Assembly: GCA_963666115.2 (NCBI GenBank)
Contig: CAXXET010000004.1
Span: 320,001 to 384,000, forward strand
DNA length: 64,000 bases
Direction of reading: 5' to 3'
DNA from: Dehalococcoidia bacterium
Lineage (GTDB): Bacteria > Chloroflexota > Dehalococcoidia > UBA6926
Every line of letters starts with the position of its first letter. The first letter of the stretch is position 1. The notes below the pieces were generated by a model. That model was not told the origin of the DNA and made no database searches. It saw only the letters and a list, made by a program, of their open reading frames with translations. This document shows positions 1-64,000 of the stretch, one piece after another. The position numbers and the translations under genes were made by a program.

Positions 1-7
1 GCCGCCT

Positions 8-793
8 GTGGTGTTTTTGCACGGGATCGGCGGGGGCATCGAGGATTGGTGGGCGAACCTCGGTTATTTCGGCGAGCAGGGGTATCACGTGCTCGCGCCG
101 AGTATGCCGGGGCATGGGAAATCGGAGTATCACCCCGATGAATGGGATCCAGCGGAGAGCGGCAAGACAGTCATCGCGCTGCTGGACGCATGGGGCATCG
201 ATTCCGCGCCCCTGATCGCGCACTCGGCCGGCGGGATTGCGGCGATACTGGCCGCGCTGGAGTTTCCCGAACGGGTGGAGTCGCTGGTGCTGGCCGCGCC
301 TGGCGGGCTGACGCGCAAGATGGGGTGGCCGCTGCGGCTCGTGACCATCCCGTTCGTAGGGGAGGCGATGTGGCATCCGCGGCTGCTGGCCGGACACCGC
401 GCCCGCAAGACGATCTTCGCGGATGAGAACCTGGTGAATCACACGATCATGGACGAGTGGGTGGCGCGGCACCGCGACCCGCAACAGCGCAAGGCGTTCT
501 TTGACCTGCTTCGCAGGGGAATGGATATTCGCGGGATGAAGCGGCCCTATAACCTGCGGGGGCGGGCGCGGGATGTGCGTTGCCCGACGCTCATCTTCTG
601 GGGGCGGGAGGATATGATTGTGCCTTCGCCGGAGACACGGGACGGGCGGTTAATGACGTGGCCGGAGGCGGAATTCCGGGAGCTATCGCCGTGCGCGCAT
701 TGGCCGCAGGTGGAGCAGGCGGAGGTTTTTAACAGGGAGGCGGCGGGGTTTTTGGCACGGGCGGGGGTGGATTCTTCGCTGCGCTCAGAATGA
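8..793 (+). CDS. alpha/beta fold hydrolase (MhpC/BphD-like); 5' end may lie before the window
   Basis: HGIGG oxyanion motif, AHSAGG nucleophile elbow, WGREDMI acid and CAHWPQ catalytic His; the C-terminal DSSLRSE* is encoded by a repeat. Confidence 0.85.
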   Translation: MVFLHGIGGGIEDWWANLGYFGEQGYHVLAPSMPGHGKSEYHPDEWDPAESGKTVIALLDAWGIDSAPLIAHSAGGIAAILAALEFPERVESLVLAAPGGLTRKMGWPLRLVTIPFVGEAMWHPRLLAGHRARKTIFADENLVNHTIMDEWVARHRDPQQRKAFFDLLRRGMDIRGMKRPYNLRGRARDVRCPTLIFWGREDMIVPSPETRDGRLMTWPEAEFRELSPCAHWPQVEQAEVFNREAAGFLARAGVDSSLRSE

Positions 794-795
794 CA
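770..795 (+). repeat. family A hairpin repeat GATTCTTCGCTGCGCTCAGAATGACA; supplies the stop codon of the hydrolase
   Basis: near-identical 26-mer found 8 times in the window. Confidence 0.9.
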
Positions 796-856
796 GACGG
801 GGCGGAAAAGGGATTGGTTTGGCGGGGGTCGGGGGCATATAATCGGCGTGGAGACC

Positions 857-3800
857 ATGTTCACGCACCTGCACACCCATTCGGAGTTCAGCCTGCTGGA
901 TGGCTTGTGCCGCATTCCCGACCTCGTCGGGCACGCCTGTGAACTTGGATTCGAGTCGCTTGCCCTGACCGATCACGGGAGCCTGTACGGCGTCGTCGAT
1001 TTCTATCGAGAGGCCCAAGAGGCGGGGATCAAGCCAATCATTGGCGTTGAGGCGTACGTCGCGCCAGGGAGCAGGACGGATCGCACGCCGGGCAACAATC
1101 AGCCGTATCATCTCGTCCTCCTCGCCAGGAATGACGAGGGGTACCACAACCTGCTGCGGCTTGTCAGCATCGCCCACCTGGAAGGCTTCTACTACCGGCC
1201 GCGGATGGACCGGGAGGTGCTGGAGCAGTACGGGGCGGGGCTGATCGCGCTGTCGGCGTGCATGGCAGGCGAGGTAGCCCGGGCGCTGACGGAAGGCCGG
1301 CTTGACGATGCGCGAGAGGCGGCGCTGTGGCACAAGAAGACGTTTGACGGGTATTACATCGAGATCCAGCGGCACCCGGGCATTGCGGAGCTTGACCGGC
1401 TGAACGCCATGCTGCTCGACCTGGCGCAGGAACTGGATATTCCCATTGTCGCAACGAATGACCTGCACTACACGCGGCGCGAGGATTCGGACGCGCACGA
1501 CGTGCTGCTGTGCATCCAGACGAACTCTACTGTCGATGACACGAACCGGATGCGGATGGACGACGACGGTTTCTACCTGAAGTCCGAGGCGGAGATGCGG
1601 GAGTTGTTCGCGGATCTGCCGGAGGCGATTGAGAACGCGGGACGCATCGCGGACGAGTGCAACCTTGAGTTGGAGTTCAACCGGCTGCTGCTGCCGCAGA
1701 TTGAACTGCCGGACGGGCTGTCGTCGTTCGAGTACCTCGAGCAGCTCTGCTACGAGGGATTTGAGCAAAGATACGCGGAATACGCGGACACGGAGGGGGC
1801 GCGCCAGCGCGTGGCGTATGAGCTGGACGTTATCCGCCAGATGGACTTCGCCGACTATTTCCTGGTGGTGTGGGACCTGGCGGCGTACGCGCGCAAGCAG
1901 GGAATCCTGGTGGGGGTGCGGGGGAGCGCGGCGGCCAGCGCGGTCCTGTACTGCCTCTATATCACGAATATCGAGCCGCTGCGCTATGACCTCGTCTTTG
2001 AGCGATTCCTGAATCTTGAGCGCAAGGAGATGCCGGATATCGACCTGGACATCGAGGACGAGCGGCGGGATGAGTTGATCGACTACGTGACGCGGCGGTA
2101 CGGACAGGACCGCGTGGCGCAGATCATCACGTTTGGGACGTTCGGGGCGCGGGCGGGCATCCGCGACGTCGGGCGGGCGATGGGGATGTCGTTCAACGAC
2201 GTGGACCAGGTGGCGCGGCTGCTGCCGGCGGGCGCGCATCCGTCATCGTTGCAAGACGCGCTCGACCGGCTGCCGCAGTTCAGGGAGGCCTACGACGGCG
2301 ACGAGACGGTGCAGAAGCTGGTCACGACGGCTATGCAGCTGGAGGGCATCGCGCGGAACGCGAGCACGCACGCGGCGGGGGTGGTGATCTCACGGGAACC
2401 GCTGGTCAACGTGGTGCCGCTCCAGCGGCCGGTGAAGAGCGCGGGTTCAGACGACGACGGCGTGCCGATGACGCAGTGGGACATGCACCGCGTGGCGGAG
2501 GCGGGGCTGCTCAAGCTCGACCTGCTGGGGCTGACGAACCTGACGACGCTGGCGCGGACGCGCGACCTGATCGAGCAGCGGTACGGCAAGCGCATCGACA
2601 TCGACTCAATTCCCCTTGACGATGCGAAGACCTTCGACCTGCTGTCCGCCGGCAAGACGATGGGCATCTTCCAGCTTGAGGGACAGGGGATGACGCGGTG
2701 GATACAGCGGCTGCAGCCGCAGACGTTGAATGAAATTTCGGCGATGATCGCGCTGTACCGGCCGGGGCCGATGGAGCATATACAGCACTATATCGACAGC
2801 AAGAAGGGCAAGATTTCCGTCACGTTTCCGCATGACGACCTAGCCGATATTTTGCATGAGACGTACGGCGTGATCGTGTACCAGGACCAGGTGCTGCAAA
2901 TTGCGCAGCGCTTTGCGGGGTACAGCCTCGGCCAGGCGGACATCGTGCGCAAGGCCATGGGCAAGAAGGTGCGGGAGATCATGGAGGCGGAGGAGCAGGG
3001 CTTCCTCGACGGGGCGCTGCAACAGGGGTACTCGCAGACCCAGGCGCGGGACATCTTCAAGCTCATCGAGCCGTTCGCGGGATACGCGTTCAACAAGGCG
3101 CACAGCGTGAGCTATGCGTACATCGCGTACCAGACGGCGTATTTCAAGGCGAACTATCCGCGTGAATACATGGCATCCCTGCTGAACGCGCATTTGGGGT
3201 CGCAGGACCGGGCGGGGGCGGACGCGGAGGAGTGCCGGACACTCGGGCTGACGGTCGCGCCGCCAAGCGTGAATGCAAGCACGGAGGAGTACTCAATCGA
3301 CGATGCCGCCGACCCCAACGACGACGCATCCGGGGAGGACGCGGTCATTCGCGTGGGGCTTTCGGCAATCAAGAACGTGGGGTACGGGGCGGCACAGTCG
3401 CTGGTGTCTGAACGAAAGGCGAACGGGCCGTTCAAGGACCTGGGCGACTTCATCGGGCGGGCGGATTTGACGTCGCTCAACCGGCGCGGGCTGGAGAACC
3501 TGGTCAAGGCGGGGGCGCTGGACGACCTGGGGGAACGCGCGACGCTGCTTGAGAACGTGGAGCGCATCCTGTCGTCGTCGGCACAGCAACAACGTCAGCG
3601 CAATTCGTCGCAAACAAGCATGTTCGACGCGATGGCAGACGACCCTGCCCTGTCGATCCCAAGCATCGAGCTAGCGGAGGCAGAGCAACCGGCGTCGAAT
3701 GAGGAGAAGGGGTCGTGGGAGAAGGAGTTGATGGGAATCCACTTCTCCAACGATCCGTACCGGGTGCTGCGCGCGGCGCGGTTGCCAGATGACCTAACGC

Positions 3801-4573
3801 CATGCACCAACGTCTCCGCCGAAATGGAAAGGGACAAGATTAACCTGGCGGGGATTGTGACGGCCGTGCGGACGTTTATGGTTCGCGAGAAAAATGCCGC
3901 TTCCGTCACGCTGAATGATCAATCAGGCGCCGCCACGGTGACTATCTGGCCGGAGCAATATGAGAAGTCGATGGACACATGGCAGATGAACACGCCGGTG
4001 CTTATTAGGGGAACCGTGCGTGTCCGCCAGGACGAGCCGTCCATCAATTGCGAAGAGTTCACCGTGCTGGAAGTGAGCGCGGAAGACCTTAAGGCTGCTC
4101 CGCCTGCTCCCCCGGCGGTGAACGGGCATTCATCCGCCAACGCAGTCAAAGACGAAAGCACGGACGGCGGCGCGGCGGTCGCTGAGCCTGTTCCTGTCGC
4201 AACAGAGGATGCGCCTAAGCAGGAGGCTGAGCCGGAACCGGAGAAGGGTGACGCGCCTGCTACAACGGACGTAAAGGCAGAGCGCGCGCCTGCCGTGGAG
4301 AAGCCATCGAATGGCGCGGCGGCGCGGGTGTTGATCTCCGTGATGCTGCACGAGACGCAGGACGAGGAGGCCGACGTTGACCGGCTGAACAGGGTTGTAC
4401 AGGCGTTGCGCGCACATCCGGGAGAGAGTCCGGTTCAGCTGGTGATCATGCAGCAGGGCGAGCAGTCCGTTATTACGATGGAATTCCGGACGGCTCACTC
4501 GGAGGAGTTGGAAACCGAGATCGCGGGGATTCTGGGCGGCAGTTTCCTGACGGTTCAGCCGCTGCTGATGTAG
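857..4573 (+). CDS. dnaE: DNA polymerase III alpha subunit
   Basis: PHP domain (FTHLHTHSEFSLLDG, ALTDHG), GVRGSAA, MPDIDLD, GLLKLDLLGL and FAGYAFNKAH motifs, OB fold; TATAAT at 838-843. Confidence 0.97.
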   Translation: MFTHLHTHSEFSLLDGLCRIPDLVGHACELGFESLALTDHGSLYGVVDFYREAQEAGIKPIIGVEAYVAPGSRTDRTPGNNQPYHLVLLARNDEGYHNLLRLVSIAHLEGFYYRPRMDREVLEQYGAGLIALSACMAGEVARALTEGRLDDAREAALWHKKTFDGYYIEIQRHPGIAELDRLNAMLLDLAQELDIPIVATNDLHYTRREDSDAHDVLLCIQTNSTVDDTNRMRMDDDGFYLKSEAEMRELFADLPEAIENAGRIADECNLELEFNRLLLPQIELPDGLSSFEYLEQLCYEGFEQRYAEYADTEGARQRVAYELDVIRQMDFADYFLVVWDLAAYARKQGILVGVRGSAAASAVLYCLYITNIEPLRYDLVFERFLNLERKEMPDIDLDIEDERRDELIDYVTRRYGQDRVAQIITFGTFGARAGIRDVGRAMGMSFNDVDQVARLLPAGAHPSSLQDALDRLPQFREAYDGDETVQKLVTTAMQLEGIARNASTHAAGVVISREPLVNVVPLQRPVKSAGSDDDGVPMTQWDMHRVAEAGLLKLDLLGLTNLTTLARTRDLIEQRYGKRIDIDSIPLDDAKTFDLLSAGKTMGIFQLEGQGMTRWIQRLQPQTLNEISAMIALYRPGPMEHIQHYIDSKKGKISVTFPHDDLADILHETYGVIVYQDQVLQIAQRFAGYSLGQADIVRKAMGKKVREIMEAEEQGFLDGALQQGYSQTQARDIFKLIEPFAGYAFNKAHSVSYAYIAYQTAYFKANYPREYMASLLNAHLGSQDRAGADAEECRTLGLTVAPPSVNASTEEYSIDDAADPNDDASGEDAVIRVGLSAIKNVGYGAAQSLVSERKANGPFKDLGDFIGRADLTSLNRRGLENLVKAGALDDLGERATLLENVERILSSSAQQQRQRNSSQTSMFDAMADDPALSIPSIELAEAEQPASNEEKGSWEKELMGIHFSNDPYRVLRAARLPDDLTPCTNVSAEMERDKINLAGIVTAVRTFMVREKNAASVTLNDQSGAATVTIWPEQYEKSMDTWQMNTPVLIRGTVRVRQDEPSINCEEFTVLEVSAEDLKAAPPAPPAVNGHSSANAVKDESTDGGAAVAEPVPVATEDAPKQEAEPEPEKGDAPATTDVKAERAPAVEKPSNGAAARVLISVMLHETQDEEADVDRLNRVVQALRAHPGESPVQLVIMQQGEQSVITMEFRTAHSEELETEIAGILGGSFLTVQPLLM

Positions 4574-4577
4574 TTAT

Positions 4578-4799
4578 ATGGAATGGACGCACCTGGCGAC
4601 GATGGACGACCAGATCAGCGCGGAGCTGCTGGTCCAGGCCCTGCGGGATGAGGGCATCGAGGCGCTGGTCAACCAGGGTGATACGAGCAGCTTTCTTGGC
4701 GTGATGGGACAGCCGTGCCGCGTGATGGTGCGGGCGGACGCATGGGGGCGGGCGACGGCGCTGTTGGAGAAGTGGGATTCTTCGCTACGCTCAGAATGA
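4578..4799 (+). CDS. DUF2007-like (putative signal-transducing) small protein
   Basis: AELLVQALRDEGIEA...CRVMVR pattern; directly follows dnaE; ends in repeat-derived DSSLRSE*. Confidence 0.7.
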   Translation: MEWTHLATMDDQISAELLVQALRDEGIEALVNQGDTSSFLGVMGQPCRVMVRADAWGRATALLEKWDSSLRSE

Positions 4800-4820
4800 C
4801 ATTATGCGGTCAGAATGACA
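4776..4820 (+). repeat. family A repeat plus a partial second copy (TCAGAATGACA)
   Basis: GATTCTTCGCTACGCTCAGAATGACA at 4776-4801; partial copy at 4810-4820. Confidence 0.9.
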
Positions 4821-4827
4821 TGGGGGG

Positions 4828-5286
4828 TTAGGAGTTCCAGGGGCCGATGATGTCCTCTGTGCGCCAGCCGCCGTAGAAGTCGCCATGAACCAACTCAACG
4901 GGAAGGTCATCGACGTATGCCGCGTCGAGCTTCCACGTATAGAAGGCCATGTACTCCCTGATGCCCTCGTACTCCTCTTTCGGGTTCACGTAGCTCCAGA
5001 TTGCCGCTTCCGCGTGCCGGTCACCGACACGGACGCCCCAGTAGCTGGCGGCGCCTTTGAAGGGTCAAGTGGAGGTGCGCTCCTCAGCGACAAGGAATTC
5101 CTGCCGCACGTCCTCAGGCGGAAAGTAGTAGACGGGCGGCATGTCCTTTTCAACGATGCGGACACCGCGCGTCGTTTCCGCAAGGATTTCCCCGCCGAAC
5201 TCTACGCGCAGCCGGCGGTTCACCGGCTGAACCGGGCCGGGAGACGGCGGGTAATCGGCTGCTGATTCGCGGTCGGCGGTTGTCAT
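4828..5286 (-). CDS. DUF427 family protein with an in-frame UGA (candidate selenocysteine) at 5065-5067
   Basis: PPVYYFPPEDV...ERTST-UGA-PFKGAASYW...AIWSY...GDFYGGW continues in the same frame to TAA at 4828; the UGA aligns with the Cys of the family motif CP(Y/W/F)KGxASY. Confidence 0.85.
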
Positions 5287-5344
5287 TGGATTGCTCCTTT
5301 TGATTGTGGCGTATGGGGGGATTGTACGCCTTTTGGGGGGATAA

Positions 5345-5369
5345 ATTCTTCGCTGCGCTCAGAATGACA
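5345..5369 (+). repeat. family A repeat downstream of mutL
   Basis: ATTCTTCGCTGCGCTCAGAATGACA. Confidence 0.9.
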
Positions 5370-5376
5370 TTCGGGG

Positions 5377-7209
5377 TTAGCGGCGGCCGAATTGGCGTTC
5401 AAGTTGGGCGGAGCTGAGGTGGACCATCGTCGGGCGGCCGTGGGGGCATAGGCGGGGGAAGTTGGCGTCGCTGAACAGGGTGATCAGGGACTCCATTTCG
5501 GCGAGGGAGAGGGTCTGACCGGCACGGACGGTGGAGTGGCAGGCGATGGTGGCTGCGACGCGCCTTTCCCGCATATCGACGGCGTCCGCGGCCTGGGTGA
5601 TTACGGTATCAGAAGTATCAGCTTCATCAGGGGAGGACTGGATTCCCGCTTTCGCGGGAATGACGGAGGGGTAGTCGTCGATTTCGCCGCCGGAACGCTC
5701 GTCTAGGACTTCGAGGAAGGCTTGCGGGGCCTCTGATTCTTTCAGCGTCGCGGGCATGGCGCGGAGGAGGATAGCATCGTCGCCGAACGTCTCCCACTCG
5801 AACCCGTAGGACGATAGGAGATCGCTCAAGGGGGCGATGGCATCCTGTTGGCGAGTTGTGAGTTGGACGGTGGCAGGCGTGAGGAGGCCCTGCGACGTGG
5901 CGGTCTGCTCTCTGCGCCCGGCGAGGATCTGTTCAAAGACGACGCGTTCATGGGCGGCGTGCTGATCAATGAGGTACATGCCGTCCGGGCCTTCGGCGAC
6001 GATGTAGGTGAGGCCGACCTGGCCGACGGGGCGGAGGGTGAATTGTTGCGGGGGGGGCGGTGCGCCACTGTGTTCGGTTGCCGAATTGGGGTCAAGATTC
6101 CCGCTTTCGCGGGAAAAAGGAGAGGGGGGTGGGAAGAGGGGCGGGGGTTCGAGTTGGATTTCGGCGTCGGGGGGGGCGGAGGGGATTGGGGTTCCTGCTT
6201 GCGCGGGAACAACTGCTGGGAGGTGGACGGCGAGGGTGCGGCGGAGGGCGCGCTGAACGGTTGCGATGACTTCGCCCTCACGCCGCAACCGCACTTCTGC
6301 CTTGGTGGGATGAACGTTGACGTCAATCTCATCGGGCGGGACGGTGACAAAGAGGACAACGAGGGGATAGCGCCCTCGCTGGATGATGTCGCGGTAGGCG
6401 TCGGCAATGGCGTAATAGAGGATGCGGGCCTCAACCAGGCGTCCATTGATAAAGAGAATTTGGCCAGCGCGGCGCGGGCGCGTGGTGCCCGGCTCACTGG
6501 CATAGCCCGAGACGGTCGTTCCGCCCATGGTGGTGGGCTGGATGGGAAGCATACCGGACGCGGTGTCCGGGCCCCACATTTCGAGCAGGACATGGGAAGC
6601 ATCGCCGCTGCCGGGTGAGTGGAACGCGAGGCGTCCATCGACGATGACACGGAGAGCGACATCGGGGTGCGCGAGGGCGTACTGAGTGAGGACGGTAACG
6701 CAGCGCGTCGCCTCGGCGGCGGCTGAGCGGAGGAATGAGAGGCGGGCGGGAACGTTCTTGAAGAGGTCGCGGACAAAGACGGTGGTGCCGAACGGCGCGC
6801 CCTGCATGCCCCGCTCGATGATGTCATTGTCGGCGGCGATGACGTACTGGCCGCCCTCAGTATCCGAAACGCGGGAGACGATTGTCATGCGGGCGACGGC
6901 TGCGATAGAGGCAAGAGCCTCACCGCGAAAGCCGAGAGTGCCGATGCGCTCAAGGTCCCGGACTGTTCGCAACTTGGACGTGGCGTGGCGCATGACGGCG
7001 AGTTCAAGTTCATCCTCCGGGATGCCGGATGCGTCGTCGGTAACGCGGATGAGGTCGAGGCCGCCACGCACGATTTCAACTTCGACCTGGCCGGCGCCGG
7101 CGTCGATTGCGTTTTCGACCAGTTCCTTGACGACGGACGCGGGGCGTTCGATGACCTCGCCGGCAGCGATCTTGGAGGCTACGTCTCGGTCGAGGAGTTG
7201 GATGGGCAT
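5377..7209 (-). CDS. mutL: DNA mismatch repair endonuclease MutL
   Basis: IAAGEVIERPASVVKELVEN, GFRGEALAS, DVNVHPTK, DQHAAHER, ACH and CPHGRP motifs. Confidence 0.97.
   Translation of the reverse strand: MPIQLLDRDVASKIAAGEVIERPASVVKELVENAIDAGAGQVEVEIVRGGLDLIRVTDDASGIPEDELELAVMRHATSKLRTVRDLERIGTLGFRGEALASIAAVARMTIVSRVSDTEGGQYVIAADNDIIERGMQGAPFGTTVFVRDLFKNVPARLSFLRSAAAEATRCVTVLTQYALAHPDVALRVIVDGRLAFHSPGSGDASHVLLEMWGPDTASGMLPIQPTTMGGTTVSGYASEPGTTRPRRAGQILFINGRLVEARILYYAIADAYRDIIQRGRYPLVVLFVTVPPDEIDVNVHPTKAEVRLRREGEVIATVQRALRRTLAVHLPAVVPAQAGTPIPSAPPDAEIQLEPPPLFPPPSPFSRESGNLDPNSATEHSGAPPPPQQFTLRPVGQVGLTYIVAEGPDGMYLIDQHAAHERVVFEQILAGRREQTATSQGLLTPATVQLTTRQQDAIAPLSDLLSSYGFEWETFGDDAILLRAMPATLKESEAPQAFLEVLDERSGGEIDDYPSVIPAKAGIQSSPDEADTSDTVITQAADAVDMRERRVAATIACHSTVRAGQTLSLAEMESLITLFSDANFPRLCPHGRPTMVHLSSAQLERQFGRR
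5641..5664 (+). repeat. family B hairpin repeat GATTCCCGCTTTCGCGGGAATGAC, in frame inside mutL (VIPAKAGI)
   Basis: exact 24-mer; related copies at 6096, 12326, 15528, 22057, 30707, 34823, 45391, 46785, 50120 and 50155. Confidence 0.9.
6096..6115 (+). repeat. family B repeat, in frame in the MutL linker (FSRESGN)
   Basis: GATTCCCGCTTTCGCGGGAA. Confidence 0.85.
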
Positions 7210-7210
7210 A

Positions 7211-9844
7211 TCAGTCGCCGCTCGCGCCGTTCCTGCCCTGCTCTGCCAGCTTCTTTAGGTCGTAGAGCTTGGCGAGGGCTTCCATGGGCGTCATCTGATC
7301 AGGGGCCAGGCCGAGGATTTCCTTTTCGACTTGCGTGGCGTCAACCGCCGTCTGCGCGGGGCCGGAATGCAGGCTGAACAGGGCGGGCTGGGCGCCCGTT
7401 CCGGCGGATTGTGAGCCGCCTGCGCCATTCTCAAGCTGGCCGAGAACTTCCTGGGCACGGGCGACAACATCACGGGGCAGGCCGGCAAGCTGCGCGACGT
7501 GGACGCCGTAGGAGCGGTCCGCGCCGCCCGGAACGACCTGCCGCAGGAAAACGACCTTGCCCTCCTCTTCGGAAACGAGGACGTGAAGGTTGAAGGCGCG
7601 GGGGAGGGTCTCGCCGAGTTCGACAAGCTCATGGTAGTGGGTGGCGAACGCGGTGCGGGCGTTGAGGCGGGGGTGATTGTGAATATGCTCCACGACGGCC
7701 CACGCGATGGACAGGCCGTCATAGGTGCTTGTTCCCCTCCCTGTTTCGTCGAGGATGATGAGGGACCGGTCAGTGGCCTGGTGGAGGATGGCAGCGGTTT
7801 CAATCATCTCGACCATGAAGGTTGAGCGCCCGGTTGAGATGTCATCGTGGAGGCCGGCGCGTGTGAAGATGCGGTCTACGAGACCGACGCGGGCAGCAGC
7901 CGCAGGGACAAAGGAGCCGATCTGCGCCATGAGGGCGATGAGGGCAATCTGGCGGAGATAGGTGGACTTACCGGCCATGTTGGGGCCGGTGATAATCGCA
8001 ATGGGTCGGTTTTCCATGAGAGAGATGTCGTTCGGGACGAACGGCTCGTCAAGGACTTCCTCCACGACGGGATGGCGGGCTGAGGTTGCCTCCAATACGC
8101 GGGATTCGTCGATCTCGGGGCGGGTCAGGCGGAGCCGGACGGCGTTCTCGGCGAAAGCCGCAAGGACATCAAGGCGGGCGACGGCGCGGGCGGTGGCGAG
8201 GATGGACTCGCCCTGCTCCACAATCTGTTGGCAGACCTGTCGGAAGATGGCGGATTCAAGCTCCTCTGCGCGCTGCTGCGCTTCGGAAATCTGAACTTCA
8301 AGCTCCTTGAGCCGGGGGGTGAAAAAGCGCTCGCCTCCCGCAATCGTCTGCTTGCGGATGTAATGCTCCGGCACGCGGGGGAGGTGGGGACGCGTGACCT
8401 CGATGTAGTACCCAAAGACGCGGGTGTAGCCAACTTTGAGCGTCGGGATCGCGGTGGCGTCGCGCTCTTCGGTTTCGAGCGCGGCGACGGCGACACGGGC
8501 ATCCGAGGAGACCGCACGCAAGTCTTCAAGCTCCTGCGAGAATCCCTTGCGCACGACGCCGCCTGCGGAAAGAGTTGCGCCAGGCTCATCGGCGACGGCC
8601 TCATTCAACAGCTTGCGGATTTCATCATGCGTTTCGACGTCGTTGAGAGTCCATGCCAGCGGGCTGACGGTTTCATCGTCTCTCGCAATTTCGGGCAGCG
8701 GGGCGGCGTTCAATACGGCGTGGACGCCTGCGACGGCTTCAAGGCCGCGGCGAACGGCAACAACATCGCGGGGCGCGGCGGAGCCGGAGCGGATGAAGTT
8801 GATGAGCCGCTCAAGATCCGGGAGCCCGTGCATGGCAGCGCGCAGACGTGAGCGGAGCATGGGGTCCTGCGCCAGCGCCTCAACGTTGTCATGCCGTTCG
8901 ACTATGGCCTCGCGGTTGAGGAGAGGGCGTCCGAGCCACTGGCGGAGCAGGCGGCGTCCCATGGGGGTCTGCGTTGTATCGAGGAGGCCGAGCAACCCGC
9001 CTTCGCGCGCGCCGGAACTGCCCTCAAAGAGTTCAAGGGTGCGTATCGTTTGGGGATCGAGAATCATCATTTCCGCCGTTTGGCGGGTGGAGAGGGTTTG
9101 AACCTGCGTGAGAGCGCCGCGCTGCGTTTCCTGTAGATAGGCGAGCACGGCTCCCGCCGCCGAGATTGCCAGCGGCATGTTCTCGCAGCCATACGGTTCA
9201 AGGGAGTACACACCAAAGTGCGCCACGAGGCGTTGACGGGCGTCGCGTTCATCAAATGTGGATGCATCGGCTGAGACGAGCGCGGCATCGTCAAGAACCG
9301 GCGGCGCATCGAGGCTTTCCGGGACGAGCAGCTCTACCGGAGCGAGCGCGCCAAGTTCCGTTTGCAGATCATCCACGGAGAGTTCGAGCGTAACGAATTC
9401 GGATGTGGAGATATCCGCGTAGGCCAGCCCGGCGCGCTGGCCGTCAACAGTGACGGCCGCGAGGAAATTATTGGCGCTCTCAGGCAGCAAATCGTGTTGG
9501 AGGACGGTGCCGGGCGTGACGACGCGGATAATCTCGCGGTCGAGGATACCCTTTGCCGTCTTGGGGTCGCCGAACTGCTCGCAGACGGCAACCCTGTGCC
9601 CTTTCTCCAGCAGGCGGGCTAACGAGGCATCGAGGGAATGGGTGGGAACGCCGGCAAGAGGAACACGATGGCCGCGTCCAAGCTCCTTGGAGGTGAGGGC
9701 GATGCCCAGGTCACGCGACACGATTTCGGCGTCTTCCCCGAACGTCTCGTAGAAGTCGCCGAGCCGAAAGAGCAGGATTCCGTCCGGGAACTCGGCCTTG
9801 ATCCGCTCGTATTGCCGCTTAAGGGGAGAACCCCGTGTGGTCAT
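7211..9844 (-). CDS. mutS: DNA mismatch repair protein MutS
   Basis: LFRLGDFYETF, ITGPNMAGKSTYLRQ, STFMVEM and FATHYHEL motifs; real start is MTTRGSPL at 9844 with TATACT 6 nt upstream (the ORF-track extension is spurious). Confidence 0.97.
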   Translation of the reverse strand: MTTRGSPLKRQYERIKAEFPDGILLFRLGDFYETFGEDAEIVSRDLGIALTSKELGRGHRVPLAGVPTHSLDASLARLLEKGHRVAVCEQFGDPKTAKGILDREIIRVVTPGTVLQHDLLPESANNFLAAVTVDGQRAGLAYADISTSEFVTLELSVDDLQTELGALAPVELLVPESLDAPPVLDDAALVSADASTFDERDARQRLVAHFGVYSLEPYGCENMPLAISAAGAVLAYLQETQRGALTQVQTLSTRQTAEMMILDPQTIRTLELFEGSSGAREGGLLGLLDTTQTPMGRRLLRQWLGRPLLNREAIVERHDNVEALAQDPMLRSRLRAAMHGLPDLERLINFIRSGSAAPRDVVAVRRGLEAVAGVHAVLNAAPLPEIARDDETVSPLAWTLNDVETHDEIRKLLNEAVADEPGATLSAGGVVRKGFSQELEDLRAVSSDARVAVAALETEERDATAIPTLKVGYTRVFGYYIEVTRPHLPRVPEHYIRKQTIAGGERFFTPRLKELEVQISEAQQRAEELESAIFRQVCQQIVEQGESILATARAVARLDVLAAFAENAVRLRLTRPEIDESRVLEATSARHPVVEEVLDEPFVPNDISLMENRPIAIITGPNMAGKSTYLRQIALIALMAQIGSFVPAAAARVGLVDRIFTRAGLHDDISTGRSTFMVEMIETAAILHQATDRSLIILDETGRGTSTYDGLSIAWAVVEHIHNHPRLNARTAFATHYHELVELGETLPRAFNLHVLVSEEEGKVVFLRQVVPGGADRSYGVHVAQLAGLPRDVVARAQEVLGQLENGAGGSQSAGTGAQPALFSLHSGPAQTAVDATQVEKEILGLAPDQMTPMEALAKLYDLKKLAEQGRNGASGD

Positions 9845-9892
9845 GGAGCGAGTATAGCGGGGAGGGCGCGCGGGGCGGTAGGATTCGAGGAT

Positions 9893-11191
9893 ATGAGGGA
9901 ACGTGGATCGACTGTTGAGGCTGGGCAGGGCGCGGCGGCGGGGCGGCGCCTCTATACACGTTCTTTCGTCCTGCTGTTCCTGATGGAGTTCACGATCTTC
10001 GTGACCTTCTACATGCTGCTGCCGACGGTGCCGCTGTACATCAAGGAGTTGGGCGGCACAAATTCGACCGTTGGGCTGGTCATCGGCATCGCCGGGCCCG
10101 TCGCGGCGTTCGGCGTCCCCCTGTACGGGCTGGGCGTGGACAGGTGGAGCCGCAAGGGAATGGCGGTTCTCGGATTGATGATCAACGTTGCCGGCGCGCT
10201 GGTGATGATCATCGTCGTGTCGCCGCTGATGATGCTGATACCGACGATTCTGCGGCGCGTGGGGTCCGGCGCAACGGGGGCGGCGACGCGGACGCTGATC
10301 CTGGACATTGCGCCGCCGAGCAGGCGCGGCGAGGCGATGACGAACTTTGCCACGTCGCACAACATCGCCATCGCGTTTGGGCCCGCCGTTGGGCTGTGGA
10401 TCTATCACGGTTTCGGATCGACGGAACTGTTCCTTGCGTGCGCTGCGGTGATGGCGGGGGCGGCGTTGTTTTTGTGGCCTGTGGGCGGACGCCCTCACCC
10501 TAGCCCTCTCCCGGGGGGAGAGGGGGCAGCGGCTGGCGACGCCAAACGTGTCCCAGAGGGAGAAGAGAGCGGAGAGCCGCGACGGGAGACGTGGGTGGAC
10601 AAGTTGATTGTGCCGGAGGCGCTTGTGCCGGGGATCACGGTGCTGCTGTTGTCCGCAGCGTACCTGGCAACGACGACATTCGTGTCCATCCTGGGAGAGA
10701 CGCGGGATGTGCCGAATTACGAGTGGTTCTTCGTGCTGTACGCGGTCGTGGTTATTTCCGGGCGCCTGCTGACAGGCCGCGTCTCCGATACGTATGGCCG
10801 GGCAATTATCCTGCTACCGTCGCTGGCGCTGACGGTGGGGTGCATGGTGACGCTGGCGTTTACGTATTCGACCGCCGGGTTCCTCGCGGCGGCGTTCATG
10901 CTGGGGCTGGGGTTTGGAACAGGACAGCCAATGCTGCAAGCCCTCGCGGCCGACTGGACACCGCCGGAGAAGTACGGGCGCGCGATGTCCATGATGATGG
11001 GCGGTTTCTCGTTCGGCTCGGCTGCGGGAACGGTATTCGTTGGCGAGGTGAGCGAACGACTGGACTTCACGGCGGCGTTCCTGGGGCTGGCAGTGTCGGC
11101 CGGCATTGCGCTGCTCATCGCGTGGTGGGGATTCCGGCGGCGCCGGATCCCGGTGTTTGGGGCGGCGGCGCGGCGGGGTACAATCGGATAG
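9893..11191 (+). CDS. MFS transporter
   Basis: about 12 hydrophobic segments; GVDRWSRK and GRVSDTYGR motif-A loops. Confidence 0.9.
   Translation: MRERGSTVEAGQGAAAGRRLYTRSFVLLFLMEFTIFVTFYMLLPTVPLYIKELGGTNSTVGLVIGIAGPVAAFGVPLYGLGVDRWSRKGMAVLGLMINVAGALVMIIVVSPLMMLIPTILRRVGSGATGAATRTLILDIAPPSRRGEAMTNFATSHNIAIAFGPAVGLWIYHGFGSTELFLACAAVMAGAALFLWPVGGRPHPSPLPGGEGAAAGDAKRVPEGEESGEPRRETWVDKLIVPEALVPGITVLLLSAAYLATTTFVSILGETRDVPNYEWFFVLYAVVVISGRLLTGRVSDTYGRAIILLPSLALTVGCMVTLAFTYSTAGFLAAAFMLGLGFGTGQPMLQALAADWTPPEKYGRAMSMMMGGFSFGSAAGTVFVGEVSERLDFTAAFLGLAVSAGIALLIAWWGFRRRRIPVFGAAARRGTIG
10492..10526 (+). repeat. family C repeat CCCTCACCCTAGCCCTCTCCC..GGGAGAGGG, in frame in the MFS central loop (PHPSPLPGGEG)
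   Basis: related copies at 21977-22011 and 34178-34214. Confidence 0.85.
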
Positions 11192-11242
11192 GACTGACCC
11201 GCAGCGGCAGATGATTCAGGCAACGGTGGAGGACATTGGACA

Positions 11243-12316
11243 ATGACCGTGGATTTCGTAAGCAACGAAGAAACGATCCAGGCAGCGCGCAAGAACCTGG
11301 ACCAGGCGGGGTGGGACTACCTGGTGGGGGGATCGGAATCGGAGACGACGATGCGGCGCAACCGCGCGGCGTTCGACCGCGTGGCATTCCGTCCGCGCGT
11401 GCTGCGCGACGTATCGCAGATGGACCCGTCCACCGAGTTCCTGGGCCATAAGATGCGAATACCGGTGATGCTGGCGCCGGTTGGGGGCATGCAGCGGCTA
11501 AGCCCTGACGGGGCGGGCGCCTCCGCAAAGGCGGCGGAGGCATTCGGCACGATACAGACGGTCAGTTCCGTGTCCGAGCCGGGGCTTGAGGGCACGATGG
11601 AGGCGGCGAACGGCCCCAAGCTGTTCCAGATGTATATCCAGGGCGACTGGGAGTGGATCGAGGGCATGGCGCCGCGCATCAAGGCAGCGGGCTATCACGC
11701 CTTCGTGCTGACCGTGGACAACGCGCGGTACAGCCGGCGCGAGCGGCCCATCGTCGGGCGTTCAGTGCCGGCGAATCTGAACGTGCAGCGCGTCTCGCCC
11801 GGCTCATCGGTGACGTGGGAGCTGGCTGAGCGCATCCGCGACCTGATGGGCCTGCCATTCGCGGTCAAGGGCATCCAGACGGCGGAGGACGCGGAGATGG
11901 CCGTCGAGCGCGGCTTTGACATCATCTGGGTGTCCAACCACGGCGGACGCCAGATCGACCATGCGCTGGGCAGCCTGGACACGCTGCCGGAAATCGCGAA
12001 GGCCGTTGACGGACGCGCCAAGATCGTGCTGGACGGCGGCATCGTACGCGGCAGCGACGTGGTCAAGTCGCTCGCGCTGGGCGCGGACTGCGTGGCGGTC
12101 GGCAAGCTGCAGGGCTGGGGCCTTGCGGCGGGCGGCGTGGACGGCATCGTGCGCTCGCTGGAAATCATGGAGGATGAGATGCTGAGCGCGATGGCGCTCA
12201 TCGGCGTGTCCAAGGTTGGTCAGATCGACGGGTCCTACGTAACGGAGGGATATCCGGTGACGCCGCCGCACGAGATGAGCGCGTGGGTGAATATGCCGGA
12301 CAGCCGGATTTCCTAG
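11243..12316 (+). CDS. FMN-dependent alpha-hydroxy-acid oxidase/dehydrogenase
   Basis: AFRPRVLRDVS, VKGI, VSNHGGRQ and LDGGIVRGSDVVK motifs. Confidence 0.92.
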   Translation: MTVDFVSNEETIQAARKNLDQAGWDYLVGGSESETTMRRNRAAFDRVAFRPRVLRDVSQMDPSTEFLGHKMRIPVMLAPVGGMQRLSPDGAGASAKAAEAFGTIQTVSSVSEPGLEGTMEAANGPKLFQMYIQGDWEWIEGMAPRIKAAGYHAFVLTVDNARYSRRERPIVGRSVPANLNVQRVSPGSSVTWELAERIRDLMGLPFAVKGIQTAEDAEMAVERGFDIIWVSNHGGRQIDHALGSLDTLPEIAKAVDGRAKIVLDGGIVRGSDVVKSLALGADCVAVGKLQGWGLAAGGVDGIVRSLEIMEDEMLSAMALIGVSKVGQIDGSYVTEGYPVTPPHEMSAWVNMPDSRIS

Positions 12317-12325
12317 GGGCGAGTA

Positions 12326-12349
12326 GATTCCCGCTTTCGCGGGAATGAC
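12326..12349 (+). repeat. family B repeat between convergent genes
   Basis: exact 24-mer. Confidence 0.9.
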
Positions 12350-12359
12350 GGAGGGGATT

Positions 12360-12950
12360 CTACCAATCGCCGAGGGTGGATTTGTAGCAGCGGTCCTGGT
12401 GGTCGTTGACCATGCCGGTGGCCTGCATGTGGGCGTAGCAGACTGTTGAGCCGACGAACTTGAAGCCGCGGGACTTGAGGTCTTTTGCCATGGCATCCGA
12501 CTCCGGCGAGGTGGCGGGAACGTCCTCCCAACCCTGAATCGGGTTAGGGCTGCGCAGGGTCTTGTAGTTGGTGAACTGCCAGATGTAGCGGTCGAACGAG
12601 CCGAACTCTTCCTGCACTTCAATGAACCGCTGGGCGTTCGTGATTGCGCCGAGAATCTTTAGGCGGTTGCGGACGATGCCCTTGTCTTCGAGCAGGCGCG
12701 CAACATCTTCGTCGTTAAATTGAGCGACCTTGTGAGCATCGAAGCCGGCGAACGCCTTACGAAAAGCCTCGCGCTTATTCAGGATGAGCCGCCACGAGAG
12801 GCCGGCCTGGAATCCCTCGAGAATCAGGAATTCAAAGAGCTTGTCGTCGTCGTGGAGCGGCGTTCCCCATTCCTCGTCATGGTAGGCGATCATGTCAGGG
12901 CTGACGTCAACATCGGGCCAGCAGCGGGCGGGTGGAGGGGAGTCTGTCAT
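12360..12950 (-). CDS. tag: DNA-3-methyladenine glycosylase I
   Basis: YHDEEWG, LEGFQAGLSW, IVRNRLKI, GFKFVG and MVNDH motifs. Confidence 0.95.
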   Translation of the reverse strand: MTDSPPPARCWPDVDVSPDMIAYHDEEWGTPLHDDDKLFEFLILEGFQAGLSWRLILNKREAFRKAFAGFDAHKVAQFNDEDVARLLEDKGIVRNRLKILGAITNAQRFIEVQEEFGSFDRYIWQFTNYKTLRSPNPIQGWEDVPATSPESDAMAKDLKSRGFKFVGSTVCYAHMQATGMVNDHQDRCYKSTLGDW

Positions 12951-13174
12951 GGGGTCAGAATCCTGATGGTGACGTTGTAGCGAGGCATGGAGCAGGCATG
13001 GGGGAGGGACTCAAAGGAGACAACTTCGGCGGCGCGCCACGTTTGGTTGGGGTCTTCGGCAGTGATGACGATGCCAGGAGCAGGTTCAAGGGGTTCTTCA
13101 TCGCGGATGTGTATTCCGAGAGGCCGATTGTCGTCATGGGCGCGGAGATACCAGGTTGCGGCGCTTGCGACCAT
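12947..13174 (-). CDS. hypothetical protein (about 75 aa)
   Basis: stop codon overlaps the tag start (ATGA); starts 5 nt after the preceding stop. Confidence 0.5.
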   Translation of the reverse strand: MVASAATWYLRAHDDNRPLGIHIRDEEPLEPAPGIVITAEDPNQTWRAAEVVSFESLPHACSMPRYNVTIRILTP

Positions 13175-13179
13175 GCCGG

Positions 13180-15449
13180 CTAAACTGCGGCCAAGCGAAT
13201 GCGGCCAGGCGAAAGCGGCCACGTCTTGCCGGTGAGTTCGGAATCGAGCAGATCATACGAGAGACCGGCATAGTTGGGGACTGTGGCTGCGATGTCCGCG
13301 AAGATGTCAGGCGCGTCCTGGTAGGCAAGATCGGCCGATCCGAGTTGGCGCGCGATCTCAGTTGGGGCGCACCAGACGGGGTGGGCATCGCCAGGCGCGT
13401 CCTTGATGGCACGGACGCGCTGGACGCGGCGCTCTGCGTTCGTGTACGTGCCCTCACGCTCGACGGCAGCGGCGGCGGGAATGAGGACGTTGGCCAGCGC
13501 GGCAAGCTCATCATCAATCACAAGGCCCTGCACCACCAGGAACTCCAAGCGACCGAGGGCGGCGAGCAGGCGCGCACGTGAAGAGTCGCCGATGTCGGCG
13601 GGAATGCTTCCGGTCCAATACAGCGCGGTCACAGCGCCGGATTCGATGGCGTCAATGATTTCGTCAAGCGCAATGGCATCCGCGCCAAGCACGTCACTGA
13701 CTCCCTGCACGTTGCCGCCGCCGGGGCGCAGCACGTGGAGGCCGCCGCCCTGCGGGTTGGCGATGTTGCCCGTCACTGCGGCGATAGAGGCAATGAGCGC
13801 AGCCAGGCCGGATGGGTCATCCGCGCCCACGCCGTATATCAGGGCGGCGGGCGACGACGTAGCAATGACGCGGGCGGCCCAGCGGAGATCATCGGCGGAG
13901 ACGCCTGCCTGAGCCGCCGCGTCTTCAACCGTCGTACCCGCGAGACTCTCAGACAGATCGGAAAGGCCGTCTATGGACTGTTCGACAAATTCATCATGGA
14001 TGAGGCCGGCATCGAGCAGGGCGCGAAGGATGCCGCGCAAGACCGCCGGCTCAGTCCCCTCCGCGCAGGCGAGCCACCGCTCGGAGGCGCGGCCAAGCTC
14101 CGGGTAGGCGGCGGGGCCGATACCGATGAGCGTGGTGTCGTTGTAGTTGACGGCCTTGTGAACCTGGTAGGCGGCGACGGGATGGGTGAGTTCGATATCC
14201 GAACCGACCACGAGGACGGCGCGGGACTTTGCGATGTCCCGGATGGGGTTGGCGTTGGCGGCGCTGCCGAACATGGCGGCGAGTTCCCTGCCCGACTGAA
14301 CCGGCGCCGACGCCGCCAGGGCAACATGCTCAGTTTGCAAGGATTCACGGGCGAAACGATTCAATGTCCAGGCGTCCTCATTAGCGACACGGGGAGAAAT
14401 CACGACGGCAGCGGAATCACCGGCACGGTCGCGGAGTCCCTCAGCGGCGGCTGTGATCGCGTCGTCCCAGGACGCCTCAGCCGGAGCGCCGTTGGCGTCA
14501 CGAATCATGGCGCTGATCAGGCGGGCCTCATTAGCGGCCTCGTCGGCGAGTTCGAATTTGCCATGGATGCACGCCAAGCCGCCGTTCGCGCCTCCCTCGA
14601 TATCAGGCGTGACACGCAGCAGACGGCCGTCCTTGAGTTCCGCCGTCACCTGGCAGCCGATCTCACACTCCGTGCAGACGGTTGTGACGCCGGTGTCCGG
14701 CAGGCCGGCCCACTTGTTGTCCTTCTCCGTGAGCGCGCCGACGGGGCAGACGTCCACACACGCGCCGCAGAAGGTGCAGCCGGTCAGCGGATCGGACAGG
14801 GGCACGTCGTTTGGCGTGCCCAGGGAGGATGCGGTCTCCGCGGTCGACCATCGAGATGGCCTCCGCGCCAATGACCTCATCACACACGCGCACACAGCGC
14901 GCGCATGAAATGCAGAGGTTGTAGTCGCGATCGATGTGCGGGTCTTCTGTGCGGATCGGCAGTTCGCGGTAGGTGTACGGCAGGAGCTGTTCCGTGACGC
15001 CGACGATTTCGACCGTCGCCTGCAGCTCGCAACGCTGGTTCTGCGGGCAAACGACACAGCGGTCGGTCACGGAGACGTTGCGCAGGCAAATATCATTTCG
15101 GGCCGCAGTGGACGATGCGGTCGCACGTCAGGCATCCGTGCGGATGCTCGGACATGAGGAGGTTAAGGACGGACTGGCGCAGTTCGACGGTCTCGTCGGA
15201 GTTGGTGCGGTAGGCAGCGTCCGGGGCGGCGGGGGCGACGCAGGCCGCGGCAAAGCCGGGGCGTCCCTCCTGCTCAACCATGCACATGCGACAGGCGCCG
15301 TAGGCCTTGAGCCGCTCATCGTAGCAGAGGGTGGGGATGTAGATACCGGCCTCGGCGGCCGCCTCAAGGATGGTAGACCCTGCCGGGGCAGTGACCTGCC
15401 GCCCGTCAATCGTGATGGTGATTGTGTCGGCGGGGGCTGCCTGCGTCAC
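13180..15449 (-). pseudogene. NuoG/FdhA-like Fe-S and molybdopterin-oxidoreductase-fold subunit split by two +1 frameshifts
   Basis: 2Fe-2S (PTLC..GACRMC), H/C cluster (HPHGCLTC..CELQ), 2x4Fe-4S (CISCARCVRVC; CTFCGACVDVCP), CTECEIGC and EGTYTNAERRVQ, spread over three frames; extra A at 15096-15098 and extra G at 14819-14821. Confidence 0.85.
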
Positions 15450-15527
15450 GTTTGACACCTCCGAAGCGCTTGTGTTCCTGTGTTCAGATTATCCCACGAG
15501 CGCGGCGCACTCAATACGGGGAGGCTG

Positions 15528-15547
15528 GATTCCCGCTTTCGCGGGAA
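15528..15547 (+). repeat. family B repeat
   Basis: GATTCCCGCTTTCGCGGGAA. Confidence 0.85.
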
Positions 15548-15559
15548 AGCGGATTCCAG

Positions 15560-16918
15560 TTAGCGGGCGGCGTAGACGTTTGAGTCCCCGCGCTCCTCCT
15601 CCACCATCTCATCGGGGGAACGCGGAGGCAGGGGCGGTTTGCGGGCGGCGGCGAAGAGGAACGCGCCGGCGGTTGTGACGAATGCCATGAGGATGAACGC
15701 GCCCGAGTAGGAATCGAATACATCCTTGAATCCGGCGGCCACGACGGGGCCCAACATCGTCCCGCCTTGCACCACGAGCGACGAGAATCCCATGATTGTG
15801 GCGAAGGCGCCGCGGCCAAAGTACTCTGCGCGGATTGCCGTCATCAGCGGCCCGCGGAATCCCCATGACAGCGCCTGCACCACCGCAAAGGCCAGCAGCA
15901 GGGGGATGGCATTTTCCGGGTTTCCCACGGGCAGGACAAGGAGGATAAGGGCGAGCGTGTGGCCGAACATGCAGGCGACGATGATCAGCCGCATTTCGAT
16001 TCGCTCCGCGAGGAAACCCGTTGCGAGCTGCGCGCCGATCATGATGGTCGTCAGGAAGGCGTAAATCCACGCGCCGGTCTCTTTTGAGAGTCCGAGGTCG
16101 TCCTCGAGATACGGGATGAATTGTGCGTTGATGGCGGAAACGGCAAACATCGCGCTGGCATGGCCGAATGAAACGAACCAGAACGACGGATTCTTGAGCG
16201 CTTCCCGCGCGGTGAAGCCTCGCGCCACCAGGCTGAGAATCGGTCGCGCGGTCGCAGGGACGTTGTCGCCCTCGCGGCCTCCGTCCGGTTTTTCGCCGTC
16301 CGGCAGGTAGCCGTACGGCTCAGGAGAATGCCTGAAGAGGAAGGTCAGAGGCAAGCCGAGACAAAGGACGATCACGCCGGACCACATGGCGAGACCGCGC
16401 CAGCCCAAGGCGTCCATCCCGAAAACGACAGCGGGAACAGCCCAGCCGGATACGCCCCACCCGACGGCTGCCAGCCCCATCGCGCGGGATCGCTTCTTGT
16501 CGAACCAGTTGGCAATCGCGGCGTTGATGGTGATGAACCCGCCAAGGCTCGATCCAATCGAGATGATCAGGTAGGCGCCGTAGTACTGCCAAAGCTCCTC
16601 GATATTAGCGAACAGGAAGAAGCCACCCGCGTACAGCAGGACACCGACCTGGAGAACGCGGCGAGTGCCGAACCGGTCAACAAGCCAGCCCTGAAACGGG
16701 CCGAGAACTCCGCTTTCCGCTCGCGCAAGGGTGAACGCCAGGGCGATCTGCGCCCTGGTCCAGCCGAAGTCGCGCTGGAGGTGGTTGAAATAGACCTGGA
16801 AGGCCTGGAAGAAGAGTCCGCCGTTGAGCACCTGGATGAGGAACGCGCCCAATACAATCCACCAGCCGAAGAACACCTGGCCGGGATTGAATCGAAAGCC
16901 GCTTCTTAGTCGGAACAC
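15560..16918 (-). CDS. MFS transporter (OFA/MCT-like)
   Basis: FFGWWIV N-terminus, GWLVDRFGTR, NWFDKKRSRAMG and AEYFGR motifs. Confidence 0.9.
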   Translation of the reverse strand: MFRLRSGFRFNPGQVFFGWWIVLGAFLIQVLNGGLFFQAFQVYFNHLQRDFGWTRAQIALAFTLARAESGVLGPFQGWLVDRFGTRRVLQVGVLLYAGGFFLFANIEELWQYYGAYLIISIGSSLGGFITINAAIANWFDKKRSRAMGLAAVGWGVSGWAVPAVVFGMDALGWRGLAMWSGVIVLCLGLPLTFLFRHSPEPYGYLPDGEKPDGGREGDNVPATARPILSLVARGFTAREALKNPSFWFVSFGHASAMFAVSAINAQFIPYLEDDLGLSKETGAWIYAFLTTIMIGAQLATGFLAERIEMRLIIVACMFGHTLALILLVLPVGNPENAIPLLLAFAVVQALSWGFRGPLMTAIRAEYFGRGAFATIMGFSSLVVQGGTMLGPVVAAGFKDVFDSYSGAFILMAFVTTAGAFLFAAARKPPLPPRSPDEMVEEERGDSNVYAAR

Positions 16919-16987
16919 CTACCTGCAAGCCATGGGGATGATGGGCGCGTCTGGGGCGTTAAGGAATCGTAACACAGACGGGGGGCG

Positions 16988-17014
16988 CCCTTCGACTGGG
17001 CTCAGGGTGAGCGG
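16988..17014 (+). repeat. family D hairpin repeat CCCTTCGAC..GCTCAGGGTGA
   Basis: second copy at 41588-41613; partial copy at 19331-19343. Confidence 0.75.
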
Positions 17015-17051
17015 CGTATGTCGTATGCTATACTAGACATACGACATACGC
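17014..17051. promoter_or_regulatory. perfect 14-bp inverted repeat enclosing a TATACT -10 box (likely autoregulatory operator)
   Basis: GCGTATGTCGTATG-ctatactaga-CATACGACATACGC, 27 nt upstream of an RHH-type gene. Confidence 0.75.
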
Positions 17052-17078
17052 AGTGCAGCGCGGTTTCAGGAGGGTGCG

Positions 17079-17693
17079 ATGCGCATCGGAATCAATATCT
17101 CAAACGGACTCCACCAGCGGCTAAAAGCGATCGGGGAGCCGGTCAACGTGTCGCTAGTCTGCCGCGACGCGATTGAGGCGGTGGTGGTGGAGCACGAAGA
17201 GTTGGCCGCGCGGGTCGACGGAGACGGACTACGGGCCGTCGTCGACGGATTCGCGGACGATGGCGAGCAATGGTCTGACATCGACTGGCGGGAGTATGGC
17301 TGGACAGACGCGGGGGACTGGTTCAAGACAGTAACGCGCGAACAGTACGCCAGATTCGTCCGCTACAGGGAGGCCTTCTTGAAAAGGCCGAGACTTTCCC
17401 AGGAAATTCTCTGGCTGGTGCAGTCGGCAGATCCAACTCAAGGCGGGGTTGGTTTCCAAAAACGTCTCGAAGAGCACAGGGATCTGTACGAGAAAGAGCT
17501 TGATCGCCTGGAGGATTGGAGCATCGACGGATTCCCTTACGGCGATGCCAAGCGTGAATACGAGACCGCGTGGCTGACGTATTTCAACGTGATCCACAAA
17601 CTCATTGAGGACACGCGGAAACAGCGGGCCGAGGAGTCGCGCCGTAACCGCGCGCAATTCCCTGAACCCGAATTGCCTGAGCATCTGGTATAA
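17079..17693 (+). CDS. hypothetical protein with an N-terminal ribbon-helix-helix (CcdA-like) DNA-binding domain
   Basis: MRIGINISNGLHQRLK...VNVSLVCRDAIE pattern; AGGAGG RBS. Confidence 0.65.
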   Translation: MRIGINISNGLHQRLKAIGEPVNVSLVCRDAIEAVVVEHEELAARVDGDGLRAVVDGFADDGEQWSDIDWREYGWTDAGDWFKTVTREQYARFVRYREAFLKRPRLSQEILWLVQSADPTQGGVGFQKRLEEHRDLYEKELDRLEDWSIDGFPYGDAKREYETAWLTYFNVIHKLIEDTRKQRAEESRRNRAQFPEPELPEHLV

Positions 17694-17749
17694 CAGTATT
17701 CCGCGAAACTACGGCGGCCGAGTCAGTACGTCGGGAAAGGAGGACCCAC

Positions 17750-17860
17750 ATGAAGGCATTCGCGAAAGGCGGCAAGGGCGGCGGGGGCAAAAACCCCAAC
17801 TACCCGAGCACGACCGGCAACCCGTCCGGCGGCGGCCGGGGCAACGAGCCCAAGAAGTAG
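17750..17860 (+). CDS. 36-aa Gly/Lys-rich small protein MKAFAKGGKGGGGKNPNYPSTTGNPSGGGRGNEPKK (not in the ORF track)
   Basis: strong RBS AAAGGAGG about 6 nt upstream; GC-rich third codon positions; followed by a hairpin. Confidence 0.75.
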   Translation: MKAFAKGGKGGGGKNPNYPSTTGNPSGGGRGNEPKK

Positions 17861-17869
17861 CCGCCAACA

Positions 17870-17906
17870 GCCGCCTGCCCGGTACCGGGCAGGCGGCCAC
17901 ATTTTT
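17870..17906 (+). terminator. hairpin terminator between the small peptide gene and the radical SAM gene
   Basis: GCCGCCTGCCCGG-TA-CCGGGCAGGCGGC followed by CACATTTTT. Confidence 0.7.
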
Positions 17907-17927
17907 GTGCAGTCGTTGTAGCCGTTC

Positions 17928-19262
17928 TTATGCCGCCATGCCGCAGGTGCCGGGGTTGAGGGGGCAGGTGGAGCAGTTGGCTGCGGATTGGGCGTGGAGC
18001 TCCATCGCGCGCTTGGAGGGTTGGGCGGGGGTGGCAGCTCGCCCCTGAGCAGGCTGCTCCTGGAAGAGGGGGAGTTCGGTTTGCTTGGCGGGGGTGGGCT
18101 TGTGGCCGGGGAAGCGGATGAAGGGGAGGGCGCGCTTGAGGACGACGCCCATCGCCTTGAGTTCGCGGTTCTGGGTTATGGAGTGCTGACCCCGCTGGTC
18201 GATGATGCGGCTCGCGGCCAACGGCCCGACACCGGGAACGCGCAGCAGTTCCTGCTCGCTCGCCTGGTTGACGTCCACGGGGAATCGCTCAAAGTTGGTC
18301 ATGGCGATCATGAGCTTGGGGTCCATGCGCGTATCGAGGAAGCCGTCGTCACTGAACGCCGGGCGCAGTTCCTCGGAATCGTAGCCGTAGATGCGGGACA
18401 GCCAATCCATCTGGTAGAGGCGATGCTCACGCGCGAGCGGCGTTGCCGGGTGCTCTTCCAGCGGCGTGTACTGCACGGGGCGGAAGGCGGAGTAGTAGAC
18501 ACGCTTGAAGCCGTAGTTTCCATAGAGGCCGGTCATCCGCTCGTAGATGTCCCAATCCGACTCATCCGCCGCGCCGACGACCATCTGCGTTGCCTGGCCG
18601 ACCGCGCCGCCGTACTTCTCCTGCATGAGATCGCTGATGCGCCCCATCGGCTCGATGATGCCCTTGTCGAAGTCCTTCATCTTGCTGACTTTGCGGAGAT
18701 GCTCGCGCGAGGGGGATTCGATATTGATGGAGAGGCGCGCGCCGAGGCGGTGGCTCGCCTCCAGCAGCGACTCGTCGTTCGTGCCGGGCATGACCTTGAG
18801 ATGGACGTAGCCGCGGAACCCATAGCGAGAACGGACGGCGTCCACCACGTCCAGCAGGCGCTCCTGCGTAGCGTTGGGGTTCTTGAAGATGCCGGAGCTG
18901 AGGAAGAGGCCGTCCACCATGTGGCGTTGGCGCATCTCATTGAAGAGGCGGGCGAGCTCGTCCACCTTGAAACCGTAGCGCCTGCGCGGGACCCAGTGGG
19001 AGTTGGGGCAGTAGTGGCAGTCCATGATGCAGTGGTCGGTGAACATGACGCGGAGGAGGGAGATACGCTTGCCGTTGGGCATGGCGGCCTTGTAGACGCC
19101 GGCGTGGGGGGTGACACCACCGCGCGGGCCCACGCGCTCGCCGCCGGTGGCGCGACGCGCCGCGCCGTCCGAGCGTTCGGCGGGCGACAGGACGTCATCC
19201 GTCGCCATTCCGCCCAGGTGACGGAGTTTTTCGTACACGTCCGGCGCGCTCTTGATCAGCAT
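17928..19262 (-). CDS. putative DNA modification/repair radical SAM protein with a C-terminal helix-hairpin-helix
   Basis: CIMDCHYC, GLFLSSG, FRGYVHLK, KRVYYSAF, REHRLYQMDWL and LLRVPGVGP motifs (TIGR03916-type). Confidence 0.9.
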   Translation of the reverse strand: MLIKSAPDVYEKLRHLGGMATDDVLSPAERSDGAARRATGGERVGPRGGVTPHAGVYKAAMPNGKRISLLRVMFTDHCIMDCHYCPNSHWVPRRRYGFKVDELARLFNEMRQRHMVDGLFLSSGIFKNPNATQERLLDVVDAVRSRYGFRGYVHLKVMPGTNDESLLEASHRLGARLSINIESPSREHLRKVSKMKDFDKGIIEPMGRISDLMQEKYGGAVGQATQMVVGAADESDWDIYERMTGLYGNYGFKRVYYSAFRPVQYTPLEEHPATPLAREHRLYQMDWLSRIYGYDSEELRPAFSDDGFLDTRMDPKLMIAMTNFERFPVDVNQASEQELLRVPGVGPLAASRIIDQRGQHSITQNRELKAMGVVLKRALPFIRFPGHKPTPAKQTELPLFQEQPAQGRAATPAQPSKRAMELHAQSAANCSTCPLNPGTCGMAA

Positions 19263-19277
19263 GGCAGGCCTCCCTTA

Positions 19278-19323
19278 TAGAAACATATGTTCTATATCAT
19301 AGAGGACTCTCTGAGCCTGTCAA
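19278..19323 (-). promoter_or_regulatory. sigma70 promoter (TTGACA-N16-TATGAT) with a LexA-type SOS box at the start site
   Basis: minus strand TAGAACATATGTTTCTA (GAAC-N4-GTTT) at 19278-19294; -10 at 19296-19301; -35 at 19318-19323. Confidence 0.8.
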
Positions 19324-19363
19324 CCCCCTGTCAGGGTGAGCGGGGGGCACAATTGAGGCTTTA

Positions 19364-19411
19364 GATTCTTCGCTGCGCTCAGAATGACATGAGGGCGGTT
19401 TCAGAATGACA
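19364..19411 (+). repeat. family A repeat plus partial copy
   Basis: full copy at 19364-19389; TCAGAATGACA at 19401-19411. Confidence 0.9.
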
Positions 19412-19420
19412 TGGGGGCGG

Positions 19421-20248
19421 TTAGCGGAGGGTGTAGAGCCAGCCTTCGTCGTGGGCGAAGCCCTGTTGGGCGGGGTTTGGTTGGGTGAAGGCGTCGGGGT
19501 CGCGATGCCATTGGAGGGCGCCGACCAGGTTGACGACGGCATCAAGGCAGTCGGCATTGGCGCGGGATGCCAGGCGGATGTGTTCCGGGAGGGGCGCGCC
19601 GATCCACTCTTCGAGCCGCGACAGGATTTCGTGGCGGCGCGACAGGCTGTTTTCGCCGTTCTTGTAGCCGACGCCTGAATCGGCGCGGGCGCGCAGGAGT
19701 TGACCGGGCATCAGTTCGACGAGGGTCACGTCCCAGCGTGAGGAATTGGCTGGGAGGGGCGGAATGTGGAACCGGCCGCGGGCACGGGCCAAGAGCCGCC
19801 CGAGCATCGCCATGCCGTGGTAGGTCATCGGGACCATGTTTGGGTTGGTGACGTGGAGGGGGGAGAAGGCGGGGGCTGCATCGCTGGCGCGGCGGGGTTC
19901 GCCGTAGGCGGCGACATACTCTCGCGCCACCTCTTCGAATTCGGCCTGGGGCGTGGTGGACATGCGGTCGCAGGAGTCCATGAGGCCCTCGCCCCACCTG
20001 ATGAAGCCTTGCGTGACGGCAAAGTCGGCCGGCAATCCGAAGGGGAAATCGAGGGCGGCGATGGCGGGGCCTTCGATGGTCAGCAGCATTTGTTCCAGAT
20101 CGGCGCGGCGGATGGGGAACGGGGTCTGCCACTCGATGCGGCCATCGTCGTCGCCGATGGCGGCCATAGCGATCCACGTGGCGTTATCGGCTTGGGAGCC
20201 GCTGAAGTCTACGCCGATGAGGGTGGTGGTTGGTGATGCTGTGGTCAT
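19421..20248 (-). CDS. DUF429-like protein (predicted RNase H-like nuclease)
   Basis: IGVDFSG, ALDFPFGLP, VELMPG and DCLDAV motifs. Confidence 0.75.
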   Translation of the reverse strand: MTTASPTTTLIGVDFSGSQADNATWIAMAAIGDDDGRIEWQTPFPIRRADLEQMLLTIEGPAIAALDFPFGLPADFAVTQGFIRWGEGLMDSCDRMSTTPQAEFEEVAREYVAAYGEPRRASDAAPAFSPLHVTNPNMVPMTYHGMAMLGRLLARARGRFHIPPLPANSSRWDVTLVELMPGQLLRARADSGVGYKNGENSLSRRHEILSRLEEWIGAPLPEHIRLASRANADCLDAVVNLVGALQWHRDPDAFTQPNPAQQGFAHDEGWLYTLR

Positions 20249-20349
20249 GCCGCCATTATGGCGCAAGTGGTTGTAGGACGCGACAGGGGAGGCGAAATCA
20301 CGCGGTCCTTAAGCTGGGGGCGGTGTGTATTTTGCGATATAATCCCCCA

Positions 20350-20820
20350 ATGAATAAGAACGCCCTCATTCCGTACCTCCTCCTCTTTATCGCCATTGTG
20401 GCGCTTGCCATCTGGACGGTCTTCCACACCGTTCAGATCGCCCAGATAGACCAACTGGAAGAGAACGTGGAGGCGAATTCGGCGGCGGTAGCTGCGATTC
20501 CCTCGCCCGTTCCGACGGCCACAGCCGTTCCGACTGCGACGCCGGCGCCGACCTCGACACCCATGCCGACCGCAACCCCGGCCGTACAGGAGAACGTCAC
20601 CACCCCGACGGCTACGCCCCCGTCCGGCGATGACCTTGTTGACTCTCTCCCTCTGGAGGAGCAACTGGAGTTAGGTTGCCAAGTTTTGTTGGTCATGCGC
20701 GACCAAAACCAGGATGTGAAGAACATGTTTCTGCTGGAGACCGGCCTCACACTGGATGAGTTCAGAGACGGAGTTTTCTGGTGCGAGTTGTTTGGCCCCA
20801 CGTCTCTACAGGATGAGTGA
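20350..20820 (+). CDS. membrane-anchored hypothetical protein with a PTATP linker
   Basis: N-terminal TM helix, Pro/Thr repeats, TATAAT 6 nt before the ATG. Confidence 0.7.
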   Translation: MNKNALIPYLLLFIAIVALAIWTVFHTVQIAQIDQLEENVEANSAAVAAIPSPVPTATAVPTATPAPTSTPMPTATPAVQENVTTPTATPPSGDDLVDSLPLEEQLELGCQVLLVMRDQNQDVKNMFLLETGLTLDEFRDGVFWCELFGPTSLQDE

Positions 20821-21042
20821 TGGCCGGTCAAGCCGGGGGCGAGGGGCTGAGGGAGAGCGTGCCCATGAGAGAGCGCGAGACCCACCTTGCGGTCGAACAG
20901 GAAGGGAACGTCGTCGCCCTGCTGTGCTGAGCGCGTTCGGGGGTGCTCTGTCACGCTTCGGGGGAGTAGCCCTTTCAATTGGTGGCCAGACAGAGATGGG
21001 AGCGCATCACAGACGCGCAGATGCGTTAGGAGCTAGGCAAGA

Positions 21043-21970
21043 ATGAAGCAGGGCATGGCGATAATTCGATCCGTTGCGGCTCAACTGAGAACTGATCTGG
21101 GCAAACTGAGGGCTGAACTTGCAGAGTTGCGCAAGGTCTCTGCGAAAGACCCCCGCAGGGGGTTCAGCATCAACTTCATGCTGGCCCTGACGGTCTTTTG
21201 CGCTCATTACGTTTTTGACCTGGGGGTTCGACTACGTTGACGGACTATACGATAGGATCTTGGTGACTCTCGTTGCCCCGCTGTTTCCTGTGTCGGCGTT
21301 CATTGAAGCGGTCCGCCAGAAAGGTGGCGGCCATGAGTTTCCTTGGATCACGTTCAGTTTTGTGATAATGGTGGGCCTGGTTGCGCTTATGGCAATCGGC
21401 GTGCGAGAGAATTTCGATGCAGTGGTACTCAACGGAGCAGTACTGTATGTATCATTCCCATGGCTATTGATGGTCATACCCATGGTTCGACAGAAGAGGA
21501 TACTGGCAGTTGGAATAATTCCAGGCGGGATTATATTGCTCTTGTATTTCACTACGGTCATATTCCCAGAAAGTGTAGATTTGAACGTCGCACTGCTTCC
21601 TTTGGCTCCAGTAGCGATAATCGTCGCTCTCTGGGCACTGCCACTCTGGATTCTATTCAAGGGGGTCGACAGGTGGCACGGACGTCCCATCTCGGGTCCA
21701 GGCATTGAGAGCGTCGCAATGTTCTTTTTGGCTGCACCCGTCGTGGTATCCGCGATGTTGGTCGTCAAAGCGTCTACCGATAACGACACTATGGTTGCGA
21801 TCATCGGCGTACTTACCAGCCTTGTATTTAGCAGCGCAGTATCTGTGCCGTTCAGGGAGTTTCTCCGCGATCTGGGGAATCTCTCGGGGAATGACACCGC
21901 TCTGGAAGACGGCGAAGATGGTCAAGGCCATGGCGACGCGGCTGACAATGCGCACGATCGTCAGCGTTAA
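21043..21970 (+). pseudogene. multi-TM hypothetical membrane protein with a frameshift at a G5 run (21222-21226)
   Basis: removing one G joins 21043-21240 to 21215-21970 (..YVFDLGFDYVDG..); lower GC than the flanks. Confidence 0.6.
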
Positions 21971-21976
21971 CGAGCA

Positions 21977-22011
21977 CCCCTCACCCTAACCCTCTCCCAG
22001 AGGGAGAGGGG
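21977..22011 (+). repeat. family C repeat
   Basis: CCCCTCACCCTAACCCTCTCCCAGAGGGAGAGGGG. Confidence 0.85.
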
Positions 22012-22044
22012 ATTTTCTGGGTGTCGTTACTCGGTTGGATTACA

Positions 22045-22128
22045 CTACGAGTTCTGGATTCCCGCTTTCGCGGGCAAGACGAGGCTGCTGGCCGGAACGA
22101 GGGGCATGTGCATATCAAGATTAATCAT
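22045..22128 (-). pseudogene. possible relic of a VapC/PIN toxin N-terminus running into a family B repeat
   Basis: MINLDMHM.. overlaps the antitoxin end and resembles the PIN start MxxLDTH; then reads VLPAKAGIQNS* from the repeat at 22057-22080. Confidence 0.45.
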
Positions 22129-22375
22129 CCGGTTCCCACCACACGCCTGTGGGCGTAGTTTCGTCCTTGATCTCCGGCTTGCCCCGGAGGATTCGGTACG
22201 GGTCTGAGTTGTGCAGGTGTTCGTCCGGCCGGCTATCCGTGGAATCGCCTGTGTTATGGGGGAGGACGCGGGCGATGGGCTTGCCGCCATCTGTCACGAT
22301 CAGGCCGTCCGTGTCCAGTTCGCTGAGCAGCGCGAGACACTCGTCTTGGAACTGCGAGGTTTCGATTGTCTTCAT
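22121..22375 (-). CDS. Phd/YefM-like antitoxin
   Basis: MKTIETSQFQDECLALL...LIVTDGGKPIARVLP pattern; AGGAG RBS. Confidence 0.75.
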   Translation of the reverse strand: MKTIETSQFQDECLALLSELDTDGLIVTDGGKPIARVLPHNTGDSTDSRPDEHLHNSDPYRILRGKPEIKDETTPTGVWWEPDD

Positions 22376-22408
22376 TGCGATGCTCCTGTTCGGGCAGGGC
22401 GGTTGCTT

Positions 22409-24853
22409 CTATCTCAGCGCGTCGGCGGCGGCGAGTTCGCGGGTTTCTTCCTGGCCGATGCCGAGAATCTCGGTGAGGATGGCGTCCGTGTGTTCGTTGA
22501 GCATGGGGGCTCGGCGGAGTTCGCCTGCGTATTCGCCGTTGACTTGCCAGGGGACTTTGGCGGTGCGGCGCGGGCCTGCCTCCGGGTGGTCGATTGTGGC
22601 GAAGAAGTTTCGCGCTTGGGGGTGGGGGTGTTCGACTACTTCCAGCGGGTCGAGGATGGGGGCGGCGGAGACGCCGACGGCGGCGAGTTCATCGGCCATG
22701 GTGTATTTGTCTCGCGACTTTGTCCACGCGGCGATGATGTCATCGAGCGCGGCCTCGTTCTGCTTGCGGGATTCAGGGGTGGCAAAGCGGCTATCGTTGG
22801 CAAGGTCGTTGATGGCGCTGGACAAGCCAGTCCATTCGGAATCAGTGCGGGCGGTTATGGCAATCCATTGGTCGTCACCGTTGGCGGGGTAGATGTTGTG
22901 GGGGGCGTGGAGGGGGTGGTGGGAGCCATCGCGTTGGGGCGTGTAGCTGCCCGTGGCGCGGGCGACCATCGGCTCCGTGATGAGCGTCATGAGGGCTTCG
23001 GTCATTGCGACGTCGACATGATGCCCCATGCCGGTGCGGCGGCGGTCGTGGAGCGCGGTCAGCGTGGCCATGGCGGCGTAGGTGGCGGAGACGACGTCCG
23101 GGAAGTAGGAGCCGAGCAGCCGCTGGTGGCCGCCTGCGTAGCCGGTGACGTCCGTGAGGCCGCAGAAGGCGTTGATGATGCTGTGGAGGCCGCTGTAGTC
23201 CTTGAGGGGGCCGCTCCTGCCAAAGGCGGCGACAGACGTGTAGATGACACGGGGGTTGAGGGGGGCGATGTCTTCATAGCCGAGTCCCCACCGCTCCATG
23301 AGGCCGGTGGAGAAGTTCTCAAGCACGATGTCCGCGGACGCACACAGGCGGCGGGCAACGCCCCTGCCCTCTTCGGTCCGGAGGTTGATGGGGATGGCGC
23401 GCTTGCCCATGCTGAGCGTGTTGTAGGCGCCGGCGCGGTTCATGCCGGGAATCTCATTGGCGAACGGGGGCGAGTTGCGGAAATCGGCGGGGTTCTCACG
23501 GCTCTCAACCTGGATGACGTCCGCGCCGAGGGCGGCGAGCCACTTGGCGCAGTACGGGATGGCGATGTATTGGCCGAAGTCAATGACGCGGATGCCTTTC
23601 AGGGGGAGGGAGGGGGTGGGAGGATTCTTCGCTGCGCTCAGAATGACATCGTTTGCGTCAGTGGCATTGTTTGCGCCGTTGACTGATGTTGGCGCGGGGA
23701 CGGAACCATCGGCCTCCGGCTTGCCGGATTCGTTGCGGGGGTAGCCGGTGAGGATGAACGGCGCGCCGGTGAAAGGGACTTCCTGGCCGTCCTGCGTGGC
23801 AACCGCGCGGATGAAACGGCGCTCGCGGACGTGTTCGTGGGTCAGAACCTGGTCGAGGGTCGTGGACCAGAACGCGGGGATGTTGCGGGCTTGCAGCTCT
23901 TCTGTGATTTCCTTGCCGGTACGCTCCATCGTCCAGTTGGTCATCAGGACGCTGACGACGTCCCAGTTCATGGCGCGCTTCGTGCCATCGTCGAAGTCCT
24001 CCGTGTAGGCCCACTCCGGGCTGCCCATGACCTCGGCGAACTGCTCCCAGTGGCGGGCGCTCATGGCGACGATGACGATCCAGCCGTCCTTGCACTCGAT
24101 GTAGCAGTTGGGCTGGCGGGCAAGGATGTTGGGGCCGCGATCAAGCACACGCTCCAGGTATTCGCGCTGCAGAACGGGGTGGTAGTTGAGGGCGGTGACG
24201 GCCTCGAGTTCGGAGAGTTCGATGCGCGTGCCGGTGACGCCCGGCCCTGTTCCGTTGCCACTGCCGGATTCCGCGTAGAGCGTGGCGAGCGTGGCGACGA
24301 CGCCGACTGCGCCGGCCATGAGCGATGGGACGGACGCGCCGGTGGGCATGAGCGGCGGTTCATTGGGGAGATCATAGGTGGTGTCCGGCGGGCCGGGGGT
24401 GGTCCACGCCATGCCGCAGAGCGACCACGTTGCGAGATCGCTGGGCGGGAGGTTCGCAAGCGGGCCGTCCGCGCCGTAGGGCGTGAGAGAGACGACGGTC
24501 AGATGGGGGTAGCGGGCGTGGATGGCGTCCCAATCAAGGAAGGAGTTGTCACCGTCGAACAGGCCAACGTCCTCGATGAGGATGTCCTGCCCATCAAGGG
24601 CTGCGACCAGGGATTCCGGCGTGACGGTTTCGGCGTCAGTGTCAGAGCGGTGGGACTTGTTGGCGTTGAGGGAGCGGTGGAGCATGGGGTCCCATTCCGG
24701 CATTTCGCGTCCCTTGAGGCGGACGTAGAGGTTCCTCATGCGGCGGACGCGGTCGACGTCCGCGCCAAGCTCGCCGAGGAGGCGGGCGGCGTAGGCTCCG
24801 GCGAACGATGCGGTGACATCGACAACTCGCAGATGCGACAGCGGACCTGACAT
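22409..24853 (-). CDS. tandem double-domain CaiB/BaiF (family III) CoA-transferase
   Basis: two domains (PLSHLRVVD..; PLKGIRVIDF..) with ADIVLENF and GHHVDVAM motifs. Confidence 0.9.
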   Translation of the reverse strand: MSGPLSHLRVVDVTASFAGAYAARLLGELGADVDRVRRMRNLYVRLKGREMPEWDPMLHRSLNANKSHRSDTDAETVTPESLVAALDGQDILIEDVGLFDGDNSFLDWDAIHARYPHLTVVSLTPYGADGPLANLPPSDLATWSLCGMAWTTPGPPDTTYDLPNEPPLMPTGASVPSLMAGAVGVVATLATLYAESGSGNGTGPGVTGTRIELSELEAVTALNYHPVLQREYLERVLDRGPNILARQPNCYIECKDGWIVIVAMSARHWEQFAEVMGSPEWAYTEDFDDGTKRAMNWDVVSVLMTNWTMERTGKEITEELQARNIPAFWSTTLDQVLTHEHVRERRFIRAVATQDGQEVPFTGAPFILTGYPRNESGKPEADGSVPAPTSVNGANNATDANDVILSAAKNPPTPSLPLKGIRVIDFGQYIAIPYCAKWLAALGADVIQVESRENPADFRNSPPFANEIPGMNRAGAYNTLSMGKRAIPINLRTEEGRGVARRLCASADIVLENFSTGLMERWGLGYEDIAPLNPRVIYTSVAAFGRSGPLKDYSGLHSIINAFCGLTDVTGYAGGHQRLLGSYFPDVVSATYAAMATLTALHDRRRTGMGHHVDVAMTEALMTLITEPMVARATGSYTPQRDGSHHPLHAPHNIYPANGDDQWIAITARTDSEWTGLSSAINDLANDSRFATPESRKQNEAALDDIIAAWTKSRDKYTMADELAAVGVSAAPILDPLEVVEHPHPQARNFFATIDHPEAGPRRTAKVPWQVNGEYAGELRRAPMLNEHTDAILTEILGIGQEETRELAAADALR
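23623..23648 (+). repeat. family A repeat, in frame in the inter-domain linker (VILSAAKN)
   Basis: exact 26-mer inside the CDS. Confidence 0.9.
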
Positions 24854-24887
24854 AGCGCCCCCTTTGGCCGGTTGGTTACATCGCGGC

Positions 24888-26258
24888 CTACCCTACTGAA
24901 CGATAAATATAGCGTCCGTTGGCGGGGGATGCCACAATTTGGCCGTCCTGGGAGACGGTTTGGCCGCGGATGAGGGTGCGAATCGGCCAGCCGGTGTACT
25001 CCATGCCCTCGTAGATGGAGTAGTCGGCGCGGCCCTGCAGGCCGTCAATGGTGACGGTACGGGTTTCGTCGAGATCGATGATGGCGATGTCGGCGTCCGC
25101 GCCGACCTGGAGTGAGCCCTTTTGCGGCCACATGTTGAAGATCTGGGCGACGTTGGCGGATGTCACTTCCGCGACGCGCTCAAGAGGCAGGCCGCGCTCC
25201 AGGACGCCGTCATTGAGCAGGACGGGCAGTAGCATCGGCATGTTGGGCTGTCCCGGCGACGCGCTCCAGATTGTGCCCTGCTTGCGGTCGCCGAGGCGGG
25301 CGGCGTGGTCTGAGCCGATGGTATCGACGGTGCCGTCCGCGATGGCTTCCCACAGCGCATCCTGGTCATCGGGGCTGCGGAGGGGCGGGTTTTGCTTGCC
25401 AAATGTGCCGACGGGCGAGTCGTAGGTGTGGGAGAGGTAGTGGGGGCAGGTTTCGATGTAGACGCTGCCGCCCAGGGCGCGGAAATCACGCGCCGCCTCA
25501 AGCGTTTCGGCAGAGGTTGTATGCACGACGTATGGCGTGGAGCCGGTTTCGCGTCCAAAGAGCATGACGCGGACAGCGGCCTCGGCCTCCGTGAACGGCG
25601 GGCGCGACTCATGCCACGCCTTGAGGTCATCCCTGCCCGACTCTTCCAGGCGCTTGCGGATGGACCACACGACTTCGATGTTCTCCGTGTGGACGCAGAG
25701 GACGGTTCCGGGGCGCTGGCCGAGCTTTTCAAAGATCTCGTACATCAGGCCGTCGTCGATAGGGGGCAGGCCGATGTACGCGCCTTCTTCGCCGCGGAAG
25801 CTCATGAAGAACTTGAAGCTGGTGATGCCGAACTCGTCCACGTAGCGGTCGATTTCCGCCAGCTGCTCACGCGTGGAGATGATGGCGTGGAGGGCGTAGT
25901 CGATCAGGCTCTGGGAATCGCCCCACTCGCGGTACTGCTGGTATTCGGCCTCGTAGGGGTCGTTGGACATCAGGAAGTGGATGAGGGTTGTGATGCCGTG
26001 GAGGGCGGCGGCGCGGGTTTCGGTGTCAAAAGCGGTTGCGGCGTCGCCGAGGTTCAGGTGGGTGTGGGGATCGATGACGCCGGGGATGATGAATTTTCCG
26101 CGGGCGTCTATGAATTGCCTGGCGTCGACGTCAGCACCGGGGTCGAGGTGGGCGGCGATACGACCGTCCGTGATAGCGAGATCGATACGGCGCTGGCCGC
26201 CGCCGTAGGGGAGGACGACTTCGGCACCGTGTATGAGTGTGTCGAATGCGAATGGCAT
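24888..26258 (-). CDS. cyclic amidohydrolase (dihydropyrimidinase/hydantoinase/allantoinase family)
   Basis: PGVIDPHTH, SFKFFM, VHTEN, ETCPHYL, NPPLR and GSDHA motifs. Confidence 0.9.
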   Translation of the reverse strand: MPFAFDTLIHGAEVVLPYGGGQRRIDLAITDGRIAAHLDPGADVDARQFIDARGKFIIPGVIDPHTHLNLGDAATAFDTETRAAALHGITTLIHFLMSNDPYEAEYQQYREWGDSQSLIDYALHAIISTREQLAEIDRYVDEFGITSFKFFMSFRGEEGAYIGLPPIDDGLMYEIFEKLGQRPGTVLCVHTENIEVVWSIRKRLEESGRDDLKAWHESRPPFTEAEAAVRVMLFGRETGSTPYVVHTTSAETLEAARDFRALGGSVYIETCPHYLSHTYDSPVGTFGKQNPPLRSPDDQDALWEAIADGTVDTIGSDHAARLGDRKQGTIWSASPGQPNMPMLLPVLLNDGVLERGLPLERVAEVTSANVAQIFNMWPQKGSLQVGADADIAIIDLDETRTVTIDGLQGRADYSIYEGMEYTGWPIRTLIRGQTVSQDGQIVASPANGRYIYRSVG

Positions 26259-26332
26259 AAAGACTCTCCGTTTGTCTTGTCCCGTTCGGGTGGCGTTAGA
26301 GGAATGATAGCGGTTTGCGGAGAGTCAGGGGG

Positions 26333-27043
26333 TTACGGCACGTCCATGTTTTTGAGGCGGTGGAGGGTTAGGAGGGCGAAGAGGACGAGGACGATGGCTG
26401 CGCCGACCAGGGCGGCGACGCCGTCGATTGAATTGGGCGTGAATATCTCGCCGTCGCTGGCCCATTCCATGACGGAGAGGGTGTAGCCGTTGATGCTGAG
26501 ATACTTGACGCCGGCGAGAATGTTTGAGGCAACGCCCTCCCACACGAATACGTACACGATGGCGAACGCGAGAGCCTGGCCGGTGACGAGTCCAAGCCAC
26601 GTGAAGATGGCGGAATAGCCGATGACGCCAATGGCGATGCCGAGAAGGAACGCGAGGAATGTCGTGCTCGCGGCGTCATAGACAAGCCAGCCGGTGACTA
26701 CCGCAGACACGCCCACCAGCGCGCCGCTCACGATTATGACGCCAACCAGCTTGGCGACCACGATCTCCCACCGCCCAATGGGCTTCATGGTGAGAAAGCC
26801 GAGTGTGCGATCCTCCACCTCATTGCCAAATGCCGGGGTGGCGGTGATAGCGACGGTCAGGGGCAGGACGATGGCAACGACGACCGCGCCGATGAACTCC
26901 TCTTCCGTCGCGGTGGTATCCGCATCGGACAACGCGCGAATCAGGAGCGTCACCCCTGCCGGAAGCAGGGCGAGCGCCAACAGGATGATCACCCGGCGAA
27001 GCCCGGTCACCTGCCGCAGCGTGAGCAAGAAGACCTGCATCAT
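26333..27043 (-). CDS. ABC-2 type transporter permease
   Basis: EVEDRTLGFLTMKPIGRWEIVVAK motif; about 6 TM segments. Confidence 0.85.
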   Translation of the reverse strand: MMQVFLLTLRQVTGLRRVIILLALALLPAGVTLLIRALSDADTTATEEEFIGAVVVAIVLPLTVAITATPAFGNEVEDRTLGFLTMKPIGRWEIVVAKLVGVIIVSGALVGVSAVVTGWLVYDAASTTFLAFLLGIAIGVIGYSAIFTWLGLVTGQALAFAIVYVFVWEGVASNILAGVKYLSINGYTLSVMEWASDGEIFTPNSIDGVAALVGAAIVLVLFALLTLHRLKNMDVP

Positions 27044-27060
27044 GTGTCTGTCCGCCTCGT

Positions 27061-27996
27061 TTACCGCGCCACCACGTAGGAGAAGACGCTTTCCAGCGAT
27101 TCGTCGGTGGGTTCCACGCTGAATAGGGTCACGCCGCTGTCTTTGGCGGCGCGGGGCAGGAGCGACTGGAGGGCGACAATGTCCCGCGTCGTGATCATCA
27201 CCGCGTCGTCCGGCTCCACCTTGACCGAGTCCACGGACTCATCGGCAAAGAGGGCGCCGGCCAATTGACGCGAGTCGCTTGCGCGGATCCGGATTTCATA
27301 GGGCCGCTCATCCAGCTTGGCGCGAATGGCGTGGAAGTTGCCGGAGGCGGCCAGGCGGCCGGCGACCATCAGGAGGATGGTGTCCGCGAGTTCCTCCACT
27401 TCTTCGAGGATGTGGGATGAGACGACGACAGCGCGGCCTTCCGCTGCCAGCCGGTGCGCCATGTCCTGGAACTCCAGTCGCTGGCGCGGGTCCGTGCCGT
27501 TCAACGGCTCATCCAGAACCAGGATGGGCGGGTCATGGACGAGGGTGGCAGCGAGGCGCATCCGCTGCCTCATGCCGCGCGAATAGGTGGCGAGCTTGCG
27601 GTCTTGCGCATCCAGCAGATTGACCGTGCTGATGGCCTTTTCGACGGCTTCATCCACGTTCGGGACCTTTTGAAGCTTCGCGTTCAGGGCCACGAATTGC
27701 CGGCCGGTGAGTTGATCATAGACGGACTGGTGCTCCGTCATCACGCCGATGCTCCGATACAGAGCCACGCTGCCGCGCACCGGCTGCCCCATGATCAGGA
27801 TTTCCCCTCGGGAAACGGCAGAGAGTCCGGCGATCATGTGGAGGAGCGTCGTCTTGCCCGCGCCGTTGGGGCCCAGGAGGCCGGTGACGCCGGGGCCGAT
27901 GTCCAACGAGACCTCGTTGACGGCGACAAGGTTGCCGAACCACTTGGACACGCCGCGCACGGAGATCATCGGCTCCTGGGGAGATGTCGTCGTCAT
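27061..27996 (-). CDS. ABC transporter ATP-binding protein
   Basis: GPNGAGKTT, YSRGMRQR, LDEP and SSH motifs. Confidence 0.93.
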   Translation of the reverse strand: MTTTSPQEPMISVRGVSKWFGNLVAVNEVSLDIGPGVTGLLGPNGAGKTTLLHMIAGLSAVSRGEILIMGQPVRGSVALYRSIGVMTEHQSVYDQLTGRQFVALNAKLQKVPNVDEAVEKAISTVNLLDAQDRKLATYSRGMRQRMRLAATLVHDPPILVLDEPLNGTDPRQRLEFQDMAHRLAAEGRAVVVSSHILEEVEELADTILLMVAGRLAASGNFHAIRAKLDERPYEIRIRASDSRQLAGALFADESVDSVKVEPDDAVMITTRDIVALQSLLPRAAKDSGVTLFSVEPTDESLESVFSYVVAR

Positions 27997-29072
27997 TGCG
28001 TGAACCCCCGATAGCGCCACCACAGGATTCCGACGGGAATGAGCACGAGCGCGGCATACACGCCGGCCACGCCGATGACGGGCAGGTCTCTAATAAGCGG
28101 CGTCCAGAAGTCGCCCTGTTGAATCTCAGCTGACCGGTCCGAATCAAACATCCAGTCGATGAGGATGGTCACGGCGGAGTCGGGCGCTAACAACAGCAGC
28201 CATCCCGCGGCGTCGCCCGCGAGAGCGGTGCATTCCTGCGTGACGGTCACGCCCTCAGGAGCGTTGAGCTCCGCCAATTCGGATTCCGTGAGGCCCGGAC
28301 TTCCGAACTCGGTACTCGTTATTGTCCCCGTCACAACCATCTCTTCCGTCGCGGGGTCACGCTCCCGGGTAGTCGTCACCGTCTCGCATGTGGGAGACGC
28401 AAAGATGCCCGGGACGACGTTCAGCAGCAAGATGCAGGTGATCAGGGTAGCGGCCACGTAGACACGCCGGGCGAAGAACGTGGAGAGCGCCAAGGGAATG
28501 GTCGTGATGAAGAGGGCAATCATCGCGACGGCGACGATGCTGAGGGGGATGTCGGTCCACTCGTCGCGGAAGCGTTCGGCGGGGTCAGTCGACCCGATAT
28601 AGGAGACGCCAATCATGACGGCGAGGCCAATACAGATGAGGATGAAAACTGCGCTGACGAATGCCAGCCACCGCATGGTCACGTAATCGAAGATGCCCAG
28701 GGGCCGCACGAGGTAGAGGGAGAGGACGTTTTCGCGGCGGTCAGGGATCAGGAGTTCCGGCGCGCTGATAGACGCGAGCAGGAACAGGAGGAGGATGATC
28801 CCGCCGAAGTATTGCTGGACGGGCGGGAGGTTCACTTCTCCGCCGCCGCTGAACGCGACTGGGATGACGACCAGGATCAGGGCCATGCCGACAGTGACGA
28901 CACCCATGAGGGCGGGGAGCACCTTCGCGCGTCCGCCGCGGCCAATGCCGAAGACCTGCCGCACGCCGTTGACGTACAAGGCCAGCAGGGCATTGGCCCG
29001 CCCGGCGCGCGGGCCGTCGTACGGCTGGTAGCCGATGTCAAAGAGTTCGCCGGTTTGCTGCTGCTCGGTCAT
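27993..29072 (-). CDS. ABC-2 type transporter permease
   Basis: DRRENVLSLYLVRPL motif; TM segments; overlaps neighbouring genes in the operon. Confidence 0.85.
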   Translation of the reverse strand: MTEQQQTGELFDIGYQPYDGPRAGRANALLALYVNGVRQVFGIGRGGRAKVLPALMGVVTVGMALILVVIPVAFSGGGEVNLPPVQQYFGGIILLLFLLASISAPELLIPDRRENVLSLYLVRPLGIFDYVTMRWLAFVSAVFILICIGLAVMIGVSYIGSTDPAERFRDEWTDIPLSIVAVAMIALFITTIPLALSTFFARRVYVAATLITCILLLNVVPGIFASPTCETVTTTRERDPATEEMVVTGTITSTEFGSPGLTESELAELNAPEGVTVTQECTALAGDAAGWLLLLAPDSAVTILIDWMFDSDRSAEIQQGDFWTPLIRDLPVIGVAGVYAALVLIPVGILWWRYRGFTQ

Positions 29073-29755
29073 GCGGTGGCATCCCCGTTTTCGCCACGGA
29101 ATATCTCGGTCAACATACGGCGGCGCGGGGCCATGCGCCGGATGGGCGCGCCGATCTCCAACACCGCGTCCAGCACAGTGTCATTGTGCAGGTTCGGCTC
29201 ATCCTGCGGCACCAGCACGGAACTGCCCTCTATGGTGGCGGTGATGCCGCGCGCGGCCAATGCGGCCACGAGCGCTTCCTGGTTGGGTCCGACGTCCACC
29301 GCCAGGGTCTGCGTGTCTCCCGTGAATCCCTCGACGGAGCCTTCACGCGCAACCCGGCCGCCCTCAAGGACGATGATGTTTTCGCAAGTACGCTCAACCT
29401 CGCCCATGAGGTGGGAGGAGAACACGACGCTGATGCCGAAATCCGTGCCGGTGCGCCGAACAAGGGAGAGCATATCGTCGCGGCTTTCCGGATCGAGGCC
29501 GGCGGTCGGCTCATCGAGCAGGATCAGCCTGGGGTCGTGGACAAGAGCCTGGGCGAGCTTGGCGCGCTGCTTCATGCCGGTGGAGTATTCGCCCATGCTT
29601 CGGAATCGCTCCTCGTGCATTCCGACGTGGCGGAGAGTATCGGATGCGCGTGAGCGGGCTTCGCCGGGCGGGAGGCCACTCACGCTATCGAGGGCAAGAA
29701 CCCTGCCGTAACGCTTGGTCAGGTTGGTCGCTTCGAGGAGGGGGGCTGTTTCCAT
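29069..29755 (-). pseudogene. ABC ATP-binding protein with an in-frame internal deletion removing Walker A and the Q-loop
   Basis: LTKRYGRVLALDSVS joins directly to GLPPGEARSR..YSTGMKQR..LDEP; no GxxGxGKT. Confidence 0.8.
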
Positions 29756-29762
29756 GAAAGCA

Positions 29763-29806
29763 GGATAGCGGATTCGGATTGTCAAGCCAATCCGAATCCG
29801 CTATCC
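29763..29806. promoter_or_regulatory. perfect 19-bp inverted repeat overlapping the -10 box of the ABC operon (operator or terminator)
   Basis: GGATAGCGGATTCGGATTG-tcaagc-CAATCCGAATCCGCTATCC. Confidence 0.65.
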
Positions 29807-29833
29807 GCACAAAATGATTATGACCATGCGTTC

Positions 29834-30700
29834 TTAAAGAGTTTCCTCTTCAAGCTGCTGCCAGTCCGAGAGGCCGAGGATTTCGTTGCGGGCGGGGAGG
29901 GGCATGACTCGGTCAAGGAGGTTGGCGTTGCCACCCTGCCCCTTCAGCGCGTCGAGGCTGTCGGCGACGGCTTTGGCGGCTGCGCCGATGGCGAGGCCCG
30001 AATAGCCGATGAGTGTGTAGCCCATCTCAGCGAGATCGGCGGCGGGCAGGAGCGGAGTCTTGCCGCCTTCTGTGAGAACGACCATGAGCGTGCCTTTGCC
30101 CACGAGTTTGGGGAATTGTTCAAGCTCGTCGCTAGTTCCGGGGCCGGCGAGAAAGGCCATATCTGCTCCGGTGTCAAGGTAGGCGCGGGCGCGTTTCGCT
30201 GCGCCCTCTACGCCCTCGGTTTCGACGGCGTCCGTGCGAGCGATGACGACGAAATCGGGGCTGCGCCTTGCGCCCAGGGCGGCGCGGAGCTTGCCCAGCA
30301 TGGCGTCTGTCGAGACCACGCGGGTTCCGGCAAGGTGGGCGCAGCGTTTCGGGTCTTCCTGGTCTTCCATGAAGAGACCGGCCAGGCCCGCGTCCTCCAT
30401 GGCGCGGACGGTGTGAGCGGCCTGCAACGGGCCGCCGTAGCCGGTATCGGCATCGGCGATGACAGGGATATTCACGGCAGCAGCGATGCGGCGGGCCTGC
30501 CCCACCACGTCCTCACGTGAGAGAAGCCCGACGTCCGGCAGGCCGAATGCGGACGCAGCGACGGATGAGCCGCTGATGCCGGCGGCGGGGAAACCAGCCG
30601 CCTCGATGAGTTTGGCGGAGAAGGCATCGTAGGCGAAGGGGACGACGAGGGGGGCGGGGGCAGCCAAGAGTTGGCGGAGGGAGTTTGGTTTGGTAGTCAT
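29834..30700 (-). CDS. isocitrate lyase/PEP mutase family enzyme (PrpB-like)
   Basis: AYDAFSA, IADADTGYG, EDQEDPKRCAH and IARTDA motifs. Confidence 0.9.
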   Translation of the reverse strand: MTTKPNSLRQLLAAPAPLVVPFAYDAFSAKLIEAAGFPAAGISGSSVAASAFGLPDVGLLSREDVVGQARRIAAAVNIPVIADADTGYGGPLQAAHTVRAMEDAGLAGLFMEDQEDPKRCAHLAGTRVVSTDAMLGKLRAALGARRSPDFVVIARTDAVETEGVEGAAKRARAYLDTGADMAFLAGPGTSDELEQFPKLVGKGTLMVVLTEGGKTPLLPAADLAEMGYTLIGYSGLAIGAAAKAVADSLDALKGQGGNANLLDRVMPLPARNEILGLSDWQQLEEETL

Positions 30701-30706
30701 GGTTTA

Positions 30707-30749
30707 GGTTCCCGCTTTCGCGGGAATGACGGATGGGGGCGGGAATGAC
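30707..30749 (+). repeat. family B repeat plus partial copy
   Basis: GGTTCCCGCTTTCGCGGGAATGAC then GCGGGAATGAC. Confidence 0.85.
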
Positions 30750-30771
30750 GAATGGGTATTGTCGTCATGAC

Positions 30772-31491
30772 TTAGGTTTGGGCGCGGGCTGGGACGGCTT
30801 CGAGGATGGGTTGGAGTTCGTCCAGGGGCATGACGTCTGCGTATTTCTGGGCGATGTCGAAGAGGTTGATGGCGTGGGACGCTTGGCCCCGATCCCATAC
30901 GCAGTCCTCGGGAACGACGCAGCGGAAGCCGTAGCTCATGCCATCGACGACGGTGCCGCGCACGCAGCCGCTCGTGGTGCAGCCGACGACGATCAGGGTA
31001 TCCGCGCCGGCGGCGACAAGCTGGGTGACGAGGTTGGTGCCGAAGAAGATGGAGGGGAATCGCTTGTAGATGATGACGTCTCCCGGCTCCGGCGTGAGCG
31101 GCTCCACGATCTGCGCGCCGCGGCTGCCGGGCAGGTTGTAGTCAGCGGAGAGGGACGGAATTTTGTCCGTGTAGCGCGCGCCCTCCTGTACGCCGGTGCG
31201 CTCACCCTGCGCGTACATGACCGGCCAGCCCTTGCCGCGGAATGTCTTGACGAGCTGCTCGATGCGCTCCACGGCGCGCCACGCATCCTCACCGACGGCG
31301 GTGGCGTACTGCTTCATGGCCTCCTGGATGGGAACGGGGCCTTCGCCGGTGGTGCGGTATTGGGCGTCGATGATGAGCAAAGCGGGGCGTTCGCCGACGC
31401 CGACGCTCGCGCCGAAGCCGGATTGGGCATAGATTTCACGGTCACGGTCGCTGATAAAGGCGTCCCAGGGGCGGGCGGTTTTGGTTGTCAT
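30772..31491 (-). CDS. isochorismatase-family cysteine hydrolase (maleamate/N-carbamoylsarcosine amidase-like)
   Basis: RPALLIID, KRFPSIFFGT and GCTTSGCVR motifs. Confidence 0.9.
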   Translation of the reverse strand: MTTKTARPWDAFISDRDREIYAQSGFGASVGVGERPALLIIDAQYRTTGEGPVPIQEAMKQYATAVGEDAWRAVERIEQLVKTFRGKGWPVMYAQGERTGVQEGARYTDKIPSLSADYNLPGSRGAQIVEPLTPEPGDVIIYKRFPSIFFGTNLVTQLVAAGADTLIVVGCTTSGCVRGTVVDGMSYGFRCVVPEDCVWDRGQASHAINLFDIAQKYADVMPLDELQPILEAVPARAQT

Positions 31492-31499
31492 GGTGTTCT

Positions 31500-32183
31500 C
31501 TAGTTCTTGGAGATGAAGGGGTTGAGCTGGTCTGCGAGGGTTGCGATGGTGCGGGTCTGAACCCAGACCTTGCCCTTGCCGCGGAACTTCATGACCACGC
31601 CTTCGCCGCCCCCGATGAGGGACACGAGGCCGCCAACCTTGCCGATGGTGTACTCGACACCATCGGTAAAGGCGACAAGATGGCCGGTATCGACCACCAA
31701 CTCCTGATCGCCGGAGACGGTCAGCTCCTTGATCGCGCCAAAGCAGTTGCAGTAGACGACGCCGGTATCGCGCTCCACGTAGGCGCGGAGGAAGAAGAGG
31801 TTTTCGCCGCTGAACACGCCGCGCAATCCCTGGAACTTCGTGTCCAGCTCGACGTTCAGATTGGACGCGAGGAAAGAGCCGCCCTGGATGTAGAGATTCT
31901 GGCCGGGCTCAAGGTCAAAGGACTTGATGTCGCCGGGCACGGTGGGCGCGATGCCGATCCAGCCACCGCCGCGGCCGGCGGTGAAAGTATTCACGAAGAA
32001 GGACTCGCCGGCGACCATGCGCCGCAGCTTGCCCATGAATCCGCCGCCGGTCATGCCCGTGTGAAGCTCAAGGTTCTGTTGGGTGGCCATCGCGCCGGGC
32101 TCAACCCTGACTGCCTCGCCCTCGTCCAATTCCATGGTCAGAAAGCTGTATGCCGGAGCGAATTCGGTCGTTACCTTCATCAT
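31500..32183 (-). CDS. AIM24/TIGR00266 family protein
   Basis: VEPGAM, AGESFFVNTF, VVDTGHLVAF and GKVWVQTR motifs. Confidence 0.9.
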   Translation of the reverse strand: MMKVTTEFAPAYSFLTMELDEGEAVRVEPGAMATQQNLELHTGMTGGGFMGKLRRMVAGESFFVNTFTAGRGGGWIGIAPTVPGDIKSFDLEPGQNLYIQGGSFLASNLNVELDTKFQGLRGVFSGENLFFLRAYVERDTGVVYCNCFGAIKELTVSGDQELVVDTGHLVAFTDGVEYTIGKVGGLVSLIGGGEGVVMKFRGKGKVWVQTRTIATLADQLNPFISKN

Positions 32184-32229
32184 GTCCCCCTCAGTCCAAT
32201 CGTCCTGCCAACCGGCGATTGCCAGTCGG

Positions 32230-33228
32230 CTACTCAATCGTATCACTACGGACTGCGCCGCCCAACGCCCGCCACGCGTTAAGAACCGCGTCCAGTTCAT
32301 CCGCAGTTGGAGCATCGCGCGTGCCGGGGCGCGAGACGTTGACGCCGGCGGCGGCAGTCGCGCCGAGCAGGACATCGGCAGCGTCATGTCCCTGCGCTTC
32401 GAGGGCCGCGAGCGCGCCGTGAAAGGCGTCCCCTGCCCCAACGCTGCTGACAGGGACCATGTCCAGTTCAGCGAGCGGGAGAGGCGGGACGCGCGTCAAC
32501 TCATCGCGCAGCAGGTCGATGACGACCGCGCCCTGAGCGCCCTGTTTAAGGATGATGCGGTTTCGCCAGCCGTCGGTGCGGAGGCGTGCGGCGATTTCAC
32601 GCGGGTCGTCCTGCCCAAACAGATCGGCGGTCTCTTCCTCATTGAGGAGGAGGGTATCGACGCGGCGGGCAAGGGGGACAACGATGGCGGGATCGGCGGC
32701 GGCAAGCACGCCGGGGTCCCAGGAAACGCGGCAATCCGTGGCGGTGGTGATGTAGAGGATTTCCTCGATGACGGGCAGCGGCGGGTCTGTTATGGCGCAG
32801 TTGCGGGCGCGGGCGAGCATGGAACGGGCGGCGGGTTGGCGGACGTGGTCCGGCGTGAGGAGGGCGTTTGCGCCGAGGGCGCTGGCGATTATGTTCTGGC
32901 TGTTGGCGTCCACGAGGATGAACGCCTGGCCGGATTCGGCGTTGGAAATGGTCGGGACTGCATCCGTTCGTATTCCTTCGCTGTGAAGCAGTTCACTTTG
33001 TAGACCGGCGATTGCATCGTCTCCGAGCGCGCCGATGAATGAAACGCTCTGTTTGGGGAGGAGGCGGGCGGCTGCAACGGCGACGTTGGCGCCGGTGCCG
33101 CCGGGGACACGGGCAACCTCGGAAACGGTGACCTCCTGGCCGGGCGCCGGGAGCGACTCCACGAAGAGTGTCACGTCCCAGTTGATGGCCCCCACCGCGA
33201 CGACGAGGGGCGTAGTCGAGTTGGTCAC
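32230..33228 (-). CDS. PfkB family carbohydrate kinase (ribokinase-like)
   Basis: PGGTGANVAVAAARL, LNEEE and VGAGDAF motifs. Confidence 0.9.
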   Translation of the reverse strand: MTNSTTPLVVAVGAINWDVTLFVESLPAPGQEVTVSEVARVPGGTGANVAVAAARLLPKQSVSFIGALGDDAIAGLQSELLHSEGIRTDAVPTISNAESGQAFILVDANSQNIIASALGANALLTPDHVRQPAARSMLARARNCAITDPPLPVIEEILYITTATDCRVSWDPGVLAAADPAIVVPLARRVDTLLLNEEETADLFGQDDPREIAARLRTDGWRNRIILKQGAQGAVVIDLLRDELTRVPPLPLAELDMVPVSSVGAGDAFHGALAALEAQGHDAADVLLGATAAAGVNVSRPGTRDAPTADELDAVLNAWRALGGAVRSDTIE

Positions 33229-34172
33229 GCTTCCTGTGTCAGGCGGGAGAAGACGAGTTCAAGGAAACGCGGGCCGTCGACGGCGGTGACGACGTTGACC
33301 TGCCTGTCGTCGGTTGCCGCTCGGCGCGGACGCCTGTCGGCGATGGTCTGGCCGCGGACGGAGCCGTCCTGCGTGACGATCTCAACGGGATAGGGGCGCG
33401 TTTCGAAGAGGGTGGGGTCGATGACATAGGCGATGGCCTGCGCGTCGTGGATATTGACGACGCCGAATCGTCCCAGGGCCTGGATGGTGATGAGGGCGGC
33501 GGTCTGGGCGTACGTGTCGGTGCTGGCGGCGAGGACGGCATGGCGCTCGGGGTTGATGGAGCTTGTGGGATCGGTGGTGACATCGAGGCCGACGGCGGTG
33601 ATGGAGATGTCTGCGGCGAAGAGCTCGGCGGCGGCTTCGGGGTCGGCCCAGATGTTGAACTCCGAGACGGTGGTGACGTTGCCGTGGCCATAGGGGGTGA
33701 GGGCGAACGCGCCTCCCATGAGAACGATGTTGTTGAGCCGCGCAAAGGCATCCGGCGCCTCCCGCATCAGGTGTGCGACGTTGGTCATGGGGCCGGTGGG
33801 GATGAGGGTGATCTCGCCCGGTTCGCGCGCCATGACGATATCGGAGATGAACTGCACGGCGGGGCGGTCATCAAACGACATCTGCGTCGGTTGAGGGACA
33901 GGCGCGCCGCCGAGTCCATCGTTGCCGTGGACGTGTACGGCGTCTTCGGGTTCGCGGGTTAGGGGCTTGGCGGCGCCGCGCGCGACGGGGATTTCAGTGC
34001 GGCCAGCGGCTTCGAGGACGCGCAGGACGTTGTTAGCCGTGTGTTCAAGAGGAGCGTTGCCCGCGACAGCGGTGATACCGAGGATATCCAGTTCCGGAGA
34101 GCGGAGTGCAAGGAGGATAGCAAGGGAATCGTCGATGCCGACATCCATATCCAGAATGACTTTGGTGGGCAC
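33225..34172 (-). CDS. nucleoside hydrolase (IUNH family)
   Basis: DMDVGIDD, HGNDGLG, TGPMTN and EFNIWADPEAA motifs. Confidence 0.93.
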   Translation of the reverse strand: MPTKVILDMDVGIDDSLAILLALRSPELDILGITAVAGNAPLEHTANNVLRVLEAAGRTEIPVARGAAKPLTREPEDAVHVHGNDGLGGAPVPQPTQMSFDDRPAVQFISDIVMAREPGEITLIPTGPMTNVAHLMREAPDAFARLNNIVLMGGAFALTPYGHGNVTTVSEFNIWADPEAAAELFAADISITAVGLDVTTDPTSSINPERHAVLAASTDTYAQTAALITIQALGRFGVVNIHDAQAIAYVIDPTLFETRPYPVEIVTQDGSVRGQTIADRRPRRAATDDRQVNVVTAVDGPRFLELVFSRLTQEA

Positions 34173-34177
34173 GATTA

Positions 34178-34214
34178 CCCCCTCACCTTAACCCTCTCCC
34201 CCAGGGAGAGGGGG
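34178..34214 (+). repeat. family C repeat; supplies the C-terminus and stop of the upstream minus-strand ORF
   Basis: CCCCCTCACCTTAACCCTCTCCCCCAGGGAGAGGGGG. Confidence 0.85.
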
Positions 34215-34577
34215 CTGTGAATTACCTTCGGCGCTCATCTGTATTTTCCTGCGACGGCGCTTACCGAACATTGGACGAAGCATCATCATCCACATTATCT
34301 GTAAACCACGCCAGATATAGGCGACTGTAAAGACAATGAGCGCAACGACAAAGGGGTTTTCATCAAACCAACTCGTCTCCCAAATCATCCTTCCATCGCT
34401 GGAGTATGAAGGTTCCAGAGCATATGCCAATGACCCACATAGTAGCCCAGCGACGAAGGCCCAATTGAACCACCCGAGCTCACTCGCAATTGCCCCAAAT
34501 TGAGCCATGACTGAATTGAAAGTGTCCTCGTAGACGCGCTGCGCGTGGCGCAGATCTCTCAGCAGCCTCATTTTCAC
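34188..34577 (-). CDS. hypothetical membrane protein with 2 TM segments (lower GC)
   Basis: GTG start overlaps the stop of the upstream zinc-finger ORF; two hydrophobic helices. Confidence 0.55.
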   Translation of the reverse strand: MKMRLLRDLRHAQRVYEDTFNSVMAQFGAIASELGWFNWAFVAGLLCGSLAYALEPSYSSDGRMIWETSWFDENPFVVALIVFTVAYIWRGLQIMWMMMLRPMFGKRRRRKIQMSAEGNSQPPLPGGEG

Positions 34578-34777
34578 GCGCTCCTCACCAATACAATTGG
34601 GCCATGTATAGCCCTGTCCCCCGAAATCGTGGACATAAGGTCGCGTGACCACAGACGTTCCGTCTCCGCGTCGTAACAGACACGGCAAAGATGCTCCACA
34701 CCTTCAAAGCATGGCGCGTCCTTGTAGTGAAAGGTGGCGGGCTGGCCACAGTTATCGCATTCGACGACAGGATTCAT
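34574..34777 (-). CDS. small zinc-finger-like protein (CDNC...CRVC)
   Basis: AGGAGG RBS; CxxC..A..H...HLCxxC resembles McsA/ClpX-type zinc knuckles. Confidence 0.6.
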   Translation of the reverse strand: MNPVVECDNCGQPATFHYKDAPCFEGVEHLCRVCYDAETERLWSRDLMSTISGDRAIHGPIVLVRSA

Positions 34778-34822
34778 GGCGTCCTCCTGCTAGCTGCATC
34801 GCTACTTCCTCTGCGGCTTCTG

Positions 34823-34846
34823 GATTCCCGCTTTCGCGGGAATGAC
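34823..34846 (+). repeat. family B repeat
   Basis: exact 24-mer. Confidence 0.9.
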
Positions 34847-34881
34847 GGGTGGTGACTAGGCAACGGATTGCTCCTGACGCG

Positions 34882-36573
34882 TCAGTGCGGCGTGGTGGCG
34901 GTGTGAGAGGATTTGCCGTTGATGTACTCCTCGAACTCGTCACGGAAGTAGCGGATGGCGCTGTTCAGGACGCCGGGGGCGAGTTGACCGAGCCCGCAGA
35001 GGGAGCCCTGCACCATGGATGCGCCGACGTTCTGGAGCTTCTCAATGTCGCCGTCCTGGCCGTAGCCCTCCGTGATGGTGGCAAGGACGTGGGAGATGTG
35101 GGTTGCGCCCTTGCGGCAGGGGAAGCACTTGCCGCAGGATTCGGCGTCGATGAACTCGGCGATGTTCTTGACGAGATCGACGATGCTAGTGTCTTCGTCG
35201 AGGACGAGGATGCCGCCGGAGCCGAGCGGGCTGCCCTTGGCGGTCATGGCCTGGAACTCCGTGGGCATATCCATTTCAGCGGCGGGCATGATGCCGCCGA
35301 GCGGCCCGCCGCATTGGAGCGCCTTCACTTTCTTGCCGCCGCGAATGCCGCCCGCGACGTTTTCAATGACTCCGGCCAAGTTGATTCCAACGGGGATTTC
35401 CGCAATTCCGGGTTTATTTATGTGGCCGGAGAGGGAGAGCATGGCGGTGCCGGAGGCGTTCTCCGTGCCGATGGCGGCGAATGCCTCCGCGCCCATGTCA
35501 AGGACGGTTGGCACATACGCGATGGTCTTGACGTTGTTGATGGTGGTGGGGCGGCCAAAGATGCCGTAGGCGGCCGGGAACGGGGGGCGGGGGCGGGGCG
35601 CGCCGCGCTTGCCCTCGACGGACTCCATGAGCGCGGTCTCCTCGCCGCAGATGTATGCGTGGCCGGTGGCCTCGATCTCAACCTCGTGGGAGAAGTCCGT
35701 GCCCATGATGTTGTGGCCGACAAGGCCGCGCTCCTCCATCTCATGGAGGGCGCGGCGGAGGCGTTCAAGCGGCAGCCGGTATTCGGCGCGGACGTGAATG
35801 TAGCTCTTGTTGGCACCCATGGCGTATGAGGCGATCAGGATGCCTTCCAGGAGGCGATGCGGGTCGTTTTCGACGATGGCGGCATCGGTGAACGCGCCGG
35901 GGTCGCCCTCCTCGCCGTTGATCGCAAGATAGCGGTCGCCGGGGCCGGGCGGGCCCATGAAGCTCCACTTGACGCCGGCGGGGAACAACGCGCCGCCGCG
36001 CCCGCGCAGGCCGGACTCGCGCACCATATCAACGACTTCCTGGGGAGTCATGTCATGGAGGGCTTTGTCGAGGGAGGCGAGGCCGCCGTTGGCGACGTAG
36101 TGGAGGATATTGCCGGGCTCGATGAGGCCGAAGTTGGCCATGAGGAGGCGGAGTTGGTCGCGCATCCAGGGCTGCTCGGCCAGGAGGGGGATATCGACGC
36201 CGTGGATGGGAGTTGCGCCATGGACGCCGAGGGCAAGATCGGGGCGAAGGTTGACGTCGACGAGGACATCGCGGAGGAGTTGGGGGGCAGTGTCGGCGTC
36301 GATATTGCCGTAGGAGACGCGGGGCATGTTTGGCGGGGCGATATGGACGACGGGGTCCGCCCATGAGAAGCCAATATCGCCGACCTCAAGGACGCGGGCC
36401 TCTATGCCGAGTTCGTCGATTGTGCGGCGGATGGCATTGAGGGTATCGCCCGCGCCGACGGTGAGGCTCGCGGCGGAGATGCCGACGCTGACGCGGGCAA
36501 CGGAGGGATCGTCCCACTGCGTCCAGGCGGCATCCGCCTCTTGCTTGAGTGATTGATAGAGTTCGGATGGCAT
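34882..36573 (-). CDS. NuoF/HydB-like FMN and NAD(P)H-binding subunit
   Basis: GLRGRGG, EGDPGAF, YICGEETAL, ESCGKCFPCR and SLCGLG motifs; likely start MPSEL at 36573. Confidence 0.92.
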   Translation of the reverse strand: MPSELYQSLKQEADAAWTQWDDPSVARVSVGISAASLTVGAGDTLNAIRRTIDELGIEARVLEVGDIGFSWADPVVHIAPPNMPRVSYGNIDADTAPQLLRDVLVDVNLRPDLALGVHGATPIHGVDIPLLAEQPWMRDQLRLLMANFGLIEPGNILHYVANGGLASLDKALHDMTPQEVVDMVRESGLRGRGGALFPAGVKWSFMGPPGPGDRYLAINGEEGDPGAFTDAAIVENDPHRLLEGILIASYAMGANKSYIHVRAEYRLPLERLRRALHEMEERGLVGHNIMGTDFSHEVEIEATGHAYICGEETALMESVEGKRGAPRPRPPFPAAYGIFGRPTTINNVKTIAYVPTVLDMGAEAFAAIGTENASGTAMLSLSGHINKPGIAEIPVGINLAGVIENVAGGIRGGKKVKALQCGGPLGGIMPAAEMDMPTEFQAMTAKGSPLGSGGILVLDEDTSIVDLVKNIAEFIDAESCGKCFPCRKGATHISHVLATITEGYGQDGDIEKLQNVGASMVQGSLCGLGQLAPGVLNSAIRYFRDEFEEYINGKSSHTATTPH

Positions 36574-36575
36574 GG

Positions 36576-37055
36576 CTACGAGGGGCCTCCAAGGTTGGCT
36601 GCGAGTTGGGCGGCGGACTGGGGTGTGAGTTGGCCGCGCCACTGTTGATCATAGGCGACGACGGGGGCCTGGTTGCAGAGGCGGGGGCAGGAGATTGTTC
36701 GCACTTCAACGCCGCCGCTGCCGCCGGATTCGACGGCTTCGCGGATGGCGCGCTCGATGGAGCGGGCGCCGGTGACGTGGCAGGGGGCATCGATGCAGAC
36801 GTCGATGAAGTGGTCGCTGCCCTGCCCGACTGAGAAATCGGAGTAGAAGGAGAGGACGCCCCAGACTTCAGGCTGGGAGTAGCCGAGAATCTCGGCGGCG
36901 TCATCGACGGTGGTCTCAGGGATGTAGTTGAGCTGGTACTGGACGTCCAGCAAGGCCATGAGGAGCGCGCCCTTGTGGCCGACGTAGGCGGAGATGATGT
37001 CACGGGCGCGCTGGCGGGCGGCATCGGTGTTGTTGTTGGGTGTGGTGGTGGTCAT
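36576..37055 (-). CDS. NuoE/HydC-like 2Fe-2S subunit
   Basis: VWGVLSFYSDF, CIDAPC and CPRLC motifs. Confidence 0.9.
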   Translation of the reverse strand: MTTTTPNNNTDAARQRARDIISAYVGHKGALLMALLDVQYQLNYIPETTVDDAAEILGYSQPEVWGVLSFYSDFSVGQGSDHFIDVCIDAPCHVTGARSIERAIREAVESGGSGGVEVRTISCPRLCNQAPVVAYDQQWRGQLTPQSAAQLAANLGGPS

Positions 37056-37084
37056 GTGGACAGGATAGCAGAGGGCGGGTGCTC

Positions 37085-37398
37085 TTAGGGTGGGGCTTTT
37101 TGAGGGGGCGGAGTAGCGGTGATGGCGGCTTCCATTAGGAAGATGCCTATCGCTGTTAGCCAGAGGGCGGTGAGGGGTTGTTCGCTGAAGAAGAGGTTGT
37201 AGACGCCGTAGAGGATGAGGGCGGCTGCTCCCAGTTGGCCTATGCGGGCGGCGGTTCTTGTTGCGCGGTTTTGGTTGCCGGTGATTTTCCAGAGGGCGGC
37301 GGTGAGTAGGCGGCCGCCGTCCAGCGGGAAGAGGGGCAGCAGGTTGAAGGCTCCGATGATGAGGTTGGCCATGGCGATGTATTCAAGGGCACGTCCAT
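37085..37398 (-). pseudogene. C-terminal fragment of an M50 (site-2) protease
   Basis: FNLLPLFPLDGGR is present but HExxH and the N-terminal half are absent. Confidence 0.7.
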
Positions 37399-37469
37399 GA
37401 GGTACAGGCCGATGACTTGGGATTGTACAATGTGGGGGCAGTGAGGGTAACTAACATTGGCGGGCGGTT

Positions 37470-38225
37470 GTGTTTGAGATAGATATTAGCTCCGGGGCGC
37501 TGGCGGCGCTGACTCTTGGCTTTTTGCTAGGGCTGAAGCACGCGACGGACGCTGATCACGTGGTGGCGGTTTCAACCATCGCGATGCAGCAGCGGAAGGT
37601 GTGGAGCGGGCTGTGGGTTGGCACGTCGTGGGGGCTGGGACATACGACGCCGCTGTTGGTCTTAGGCATCATCATCCTGATTGTGAAGGAATCCGTGATG
37701 AGCCGCTATGAGGCGGTGGCGCCGGTTTTGGAGTTCGGGGTTGGGATCATGCTGGTGTTCCTGGGGGCGCAGGTGTTGTACAACCTGCGGCGGGGGCGCC
37801 TGCATACACACGTTCACACGGGGGAGGCGCAGCCGCACGTGCACGTTCACGCGACACACAGGCGGGCGAGCGATGATGAGCCGCCGGAGGAAGACGGGGC
37901 GCGTTCGCGGCCATCCGTGTTTCGGCTGCGGTCATTCGTGATCGGGACGGTGCATGGGCTGGCGGGGAGCGCGGCGGTGATGCTGGTGCTGCTGCCGAGC
38001 ATCGACGGGTTCTGGGTGGGCGTGGGTTATCTGCTTTTGTTTGGCGTGGGGACAATCATCTCGATGGGAGCGATCACGATTTTGCTGGGGGTGCCTTCTG
38101 CGCTCACTCAGGGGACGCGTCGGCTGAACCTGGCTGTGGCCGGGGTGGCGGGCATCGCCAGCCTGGGTTTCGGCCTGATGTTGATGAGCGACATTGGGCT
38201 GGGGACGAGCTTGTCGCCGTTATAG
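37470..38225 (+). CDS. nickel/cobalt transporter-like membrane protein (HoxN/UreH family)
   Basis: GLKHATDADH, WGLGHT, His-rich loop and GTVHGLAGS motifs. Confidence 0.9.
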   Translation: MFEIDISSGALAALTLGFLLGLKHATDADHVVAVSTIAMQQRKVWSGLWVGTSWGLGHTTPLLVLGIIILIVKESVMSRYEAVAPVLEFGVGIMLVFLGAQVLYNLRRGRLHTHVHTGEAQPHVHVHATHRRASDDEPPEEDGARSRPSVFRLRSFVIGTVHGLAGSAAVMLVLLPSIDGFWVGVGYLLLFGVGTIISMGAITILLGVPSALTQGTRRLNLAVAGVAGIASLGFGLMLMSDIGLGTSLSPL

Positions 38226-38233
38226 GGGAAGGT

Positions 38234-38308
<75 letters not shown>

Positions 38309-38433
38309 TCGGTGGTGAATACCTGTCCAGTATACGCGGTTGGCGCCGAAACAAGTGAATAGGTCAAGGGCGGTCATTTTGCACTGACCGGCGGTCTTTT
38401 CCAGTGGGTAGGAAACGAGGTTAAGTAGTAAGC

Positions 38434-41425
<2,992 letters not shown>

Positions 41426-41551
41426 CTACTTTGACTCGTTTCTTCTGCATTGTTGAAGAACCGCGGTCAGTACATACTGACCGTCTTGACCTATTCACTT
41501 GTTAAGGCGCAAACCATCATGCCGCCCGTCCGAGGACGGCGGCGGACTACC

Positions 41552-41581
41552 ACTATACGGACGCGGGGCGCGGGGTGTCAA
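41552..41581 (-). promoter_or_regulatory. sigma70 promoter of the 23S gene (TTGACA-N18-TATAGT)
   Basis: near-consensus boxes about 125 nt upstream of the 23S 5' end. Confidence 0.75.
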
Positions 41582-41587
41582 TGAGCG

Positions 41588-41613
41588 CCCTTCGACAAGC
41601 TCAGGGTGACCGG
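41588..41613 (+). repeat. family D repeat
   Basis: CCCTTCGACAAGCTCAGGGTGACCGG. Confidence 0.75.
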
Positions 41614-41670
41614 AGGGTGGCTGGTAGAATTGGGGGGTAGCGACGGCCAGAAGGCGGCGAGGGGGGATGC

Positions 41671-42702
41671 ATGCAGCTTCGGAAACTATCCGGCGGACTC
41701 AAGGATGCGTACCGCGGGTCGAACGTCGCCGGCCGCGTGCGAGATTTCGACGGATGGCTCGCCAGGGCGTCCGCCGATGACGGGGACGGCTACGACCACG
41801 CGGCAACGGTCAAGGAATACTACGACCTGTGCAGCGAGTTCATGGTGTACGGATGGGGCGAGTCCCTGCACTTCGCTCCCCTTTCGCCCACGGAGAGCCT
41901 GGAGGAGTCCAAGGCACGGCACCAGCGGTTGATGATCGAGAAGCTGGAGCTTGCGGAGGGGATGACGGTCATCGACGTTGGCTGCGGGCTGGGCGGGCCG
42001 ATGCGCCGCGTGGTCAGCGAGGGCGGCGTCAGGGTCGTTGGAATCAGCAACAGCGAACTCCAGTTGGAGAAGGCGCGCGCGCTGAATGCCGAGGCGGGAA
42101 TCGACGACATGGTCGATTACGTGGCGTGCAACTTCATGGACATGGGCGTTATTGCGGACAACACGTTCGACCGGGGATACGCGATTGAATCCACGTGCCA
42201 CGCGCCGGACAAGGCAGGCGCGTTCGCGGAGATCTACCGGGTGCTGAAGCCGGGCGCGCTGCTGTGGGGCCAGGAGATGTGCATGACGGACGCGTTCAAT
42301 CCCGATGACGATCAGCATCGCACCATCAAGCAGGACCTCATGCGCGGCATTGCGCTCAACGGCATCGCGACGACGCAGGAGGTGGACTGGACGCTGGAAG
42401 CGGTAGGGTTCGAGGTGATCGAGGGTATGGATCGGGGCGTGGTGGAGGACGATTTGGCGACGCCGTGGTACAGGCCGATGGAGAATCGGCACGGGACGGT
42501 GGGCAACGCCCTGCGGAGGACGCCGCTGGGGCGCAAGGGGATCATGTGGGGGTCAAAGCTGGCGGAGTTGGCCAGGGTATTTCCCAAGGGGTCTACGGAC
42601 GTGATCGGGCTGCTGGACCGGACGGCGAATGCGTACGTGGCGGGCGGGAAGACGGGGATATTTTCGCCGCTCTATTGTTTTTTGGCGCGGAAGCCGGGTT
42701 AG
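41671..42702 (+). CDS. sterol 24-C-methyltransferase-like (SMT/Erg6 family)
   Basis: YYD..YGWGESLHFAP (region I), IDVGCGLGGPMR (SAM binding), YAIESTCHAP (region III), C-terminal GGKTGIFSPLY..LARKP. Confidence 0.88.
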   Translation: MQLRKLSGGLKDAYRGSNVAGRVRDFDGWLARASADDGDGYDHAATVKEYYDLCSEFMVYGWGESLHFAPLSPTESLEESKARHQRLMIEKLELAEGMTVIDVGCGLGGPMRRVVSEGGVRVVGISNSELQLEKARALNAEAGIDDMVDYVACNFMDMGVIADNTFDRGYAIESTCHAPDKAGAFAEIYRVLKPGALLWGQEMCMTDAFNPDDDQHRTIKQDLMRGIALNGIATTQEVDWTLEAVGFEVIEGMDRGVVEDDLATPWYRPMENRHGTVGNALRRTPLGRKGIMWGSKLAELARVFPKGSTDVIGLLDRTANAYVAGGKTGIFSPLYCFLARKPG

Positions 42703-42746
42703 ATTCTTCGCTGCGCTCAGAATGACAAGCCGCGCTCAGAATGACA
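42702..42746 (+). repeat. family A repeat plus partial copy; the partial copy supplies the stop of the convergent peptidase
   Basis: full copy at 42702-42727; GCGCTCAGAATGACA at 42732-42746. Confidence 0.9.
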
Positions 42747-43815
42747 AAAGCAGGGCGCGGCAGAATTGGGCGCCCTGTTCGAGTTCTGAGATTTTGACGC
42801 TCTCACGGACGGTGTGGGCATCGTGCATGGCCGCGCCGACCACGACGGCCTCAATGCCGTTGAGGACGAAGACGTTGCCGTCCGTGCCGCCGCCGGAGAC
42901 CGCCATCTGGGGGGTCATACCGAGCCGCGTCAGGGTGTCCTTGACGCGGGCGAGCGCGCCGGCGGATTCATCCAGGCGGTAGCCGATGAATTGCTCTCGG
43001 AGGTCGCAGTTGATTGTGGCTTCCGTCCATCGCCCCTGCGTGTCCTGCACGATATTGAGGAGATAGGAGCGGACGCGCTCAAGGGCATCCGGGTCATGGC
43101 TGCGGGTTTCGCCGGTCAGGCTCGCGTGTTCCGGCACGGCGTTGCGGACGCTGCCGCCCTCGATGAGGCCGACGTTGAAGGTGGTGTTTTCGTCCAAGCG
43201 GCCGAGCCGCATCTGGACGATCATCTCTGCGGCGATCTGGATTGCAGAGATGCCCTTTTCCGGCTCGACGCCGGCGTGGGCGGCACGTCCGGTAATGTCG
43301 ATGTCAAAGGCCAGATAGGTGGGACTGCCCGTCGTGACCTGGTAGGCGGGGCCTTCGCCGTCAAAGACGACGGCTTCTTTGGCACGGAGCATGGAGAAAT
43401 CAAGGTTCTTGGCGCCGACGAGTCCGATTTCCTCTTCGCGAGTGAGGGCGATTTCAACGGGGCGGCGGGGCGCGCCGTCCAGTTGGAGGGATTCCAACGC
43501 TTCGAGGATGACAGACAGTCCGGCCTTGCAGTCGCCGCCAAGGACGGTGGATTGGTCGGTGTGGATGATGTCGCCATCGATGATGGGCCGGATGCCCCGC
43601 CCCGGCTCAACAGTATCCATGTGGGCGGAGAGGAGGATGGGGGAGTCGCCGGGCTCGGTGGCGATGACGTTGCCGTATGCGTCACGGGAGACTGTGAATC
43701 CGAGGGCTGCGAGGCGGGTTGAGAGGACGTCCGCGACGGCGGCCTCTTCGCCAGAGGGGCTGTCAATGCGGACGAGATCGGTGAATGTGGTGATGAGGCG
43801 GTCACGGTCAATCAT
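42736..43815 (-). CDS. M20 family metallopeptidase (peptidase T-like)
   Basis: SAHMDTV, LGGDCKAG, EEEIGLVGA, AAHAG and GGGTDGN motifs. Confidence 0.9.
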   Translation of the reverse strand: MIDRDRLITTFTDLVRIDSPSGEEAAVADVLSTRLAALGFTVSRDAYGNVIATEPGDSPILLSAHMDTVEPGRGIRPIIDGDIIHTDQSTVLGGDCKAGLSVILEALESLQLDGAPRRPVEIALTREEEIGLVGAKNLDFSMLRAKEAVVFDGEGPAYQVTTGSPTYLAFDIDITGRAAHAGVEPEKGISAIQIAAEMIVQMRLGRLDENTTFNVGLIEGGSVRNAVPEHASLTGETRSHDPDALERVRSYLLNIVQDTQGRWTEATINCDLREQFIGYRLDESAGALARVKDTLTRLGMTPQMAVSGGGTDGNVFVLNGIEAVVVGAAMHDAHTVRESVKISELEQGAQFCRALLLSF

Positions 43816-43830
43816 TGGGAGGGTTCTCCT

Positions 43831-44940
43831 TTAGAGCATGATCATGGCGTCGCCGAAGGAGTAGAAGCGGTATTCGTTGGCGATTGCCTCGCGGTAGGCG
43901 CGATCCACGAGGTCTTTGCCCGCAAAGGCGGCGGCGAGCATGAGGAGGGTGGAGCGCGGGAGGTGGAAGTTGGTAATCATCGCGCCAATCACGTTGAATT
44001 GGAAGCCGGGGAGGATCATGAGTTCCGTTTCGCCGATTTCAGGAGCGATTCTTCGTGGTCCACGCTGACCGGCGGTCGCTTCCTGGTTGATGGCTATCGA
44101 CTCAAGGGCACGGACGGGTGTTGAACCAACGGCTACGATACGCCGTCCGTCTGCGAGCGCCTGTGAGATGGTCTGCGCCGCATCCTCCGGCAGCTCGTAG
44201 CGCTCCTGCCCCATGACGTGTTCGCGGGGGTCATCGACCTTCACGGGCCTGAACGTTCCGGGGCCAACGTCCAGCGTCAGGCGGGCAATGCGGACACCCT
44301 GTTCCTGCAGGCCGTCCATCAGTTCCGGCGTGAAATGGAGCCCTGCGGTTGGCGCGGCGACGCTGCCGGGCTTGGAGGCATAGATGGTCTGATAACGTTC
44401 GAGGTTGGGAATCTCCTGGCGGATGTAGGGGGGGAGGGGCACCTGGCCGACGTCATCGAGGACAAAGCCCTCCGGCAGGGTCACTAGGCGAGTGCCGTCC
44501 GTGTATTGCTGGCCGACGTGGACACGGGGCGCGCCGGGGGCGTCCAACTCAACGATGGTGTTCGCGGCGACGCGGCGCGATGGGCGCACCATGGCGGTCC
44601 ACATGCGCTCATTGGCTTCGACTCCCTCTCCTGTGCCCGCGACAGGGCGGATGAGGAGAATCTCAACGTGTCCGCCGCCGTCTCGCTTGGTGCCCAGGAG
44701 GCGGGCGGGGATGACGCGGGTCTCGTTGACAACGAGGACGTCTCCCTCCGTGAGCACGGAGCCGAGTTCATAGAAATGCCTGTGCTCGATCAGGCCGGAG
44801 TCGCGGTGGACGACGAGGAGGCGGGACTGGTCGCGGGGTTCGATGGGCTGCTGGGCGATGAGATGCTCAGGGAGTTCAAAGTCGTAATCGGCCACCATGA
44901 AGGAGGCGGAGCCGCCGTTGCCGGAATCGTCGGATGTCAT
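43831..44940 (-). CDS. queA: S-adenosylmethionine:tRNA ribosyltransferase-isomerase
   Basis: LPEHLIAQ, PLPPYI, AAPTAGLHFT, TNFHLPRSTL and YRFYSFGDAM motifs. Confidence 0.96.
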   Translation of the reverse strand: MTSDDSGNGGSASFMVADYDFELPEHLIAQQPIEPRDQSRLLVVHRDSGLIEHRHFYELGSVLTEGDVLVVNETRVIPARLLGTKRDGGGHVEILLIRPVAGTGEGVEANERMWTAMVRPSRRVAANTIVELDAPGAPRVHVGQQYTDGTRLVTLPEGFVLDDVGQVPLPPYIRQEIPNLERYQTIYASKPGSVAAPTAGLHFTPELMDGLQEQGVRIARLTLDVGPGTFRPVKVDDPREHVMGQERYELPEDAAQTISQALADGRRIVAVGSTPVRALESIAINQEATAGQRGPRRIAPEIGETELMILPGFQFNVIGAMITNFHLPRSTLLMLAAAFAGKDLVDRAYREAIANEYRFYSFGDAMIML

Positions 44941-44948
44941 GAGTTCTG

Positions 44949-45434
44949 TCAGCCTTGCGCAACTGCCTGTACAGGTGATTCTACAACGGAGACGGTTCCC
45001 GTCATACCGGGGTCCGAATGGCCGGGGATGGAGCAGATGAGATCGAATTCGCCGACCTTCGTTGGCGTGAAGCGAACTGTCTTCTTGGAACCAATCCGCA
45101 TCGATCCCGTTGCGACGCTGAACTCCTCGATGACGAGATCGTGGTCGACGGTGCCGAGGTTCCTGAACTCGATGACGGCTTCCCGGTTCACGGGAATCTC
45201 GATGACATCCGGTTCAAATGCCCATTCGGTGCCGACGACGATGTAGCTGCCGTCGGGTTGGAGGCCCGTCGCGCCGATGTCCTGGTTGTTGTTGCAGGCG
45301 GCGAGGGCGAGGGTGAGGAGAAGGAGGAGGGGGAGATTCTTCGCTGCGCTCAGAATGACATAGCCGATGGATTGCGGGGCCGGCCCGATGGATTCCGGCT
45401 TTCGCCGGAATGAGGGGAAAATACGTTTCGTCAT
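44949..45434 (-). CDS. cupredoxin-domain lipoprotein
   Basis: LALAAC lipobox; H..CSIPGH..GM type-1 copper site; start overlaps the folD stop. Confidence 0.85.
   Translation of the reverse strand: MTKRIFPSFRRKPESIGPAPQSIGYVILSAAKNLPLLLLLTLALAACNNNQDIGATGLQPDGSYIVVGTEWAFEPDVIEIPVNREAVIEFRNLGTVDHDLVIEEFSVATGSMRIGSKKTVRFTPTKVGEFDLICSIPGHSDPGMTGTVSVVESPVQAVAQG
45335..45413 (+). repeat. family A copy (45335-45360) and family B variant (45391-45413) inside the cupredoxin signal region
   Basis: exact family A 26-mer; GATTCCGGCTTTCGCCGGAATGA with a compensatory stem change. Confidence 0.85.
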
Positions 45435-46315
45435 TAGGGGTTTTGGGCGCGGGCGGCGGAGACGGTGTTGCGGAGGAGCATGGCGACGGTCATGGGGCCG
45501 ACGCCGCCGGGCACGGGGGTGATGGCGCTCGCCACTTCAGACACGGCGTTGAAGTCAACGTCGCCGACGATCTTGTAGCCGCTCTTTTGGCTCTTGTCCT
45601 CAACGTGATTGATGCCCACGTCGATGACGACTGCGCCCGGCTTGACCATATCGGCGGTAATGCCTTCGGGGATACCGACGGCAACGACGAGGATGTCCGC
45701 CTGCTTCGTCATTTCACCGAGGTCCGGGGCCGTCCTGTGGCAGACGGTGACGCGCGGATAAAACTTTGGGTCGCCCTGCATCCATGCTGTGGCGATGGGT
45801 TTTCCAACGATATTGCTGCGGCCAACGATGACGGCGTGCTTGCCGCCAAGCTGCACGCCCTCTCGCCGCAGCATCTCCATGACGCCGAACGGCGTGGCGG
45901 GAACGAACTGCGAATCGCCGATGGCGAGGTGGCCGATGTTGAGCGGGTGGAAACCGTCTGCGTCCTTATCGGGCCGGACGGATTCGATGATGGCGTGTTC
46001 CTCGATGTGCGCAGGCAGCGGCAACTGCACGAGGATGCCGTGGACACGGTCTGCGCGGTTCAGCGATTCGATGAGGTCCAGCAGGCCGTCCTGCGACACA
46101 GAGGAGTCGATGCGATGAATCTCCGTGTAGATGCCGACCTCGCGGCAGGCGCGCTCCTTGTTGGCGACGTAGGTTTGGGAGGCGGGGTCATCGCCGACGA
46201 CGACGGCGGCAAGGCCGGGCATGACGCCTTTCGCCTTGAGCGCGGCGACATCACGCGCGACTTCCCTGCGGATGTCTGCGGCGATGGTGCGTCCGTCAAT
46301 GATGCGCGCGGTCAT
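45434..46315 (-). CDS. folD: methylenetetrahydrofolate dehydrogenase/cyclohydrolase
   Basis: GILVQLPLP, KDADGFHP, GRSNIVGKP and TPVPGGVGPMT motifs. Confidence 0.96.
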   Translation of the reverse strand: MTARIIDGRTIAADIRREVARDVAALKAKGVMPGLAAVVVGDDPASQTYVANKERACREVGIYTEIHRIDSSVSQDGLLDLIESLNRADRVHGILVQLPLPAHIEEHAIIESVRPDKDADGFHPLNIGHLAIGDSQFVPATPFGVMEMLRREGVQLGGKHAVIVGRSNIVGKPIATAWMQGDPKFYPRVTVCHRTAPDLGEMTKQADILVVAVGIPEGITADMVKPGAVVIDVGINHVEDKSQKSGYKIVGDVDFNAVSEVASAITPVPGGVGPMTVAMLLRNTVSAARAQNP

Positions 46316-46388
46316 AGGTTGAGTATAGCGTGGGGGCGGGTTCTGCCATAATTTGGGGGACTGCATCAACAGAGGAGCATCCACCAGT

Positions 46389-46778
46389 ATGTTGACCACC
46401 GGAATCGATATGTGCGAGGTATGGAGAATCAGGGAGGCGCGTGAGCGGTTCGGACAGCGGTTCCTTGATCGCGTCTACACGGAGGAGGAGCAGCGGACAA
46501 GCCGGATGCGAGACCCGGAGCTTGCGGCTCGGTTTGCCAGCAAGGAGGCCGTGATGAAGGCGCTGGGCACGGGGGCGCGCGGCGTCGGCTGGAAGGATAT
46601 CGAGATTCTGCCGATGCGGGGCGGCAAGCCGGAGGTGCGGCTGCATGGGCGGGCGAAAGCCGTTGCGGAGCGGATCGGGTTGACGGATTTGGCGGTGAGC
46701 CAGACACATTCGATCGAGTACGCGCTGTCGATTGTGGTGGGGACGGCGGAGTATCCTTCGCCGTATCACGCGCCGTAG
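46389..46778 (+). CDS. acpS: holo-ACP synthase
   Basis: TGID, AARFASKEAVMKALGTG and SQTH motifs. Confidence 0.93.
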   Translation: MLTTGIDMCEVWRIREARERFGQRFLDRVYTEEEQRTSRMRDPELAARFASKEAVMKALGTGARGVGWKDIEILPMRGGKPEVRLHGRAKAVAERIGLTDLAVSQTHSIEYALSIVVGTAEYPSPYHAP

Positions 46779-46784
46779 GGGGTG

Positions 46785-46804
46785 GATTCCCGCTTTCGCG
46801 GGAA
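46785..46804 (+). repeat. family B repeat
   Basis: GATTCCCGCTTTCGCGGGAA. Confidence 0.85.
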
Positions 46805-46820
46805 AAACGGAGGGGGCGGC

Positions 46821-48395
46821 ATGAGGGCGGTGACGGCTGCGGAGATGCGGCGTATTGAAGAGGGCGCGATAGCGCGGGGCGTCCCCGTTGAGGAACTGAT
46901 GGGGCGAGCCGGGGGGGCGGTTGCGGATCATGTCGGCGACGTTCTCGGCGGACAGATTGCACAACGGCGGATTCTTGTGCTGGCAGGCCCGGGAAAGAAC
47001 GGCGGCGATGGCCTGATTGCTGCGCGGATACTGAGGCAACGGGGGGCAATCGTTTCGGTTGCGTGTCCCATTCCGCGAGCGGACGACCCGCTGCTGGAAA
47101 GATGCGCGGCAGCCGGTTGCTCAATCACCCAGGGTGATTTGGCCGATTTAGACGCGACTCCGGCTAAAGCCGAACTTGTTGTTGATGCGCTGCTCGGCAC
47201 AGGGCATTCTCGCGCCATCGAAGGGGCGATGCTTGAATCACTGAACCTCGTACACGGCGCGGAGAACAAGCCAACGGTTGTGTCAGTCGACGTGCCATCC
47301 GGCCTTGATTCGGATACCGGGGAGGTGGACCCGGCCACTTTGCCAGCCGATGTGACGGTGGCGCTTGGCAACACAAAAATCGGCTGCCTGACCGTGAAAG
47401 GCGCGGAGTACTGCGGGGCCATCCACGCAGTCGAAATCGGGCTTGGTGGAGATGCGGATGACGGAGGCGGCGTCCACGTTCTGACCGCCGGAGACATCCA
47501 GGGGCTCCTGCCTGAGCGGCGAGCAACAAGCAATAAGGGCACGTTCGGGCATAGCCTCATCGTTGGAGGGTCGGAGGCGTACCGGGGCGCGCCGGCGCTG
47601 GCAGCGCGGGCTGCGGCGCGGGCAGGAGCCGGTACGGTTGCGATAGCCGCGCCGGAAACGATAACGGATTCTCTCGCGCCGATGGCGCCGGAGGCGACGC
47701 ATATACCGCTCCCGCAGACGAACCAGGGTGGACTAAAATCACCGCAATCAGCTCAGAGGCTCTCCAGAACCTTTTCTGAGAGGAGGACTGCGGCTATCGC
47801 GATTGGGCCTGGGATGGGGCAATCCAAGCGCGTGTCGAATTTTCTCTCTGAACTTCTTGATGGTATTCCGGCGGATACGCCTGTCGTCTTTGACGCGGAT
47901 GCTTTGACAATTTTGTCGCAGATGCCGGAGTGGTGGACGCGGTTACGGGGGCCAGTTGTGGTGACGCCGCATCCTGGGGAGATGGCGCGGCTGTGCGGGA
48001 TTTCGGTAGAGGACGTGCAGTTGGCGCGGGAAGGGGTCGCGGCGGAGAAGGCGAAGGAGTGGGGTGTGACCATCGTGCTGAAAGGCGCTTACACGATCAT
48101 TACCGGCCCGGATCAAGAAACGGCCATTTGCCCGCTCACTATGCCCGCCCTTGCATCAGGCGGAACCGGCGATGCGCTTGCCGGAATCGTCACAGGCTTC
48201 CTGTCGCAAGGGCTGACAAACTATGCGGCGGCACAGGCAGGCGTGTACGTGCATGGGACTGCGGCGGCTTTGGCGGCTCAGGACAACGGCAACATGACGT
48301 CGGGCCTATTGGCGTCCGACCTGATTGAGAAGATTCCGGCGGCGATGGGGTTGATTGCGCGGGGGGAAGGGCCGGTTCCGCCTCTGTTTGCCTAG
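46821..48395 (+). CDS. nnr: bifunctional NAD(P)H-hydrate epimerase/dehydratase
   Basis: GPGKNGGDG, DALLGTG, DVPSG, IGPGMG, TPHPGE and GGTGDALAG motifs. Confidence 0.94.
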   Translation: MRAVTAAEMRRIEEGAIARGVPVEELMGRAGGAVADHVGDVLGGQIAQRRILVLAGPGKNGGDGLIAARILRQRGAIVSVACPIPRADDPLLERCAAAGCSITQGDLADLDATPAKAELVVDALLGTGHSRAIEGAMLESLNLVHGAENKPTVVSVDVPSGLDSDTGEVDPATLPADVTVALGNTKIGCLTVKGAEYCGAIHAVEIGLGGDADDGGGVHVLTAGDIQGLLPERRATSNKGTFGHSLIVGGSEAYRGAPALAARAAARAGAGTVAIAAPETITDSLAPMAPEATHIPLPQTNQGGLKSPQSAQRLSRTFSERRTAAIAIGPGMGQSKRVSNFLSELLDGIPADTPVVFDADALTILSQMPEWWTRLRGPVVVTPHPGEMARLCGISVEDVQLAREGVAAEKAKEWGVTIVLKGAYTIITGPDQETAICPLTMPALASGGTGDALAGIVTGFLSQGLTNYAAAQAGVYVHGTAAALAAQDNGNMTSGLLASDLIEKIPAAMGLIARGEGPVPPLFA

Positions 48396-49258
48396 CGCCA
48401 GCCGATGGCGCGGAGCCATTGTTCGAAGGTTAGGGTTGGGATTTGCCATTTGGATTTGAGGGCGGGGATGTCTTCGTCGTAGCCGTGGTTTTGGTACCAG
48501 CGTGTCATGGCGATGGTTGACGGGGGGGCGATTTGGGGCCAGTTTTCTTCGGGGATTTGTTCGTAGCGGACATCGTGGCCTGTTACACGGCTTAGGGCGG
48601 CGGCGATGTCGGTCATGGTGAGCGTTTCGGCGGCGATGTCGATTTCCTGCCCTTCGTATACGTCCGGGTTGTTGAACGCTGCGGCGGCGTAGGCTCCGAT
48701 GTCATGGCCGGAGATGACCTGCAGGGTCTTGTCCGGGGTTAACATGCCGCGAATGACGCCGTTGTCGATGCCCTTGCGGTCTGCGACGTAGTTCTCCGCG
48801 AATGAGACCGGGCGGAGGATGGTGTACGGGATGCCGAGTTGACGGACGTGGGCCATCACTTCAATCTTGGCGTCCCAATACGTGACGCCCCTGTTCGGCT
48901 CCTTCGCGCCGCAGGAGGCAGTGTAGACGAGGTGGCTCACCCCTGCCCTCTTTGCGGCATCCGCGATGGCGATTCCCTGCCGCGCCTCGTGCATCGGGTC
49001 GTCCTCAGCGGCCTGGTCCTGCACGGAGAAGACGCCGTACACGCCCTGCATGGCGGCATCGAGGGAGGCAACGTCGTCCATGTTTCCTGCCACGATCTCC
49101 ACGCCGCGCTGGGCGAGCGCCTGCGCCTTTTCACCCTGGGGGGAACGGGTTAGGCCGCGAACATGCCAGTCCTTGGACGACAGCAGGTGGCCGACGAGGC
49201 CGCCGCCCTGGTTGCCGGTGGCGCCGATGACGAGGATTGCCCGGGTTGGGTTGGTCAT
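48392..49258 (-). CDS. NmrA/HSCARG family protein
   Basis: GATGNQGG, VRGLTR and GVYGVFSV motifs. Confidence 0.9.
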   Translation of the reverse strand: MTNPTRAILVIGATGNQGGGLVGHLLSSKDWHVRGLTRSPQGEKAQALAQRGVEIVAGNMDDVASLDAAMQGVYGVFSVQDQAAEDDPMHEARQGIAIADAAKRAGVSHLVYTASCGAKEPNRGVTYWDAKIEVMAHVRQLGIPYTILRPVSFAENYVADRKGIDNGVIRGMLTPDKTLQVISGHDIGAYAAAAFNNPDVYEGQEIDIAAETLTMTDIAAALSRVTGHDVRYEQIPEENWPQIAPPSTIAMTRWYQNHGYDEDIPALKSKWQIPTLTFEQWLRAIGWR

Positions 49259-49331
49259 GTGTGGTTCTCCTTTTCCCCGATTGTTTCAGATTGGGGGGGT
49301 GGTGGATAGACCTGGCGCGTATAATTGCGTG

Positions 49332-50099
49332 ATGCTGCTGGCGGTTGATATTGGGAATACGAACGTGAAGTTCGCCGTTTTTGACGGCGAGCGGATTGTC
49401 GTGTCCGACCGGCTGCCGACGGGGGCGAGCAATTCGGCTGAGGAGATCGGCGCGTCTGTGTGCACCGCTTTGGCGCGGCACGGGGTCCGGGAATCCGCCA
49501 TTGAGGGCGTGTCACTGTGCTCGGTTGTTCCGCCCGTGACGACGATGATGGAGCGCACGGCGTCGGATGTCTTTAAGGTTGACGCGCTGGATGTCAAGAA
49601 GGCCAGAAATCGGGGCATCACGCTGGACGTGGACAAGCCGGACGGGGTGGGGACGGACAGGATAGTGAACGCGGCGGCGGCATACGGGCTGTACAGCGGG
49701 CCGGGCATCGTAGTGGATTTCGGCACGGCGACGACGTTCGACGTGGTAACAGCAGAAGGGGTGTTCATCGGGGGCGTCATCGCGCCGGGGATTGCGTTAT
49801 CGTCGGAGGCGCTGACGGAGCGTGCGGCGCAGCTACCGCCCATCGAGCCGGTGTTTCCCGAGAAAGTTATCGGGAGGGACACGGACCAGGCGATGCGCTC
49901 AGGGTTGATGTACGGGTATCTTGGGCTGATGGAGGGTGTCATCGGGCGGATACGGGCGGAGATCGGGTCCCCGGCGCGGGTGATCGCGACGGGCGGGCTG
50001 GTTGAGCACATCGCGGAGCGGACGGAGATAATCGACGTGGTGGAGCCGGACTTGACGCTGCGGGGGCTGCGGCTTATTTGGGAGCTTAACCGGGGGTAG
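49332..50099 (+). CDS. coaX: type III pantothenate kinase
   Basis: VDIGNT, GTDR, VDFGTATT and IATGG motifs. Confidence 0.95.
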   Translation: MLLAVDIGNTNVKFAVFDGERIVVSDRLPTGASNSAEEIGASVCTALARHGVRESAIEGVSLCSVVPPVTTMMERTASDVFKVDALDVKKARNRGITLDVDKPDGVGTDRIVNAAAAYGLYSGPGIVVDFGTATTFDVVTAEGVFIGGVIAPGIALSSEALTERAAQLPPIEPVFPEKVIGRDTDQAMRSGLMYGYLGLMEGVIGRIRAEIGSPARVIATGGLVEHIAERTEIIDVVEPDLTLRGLRLIWELNRG

Positions 50100-50119
50100 A
50101 GTGGGCGAATAATGATTGA

Positions 50120-50178
50120 GATTCCCGCTTTCGCGGGAATGACGAAGGTGAGTGGGTTCCTGCTTTCGCGGGAATGAC
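50120..50178 (+). repeat. two tandem family B repeats
   Basis: copies at 50120-50143 and 50155-50178. Confidence 0.9.
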
Positions 50179-50194
50179 GGAATGGAAAGGCGTG

Positions 50195-51397
50195 ATGGAG
50201 GCGATTGCGGGCAAGCGGGTTGTGCTGGGGGTTTCGGGCAGCATTGCCTGTTACAAGGCGGCGGACATTGCGTCCAAGCTGATGCAGGCAGGGGCACTGG
50301 TGGACGTGGTGCTGACGCGGGCGGCTCAGGAGTTCGTGACGCCTCTCACGTTCCGGTCGCTGACGCACCGCCCCGTGATTACGGACATCTTCGACGCGCA
50401 GTCGGCGGACCCGCTGGAGCACGTGGAGATAGCGCACCGGGCAGACGCGGTGGTGATCGCGCCGACGACGGCGCACGTGATGGCCAAGCTGGCGCACGGG
50501 CTGGCGGACGATGCGCTTTCGACCATCATTCTCGCGACGGATGCGCCCGTGATCGTCGCTCCGGCGATGGAACACCATATGTGGACGAACGCGGCGACAC
50601 AGGAGAACGCGGCGACGCTGCGGGAACGCGGTTTCACGTTCGCGGGGCCGGATGCGGGCAGGTTGGCGTCCGGGGCCGTCGGCAGCGGTCGTCTCGTGGA
50701 GACGGCGGATATTCTCGACGCCCTCAACGGGCTGCTGTCGAAGGATCAAGACCTGCTGGGGCGGCATATCGTCGTGTCAGCAGGGGGGACGCAGGAGCCG
50801 ATTGACCCTGTGCGGGTGGTGACGAACCGCTCATCGGGCAAGCAGGGGTACGCGTTCGCTGAGGCGGCGCGGGACCGGGGGGCGCGCGTGACGCTGGTGA
50901 CGGCGGCGGGGCTTGCGAATCCGGCGGGCGTGAACGTGGTCAAGGTGGAGAGCGCGCGGCAGATGCTAGGGGCAGTCTCGGACGCGCTGAACGACGCGGC
51001 GGACGCACTTGTCATGGCTGCGGCGGTTGCGGACTGGGAGCCGGTGGCGGCGGCAGGGCAGAAGATGAAGAAAGTGGAGGGGCAGGACATCCTCACGATC
51101 GACATGAAAAAGACGCCGGACATCCTCGCGCAGGTCAGCGGCCTGCCAGGGGTCAAGGTGGGCTTTGCCGCCGAGACGGAGGACCTGCTTGCGAACGCGC
51201 GCGCCAAGCTGGAGGGCAAGAAGCTGGATATGATCGTGGCCAATGACGTTTCGGCGACGGATGCCGGCTTTGCGGTCGATACGAACCGAGTTGTGATTCT
51301 CGACAAGTCCGGCGGGCAGGAGGAGCTGCCGCTGATGTCCAAGCGCGACGTGGCGGACGCGGTGCTGGATCGCGTTTGCGCGCTGCTGAGCGGGTGA
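50195..51397 (+). CDS. coaBC: phosphopantothenoylcysteine decarboxylase/synthetase
   Basis: GSIACYKA, APAM, TQEPIDPVR, SSGKQG and GFAAET motifs. Confidence 0.95.
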   Translation: MEAIAGKRVVLGVSGSIACYKAADIASKLMQAGALVDVVLTRAAQEFVTPLTFRSLTHRPVITDIFDAQSADPLEHVEIAHRADAVVIAPTTAHVMAKLAHGLADDALSTIILATDAPVIVAPAMEHHMWTNAATQENAATLRERGFTFAGPDAGRLASGAVGSGRLVETADILDALNGLLSKDQDLLGRHIVVSAGGTQEPIDPVRVVTNRSSGKQGYAFAEAARDRGARVTLVTAAGLANPAGVNVVKVESARQMLGAVSDALNDAADALVMAAAVADWEPVAAAGQKMKKVEGQDILTIDMKKTPDILAQVSGLPGVKVGFAAETEDLLANARAKLEGKKLDMIVANDVSATDAGFAVDTNRVVILDKSGGQEELPLMSKRDVADAVLDRVCALLSG

Positions 51398-51416
51398 TGA
51401 ACGACAAGGAACCGGT

Positions 51417-52073
51417 GTGACCGAAACGGATACACGATTCGTTTCCCTGATTATTCTCGCCGCGGGCAGTTCATCGCGCATGGGGCGACCCAAGCAGACC
51501 CTGCCGTGGATGGGCAAGGACTTGCTGACTTACCAGGTTGAGCAGGGCGGGCTTTCGGGCGTCGACGAGTTGATCGTGGCGCTTGGCGAGAACGCCGAGG
51601 ACTATCGAGAGTTGTTGCCGGAATCGCTCGGGCGCGTGCCGGTCTACAAGATCATCGAGAACTCGGATTATGCGCGGGGCAAGACGACGTCGGTGCTTGC
51701 CGGGCTGGCCGCTGCCGACCCGCGCGCCACCGACTGGATCTTTCTCGCGATGGATGCGCCCAAGCCCGCGCACATCACGGACATGCTGGTGGAGGCGCAT
51801 CACGCAGGCAGACTGCCGATCACATACCCCTGGCACGGCGGCATCGAGGGGCATCCGCCAGTGATGAATCGGTCGCTGCGTTCAGAGATAGAGGCAATCA
51901 CGGAGGAGCGGCGGGGGCTACGTGAGATCACAGAGCGCGATCCGGCGCGGGTGAACCGCGTTGAGTTCGCGGACCCCATCGTGATCGTCAATATGAACAG
52001 CCCGGAGGATTATGAACGGGCGCTGGCGGTGACGGGGCAAGCATCCGGCGATGCCAGTAGAATTGACCCATGA
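51417..52073 (+). CDS. MocA-like nucleotidyltransferase (molybdenum cofactor cytidylyltransferase family)
   Basis: ILAAGSSSRMGRPK, GHPP and NSPEDY motifs. Confidence 0.85.
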   Translation: MTETDTRFVSLIILAAGSSSRMGRPKQTLPWMGKDLLTYQVEQGGLSGVDELIVALGENAEDYRELLPESLGRVPVYKIIENSDYARGKTTSVLAGLAAADPRATDWIFLAMDAPKPAHITDMLVEAHHAGRLPITYPWHGGIEGHPPVMNRSLRSEIEAITEERRGLREITERDPARVNRVEFADPIVIVNMNSPEDYERALAVTGQASGDASRIDP

Positions 52074-54892
52074 CGAACACGATTGCGGAGATGGCGGCGG
52101 CGTGGGACCCTGCGCGGTTTGAGGAGGCGCGTTACCAGTGGTGGGAGGAGCGCGGGTATTTTCAACCACGTATCGACCATGAGCAGCAGCCCTTCGTTGT
52201 GATCATGCCGCCGCCGAATGTGACGGGACAGCTTCACCTCGGCCACGCGCTGACGGCATCCGTGGAGGACGCGCTGGTGCGGTGGCACCGGATGCGTGGC
52301 GACCCGACGCTGTGGCTGCCGGGGACGGACCACGCGGGCATCGCAACGCAATACGTCGTTGAAAATCACCTGGCGTCGCAGGGAATCGACCGGCGCGAGA
52401 TCGGGCGTCAAAAATTCCTGGAGCACGTGTGGGAGTGGGTGCGAGAGTACGGCGGCGCGATACAGAATCAGCACCGCCGGCTCGGCGCGTCGTGCGATTG
52501 GACGCGGGAGCGGTTCACTCTCGATGAGGGACCGTCCCGGGCAGTGCGCGCAACGTTCGTCAACTTGTATGAGTCGGGGCGCATCTATCGCGGCGAGCGG
52601 ATGATCAACTGGTGCCCGACGGACCACACTGCCCTATCCGATTTGGAGACGGAGTACGAGGACGCGGCGGGCAAGCTGTGGCACATCAACTACCCGTACA
52701 CTGACGGCTCCGGGCGGCACGTGACGGTGGCGACGACGCGGCCCGAGACGTATTTGGGCGATACGGCGGTGGCGGTGAACACGAACGATCCGCGCTTTGC
52801 GGACGCGATCGGGCTGACGGTGCGGCTGCCGTTCATCGACCGCGAGATTCCGATCATCGGCGACGACTACGTGGACATGGAGTTTGGGACGGGCGCGTTG
52901 AAGGTGACGCCGGCGCACGACCAGAACGACTTCGAGATCGGACAGCGGCACGGGCTGGAGGCCATCGAGGTCATTGCGGCGGACGGCACGCTGAATGAGA
53001 ACGCGGGGCCGTTTGCCGGGCTGGAGCGGTTTGCGGCGCGGCAGAGCATCGTGTCCGAACTGGAGGCTGCGGGGTTCCTGGAGCGGACGGAGGAGTACCA
53101 GAACCGCGTTGGGCGGTGCTACCGGTGTCAGACGATCATCGAGCCGCGGCTGAGCATCCAGTGGTTCGTGGACATCGCGCCGCTGGCGGAACGGGCGGCG
53201 GAGGCTGTGAGGGACGGTCGCATTCGCATCGTGCCGGAACGGTTCACGGGGACGTATTTGAACTGGATGGACGGCATCCGGGATTGGTGCATCTCACGGC
53301 AGTTGTGGTGGGGGCATCGGATACCGGCGTGGTTCTGCGGGGAGTGCGACGGCGACCGGCTCCAAATCATCTTGGGAGAGGCCATAACGGGGCCGGACGG
53401 GCAGCCGCTGTGGGAGGCGACGTATTCACAGCTGCGGGAGATCGGGCTGACGCCTGAGGAGATTGTCGCGCGAGCCGACCGCGTGAACGCAGACAAGGAT
53501 GCGACGCCCATCGTGGCGGTGGACGGCCCGTCCGCGTGCCCTGAGTGCGGGCCGGCGGCGCTGCTGCAAGACCCGGACGTGCTGGACACGTGGTTCTCGT
53601 CCGGGCTCTGGCCGCATTCGACGCTGGGGTGGCCGGACGATGCGGAGGACTACCGCTACTTCCACCCGACGTCCGTGCTGGAGACGGGCTACGACATCCT
53701 GTTTTTCTGGGTGGCGCGGATGATCATGATGGGGCTGGAGAACACGGGCGACGTGCCGTTCCGGACCGTGTACCTGCACGGCCTGGTGCGGGACGCGCAG
53801 CGGCAGAAGATGTCAAAGACGCGCGGGAACGTGATCGACCCTCTGGAGAGCATCGCGGAGTACGGGACGGACGCGCTGCGGATGGCGTTGACGATTGCGA
53901 CGACGCCCGGCAATGATCTCGCGCTGACGCCGGGGCGCATGGAGGCGGGGCGCAACTTCGCGAACAAGCTGTGGAACGCGGCGCGATTCGTCGCGCGGTC
54001 AGTGGAGACATCGGGCGCGGCGGTTGGCGGCGAGATGCCGGAACCGTCGCACCGCGAGGATCGGTGGATCGTCTCGCGGCTGAACGGCGTGACGGCGCAC
54101 GTGAATCAGTTGTTGGAGGATTTTCAGCTTGGGCAGGCGGAGCAGGTCATCCGCGATTTCCTGTGGGACGAGTTCGCGGACTGGTATATCGAGCTTGCCA
54201 AGGTTCGTATCCGCAACGGCGACACCGCGCCGGTGGCATACCTGGTCGGCGCGCTGGAGCAGTCGGTGCGGCTGCTGCACCCGTTCATGCCGTTTGTGAC
54301 GGAGGAAATCTGGCAGAGCCTCGTGGCGCGCGCGCCGGGGCTTGCGCGGGGCGTGGAGTCGATCATGGTCAGCGCGTATCCGCAGGCGGACGTGGGAGAC
54401 GCGGATCGCGCATCGGAGGCCGAGGTTGGGGACGTGATCAACGTGGTTCGCGCCATTCGCAACGCGCGGGCGGAGGGAAACGTGGAGCACTCGCGGATGA
54501 TCGAGGTGTTCGTGGACGCGGACACGCGCTCGCGGCAGGCCATCGACGATTCACGAGAGGCGATTGGGACGCTGGCGCGGGTATCGTCGCTGCGCGTGTT
54601 GGAGGAGGACGATGAGCGCCCTGATCCGGCGTCGGTGATGACGGCGATCCTGGACGGGGTGACGGTGATGGCGCCGCTGGCGGGGCTGGTGGACGCGGAC
54701 GCTGAGCGGGCGCGGCTGACCAAGGAACTTGAGGAAACACAGGGACGCCTGACGGGTTTGGAGCAGCGGCTGGGGAACGAGGGGTTTCGCTCCAAGGCAC
54801 CGGCGCACGTGGTGGCGAAGGAAGAGGAGCGGTTGGCGGAATCCCGCCAGCGCGTGGAGCGTATCGAGGAGCAACTGGCGCGGCTGGGGTGA
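52070..54892 (+). CDS. valS: valine--tRNA ligase
   Basis: PPPNVTGQLHLGH, DWCISRQLWWGH, DVLDTWFSS and KMSKT motifs; C-terminal coiled coil. Confidence 0.97.
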   Translation: MTNTIAEMAAAWDPARFEEARYQWWEERGYFQPRIDHEQQPFVVIMPPPNVTGQLHLGHALTASVEDALVRWHRMRGDPTLWLPGTDHAGIATQYVVENHLASQGIDRREIGRQKFLEHVWEWVREYGGAIQNQHRRLGASCDWTRERFTLDEGPSRAVRATFVNLYESGRIYRGERMINWCPTDHTALSDLETEYEDAAGKLWHINYPYTDGSGRHVTVATTRPETYLGDTAVAVNTNDPRFADAIGLTVRLPFIDREIPIIGDDYVDMEFGTGALKVTPAHDQNDFEIGQRHGLEAIEVIAADGTLNENAGPFAGLERFAARQSIVSELEAAGFLERTEEYQNRVGRCYRCQTIIEPRLSIQWFVDIAPLAERAAEAVRDGRIRIVPERFTGTYLNWMDGIRDWCISRQLWWGHRIPAWFCGECDGDRLQIILGEAITGPDGQPLWEATYSQLREIGLTPEEIVARADRVNADKDATPIVAVDGPSACPECGPAALLQDPDVLDTWFSSGLWPHSTLGWPDDAEDYRYFHPTSVLETGYDILFFWVARMIMMGLENTGDVPFRTVYLHGLVRDAQRQKMSKTRGNVIDPLESIAEYGTDALRMALTIATTPGNDLALTPGRMEAGRNFANKLWNAARFVARSVETSGAAVGGEMPEPSHREDRWIVSRLNGVTAHVNQLLEDFQLGQAEQVIRDFLWDEFADWYIELAKVRIRNGDTAPVAYLVGALEQSVRLLHPFMPFVTEEIWQSLVARAPGLARGVESIMVSAYPQADVGDADRASEAEVGDVINVVRAIRNARAEGNVEHSRMIEVFVDADTRSRQAIDDSREAIGTLARVSSLRVLEEDDERPDPASVMTAILDGVTVMAPLAGLVDADAERARLTKELEETQGRLTGLEQRLGNEGFRSKAPAHVVAKEEERLAESRQRVERIEEQLARLG

Positions 54893-55185
54893 GTGAGCAC
54901 ATGTATTACGCGCTCCTGTATGACTATGCGGATGACGTCTTGGAGCGGCGGCCACCGTTCCGGGAGGAGCATCTTGGGCTGCTGCGGGAGTTGAACGCGC
55001 GGGGAATCGTGCCGCTGGCGGGGGCGTGGGACGAGCCGGTGGACGGGGCGGCTATCGTGTTTCGCACGGACGATACGTCCGTCATCGAGGAATTCGTCGA
55101 GAAAGACCCGTATTTCCGCAACGGGCTTGTGAAATCGTGGCGGATCAGGAAGTGGAGCGTGGTGATCGGCGGGGAGAGCAGCTAG
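54889..55185 (+). CDS. YciI family protein
   Basis: RPPFREEHL..AGA..DPY pattern. Confidence 0.88.
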   Translation: MSEHMYYALLYDYADDVLERRPPFREEHLGLLRELNARGIVPLAGAWDEPVDGAAIVFRTDDTSVIEEFVEKDPYFRNGLVKSWRIRKWSVVIGGESS

Positions 55186-56153
55186 GGCGCATCGTCCCAC
55201 GTTTGGGGTTGGAAGCCGAGTTCCTGGGCGATTTGGTCGGGGCCGTAGCCGGTCGGGGTTTCCTTGCGCGTTCGGAGATCGGCGTACAGCAGGAAGATCA
55301 TGACGGCCTGGATAGGGCCGGCAACGGTGGGCGCGACAAGGTTCGAGTACCACGTGCCGACGGTTTCGAGGCCGGCTGCGGCGAATATGACGCTTGGGAA
55401 TTGAACTGCGAAGACGGCGAGCGCGACGATAATCAGGATGCCGAACGTCCGCCACCAGAAACCCTCGGTAAGCTGCCAGCTTCGCCGCAACGCCGCGACG
55501 CCGATTAGCCCGTCAAATGCGACGACCGGCCAAACGAACGTCCAGCGAATCAACACGTATACGGTGATGACAACCGCGCCGACCAGCCCGGTGAATGAAA
55601 GCAGGCCGAAGAGGGCGAGGAGCAGTTCAACGTCGGACATCGCGTTTGCGATGACGAACGGCACGAAGAACAGTACCGCCCACACGGCAAAGACCGTCCC
55701 CATGGCCATCACCGTCGTGACCAGCAGCGCGCCTGCCCGCGCGACCGCGAACGCGAGCGCCTCCGAAATCAGCACCCTGCCGACGACGTAATGCGCGCCG
55801 ATGACGTACATGTACGCGCCTGCGGCGAGGGCGGACACGGAAACGGTGGCGATGAGAACGAGGGACAGTTCCAGCAAGTCCAGCGGAATATCATCCAACT
55901 GGAGTTGGCTGATCTCCGCCGACTGCTCCTCTGTCGGAAGCTGCCCTTCGGGGACGGTGGCCAGGATCGCGTTGATCTGCGCGTCGTTGCCCTCCGGCAG
56001 GATGGCGTCGATGCCAGATACCGCGCCGAAGATGATGACGGCGCTGACGAACGCGATGACGACCAGCCGCACAACGCGCGCCAGGTAGACCGACCAGAGC
56101 TCGCTGAAGAGCTCGTTTATCCCCCTTTCAGGGAATGCGGTTTCGTTCTGCAC
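55182..56153 (-). CDS. hypothetical integral membrane protein
   Basis: ALRRSWQLTEGFWWRTFG and LYADLRTRKE motifs; multiple TM segments. Confidence 0.75.
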   Translation of the reverse strand: MQNETAFPERGINELFSELWSVYLARVVRLVVIAFVSAVIIFGAVSGIDAILPEGNDAQINAILATVPEGQLPTEEQSAEISQLQLDDIPLDLLELSLVLIATVSVSALAAGAYMYVIGAHYVVGRVLISEALAFAVARAGALLVTTVMAMGTVFAVWAVLFFVPFVIANAMSDVELLLALFGLLSFTGLVGAVVITVYVLIRWTFVWPVVAFDGLIGVAALRRSWQLTEGFWWRTFGILIIVALAVFAVQFPSVIFAAAGLETVGTWYSNLVAPTVAGPIQAVMIFLLYADLRTRKETPTGYGPDQIAQELGFQPQTWDDAP

Positions 56154-56158
56154 CGTGT

Positions 56159-56602
56159 CTAGCTGCCGCCCCCGGCCGCGCCCATGCCTGCGGCGCCGCG
56201 CTGCTGGAGCTCGATGAACACCATCTTGGTGCCGAGAGGATGAACCCACGCGACGTTGGCGTTGCCCTCTTCGCGCTGGATGCGGCCGCCCTTCTCCTCG
56301 ATGTTCTTTATGGTCGCCTCGATGTCGTCCACTTCGAGGCAGACCATGTACATGCCCTCGCCCTTGGGGTTCCGCTCATTCTTGCGCTCCTCCATCATGC
56401 GGGCGAGCGCGGTCTCCGGGCCGGCGGGCGTCATGACCTCGATCACGGGCTGGCCGTTGTAGCCGAGCATCTGGGCGCGGATGCCGAACTGGTTGCCACG
56501 CGCCTGGTTGAGTTCCTCAAGGCCGAAGAGGTCTTTCCAGAGCTGGACTCCCTCCTCCAGGTCTTCCACCATGACGGCGTTGTAGCGAATATCGGTGATC
56601 AT
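56159..56602 (-). CDS. VOC family protein (methylmalonyl-CoA epimerase-like)
   Basis: VEDLEE, IEVMTP, GEGMYMVCLEVDDI and VHP..IEL motifs. Confidence 0.85.
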   Translation of the reverse strand: MITDIRYNAVMVEDLEEGVQLWKDLFGLEELNQARGNQFGIRAQMLGYNGQPVIEVMTPAGPETALARMMEERKNERNPKGEGMYMVCLEVDDIEATIKNIEEKGGRIQREEGNANVAWVHPLGTKMVFIELQQRGAAGMGAAGGGS

Positions 56603-56683
56603 CGTCTCCCACCCCTTTCGCGCCCATGCGGCGCTTTCGCTTGCGTGTTGTAAGGGGAGTGTGGGGAATAGGGGCTAGTCGTG

Positions 56684-57292
56684 TCAACGACGCGGGCGTT
56701 CCAGCAGGGCGGGCGGCCAGACTGCGCTGTCCACAACGCCAACGAACGGCAGGTTGCGGTAGAAACCCTCGTAGTCGAGTCCATAGCCGACGACAAAGAC
56801 GGGGTCTATGGAGAAGCCGACGTAGTCGATTTGAACGTCAACTTCGCGGTGGGCGGGCTTATCCAGGAGGGTGCAGACCCTGACTGAGGCGGGGTTTTCG
56901 GCGAGCACCTTATCGACCAGCAGCTTGAGGGTGACGCCGGTGTCCACGATGTCCTCGACTATCAGGACATCGCGGCCCCGGAGGCTCTCGCGGAACGGGT
57001 TGGGCATGTCAACGGTGTGGCCGCGTTCGTCGATGAACCGGTCAACGTGGACAAGCTCTACCGGCGCGGGGATGTCCAATTCCCGCACAAGATCCGCGAG
57101 AAAGCAGATGACGCCGTTCAGCGCGCCGACGCAGACGACCTCGCCGTCCGCGTACTCGGCGCTCAACTGCGCGGCCAGTTCTCTCACGCGGCGTTGGAGG
57201 CGCGTCTTGCTGATGAGGACGCGGTCGACGCCCTTGGCGGCGGGGCCCGCAAGGCCGTTGCTGCGCAGAGGTTTCTGTGTGCCGGAGGCCAT
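56684..57292 (-). CDS. hpt: hypoxanthine phosphoribosyltransferase-like protein
   Basis: VLIVEDIVDTG, LLDKP and FVVGYGLDY..YRNLP motifs. Confidence 0.85.
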   Translation of the reverse strand: MASGTQKPLRSNGLAGPAAKGVDRVLISKTRLQRRVRELAAQLSAEYADGEVVCVGALNGVICFLADLVRELDIPAPVELVHVDRFIDERGHTVDMPNPFRESLRGRDVLIVEDIVDTGVTLKLLVDKVLAENPASVRVCTLLDKPAHREVDVQIDYVGFSIDPVFVVGYGLDYEGFYRNLPFVGVVDSAVWPPALLERPRR

Positions 57293-57333
57293 GTGGAAAG
57301 CATAACGGACGCGGGTGAGCGGCGTATACTTAC

Positions 57334-57861
57334 GTGAGAGTCATGGATATTCTTGCCCTGATAGACCGCATTCGGCAGAATCACGCGATCGAGCACGCGA
57401 CTATTGCCGTGCTGGCGCGGAAGCACGACCAGTTTGGGCGGCTCGGCGGCAATGCCACGCAGGACGGGTTCTTCGTCTATGGCCCGACGACGGCAGACCG
57501 CATCCAGGAGGCGGGGCAGGAGGCGGTGCAGCGGCTGCGGGCGGGGGAATCCGATCTCGCTATTTCGCCGTTCTGCGGCACGAATTTCCTGCTGGGCGGT
57601 GCGACGACCGCCCTTGTGACCAGCATTATCCTCGGCAGGCGCAACAGGATCGGACGGCTGCCGCAGGCGATGAGCCTTTCGGCGCTGGCGCTGATCGGTT
57701 CGTTCAGAGCGGGCGCGTACGTGCAGCGCAGATGGACGACGAAGGCGGACATCGGCGAGCTGGAGATCAAGAGCGTGTCGCGGTTGGGGGGCGCGGGGAG
57801 GCCGCTGCACCGCGTGTACACGGGGTTGGCGAAGGGGGATTCTTCGCTGCGCTCAGAATGA
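57334..57861 (+). CDS. conserved hypothetical protein (DUF6391-like)
   Basis: RQNHAIEHAT...LAISPFCGTN pattern; ends in repeat-derived DSSLRSE*. Confidence 0.7.
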   Translation: MRVMDILALIDRIRQNHAIEHATIAVLARKHDQFGRLGGNATQDGFFVYGPTTADRIQEAGQEAVQRLRAGESDLAISPFCGTNFLLGGATTALVTSIILGRRNRIGRLPQAMSLSALALIGSFRAGAYVQRRWTTKADIGELEIKSVSRLGGAGRPLHRVYTGLAKGDSSLRSE

Positions 57862-57880
57862 CAGGTTTTGTCAGAATGAC
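57838..57880 (+). repeat. family A repeat plus partial copy
   Basis: full copy at 57838-57863; TCAGAATGAC at 57871-57880. Confidence 0.9.
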
Positions 57881-57952
57881 GCCCGATGGCGGGATGGCGG
57901 CCAATGGCGGTTTGCGGCGGTATCATGGGGTAGGCGGATGCGCTGGCATCGC

Positions 57953-58030
57953 GTCCCTGTAGCTCAATCGGAGTAGAGCAGCGGACTTCTAATCCGCAGG
58001 TTGTGGGTTCGAGTCCCACCGGGGACGCCA
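57953..58030 (+). tRNA. tRNA-Arg (UCU)
   Basis: GTCCCTG..GCGGA-CTTCTAA-TCCGC..GTTCGAGT..GGGGACGCCA cloverleaf. Confidence 0.95.
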
Positions 58031-58040
58031 GATATTCCTC

Positions 58041-58658
58041 TTGGGACACTTTCGGAATGGAACCGACCCAGGCGCTTGGTGGGAGAGAATGCTTTACGAG
58101 ATGAACGGCGAGAATCTGACGGGGACCGAGCGGACGTCTTTCACGGCGAGAGGCATCCTTGAAGGCACCCTGCAGGAGGCGCGGGCAAGCATGGGCAGCG
58201 CGTCACGCAATGCAGTGCCGGGCATCTCAAGGTTCGAAAAGGCTATTGAGGAGTCCAGTGAGGTTCGTGCGCCGGATCAGCAAGAACAGTTCGAGCGCAT
58301 CCTTGCGTTCGTTAGGGAGTTGGAGGAGGCGGGTTTAGCCGAGCCCGTCAGTTACCCCTACTCGAGAGGGGGCGCGGCTGCTGTTGCCGGGGGGCGGAAG
58401 CATTTGGCCTATTTCAGCTGCGAGTCATCGGATCGCAAGCCATATATCGGCGTGAGGAAGGGCAGCTTTGATCGGTATGCGCCCGATGCTTTGGAGCGGG
58501 TCTGGGGTGCGCTTGGAAAGGGCGACAGGACCGGGCAGTCGGTTTGGGCTGCCGGGCCTTTTTCGGAGGAACTGTTTAAGGCGCTGCGGGAGGCTTATGG
58601 GGTGGCGAATGGGGGGGGGGTAGGTTGTGAGAGGGAAGGCACCACTGGGGTCACCTAG
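58041..58658 (+). CDS. hypothetical protein (start uncertain)
   Basis: 205-aa ORF filling the gap after the tRNA; no recognised motif. Confidence 0.5.
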   Translation: MGHFRNGTDPGAWWERMLYEMNGENLTGTERTSFTARGILEGTLQEARASMGSASRNAVPGISRFEKAIEESSEVRAPDQQEQFERILAFVRELEEAGLAEPVSYPYSRGGAAAVAGGRKHLAYFSCESSDRKPYIGVRKGSFDRYAPDALERVWGALGKGDRTGQSVWAAGPFSEELFKALREAYGVANGGGVGCEREGTTGVT

Positions 58659-60384
58659 CAACATCATCAGACGTGGCACTCGCCGCAACTTCCGTAATCG
58701 CATTGAGCTTGTCGGTCACCTCAGGATCAATTTCGTCCTCCGGCACATATTGAGCGAGAATGTAGTAGTTGCTCTTGCGCATCAAATTGGGAAGGCCAAG
58801 CTTCTCAAAATACGCGTCAAAAATTGGCTGCAAAACGTCTTCGCTCGCTTTCAGGTCTACGTCCCAGGGAGAGCGTCGCTGAAGGGTCTGTAAAGCACTC
58901 GTCACTGATTCAATGGCCTCAGTCATCGCGTTGAGTCGTCGAGAAACCTCGGCAGATTCAAATAGCGGTCCAGGCGCATCGATTCGCGCAGTCGCTTCCG
59001 CATAACCCTCAAGGGTCGCTTGGGAGCAGAAATAATTCTCAATTTCCCGGCGTTGCCACTCAAGGATCGGAACGTTTCCTGCCTCAGGCGACCCCCTATC
59101 CAATCGATCAAACAGCGCCAAAGCTTTGAGGCCCGGCAGAGCTTCCTTGAGTCCGTTGTAGTGACTCACAGCAGACTGGACGGCATTGCCAACGTACTTG
59201 ATGAACGGCCTGCTCAAGGCGCTTTCAGCATCCCTATGTGCGAGACGCCGGGCGAAAGAGCGCAGGACTGCCAGATCTGTCGAACCTTCCAAGTACAGCA
59301 CCCAGCCAGTCTGTTCGGCTTGATAGTACTGGTCAAATCCGATGTCTTGCAGGGCCTTGCGAACCTGGCTTCCCCGGTCATCGATCCTGTGAGGCTTCCC
59401 GACAAAGGCCACGACGACATCTCGCTCAGCCGCCTCGTTCAATATGACCTCGGAATGGCTAGCGGCGATAATCTGGCTCCCACTCTCAGCAGCGACCCCG
59501 CTTATCAGTTGATAGGTCTCTCTCTGTCGAAGTATTTCAAGATGCGCGTCGGGTTCATCCAGCAAGAGAACCGCCCCAGGATTAATGTACATATAGGCTA
59601 GGAGCAGGGTCGTCTGCTGAAGGCCTCTTCCACTAGACGACATGTCCAACGTTATCCCTCGTTCGGTGTAGGACATCGAGATTTCTCCCCTCTGTTCGAT
59701 GTAACGAGGGGGATTCAGTTCTGCGCCAAAGAGAGACCGCACCTGTTCGACAAGATGGTCCCACTTATCTTTGTGGCTTGTATAAACCCGATTGCACAGG
59801 TTCCGAAGGACTTCCGCAGTACGCCCCTCACCCACCCGGACATTGATTGCCCCCAGGTCGAGACGTGTTTCAGTGGCTGCGAGCCCAGACATGGGGGGCA
59901 GGAAGGCAAACTCGACATCTTCCATCTCTTCGGGAATGGGCATGCGTTCACCATCATTCTGGCGCAAGGGTCGACAATAGAATGACTCCTCGTTGGCGTA
60001 ATCAAATTCGAGCCCGCACAGCCACTGTTTTCCTGCTGTCATACCCTCCACAATGATGTCAATGCGCACATTCTGTGTCTGGGGGCTGTTGTCTGCCCGG
60101 ACGACATCTCGCACGTGCAAGTCATTCCACAGTTGCCGGGCGTTGGGAATGGGAATCGCGACCAAGTCACGCCGGTTGACCGTAACGCCTGGGCGACGTT
60201 CAGGAGTACCCCGGCCAGTTCGACGCTCTTTCCAACGCCTGATGCCAATATCCCATAGGGCCAAGGCTTGCATCGCGGACGTCTTGCCCGAGTTGTTCGG
60301 CCCGATGAAGGCGACAGTATCCCCGAGCTCGATTTCGACCTCTTCGAATCGCTTGAAGTTCCGGATTGTGAGTTTAGTGAGCAT
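58651..60384 (-). CDS. ABC/AAA ATPase with a C-terminal TOPRIM-like domain (OLD-family-like nuclease)
   Basis: IRNFKRF, GPNNSGKT, SSGRG, LLLDEPDAHL and SHS motifs; YLEGSTD...LFDRLD...RREIENY; lower GC. Confidence 0.82.
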   Translation of the reverse strand: MLTKLTIRNFKRFEEVEIELGDTVAFIGPNNSGKTSAMQALALWDIGIRRWKERRTGRGTPERRPGVTVNRRDLVAIPIPNARQLWNDLHVRDVVRADNSPQTQNVRIDIIVEGMTAGKQWLCGLEFDYANEESFYCRPLRQNDGERMPIPEEMEDVEFAFLPPMSGLAATETRLDLGAINVRVGEGRTAEVLRNLCNRVYTSHKDKWDHLVEQVRSLFGAELNPPRYIEQRGEISMSYTERGITLDMSSSGRGLQQTTLLLAYMYINPGAVLLLDEPDAHLEILRQRETYQLISGVAAESGSQIIAASHSEVILNEAAERDVVVAFVGKPHRIDDRGSQVRKALQDIGFDQYYQAEQTGWVLYLEGSTDLAVLRSFARRLAHRDAESALSRPFIKYVGNAVQSAVSHYNGLKEALPGLKALALFDRLDRGSPEAGNVPILEWQRREIENYFCSQATLEGYAEATARIDAPGPLFESAEVSRRLNAMTEAIESVTSALQTLQRRSPWDVDLKASEDVLQPIFDAYFEKLGLPNLMRKSNYYILAQYVPEDEIDPEVTDKLNAITEVAASATSDDVAR

Positions 60385-60430
60385 GTCACTATCCTACGCT
60401 GTACTCCCTGTTCGGACTACCACACTAGCC

Positions 60431-61645
60431 CTACCCTTCTTCCTCCTCCGAGACGATGACGCCATCCGCCTTTAGCTTCTCCACCTGTTCCACGGTGTAC
60501 TGAGCGAGCCCTTGCAGGACTGTTTCGTTGTGCTGGCCGAGGTCTGGGGCGGGGTTTAGGGCTTCGATGGGGGTGCGGGAGAAGCGGAGGGGGGAGTTGA
60601 CTACGGGGATGGGGCCTACTCTTGGGTGGGGGACGTTTGTTATGGCGCCCCGATGTTGGACTTGGGGGTCTGCGAGGACCTGGTCTATTCGGTTTACTGG
60701 GCCGCAGGCTATTCCTAGGCGCCCGAAATCGCGGAGCCAGGTGGCGGCGGGTTTGGCGGCGAGAGCCTTTTCCAGTTCGGGGATCAGGTCGTTGTAATTC
60801 AGGGTGCGGTGGTAGCCGTCCACGTAGCGGATGTCATCGATCAGATCGATGCGGTCGATGGCGGCGCAGAACAGCGGCCACTGGTCGTTGACGCCGCCGA
60901 CAATCGCGACGACGATCCAGTCGTCCGCCGTCTTGAACGCCTGGAACGGGGTGAACGAGGGATGGCGCGTGCCGATGGGGCCGGGGACGTGGCCCGTCGA
61001 GACGTATCGCCCGACCGCCGCCTCAAGGATTGCCAGTTGGCATTCCAGCATGGAGACGTCGATGTACTGTCCCTGCCCGCTCCGCTCTCGCTCCTGCACG
61101 GCGGCGAGGATGGCGGTTGTGGCGAAAAGGCCGGCGATGATGTCGCCGAGCGAGCTGCCGGGGCGCATGGGGCCGCCGCCCGCCTCGCCGGTGATGCTCA
61201 TGATGCCGCCCATGGCCTGCACGATGATGTCCAGCGCGGGCCGCTGGGCGTAGGGGCCGGTCTGGCCGAAGCCGGAGATTGAGCAGTAGACGAGGCGGGG
61301 ATTCACGGCTTGCAGGTCGTCGTAGGAGAGGCCGAAATTGGCCATGGTACCGGGGACAAAGTTCTCCACGAGCACGTCGCATTCCGCGGCGATGTCCTTC
61401 AGCGCCTGCCTGCCGTCCGGGTGGGCGAGGTTCAGGCTGACGCTCTGCTTGCCGCGGTTGACGCTGACGAAGTAGTAGCTCTCGCCCTCGAAGAACGGGC
61501 CTGTGCCGCGCGAGAGATCGCCGCCCTCGGGTCGTTCGACCTTTATGACCTCCGCGCCCATGTCGGATAGAATCATAGTTGCGAACGGCCCCGCGAGGAT
61601 GCGGGTCAAATCGACGATTCGGAGACCGGCCAATGGTCCACTCAT
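60431..61645 (-). CDS. CaiB/BaiF family CoA-transferase
   Basis: GPLAGLRIVDLTRILAGP, NRGKQS, DVLVENF and ISGFGQTGP motifs. Confidence 0.93.
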   Translation of the reverse strand: MSGPLAGLRIVDLTRILAGPFATMILSDMGAEVIKVERPEGGDLSRGTGPFFEGESYYFVSVNRGKQSVSLNLAHPDGRQALKDIAAECDVLVENFVPGTMANFGLSYDDLQAVNPRLVYCSISGFGQTGPYAQRPALDIIVQAMGGIMSITGEAGGGPMRPGSSLGDIIAGLFATTAILAAVQERERSGQGQYIDVSMLECQLAILEAAVGRYVSTGHVPGPIGTRHPSFTPFQAFKTADDWIVVAIVGGVNDQWPLFCAAIDRIDLIDDIRYVDGYHRTLNYNDLIPELEKALAAKPAATWLRDFGRLGIACGPVNRIDQVLADPQVQHRGAITNVPHPRVGPIPVVNSPLRFSRTPIEALNPAPDLGQHNETVLQGLAQYTVEQVEKLKADGVIVSEEEEG

Positions 61646-61746
61646 GTGCGTATGCCTTCCATGACTAGAGTCGCGCGTCAGGGCGCATCGGGTTTCATTG
61701 TAGACGGGGGAGCGCCGCCGACGCGCTGCCACGGCGCGGGGCGGCC

Positions 61747-62538
61747 ATGATTCCCCTCTCGGACAACGTTGGCGACCGCCAGGGGACGCCGTGGCTGACC
61801 GTCACGCTGATTGCGCTGAATGCCCTCGCGTTCCTGTACACGATCATCCTCGACCCCCAGGAGCGATGGATATTCCATTTCCGGTTTGGCGTCGTGCCGC
61901 TGGAGTTCACCGACGGGGATTGGTTTGACACCCTCGTCACGCTTCCGGTGAACGCGGAGGTTGCGCCCCTCGTCCCATCATGGATGACGCTGTTCACGTC
62001 CATGTTCCTGCACGGCGGCTGGGCGCACATCCTGGGCAACATGGTGTTCCTGTGGGTGTTCGGCGACAACCTTGAGCGCCACTTCGGACGGATAGGATTC
62101 CTCGCGTTCTACCTGGCGGTAGGCGTTCTCGCCTCCGGGATGCACATCCTGTTCAACTGGGACAGCAGGATACCGGCCATCGGCGCGAGCGGGGCGATCG
62201 CGGGCGTCCTGGGCGCATACCTGCTGCTCTTCCCGCGCCGGCGCGTTCGGACACTGTTCATGGCGGGGTTCATCACGGTGATGGAGATTCCGGCGGTGTG
62301 GCTGCTGGTCATGTGGATTGTGATCCAGTTGTTCAGCGGAGTGGGCGGGCTGGTTGTGGCGGGGGCCGGGGGCGGCGTGGCGTACTGGGCACACGTGGGC
62401 GGATTCATTGCCGGGGCGGGAATCATCGCGGGATGGCGCGTGCTCAAGCGGGAACCAATCTGGCAGCCAAACAGGTTCGAGCCGACGCGCTCAACGCTGT
62501 ACCAGTACGATGATGACGATGGGGGCGCATGGAGATGA
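61747..62538 (+). CDS. rhomboid intramembrane serine protease
   Basis: SMFLHGGWAHILGNM, GASGAIAG and AHVGG motifs. Confidence 0.93.
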   Translation: MIPLSDNVGDRQGTPWLTVTLIALNALAFLYTIILDPQERWIFHFRFGVVPLEFTDGDWFDTLVTLPVNAEVAPLVPSWMTLFTSMFLHGGWAHILGNMVFLWVFGDNLERHFGRIGFLAFYLAVGVLASGMHILFNWDSRIPAIGASGAIAGVLGAYLLLFPRRRVRTLFMAGFITVMEIPAVWLLVMWIVIQLFSGVGGLVVAGAGGGVAYWAHVGGFIAGAGIIAGWRVLKREPIWQPNRFEPTRSTLYQYDDDDGGAWR

Positions 62539-62909
62539 ACGAGCACGAGCCGCAGGACACCATCGGACTGGCGCGAATGGTGTTCTATGGGCATCACGGC
62601 GCCACGGAGGAGGAGCAGGCCGTCGGCCAGCGATTTGTCGTCGACCTTGAGATGGCCTTGGACCTTTCTGCGGCAGGACATTCCGACGACCTGGCGGACA
62701 CGGCGGACTACGGGCGGGCGTTCGAGATTGTACAGGGGGTGGTGGAGGGGCCGCCGCACGCGCTGCTTGAGAGTCTTGCGGAGGAGTCAGCCCAGCGGCT
62801 GCTGGACGAACTGCCGGTTGAACGCGTACGCATCCGCGTCAGCAAGCCGTCCGCGCCGATCAGGGGGACGCTCGATGCGGCGTGGGTTTCTATCACGCGG
62901 CGGCGGTGA
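62535..62909 (+). CDS. folB: dihydroneopterin aldolase
   Basis: FYGHHG..EE..GQRFVVD, TADY, LLESLA and KPSAPI motifs. Confidence 0.93.
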   Translation: MNEHEPQDTIGLARMVFYGHHGATEEEQAVGQRFVVDLEMALDLSAAGHSDDLADTADYGRAFEIVQGVVEGPPHALLESLAEESAQRLLDELPVERVRIRVSKPSAPIRGTLDAAWVSITRRR

Positions 62910-62928
62910 CGATTGGCGTGTTGGGGCT

Positions 62929-63537
62929 TTAGAAGTTGTAGCGTTCCGAGCGCCAGGGGTCTGCGTTGTCGTTGTAGCCGTGGAGTTCCCAGAAGCCGCG
63001 CCTGTTTTCCGGCATGAGTTCCAGGGCCTTGATCCATTTGGCGCTCTTGTAGCCGTAGCGGTCAGGGACGATGAGGCGGGCGGGGCCGCCGTGTTCGGGT
63101 TGCAACGGCGCGCCATCGTGGCGATGGGCAATGAGGACATCGGGATTCAGGAGCGCCGAGAGGGGTATATTCGTCGTGTAGCCGCCGTAGCAGTGGGCCA
63201 TGACGTGGGTTGCGGTTGGACGGATGCGGGCTTCGTCAAAGAGGTCACGGACAAAGACGCCCTCCCATTGGTTGTCCAGACGGGACCAGCCTGTGACGCA
63301 GTGGAAGTCTGCGGTGACGGCATCGTTGGCGCGGGCCTGGAATTGCTGCCACGTGAGGCGGACCGGATTATCGACGTGGCCGATGACCTCGAATGTCCAC
63401 GTCGTGAGGTCTATCGGGGGGATGTTGCCGTAGGAGAGGACGGGGAATTTTTTGGTGACGGTCTGGCCGGGGGGGACGCGGTCTGCGTCCACTTCCGTTG
63501 AGCCGCCGAATACCCGCGCCCTATCGATGATGCTCAT
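62929..63537 (-). CDS. sulfite-oxidase-like molybdopterin oxidoreductase (YuiH-like)
   Basis: PPGQ, DFHCVTGWS, EHGGPARL, YKSAKW and GFWE motifs. Confidence 0.9.
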   Translation of the reverse strand: MSIIDRARVFGGSTEVDADRVPPGQTVTKKFPVLSYGNIPPIDLTTWTFEVIGHVDNPVRLTWQQFQARANDAVTADFHCVTGWSRLDNQWEGVFVRDLFDEARIRPTATHVMAHCYGGYTTNIPLSALLNPDVLIAHRHDGAPLQPEHGGPARLIVPDRYGYKSAKWIKALELMPENRRGFWELHGYNDNADPWRSERYNF

Positions 63538-63565
63538 GTGTATATCCTACATGGAGGAGGGGGAC

Positions 63566-64000
63566 ATGATGACGAATGAGGACTATGCGCATCCGGAGTA
63601 CCTGGTGGAGGCGGATTGGCTGGCTGAGCATCTGAACGATGACAACGTTGTTGTCGTGGACTGTGACGTGGACGCGGGGTATAACCGAGGGCATATCCCT
63701 GGGGCTGTTTTGATCCCGGACAACTTCGTGAAGGACCCTGAGACGAATCGCACCTTGATGATGACGCCCGCGCAGTTTGCGGCCATGTGCGAGGGGCTGG
63801 GGATTGGGAATGACACGTCGGTGATCTGCTACGACAACGGGCGGAGCGTGACGGCGGCGCGGCTGTGGTGGGTTCTGAACACGTACGGGCACCGTGACGT
63901 GAAGGTGCTGAACGGCGGGTGGCGCGGCTGGGTTGCTGGCGGCCACACGATCAGTTTCCAGCGTCCGACTCCTACAGAGGGCGTGACGTTCACCCCTGCC
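63566..64000 (+). CDS. rhodanese-family sulfurtransferase, truncated by the window end
   Basis: LVEADWL, GHIPGA, AARLWWVL and VLNGG motifs; GGAGG RBS. Confidence 0.9.
   Translation, partial: MMTNEDYAHPEYLVEADWLAEHLNDDNVVVVDCDVDAGYNRGHIPGAVLIPDNFVKDPETNRTLMMTPAQFAAMCEGLGIGNDTSVICYDNGRSVTAARLWWVLNTYGHRDVKVLNGGWRGWVAGGHTISFQRPTPTEGVTFTPA

Follow-up and report, generated by a model that had tools for sequence, protein, structure and literature searches.

The four families of short hairpin repeats found in a 64,000-nucleotide stretch of a Dehalococcoidia genome (the window) are best explained as NTS/SRM-type, Ssn-related hairpins within the CGTC/TGTC-tagged REP superfamily; their identity is largely known. 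All four families share one polarity rule relative to the local GC skew, best read as an asymmetry, with respect to replication, in how copies are retained or spread. A polarity of such repeats with respect to DNA-strand asymmetry was not found reported in the literature. The main text of the 2025 study on the hairpin targets of small Ssn single-strand DNA nucleases (Chenal et al., Nat Commun 2025, PMC11893778) uses none of the terms 'lagging', 'leading strand' and 'skew', its accessible supplements contain neither 'lagging' nor 'skew', and the replication strand has no occurrence in the accessible text on CGTC/TGTC-tagged REPs (Di Nocera, De Gregorio and Rocco, BMC Genomics 2013, PMC3733652).

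Repeat families and the NTS/SRM motif

In a window search allowing up to three mismatches, all eight copies of family A lie on the plus strand and none on the minus strand (0.00 expected from dinucleotide shuffles). The eleven copies of family B (0 expected by chance), the three of family C, and the two full copies and one partial copy of family D are likewise all on the plus strand, which confirms the counts and the uniform orientation given by the sequence-only reading. Its coordinates stand for B, C, D and all but one of the A copies, which starts at 5344 and not at 5345 (Table 1). Three window matches point the other way and are taken as chance hits, in agreement with the earlier statement that reverse copies are missing: two are 12-mers with one mismatch, at 38654 (within the 23S rRNA gene) and 44999, and the third, at 45707 within folD, matches the very degenerate SRM expression.

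Table 1. Repeat copies in the window; the strand is that of the GTCA-tag form.
Family	Positions	Strand	Remarks
A	770..795	-	0 mismatches
A	4776..4801	-	followed by a partial 3'-arm copy at 4808
A	5344..5369	-	just past the mutL stop
A	19364..19389	-	preceded by partial D (19331) and conserved ATTGAGGCTTT spacer
A	23623..23648	-	motif match
A	42702..42727	-	partial 3'-arm copy at 42734
A	45335..45360	-	head-to-tail with the B-type copy at 45391
A	57838..57863	-	motif match
B	5641..5664	-	exact NTS consensus at 5638-5665, minus strand; inside mutL
B, degenerate	6096..6119	-	mutL linker region
B	12326..12349	-	fits SRM expression
B	15528..15551	-	3 mismatches, tag degenerate
B	22057..22080	-	fits SRM expression
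B	30707..30730	-	partial arm copy at 30740
B	34823..34846	-	exact NTS consensus at 34820-34847, minus strand
B-type variant	45391..45414	-	CCGG stem, GAATGAG tag
B	46785..46808	-	tag degenerate (GGGAAAAAC)
B	50120..50143	-	first in head-to-tail pair
B	50155..50178	-	second in head-to-tail pair
C	10492..10525	.	CCCTCTCCC/GGGAGAGGG stem, without GTCA tag
C	21977..22011	.	motif match
C	34178..34213	.	motif match
D	41588..41613	-	minus strand GGTCACCCTGAGCTTGTCGAAGGG
D	16988..17014	-	1-nt indel
D, partial	19331..19346	-	motif match

Read directly on the minus strand, family A is TGTCATTCT-GA-GC-GCA-GC-GA-AGAATC and family B is GTCATTCCCGC-GAAA-GCGGGAATC, the mini-loops of A and B being GCGCAGC and GCGAAAGC; the GTCA tag, these loops and the tandem G.A positions are as first described. 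The tag context is TGTC-ATTCT...AGAAT-C in A and CGTC-ATTCCCGC...GCGGGAAT-C in B. Both families thus carry the GTC tag 5' of the palindrome and the C directly after it that are reported to be critical for cutting and binding (PMC11893778). The tag occurs only in some copies of family D (GGTCA, GTTCA or GCTCA) and is missing from family C. On the tag strand, B copies also have a conserved C-rich 5' flank, CCCCCTCC-GTCATT, which is recognisable among the most frequent 12-mers as GGAATGACGGAG(G)n. A standard DNA folding model yields -8.9/-9.0 kcal/mol for family B (z -3.6/-4.7) and -10.0/-9.6 for family C, and families A (-1.7/-1.9) and D (-3.1/-2.0) fold no better than shuffles. As the model gives no score to non-canonical G.A pairs, these weak energies indicate that the 'hairpins' of A and D depend on such pairs.

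Both the consensus for NTS and the search expression for SRM were taken from Chenal et al. 2025 (PMC11893778). Genome-wide, 20 exact matches to the NTS consensus CGTCATTCCCGCGMAVGCGGGAATCYRG were found, all of them in family B and two in the window. The SRM expression has 121 hits genome-wide, 88 of them B-type, while three first-order Markov genomes give 28, 24 and 19; no match comes from families A, C or D. These matches identify the minus-strand form of family B, together with its CCGG-stem variants, as the published NTS/SRM motif. The resemblance of family B to Neisseria dRS3 noticed earlier is in fact exact, since NTS is the oriented form of dRS3 (PMC11893778). The variant at 45391 shares its stem with the repeats flanking ssnA and its GAATGAG/CCTCATTCC tag with ssnA lineage IV.

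Like the published NTS/SRM (PMC11893778), the repeats are intergenic, clustered and arranged in mosaic arrays, they flank a gene for a single-domain GIY-YIG protein of about 94-98 aa, and different ssnA lineages have hairpin variants of their own. Unlike them, nearly all copies are arranged head-to-tail in accordance with GC skew, direct instead of inverted repeats flank the nearest ssnA genes, and the host belongs to an uncultured genus of Chloroflexota; the Dehalococcoides and Chloroflexus rows of the supplementary genome table show no enrichment among the matches listed (PMC11893778). The CGTC/TGTC-tagged REPs (PMC3733652) are short palindromes too, carrying CGTC, TGTC or CCTC as an unpaired tag; they have no dedicated tyrosine transposase and sit within replication/repair genes, here mutL. 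Their units are mostly paired in opposite orientation, whereas neighbouring copies within 200 nt in this genome are in the same orientation in 77 cases and in the opposite one in 3.

The ssnA-type nuclease gene

The trans-acting nuclease that had been postulated outside the window has its counterpart in the one intact ssnA-type gene of the genome, located 119 kb upstream (C4:200,673-200,969), flanked on both sides by the repeats and coding for a 98-aa single-domain GIY-YIG protein. The 101-aa frame matches PF01541 with 58.9 bits (cut-off 22.6) over profile positions 3-76 of 78, and the sole other PF01541 match in the genome is UvrC. The product has no NCBIfam match above cut-off and, by sequence, no relative with a solved structure. 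Ssn nucleases are GIY-YIG proteins of the CDD family cd10448, single-domain and about 94 aa long. Across 14 homologues of the gene product found here, residues Y10, Y21, R31, H35, E68 and N87 do not vary. The catalytic residues of N. meningitidis SsnA are Y6, Y17 and E64 (PMC11893778), and the Tyr-Tyr spacing of 11 common to both proteins suggests that Y10, Y21 and E68 correspond to them. Of the other candidates proposed near the motifs, RAYT/Y1 and DUF559 genes were not found: Y1_Tnp/RAYT profiles have 0 matches in the genome, which is scored 100% complete, and it contains no DUF559 or IS110 genes.

Own GTCA hairpins bracket 14 of the 20 homologue loci inspected by eye (of 38 found). Within the genus, ssnA lineages III and IV keep inverted flanks, as do most homologues elsewhere. 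A published Ssn homologue cuts only ssDNA and only one strand, in line with the action on single-stranded hairpins envisaged by the sequence-only reading, and Ssn binds the tag strand solely in single-stranded form and nicks it a few bases 5' of the hairpin (PMC11893778). Families A and D, which both fail the SRM expression, are at most candidate substrates for the Ssn of this genome. Between 25 and 59 exact B copies, arranged in orientation blocks, are present in each of four closed congeners in which no ssnA was found with the protein of the genome studied here (G000).

Polarity relative to GC skew

Genome-wide, 277 of 311 copies of the four families, spread over 9/9 contigs, follow the sign of the local GC skew, rising to 230 of 243 where |skew|>0.05; the expected flip of orientation with skew is thus borne out. 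By family, concordance is 84/90 for A, 118/130 for B, 53/66 for D and 22/25 for C, and 69/71, 100/107, 47/50 and 14/15, respectively, where |skew|>0.05. With third-codon-position skew only, 274/311 copies are concordant (233/257 where |GC3 skew|>0.1). The GTCA-tag strand, which Ssn recognises, is the C-rich strand of the local skew, and the SRM strand lies on the C-rich strand in 105 cases versus the G-rich strand in 16. Copy density increases five-fold, from 5.4 to 29.4 per 100 kb, and concordance increases from 64% to 98% across |GC3 skew| classes with a constant intergenic fraction (Spearman 0.465, p=7e-7, 103 bins). Discordant copies are not more mutated than concordant ones. They are partly grouped, e.g. 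five at C8:149.8-150.0 kb.

With flanking genes on the C-rich strand, concordance is 74/82; with flanking genes on the G-rich strand, it is 53/61. Polarity is independent of transcription, as had been anticipated. This already contradicts a function as RNA-level elements (terminators or mRNA stabilisers), the orientation of which would follow transcription. Convergent intergenic regions are somewhat enriched (53/220 A+B copies vs 141/954 intergenic regions overall), but no Rfam family matches and SsnA of N. meningitidis does not bind the RNA form (PMC11893778), and we consider such a function extremely improbable.

Replication direction was inferred from GC skew. T is enriched on the G-rich strand as well (r=-0.66), and a G- and T-rich composition is the usual leading-strand signature. 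Gene and marker positions add no independent support: the G-rich strand carries only 627 of 1154 genes and the 16S gene, the 23S gene is on the C-rich strand, and tRNAs divide 21 to 26 between the strands; dnaA was not located at a skew switch and no DnaA-box cluster was found.

The mechanistic analogy with REP/RAYT and IS200/IS605 elements drawn by the sequence-only reading is not supported. The 5' tetranucleotide tag plus hairpin resembles GTAG REPs, and GTAG REPs/REPINs with RAYT and IS200/IS605 combine, as here, a tagged ssDNA hairpin with a small nuclease gene bracketed by repeats; for IS200/IS605, a replication-linked orientation bias is described. However, HUH-type ssDNA transposition on the lagging-strand template is contradicted by the missing Y1 transposase, by a tag that is GTCA/CGTC and not GTAG, and by the study of Di Nocera et al. 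(PMC3733652), who found no RAYT bordered by CGTC repeats. Furthermore, the active strand of IS200/IS605 is described as lying on the lagging-strand template, whereas the recognised strand here is C-rich, which is the opposite if, under the usual reading of skew, the G-rich strand is the lagging-strand template. To our knowledge, GIY-YIG nucleases form no covalent intermediate and hence perform no covalent strand transfer. HUH-type transposition is therefore close to refuted.

The bias extends to other genomes. Over 400 kb of a congener (G013), every copy at |skew|>0.05 (22/22) obeys the rule. An unrelated closed Dehalococcoidia genome (G003) with a different stem variant has 49 copies on the C-rich strand and 23 on the G-rich strand at |skew|>=0.03, and 26 versus 7 solo copies at |skew|>=0.04; here the bias has the same direction but is weaker.

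Turnover of sites and the origin of polarity

Comparison of filled and empty sites, as proposed earlier, demonstrates that copies come and go among species of the genus, even in frame within mutL: the site of the in-frame insertion at 5641 (SVIPAKAGIQSS) is empty in 4/6 congeners. Across seven genomes, two intergenic spots of the dnaE-mutL region are either empty or occupied by A, D, C or a B-type copy, always in the same orientation; the 4776 spot contains A, D, C or nothing in congeners, and the 5344 spot a B-type copy in two relatives, a half-site in one and nothing in three. Insertions at such recurrent G-rich intergenic spots show no visible target duplication.

Polarity could arise passively, by local head-to-tail multiplication (slippage or gene conversion) combined with inversions, orientation and skew being inherited together with the segment. 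Head-to-tail clusters and tandem partial copies are indeed common, and the five grouped wrong-way copies resemble a small inverted block. Yet the occurrence of different families at one orthologous spot in constant orientation requires independent events, and the skew switches, conserved and collinear between two species that are ~80-85% identical in DNA, are not recent inversions. The spread of 311 copies over all contigs and the scaling of density and fidelity with skew strength also argue against a passive origin, which we regard as improbable.

Alternatively, new copies might enter as single strands at the fork and be biased from the start. For example, tag-strand fragments released by Ssn could anneal via their C-rich flanks to G-rich tracts of the lagging-strand template and be built into the nascent lagging strand, like recombineering oligonucleotides. 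Polar entry predicts the direction of the observed bias and would fit the C-rich 5' flank on the B tag strand, the repeated use of the same G-rich spots without target duplication, and the partial arm copies, which are separated from full copies by 6-12 nt and lie where Ssn is reported to cut, on that flank of the repeat. It would also cover the oriented family C, if C moves in composite arrays, and Neisseria Ssn acts on incoming single strands (PMC11893778). On the other hand, neither an intermediate nor a donor-target pair was observed, uniform entry alone would not give five-fold fewer copies at low skew, and ssnA was not found in 9/21 congeners. Polar entry is thus a tentative and rather unlikely explanation. 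Spread at the replication fork, as put forward by the sequence-only reading, may occur, but selective loss of one orientation fits the data as well as or better.

We give about even credence to the proposal that the repeats are Ssn-related NTS/SRM hairpins whose wrong-orientation copies are selectively lost at the fork. The G- and T-rich strand would be the lagging-strand template, exposed as ssDNA at the fork. When the recognisable and more stable hairpin strand lies on this template, an Ssn nick that breaks the fork, or a slippage deletion, may follow, and such copies would be lost; survival would be confined to copies whose tag strand is on the leading-strand template. Each replication direction would then show a single orientation, clusters would be exclusively head-to-tail, and regions of low skew and mixed fork direction would hold few copies. 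A possible precedent is provided by attC sites of sedentary chromosomal integrons, where the recombinogenic bottom strand of the ssDNA hairpins is reportedly kept on the leading-strand template, which would likewise hold the reactive strand off the lagging-strand template; attC sites differ in enzyme (a tyrosine recombinase) and function.

Several findings count against this proposal. Present-day Ssn cleavage is not required to maintain the pattern, because the closed congeners in which no ssnA was found hold oriented B copies, and discordant copies show no excess of mutations. Ssn cleavage alone cannot account for all families, because the untagged, SRM-negative family C is oriented. The 'wrong' orientation is tolerated at least at the flanks of ssnA, as seen from the inverted flanks kept by lineages III and IV and most homologues.

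Repeat families and the associated nuclease

The window consists of ordinary core chromosome, with dnaE, mutS, mutL, valS, the 23S rRNA gene and metabolic genes distributed over both strands, and an Rfam search of it returned only the 23S rRNA and two tRNAs. The sequence-only reading had described four families of short hairpin repeats (A to D), all pointing the same way, and this description holds. With up to three mismatches, eight A and eleven B matches are found at the positions it had assigned, all on the plus strand and none on the minus strand; the number expected from shuffled sequences is 0. The three copies of family C and the two copies plus one partial copy of family D are also present and on the plus strand. 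Three items in the opposite orientation are taken as chance matches: two 12-mers that each differ at one position, of which one falls in the 23S rRNA gene, and a match within folD to a very loose expression. GC skew is positive in all sixteen 4-kb bins of the window, ranging from +0.06 to +0.19.

Chenal et al. 2025 (PMC11893778) describe the Neisseria NTS, CGTCATTCCCGCGMAVGCGGGAATCYRG, and a broader class of Ssn-related motifs (SRM). SsnA, a GIY-YIG nuclease of 94 aa, binds the NTS solely as single-stranded DNA and cuts a few bases upstream, leaving the reverse strand, double-stranded DNA and RNA uncut; ssnA genes are bracketed by these motifs in many phyla. The only function so far demonstrated for the Ssn/NTS system is the trimming of incoming DNA during Neisseria transformation. 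Di Nocera et al. 2013 (PMC3733652) describe a REP superfamily that is tagged with CGTC, TGTC or CCTC and 'without a dedicated transposase', and some copies of which sit inside repair genes. Judged by its sequence, family B, when read from the minus strand, is an NTS/SRM motif. The genome containing the window (G000) has 20 exact NTS matches, 2 of these in the window, and the published SRM expression matches 121 times, versus 19-28 times in random genomes. Families A, C and D do not match this expression. Family A resembles the NTS type in its TGTC tag, in the ATTC..GAAT ends of its stem and in the C after the palindrome. Family D shares a CTGAGC...CGAAG core with family A, and family C lacks a tag. 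Many A and B copies are accompanied on one side by a conserved module of ~35 nt, which in congeners fills the interval from the left hairpin to the start of ssnA; thus, many solo copies resemble the left end of an ssnA unit.

The suggestion that a trans-acting single-strand nuclease serves these repeats, with GIY-YIG proteins among the candidates, proved right. GIY-YIG matches in G000 are two, UvrC and an ssnA-type protein, the gene for which is flanked by repeats. Residues Y10, Y21, R31, H35, E68 and N87 are invariant in 14/14 homologues, and the protein is predicted to retain the GIY-YIG catalytic set; NCBIfam and PDB sequence searches with it gave no usable match. Both flanks have GTCATTCCGGCG[AT]AGGCCGGAATCC hairpins together with D-type units and another small hairpin, and downstream there are five tandem 20-nt partial units (ccgtcatccccaccccaccc), each consisting of the tag and a partial arm. 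Partial arm copies also occur genome-wide, 6-12 nt from full copies and on the side of reported Ssn cutting, and may be scars of repair or slippage. The other candidates fell away: DUF559 and Y1/RAYT genes, like IS110 transposase genes, are absent from the genome, and with no Y1/RAYT gene a REP/RAYT-type transposase is rejected as the agent.

Homologues were found at 38 loci in other phyla. Of 20 loci inspected by eye, 14 show bracketing by an inverted pair (GTCAT-hairpin, gene, hairpin-ATGAC), with a stem sequence specific to each pair, and family-A-like GTCATTCTGAG and GTCATCCTGAA hairpins bracket homologues in Rikenellaceae and Saccharibacteria records. Within the genus, which has at least 21 further genomes, ssnA homologues with 44-81% identity occur in 12 of 21 congeners, in one to three non-syntenic copies; they were not found in the other nine, nor in six genomes of two sister genera. 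By their flanks, the homologues of the genus fall into four lineages (loci L186-L197). Two have the usual inverted hairpin pair, whereas the other two, including the lineage of G000, have direct hairpins instead.

Orientation of the repeats and GC skew

The G000 assembly (2.07 Mb, nine contigs, completeness score 100%), in which the window occupies C4:320,001-384,000, contains 90 copies of family A, 130 of B, 66 of D and 25 of C. As the sequence-only reading had anticipated, their orientation tracks the sign of the local GC skew genome-wide, for 84/90 (A), 118/130 (B), 53/66 (D) and 22/25 (C) copies, and for 69/71, 100/107, 47/50 and 14/15 copies, respectively, where |skew| exceeds 0.05. As a bias of the skew by the repeats themselves and by the G-rich sequence around them was conceivable, the test was redone with the skew of third codon positions only (GC3 skew), computed from our own gene calls; 274/311 copies are concordant overall and 233/257 at |GC3 skew|>0.1. 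GC3 skew extends from -0.43 to +0.38 in 20-kb bins, and the G-rich strand carries only 627 of 1154 genes. Because third-position skew reaches ~0.4 while the fraction of genes per strand varies freely, the skew belongs to the strand itself and does not arise from gene orientation. Nor do the repeats follow transcription: between co-directional genes, the G-strand form sits on the G-rich strand for 74/82 copies flanked by genes of the C-rich strand and for 53/61 copies flanked by genes of the G-rich strand.

The most frequent 12-mers in the genome come overwhelmingly from these families, with strand ratios of about 10-20 to 1 and up to 44 to 0, and neighbouring copies no more than 200 nt apart have the same orientation in 77 cases and opposite orientations in 3. 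Most wrongly oriented copies are found where skew is low or in transition, or else form small groups, and they are not more degenerate than correctly oriented ones. Across the classes of rising |GC3 skew|, copy density climbs from 5.4 per 100 kb to 29.4, and concordance, initially 64%, reaches 98%, at a constant intergenic fraction of 11-13% (Spearman 0.465, p=7e-7, 103 bins). The strand with the GTCA tag, which is the one recognised by Ssn, is the C-rich strand for 105 of the SRM matches and the G-rich strand for 16. This near-absolute, skew-graded polarity suggests an in vivo interaction between the repeats and the replication fork.

The closed genome of a congener (G013, 1.897 Mb) shows long same-orientation blocks among the 100 listed of its 111 B-type copies. 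The skew comparison for this genome covers 400 kb together with the repeat coordinates, and within it 22/22 copies are concordant at |skew|>0.05 and 7/9 elsewhere. Outside the genus, a closed Dehalococcoidia chromosome of 2.34 Mb with weak skew (G003) has 175 copies with a different stem (ATTGCGGC), of which 49 are on the C-rich and 23 on the G-rich strand at |skew|>=0.03, versus 51 and 52 at weaker skew; for solo copies at |skew|>=0.04 the counts are 26 versus 7. Outside the genus, the bias thus points the same way but is far less pronounced. For two Arenicellales chromosomes, few copies are among the matches listed. The pattern search over five genomes was kept out of the orientation statistics.

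The element class, the nuclease and the architecture of a gene flanked by repeats are already published. The replication-strand polarity, a strong and mechanistically suggestive property of these known repeats, was not found in print; added to it are the hairpin types missed by the published expression. The words 'lagging', 'leading strand' and 'skew' are absent from the main text of PMC11893778, as are 'lagging' and 'skew' from the ten supplementary files searched, and in PMC3733652 neither 'lagging' nor 'leading' nor 'skew' occurs. The literature searched, which covered few subscription journals, mentions no bias of these repeats by strand or replication, and the papers found to cite Chenal et al. 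2025 are unrelated by title and abstract.

Skew domains and replication direction

In most bacteria, the G- and T-rich strand is the leading-strand sequence and the lagging-strand template, which is left single-stranded at the fork. The G-rich strand of G000 is also T-rich (GC3 versus AT3 skew, r=-0.66). On that reading, which takes the direction of replication from the skew, the Ssn-recognisable strand would be kept off the exposed template. Under the same usual reading of skew, this polarity is opposite to the IS200/IS605 rule. Gene-strand, tRNA and rRNA orientation in G000 have almost no bias that would mark replication direction. The dnaA gene is not at a skew switch, a search for a DnaA-box cluster found none, and common motifs sought at the skew minima revealed nothing marking replication direction. 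The 'intergenic' stretches at three of these minima look coding, so the gene caller missed genes there.

Over 2.07 Mb, the skew changes from negative to positive at least five times, often sharply, while the returns are mostly gradual. Collinearity between G000 and G013 extends over at least 456 kb, at ~80-85% DNA identity, and the switch positions are common to both, the sharp switch on contig C7 corresponding to ~380 kb in G013. Recent rearrangements or assembly errors are therefore not the source of the switches, which could represent several replication origins or another conserved domain structure of strand asymmetry.

Features in the window and on contigs of G000
Feature	Location	Strand	Remarks
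mutL	window 5377-7209	minus	NTS-type copies at 5641 and 6096
23S rRNA gene	window 38432-41425	minus	
Methyltransferase gene	window 41671-42702	plus	343 aa
ssnA-type GIY-YIG gene	C4:200,673-200,969		98 aa, single domain
Tandem partial units	C4 ~200,970-201,150		extracted locus L001, 1777-1960
dnaA	C8:66 kb		
16S rRNA gene	C8:186,993-188,503		single copy
Bac_DnaA-like ORF	C7:186,753-188,267	minus	504 aa
Skew switch, - to +	C3 ~62-87 kb		
Skew switch, - to +	C4 ~210 kb		
Skew switch, - to +	C6 ~158 kb		
Skew switch, - to +	C6 ~448 kb		
Skew switch, - to +	C7 ~185 kb		sharp
Skew switch, - to +	C8 ~112 kb		

Turnover of copies and possible causes of polarity

Filled and empty sites, the comparison of which had been proposed earlier, coexist among relatives at orthologous dnaE-mutL spots and in mutL. 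At two such dnaE-mutL spots, seven genomes carry an A, D, C or B-type copy, a half-site or nothing, and the orientation is always the same. The B copy at 5641 adds ~45-54 nt in frame to the part of mutL that encodes the C-terminal domain (...SVIPAKAGIQSS...); this insertion is missing in four of six congeners, the other two have a different insert at the same point, and no target duplication is visible. NTS-type repeats are translated within MutL, as SVIPAKAGIQ; in congeners, the linker contains HSRESGNL and VIPAQAGTQ. Family A is expanded in G000, with 90 copies counted at up to three mismatches, versus 10 in G013 at up to one mismatch.

Polar survival is the favoured cause of the orientation bias. 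A copy with its tag strand on the lagging-strand template would be nicked by Ssn, or deleted as a stable hairpin, and so be lost. Under this mechanism, copies should also be scarce where forks run in mixed directions and skew is low, and no new activity is needed. Polar insertion is a live alternative, by which tag-strand single strands released by Ssn would anneal to the lagging-strand template and join the nascent lagging strand. Such insertion, or a more general strand-asymmetric process, is kept in play by the orientation of the tag-less family C, by the oriented blocks retained in ssnA-negative congeners and by the position of the partial arm copies on the Ssn-cut side. An entire replication-coupled SRM life cycle, in which Ssn-freed tag-strand fragments would be incorporated at the lagging-strand template like Okazaki-sized oligonucleotides, we consider unlikely. 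If it were true, the repeats would spread with a nuclease, without a transposase and with a built-in replication polarity. Fork direction and single-strand exposure could then be read naturally from how the repeats are oriented and how densely they lie, and in this genus such a reading would show at least five conserved skew domains in ~2 Mb.

The polarity leads to a prediction applicable to every SRM-rich closed genome, namely that the Ssn-recognised strand avoids the lagging-strand template. It also bears on the effect of Ssn expression on a replicating chromosome and is therefore relevant to the proposed single-strand DNA tools. The range of the repeat family is extended to uncultured Chloroflexota and to hairpin types outside the published search expression.

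Three further observations concern individual genes. An ORF on C7 (550-aa open frame) with two weak matches to Bac_DnaA (AAA+), of 29 and 24.5 bits, sits 1.3 kb away from the skew switch at C7:185.5 kb, which is sharp and conserved. The 23S rRNA gene of the window is unlinked to the 16S gene, which is located on another contig, and the two are on opposite strands relative to the local skew. The methyltransferase of the window combines a Sterol_MT_C domain (E 8.6e-14) with a CMAS/Methyltransf_11 core and resembles sterol C-24 methyltransferases, within a Chloroflexota genome.

What the first reader, a model, noticed from the sequence alone, without database searches (positions are those of the whole stretch)
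4828..5286. Candidate selenoprotein: DUF427 with UGA at the conserved Cys and a SECIS-like hairpin
Seen: the ORF track stops at TGA 5065-5067, but the frame continues for 78 more codons with intact family motifs (ST-UGA-PFKGAASYW...AIWSY...GDFYGGW). Exactly 11 nt after the UGA a hairpin begins (5053-5034: CGCC-G-CCA-GCUAC-UGG-GGCG, with a bulged base and a G first in the loop). Established: DUF427 proteins have CP(Y/W/F)KG at this position; bacterial Sec insertion uses a hairpin just 3' of UGA, and the E. coli fdhF minimal element starts 11 nt downstream. Inference: a Sec-containing DUF427, implying a redox or nucleophilic role for this residue. I do not recall DUF427 as a standard selenoprotein family but cannot verify novelty.
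Basis: partly seen in the sequence, partly recalled or inferred. Interest (0 to 1): 0.82.

Follow-up and report, generated by a model that had tools for sequence, protein, structure and literature searches.

The report
Selenocysteine-containing DUF427 protein gene
This is a real gene for a small protein of unknown function (DUF427) in which the family's conserved cysteine is replaced by selenocysteine, encoded by an in-frame UGA, which marks that residue as the likely working centre of the protein.

Summary
On the minus strand, one frame runs from ATG 5286 to TAA 4828 with a single in-frame TGA (5067-5065, codon 74). It matches Pfam DUF427 across the TGA. The TGA sits where 15 of 15 aligned homologues have Cys.

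The genome carries selA, selB, tRNA-Sec and a Sec-containing selD, and otherwise uses TGA as its commonest stop. All 21 congeneric species genomes have the orthologue. 19 keep TGA at this codon (68-93% protein identity) and 2 have TGC. Downstream dN/dS is 0.06-0.26, so the frame is translated past the TGA.

The 51 nt after the UGA fold better than synonymous recodings (z -2.5). The two Cys congeners show no such excess.

A pattern scan of species-representative genomes found 73 solid TGA-form DUF427 genes, mostly Dehalococcoidia and other Chloroflexota, and some carrying Proteobacteria, Planctomycetota or Gemmatimonadota labels. SelA was present in all 10 other genomes tested.

DUF427/PF04248 is not in a May 2026 catalogue of 119 prokaryotic selenoprotein families, and no NCBIfam model hits the protein. 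Supplements and the BSepDB site could not be checked.

Verdict: a genuine selenoprotein gene, probably an uncatalogued family. Its biochemical function is still unknown.

The parts
4828..5286 (-). Complete coding sequence of the Sec-containing DUF427 protein (152 residues, U at 74; stop TAA 4830-4828)
   Evidence: Searches give the frame. Pfam PF04248 matches at E 1.2e-31 over residues 27-117, spanning the TGA. The AF2 model has pLDDT 93.5 and matches PDB 3DJM.
5065..5067 (-). In-frame UGA read as selenocysteine (codon 74), followed by C (UGA-C context)
   Evidence: It aligns with Cys in 15 of 15 homologues. TGA is kept at this codon in 19 of 21 congeners, and the other 2 have TGC. C follows the UGA in 58 of 60 unique TGA forms, against 18 of 41 Cys forms.
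5032..5055 (-). SECIS candidate hairpin 1 (nt 13-36 after the U of UGA; bulged G; apical loop about 20 nt after the UGA)
   Evidence: RNAfold. A hairpin over these codons is found in all congeneric TGA forms. In 31 Dehalococcoidia sequences the corresponding helix is 91.7% paired, with compensatory changes at 2 of 7 pairs; slid controls pair only 18-47%.
5013..5031 (-). Hairpin 2 directly after hairpin 1 (8 bp, 3-nt loop). It may be part of the SECIS or an auxiliary stem.
   Evidence: RNAfold. It is present in the window's subclade and the deeper congeners, with a U-A to C-G exchange visible between L098/L013-type and L143/L137-type sequences. selD of this genome also has two successive hairpins after its UGA.
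5294..5298 (-). Shine-Dalgarno-like AGGAG, 7 nt upstream of the ATG
   Evidence: Read directly.

Best explanation
The minus-strand gene 5286..4828 encodes one 152-residue DUF427-family protein whose codon 74 (UGA) is decoded as selenocysteine.

Proposed mechanism: the ribosome reaches UGA-C, a context I recall as a poor termination signal. The mRNA just downstream folds into a hairpin (5055-5032, followed by a second at 5031-5013). SelB, loaded with Sec-tRNA(Sec) made by SelA from SelD's selenophosphate, binds this hairpin and delivers Sec. Translation then continues through the conserved PFKG...YW...W.Y...GDFYGGW half.

Sec replaces the nearly invariant Cys of the family and is the only Cys-type residue in this protein. 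It is therefore most likely the catalytic nucleophile or redox centre of a beta-tent-fold enzyme. It would be recycled by an external thiol, not by an internal resolving Cys.

Shown: the frame, the Cys/UGA correspondence, conservation of the UGA, purifying selection downstream, the Sec machinery, and excess RNA structure that is specific to the UGA forms.

Inferred: SelB binding to this hairpin, actual Se incorporation, and the chemical role of the residue.
For: Frame and family:
- One frame with a single TGA.
- PF04248 at E 1.2e-31 across the TGA.
- PDB 3DJM at E 1.6e-14 by sequence and Foldseek E 1.8e-9, TMt 0.87.
- Cys at the TGA column in 15 of 15 homologues, and at least 90% Cys in 121 sequences.

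Sec machinery in G000:
- SelA, E 7e-136.
- SelB, 329.8 bits, over the 242 cut-off.
- SelD, E 5e-116, with its own in-frame TGA.
- One tRNA-SeC(tca).
- TGA is otherwise a stop: it ends 653 of 1489 open frames of at least 300 codons.

Conservation:
- The orthologue is in 21 of 21 congeneric species genomes.
- 19 have one TGA, always at codon 74, at 68-93% identity. 2 have TGC.
- dN/dS downstream of the TGA is 0.06-0.26 in 11 pairs, with dS from 0.37 to saturation. Upstream it is 0.04-0.13.

RNA structure:
- The window gene has z -2.54 against synonymous recodings.
- Six congeneric TGA forms have z -1.6 to -2.9. The two congeneric Cys forms have z -0.60 and +0.33.
- Over all unique sequences, TGA forms have mean z -1.53 (n=60) and Cys forms -0.49 (n=41).
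- The helix is 91.7% paired, with 2 compensatory pairs.

Wider occurrence:
- 75 of 80 examined pattern hits in species-representative genomes are DUF427 with TGA at the Cys codon, 73 of them at E<=3.4e-19.
- In an unselected sample of the class, 28 of 63 DUF427-bearing genomes have a TGA form.
- SelA is present in 10 of 10 other genomes tested.

Independent assemblies: contigs of 4 runs cover 5065-5067 with no listed difference.
Against: - No direct evidence of translation or Se incorporation was obtained.
- The hairpins overlap conserved codons (A-x-Y-W-G-V), so part of their conservation is protein-driven.
- No single structure is shared by all lineages, and Rfam has no match. It is open which of the two hairpins binds SelB.
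- Covariation is modest: 2 of 7 pairs, one of them changed in a single sequence. The tested helix was also derived from the same sequences.
- The Sec-versus-Cys comparison uses related sequences, so its p-value overstates the case.
- Two congeners manage with Cys, so Sec is not indispensable.
- MAG labels outside Chloroflexota may include binning errors. L092 is identical to L091 over the stretch compared.
Confidence: 0.9

Rival explanations
1. A pseudogene: a recent TGC/TGT to TGA nonsense mutation, or an assembly error, in an ordinary Cys-type DUF427 gene.
For: A single base change would produce it. Two congeners (G001, G009) have TGC at this codon.
Against: TGA sits at the same codon in 19 of 21 congeneric species down to 68% identity. 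Downstream dN/dS is 0.06-0.26 at dS up to saturation. The same TGA-for-Cys replacement occurs in 58 further loci of other DUF427 subtypes. Contigs of 4 runs agree.
Confidence: 0.01
2. UGA acts as a stop or a leaky stop. The cell would make a 73-residue N-terminal fragment, perhaps plus a separately initiated C-terminal piece, or occasional near-cognate read-through (Trp, Cys or Arg) with no selenium involved.
For: Gene callers split the locus into 73-aa and 53-aa ORFs. UGA-C is, as I recall, a leaky termination context. No protein-level data exist.
Against: The 25 codons between the TGA and the first downstream start (GTG 4989) carry family-invariant residues (K77, G78, A80, Y82, W97, Y99) in frame with the upstream part. 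The fold needs both halves: strands 65-74 and 78-87 form one sheet in the model. The excess RNA structure is specific to TGA forms. The full Sec machinery is present, and SelA co-occurs in 10 of 10 other genomes tested.
Confidence: 0.04
3. UGA is recoded through the SelB route but inserts cysteine, by a selC-like tRNA charged with Cys. I recall this from work on 'facile recoding of selenocysteine' and did not look it up here.
For: Cys would be chemically acceptable at this site. Such systems are described, from my recollection, in some uncultured bacteria.
Against: ARAGORN finds a single tRNA with anticodon UCA, typed as tRNA-SeC. SelA and a Sec-type SelD are present and intact, which argues for genuine Sec synthesis.
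Confidence: 0.03

Closest known systems
DUF427 / PF04248 (Pfam id NTP_transf_9), structure PDB 3DJM from Rhodobacter sphaeroides
   Same: Same family and fold: Pfam E 1.2e-31, phmmer E 1.6e-14 with CP.KG.ASY aligned, Foldseek TMt 0.87 at rmsd 1.5.
   Different: 3DJM and the full-length database homologues I aligned (15; at least 90% of 121 sequences) have Cys where this gene has UGA. The family has no assigned function.
Bacterial selenoprotein genes with an intragenic SECIS, e.g. E. coli fdhF (features recalled, not looked up here)
   Same: In-frame UGA aligned to Cys in homologues. A hairpin starts about 9-11 nt after the UGA, with its apical loop about 20 nt downstream. selA, selB, selC and selD are in the genome.
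   Different: The hairpin sequence is unrelated. A bulged G replaces the bulged U. A GU loop motif is seen in the proteobacterial DUF427 forms (CGUGC/CGUGU loops) but not clearly in the window. SelB binding was not tested.
Catalogued predicted selenoprotein families built on DUFs (DUF3179, DUF166, DUF1573, DUF1858, DUF523) in Table 1 of PMC13188914
   Same: Same kind of evidence (Sec/Cys pairs plus a SECIS-like hairpin) and the same status (function unknown).
   Different: A different fold and family. PF04248 is not among the 119 rows read, and no NCBIfam selenoprotein model hits the protein.
MsrB / mammalian MsrB1 (SelR), a Sec- or Cys-dependent methionine-R-sulfoxide reductase
   Same: Passages of PMC4287342 place DUF427 in the same beta-tent fold class as MsrB and GFA. 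Sec/Cys interchange at one catalytic residue in MsrB1 is from my recollection.
   Different: The paper states there is no significant sequence similarity. DUF427 lacks the zinc site. Foldseek listed Mis18/yippee domains weakly (probability 0.97, TMt 0.68) but no MsrB among the rows shown. The substrate is unknown.

Membership tests
Bacterial selenoprotein gene (UGA-Sec recoding) | In-frame UGA at a position occupied by Cys in homologues | tested here: met
   Cys in 15 of 15 aligned homologues. TGC in the two congeneric non-TGA orthologues.
Bacterial selenoprotein gene (UGA-Sec recoding) | UGA conserved in orthologues, with a translated, selected frame downstream | tested here: met
   19 of 21 congeners have TGA at codon 74. 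Downstream dN/dS is 0.06-0.26.
Bacterial selenoprotein gene (UGA-Sec recoding) | Stable hairpin immediately 3' of the UGA (bacterial SECIS) | tested here: met
   Hairpins at 5055-5032 and 5031-5013. z -2.54 against synonymous recodings, while Cys congeners show no excess. 91.7% pairing and 2 compensatory pairs.
Bacterial selenoprotein gene (UGA-Sec recoding) | selA, selB, selC and selD present in the genome | tested here: met
   selD itself has an in-frame TGA.
Bacterial selenoprotein gene (UGA-Sec recoding) | Selenium found in the protein; SelB binds the hairpin | not testable with these tools
   No proteomic, 75Se or binding data are available. No RNA run was listed.
DUF427 (PF04248) | Pfam model above the gathering score | tested here: met
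   108.8 bits against a cut-off of 22.1.
DUF427 (PF04248) | Fold of the solved member 3DJM | tested here: met
   AF2 pLDDT 93.5. Foldseek E 1.8e-9, rmsd 1.5 over 107 columns.
Any of the 119 catalogued prokaryotic selenoprotein families | Domain accession listed in Table 1 of PMC13188914, or a hit to an NCBIfam selenoprotein model | tested here: not met
   The table was read in full and has no PF04248 or DUF427 row. There are 0 NCBIfam hits at E<=0.01. Full-text searches for 'selenoprotein' with DUF427, COG2343 or PF04248 gave 2 (irrelevant), 0 and 0 papers.
MsrB-like beta-tent thiol/selenol reductases | Shared fold with a catalytic Cys/Sec at an equivalent site | tested here: inconclusive
   The fold class rests on passages of PMC4287342. 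Foldseek shows only weak yippee/Mis18 matches. The wider structural search could not be run. Residue equivalence was not examined.
MsrB-like beta-tent thiol/selenol reductases | Zn-binding CxxC pairs | tested here: not met
   The protein has no Cys other than U74. The paper also says DUF427 lacks the site.

The most novel reading that the evidence does not exclude
DUF427 is a widespread selenoprotein family that has not yet been catalogued. Its Sec/Cys residue would be the catalytic centre of a zinc-less beta-tent enzyme that works like MsrB, reducing or attacking an oxidised sulfur or selenium substrate. That substrate might be an intermediate of thio/seleno-imidazole metabolism, since DUF427 genes are co-encoded with EgtB/OvoA/SenA-type synthases.
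Probability: 0.3. Interest if true: 0.7.

Novelty: new member of a known kind. Interest (0 to 1): 0.58.

Why it matters
DUF427 is a large bacterial and fungal family. It has had a crystal structure since 2008 (3DJM) but still has no assigned function.

A natural Sec/Cys exchange is among the strongest sequence-level signs that a cysteine is a catalytic redox or nucleophilic residue (general knowledge of selenoproteins, recalled). The finding therefore points experiments at one residue and at redox chemistry.

It also adds a selenoprotein that does not have a thioredoxin fold, in a lineage (Dehalococcoidia) that the BSepDB paper lists among the most selenoprotein-rich (passages).

Finally, it exposes a systematic annotation error. 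The protein collection searched here holds the gene as separate 73-aa and 53-aa fragments.

Tried and rejected
Ergothioneine link in this genome: a JACS 2026 table (passage) lists COG2343/DUF427 as co-encoded with 5.7% of EgtB/OvoA/SenA-type synthases. G000 has no EgtB match (0 of 1), so the lead gives no local support.

Gene neighbourhood:
- In the genus the gene follows mutL and faces dnaE and a DUF2007 ORF.
- In tandem-domain relatives the recurrent neighbours are a Zn-dependent alcohol dehydrogenase (14 loci), a luciferase-like monooxygenase, an SDR and a metallo-beta-lactamase.
- No consistent pathway emerged.

A single conserved SECIS across all lineages: rejected. Hairpins differ in register and position between subtypes.

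Rfam: 0 matches at E<=1 in 4400-5600.

Expression: no RNA holder was listed, so nothing can be said about it.

Order of Sec/Cys events: the tree of the genus clade (20 Sec and 4 Cys rows, plus 5 outgroup rows) is unresolved at its base. It allows 1-3 switches, so no direction is claimed.

Literature:
- The two papers holding both 'DUF427' and 'selenoprotein' do not link the two.
- Most other 'DUF427' hits are word-start matches to DUF4270-4279, for example PMC6212724.
- ECDomainMiner's weak 'silver' association with deoxyhypusine monooxygenase was not pursued.
- Table 4 of the GOS 2008 paper lists no family with a COG2343 domain.
- Supplements, the BSepDB website and GenBank annotations could not be inspected. 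Any of them may already list this family.

Not examined:
- 7 of the 87 pattern stretches were not listed.
- 72 matches were not listed.
- 3 'other letter' rows were not shown.
- The TGA position in 7 of the 8 non-genus genomes was not verified. Only G425 was checked.
- The tally (126 of 401) includes the unpublished genome G327. No sequence from it was read, and no other claim rests on it.

Full report
THE OBSERVATION

On the minus strand, an ATG at 5286-5284 is preceded by AGGAG at 5298-5294. It opens a frame that ends at TAA 4830-4828 and is interrupted once, by TGA at 5067-5065. With that codon read as U, the product is 152 residues. Plain ORF calling gives only a 73-residue piece (5065..5286) and a 53-residue piece (4828..4989).

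The read-through product matches Pfam PF04248 (DUF427, Pfam id NTP_transf_9) at E 1.2e-31 over residues 27-117, so the match runs across the TGA. No NCBIfam model matches.

In an alignment with 15 database homologues of 48-70% identity, the TGA column is Cys in all 15. In a 121-sequence alignment the column is at least 90% Cys.

IS THE ORGANISM A SELENOCYSTEINE USER?

The genome (2.07 Mb, 9 contigs, 63.4% G+C) encodes:
- SelA, E 7e-136;
- SelB, 329.8 bits against a cut-off of 242;
- SelD, E 5e-116, itself with one in-frame TGA;
- one tRNA-SeC with anticodon UCA.

TGA is not reassigned. It terminates 653 of 1489 open frames of at least 300 codons, more than TAG (586) or TAA (250).

IS THE TGA AN ACCIDENT?

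All 21 other species genomes of the same genus hold the orthologue. In 19 of them there is exactly one in-frame stop, TGA, always at codon 74. Their protein identity to the window ranges from 93% down to 68%. The other two (G001, G009) have TGC there.

Nei-Gojobori estimates on 11 pairs give dN/dS of 0.06-0.26 for codons 75-148 and 0.04-0.13 for codons 1-73. Synonymous divergence runs from 0.37 to saturation. The part after the TGA is therefore translated and selected as strongly as the part before it.

Logan contigs from four public runs (three studies) that hold close relatives cover 5065-5067. They show synonymous-looking differences nearby but none listed at these three positions; three rows of that table were not shown.

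A pseudogene or a sequencing error is excluded for practical purposes.

THE RNA STRUCTURE

RNAfold of the 61 nt from just before the UGA gives two consecutive hairpins:
- Hairpin 1: nt 13-36 counted from the U of UGA (window 5055-5032). It has ten pairs, a bulged G and a 3-nt loop, or a 5-nt loop beginning with G if the closing G-C is opened.
- Hairpin 2: nt 37-55 (5031-5013), with eight pairs and a 3-nt loop.

The segment folds at -27.9 kcal/mol, z -2.05 against dinucleotide shuffles.

This stretch also encodes conserved residues, so I compared it with synonymous recodings drawn from each locus's own codon usage. The window's 51 nt after the UGA fold at -24.6 against -17.1 +/- 3.0 kcal/mol (z -2.54; 1 of 200 as stable).

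Six congeneric TGA forms (the window among them) give z from -1.63 to -2.94. The two congeneric Cys forms give -0.60 and +0.33. This is the cleanest control, because the extra structure is there only where the TGA is.

Over all unique sequences, TGA forms (n=60) average z -1.53 and Cys forms (n=41) -0.49. These sequences are related, so the Mann-Whitney p of 1.5e-7 overstates the case.

In 31 distinct Dehalococcoidia sequences that share the register of hairpin 1, the seven-pair helix is 91.7% paired. Two pairs change on both sides: 21-31 is U-A in 13 sequences and C-G in 8, and 18-34 is C-G in 30 and U-A in 1. With the 3' strand slid by 1-3 columns only 18-47% of cells pair. Both compensatory changes couple a synonymous third-position change to an amino-acid change on the other strand.

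Hairpins in other lineages lie in other registers, or further downstream with CGUGC/CGUGU-type loops in proteobacterial forms. There is therefore no universal element, which I recall is usual for bacterial SECIS. Rfam gives nothing.

The base after the UGA is C in 58 of 60 unique TGA forms, against 18 of 41 Cys forms. UGA-C is, from my recollection, the weakest bacterial termination context.

selD of this genome likewise has two successive hairpins after its UGA.

Which of the two hairpins binds SelB is open.

HOW FAR DOES IT REACH?

An unselected sample of 401 genomes of the class has DUF427 in 63. Of these, 28 have a match with one in-frame TGA: 20 in the window's genus, counting the window's own genome, and 8 in other genera of two families. 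I verified the codon only for the genus and for G425. A genome of another family in the phylum, G223, has it too.

A degenerate DNA pattern demanding TGA followed by the family motif found 87 stretches in about 186,000 species-representative genomes. 80 were listed. 75 of these match a DUF427 profile with the TGA at the Cys position, 73 of them at E<=3.4e-19.

Fifteen of the 73 are the window's genus type, leaving 58 of other types.

By record title the 73 are:
- 59 Chloroflexota (49 Dehalococcoidia, including SAR202-labelled MAGs);
- 11 Pseudomonadota;
- 1 Planctomycetota;
- 1 Gemmatimonadota;
- 1 unlabelled.

These are MAG labels. One 'Rhodospirillaceae' locus (L092) is identical to a SAR202 locus (L091) over the stretch compared, so some labels may be binning errors.

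SelA is present in all 10 other genomes I tested. Five are Chloroflexota, including the two Cys-form congeners. Five are from the other phyla.

Architectures differ. There are single domains of about 150 residues, short forms, and tandem DUF427-DUF427 proteins. In the tandem proteins I printed, only the first domain carries Sec, and the second has Ser (L077) or Cys (L071) at the equivalent position.

WHAT IT IS AND HOW IT WORKS

The best reading is a genuine selenoprotein gene. SelB with Sec-tRNA(Sec) is recruited by the hairpin(s) just after UGA-74, and one 152-residue DUF427 protein is made.

The AlphaFold model is confident (pLDDT 93.5). It puts residue 74 at the end of strand 65-74, next to strand 78-87. 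It superposes on the DUF427 crystal structure 3DJM. Foldseek also gives weak matches to Mis18/yippee domains.

Passages of PMC4287342 place DUF427 in the beta-tent fold together with MsrB, GFA, yippee and CULT, and note that DUF427 lacks their zinc site.

The window protein has no cysteine at all apart from U74, so no internal resolving Cys is available. Many Cys-form homologues have a second Cys in the MDAC motif, where this genus has Ala.

I therefore infer a single catalytic selenol that acts as a redox centre or nucleophile and is recycled by an external thiol. No call tests this chemistry.

Neighbourhood gives no pathway. The gene follows mutL and faces dnaE and a DUF2007 ORF in the genus, and sits beside various dehydrogenases elsewhere.

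A table in PMC13674229 reports COG2343/DUF427 co-encoded with 5.7% of EgtB/OvoA/SenA-type sulfoxide/selenoxide synthases. This is a lead for the family, but this genome has no EgtB.

COMPARISON WITH WHAT IS KNOWN, AND NOVELTY

The mechanism is ordinary bacterial Sec recoding. The family is the new element.

Table 1 of the May 2026 review PMC13188914, which I read in full, lists 119 prokaryotic selenoprotein families and subfamilies with their domain accessions. PF04248/DUF427 is not among them. Its 'hypothetical' rows carry NCBIfam accessions, and no NCBIfam model hits this protein.

Full-text searches gave the following:
- 'selenoprotein' with 'DUF427': two papers, neither linking the two.
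- 'selenoprotein' with 'COG2343': no papers.
- 'selenoprotein' with 'PF04248': no papers.

Table 4 of the GOS 2008 paper lists no family with this domain. In passages I read from the BSepDB paper, Dehalococcoidia MAGs are named among the most selenoprotein-rich genomes, but DUF families do not appear in its main text.

In the protein collection searched here the gene appears as unnamed 73-aa and 53-aa fragments.

VERDICT

This is a new member of a known kind: an apparently uncatalogued selenoprotein family.

Interest is moderate to good. New selenoprotein families are reported regularly. This one gives a first functional handle on a structurally solved but functionless family, and it is common in Dehalococcoidia.

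Noticed in passing
window 771-796, 4777-4802, 5345-5370, 19365-19390, 23624-23649, 42703-42728, 45336-45361, 57839-57864 (all minus strand): A 26-nt repeat (ATGTCATTCTGAGCGYAGCGAAGAAT, with an internal ATTCT/AGAAT inverted repeat) occurs 8 times in one orientation, against 0 expected. Two copies flank the DUF427 gene in its intergenic regions. Metagenome contig depth spikes at these places, for example 683-836 in run X2 at 4755-4816. It looks like a REP/MITE-like element that is abundant in the community.
   Followed up: partly
window 5640-5663 and 6095-6118 (inside mutL, 5377-7209 minus); 9 further copies in the window: A palindromic 24-nt repeat (consensus TCATTCCCGCGAAAGCGGGAATCC) has 11 copies in the window, against 0 expected. 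Two copies lie in frame inside the mutL ORF, translated as ..IPAKAGI.. and ..SRESGN... The copy at about residue 515-523 falls just after the MutL_C Pfam match stops, at profile position 112 of 142. This looks like an in-frame insertion of a repeat element into a coding region.
   Followed up: partly
G000:C6:420976-421899 (outside the window; locus L010): selD of this genome is itself a selenoprotein gene (..CAG-U-AAKLGP..). Two successive hairpins follow its UGA, the second with 8 bp and loop GUC.
   Followed up: partly
window 4578-4799 (+): A small 73-aa ORF directly after dnaE and convergent with the DUF427 gene matches DUF2007 ('putative prokaryotic signal transducing protein', E 7e-10).
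   Followed up: no
loci L077 and L071 (tandem DUF427 proteins): In the tandem DUF427-DUF427 proteins I printed, only the first domain has Sec. The second domain has Ser (L077) or Cys (L071) at the equivalent position. This may be a catalytic domain paired with a degenerate one.
   Followed up: partly
G401:C2:79729-79980 and G617:C172:1788-2039: Two low-scoring DUF427 matches in other Dehalococcoidia genomes contain one in-frame TAG. I did not look at them, so they could be pseudogenes or something else.
   Followed up: no
L092 versus L091: A contig labelled Rhodospirillaceae carries a DUF427 segment identical to one in a SAR202-labelled MAG, with the same HMM score and the same 65 nt after the TGA. 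This suggests misbinning or a duplicated record.
   Followed up: no
window 4828-5286 (protein residue 123): Most Cys-form homologues have a second Cys in an MDAC(Y/F)V motif. The window's genus has Ala there (LDAAYV), which leaves U74 as the only Cys-type residue in the protein.
   Followed up: no
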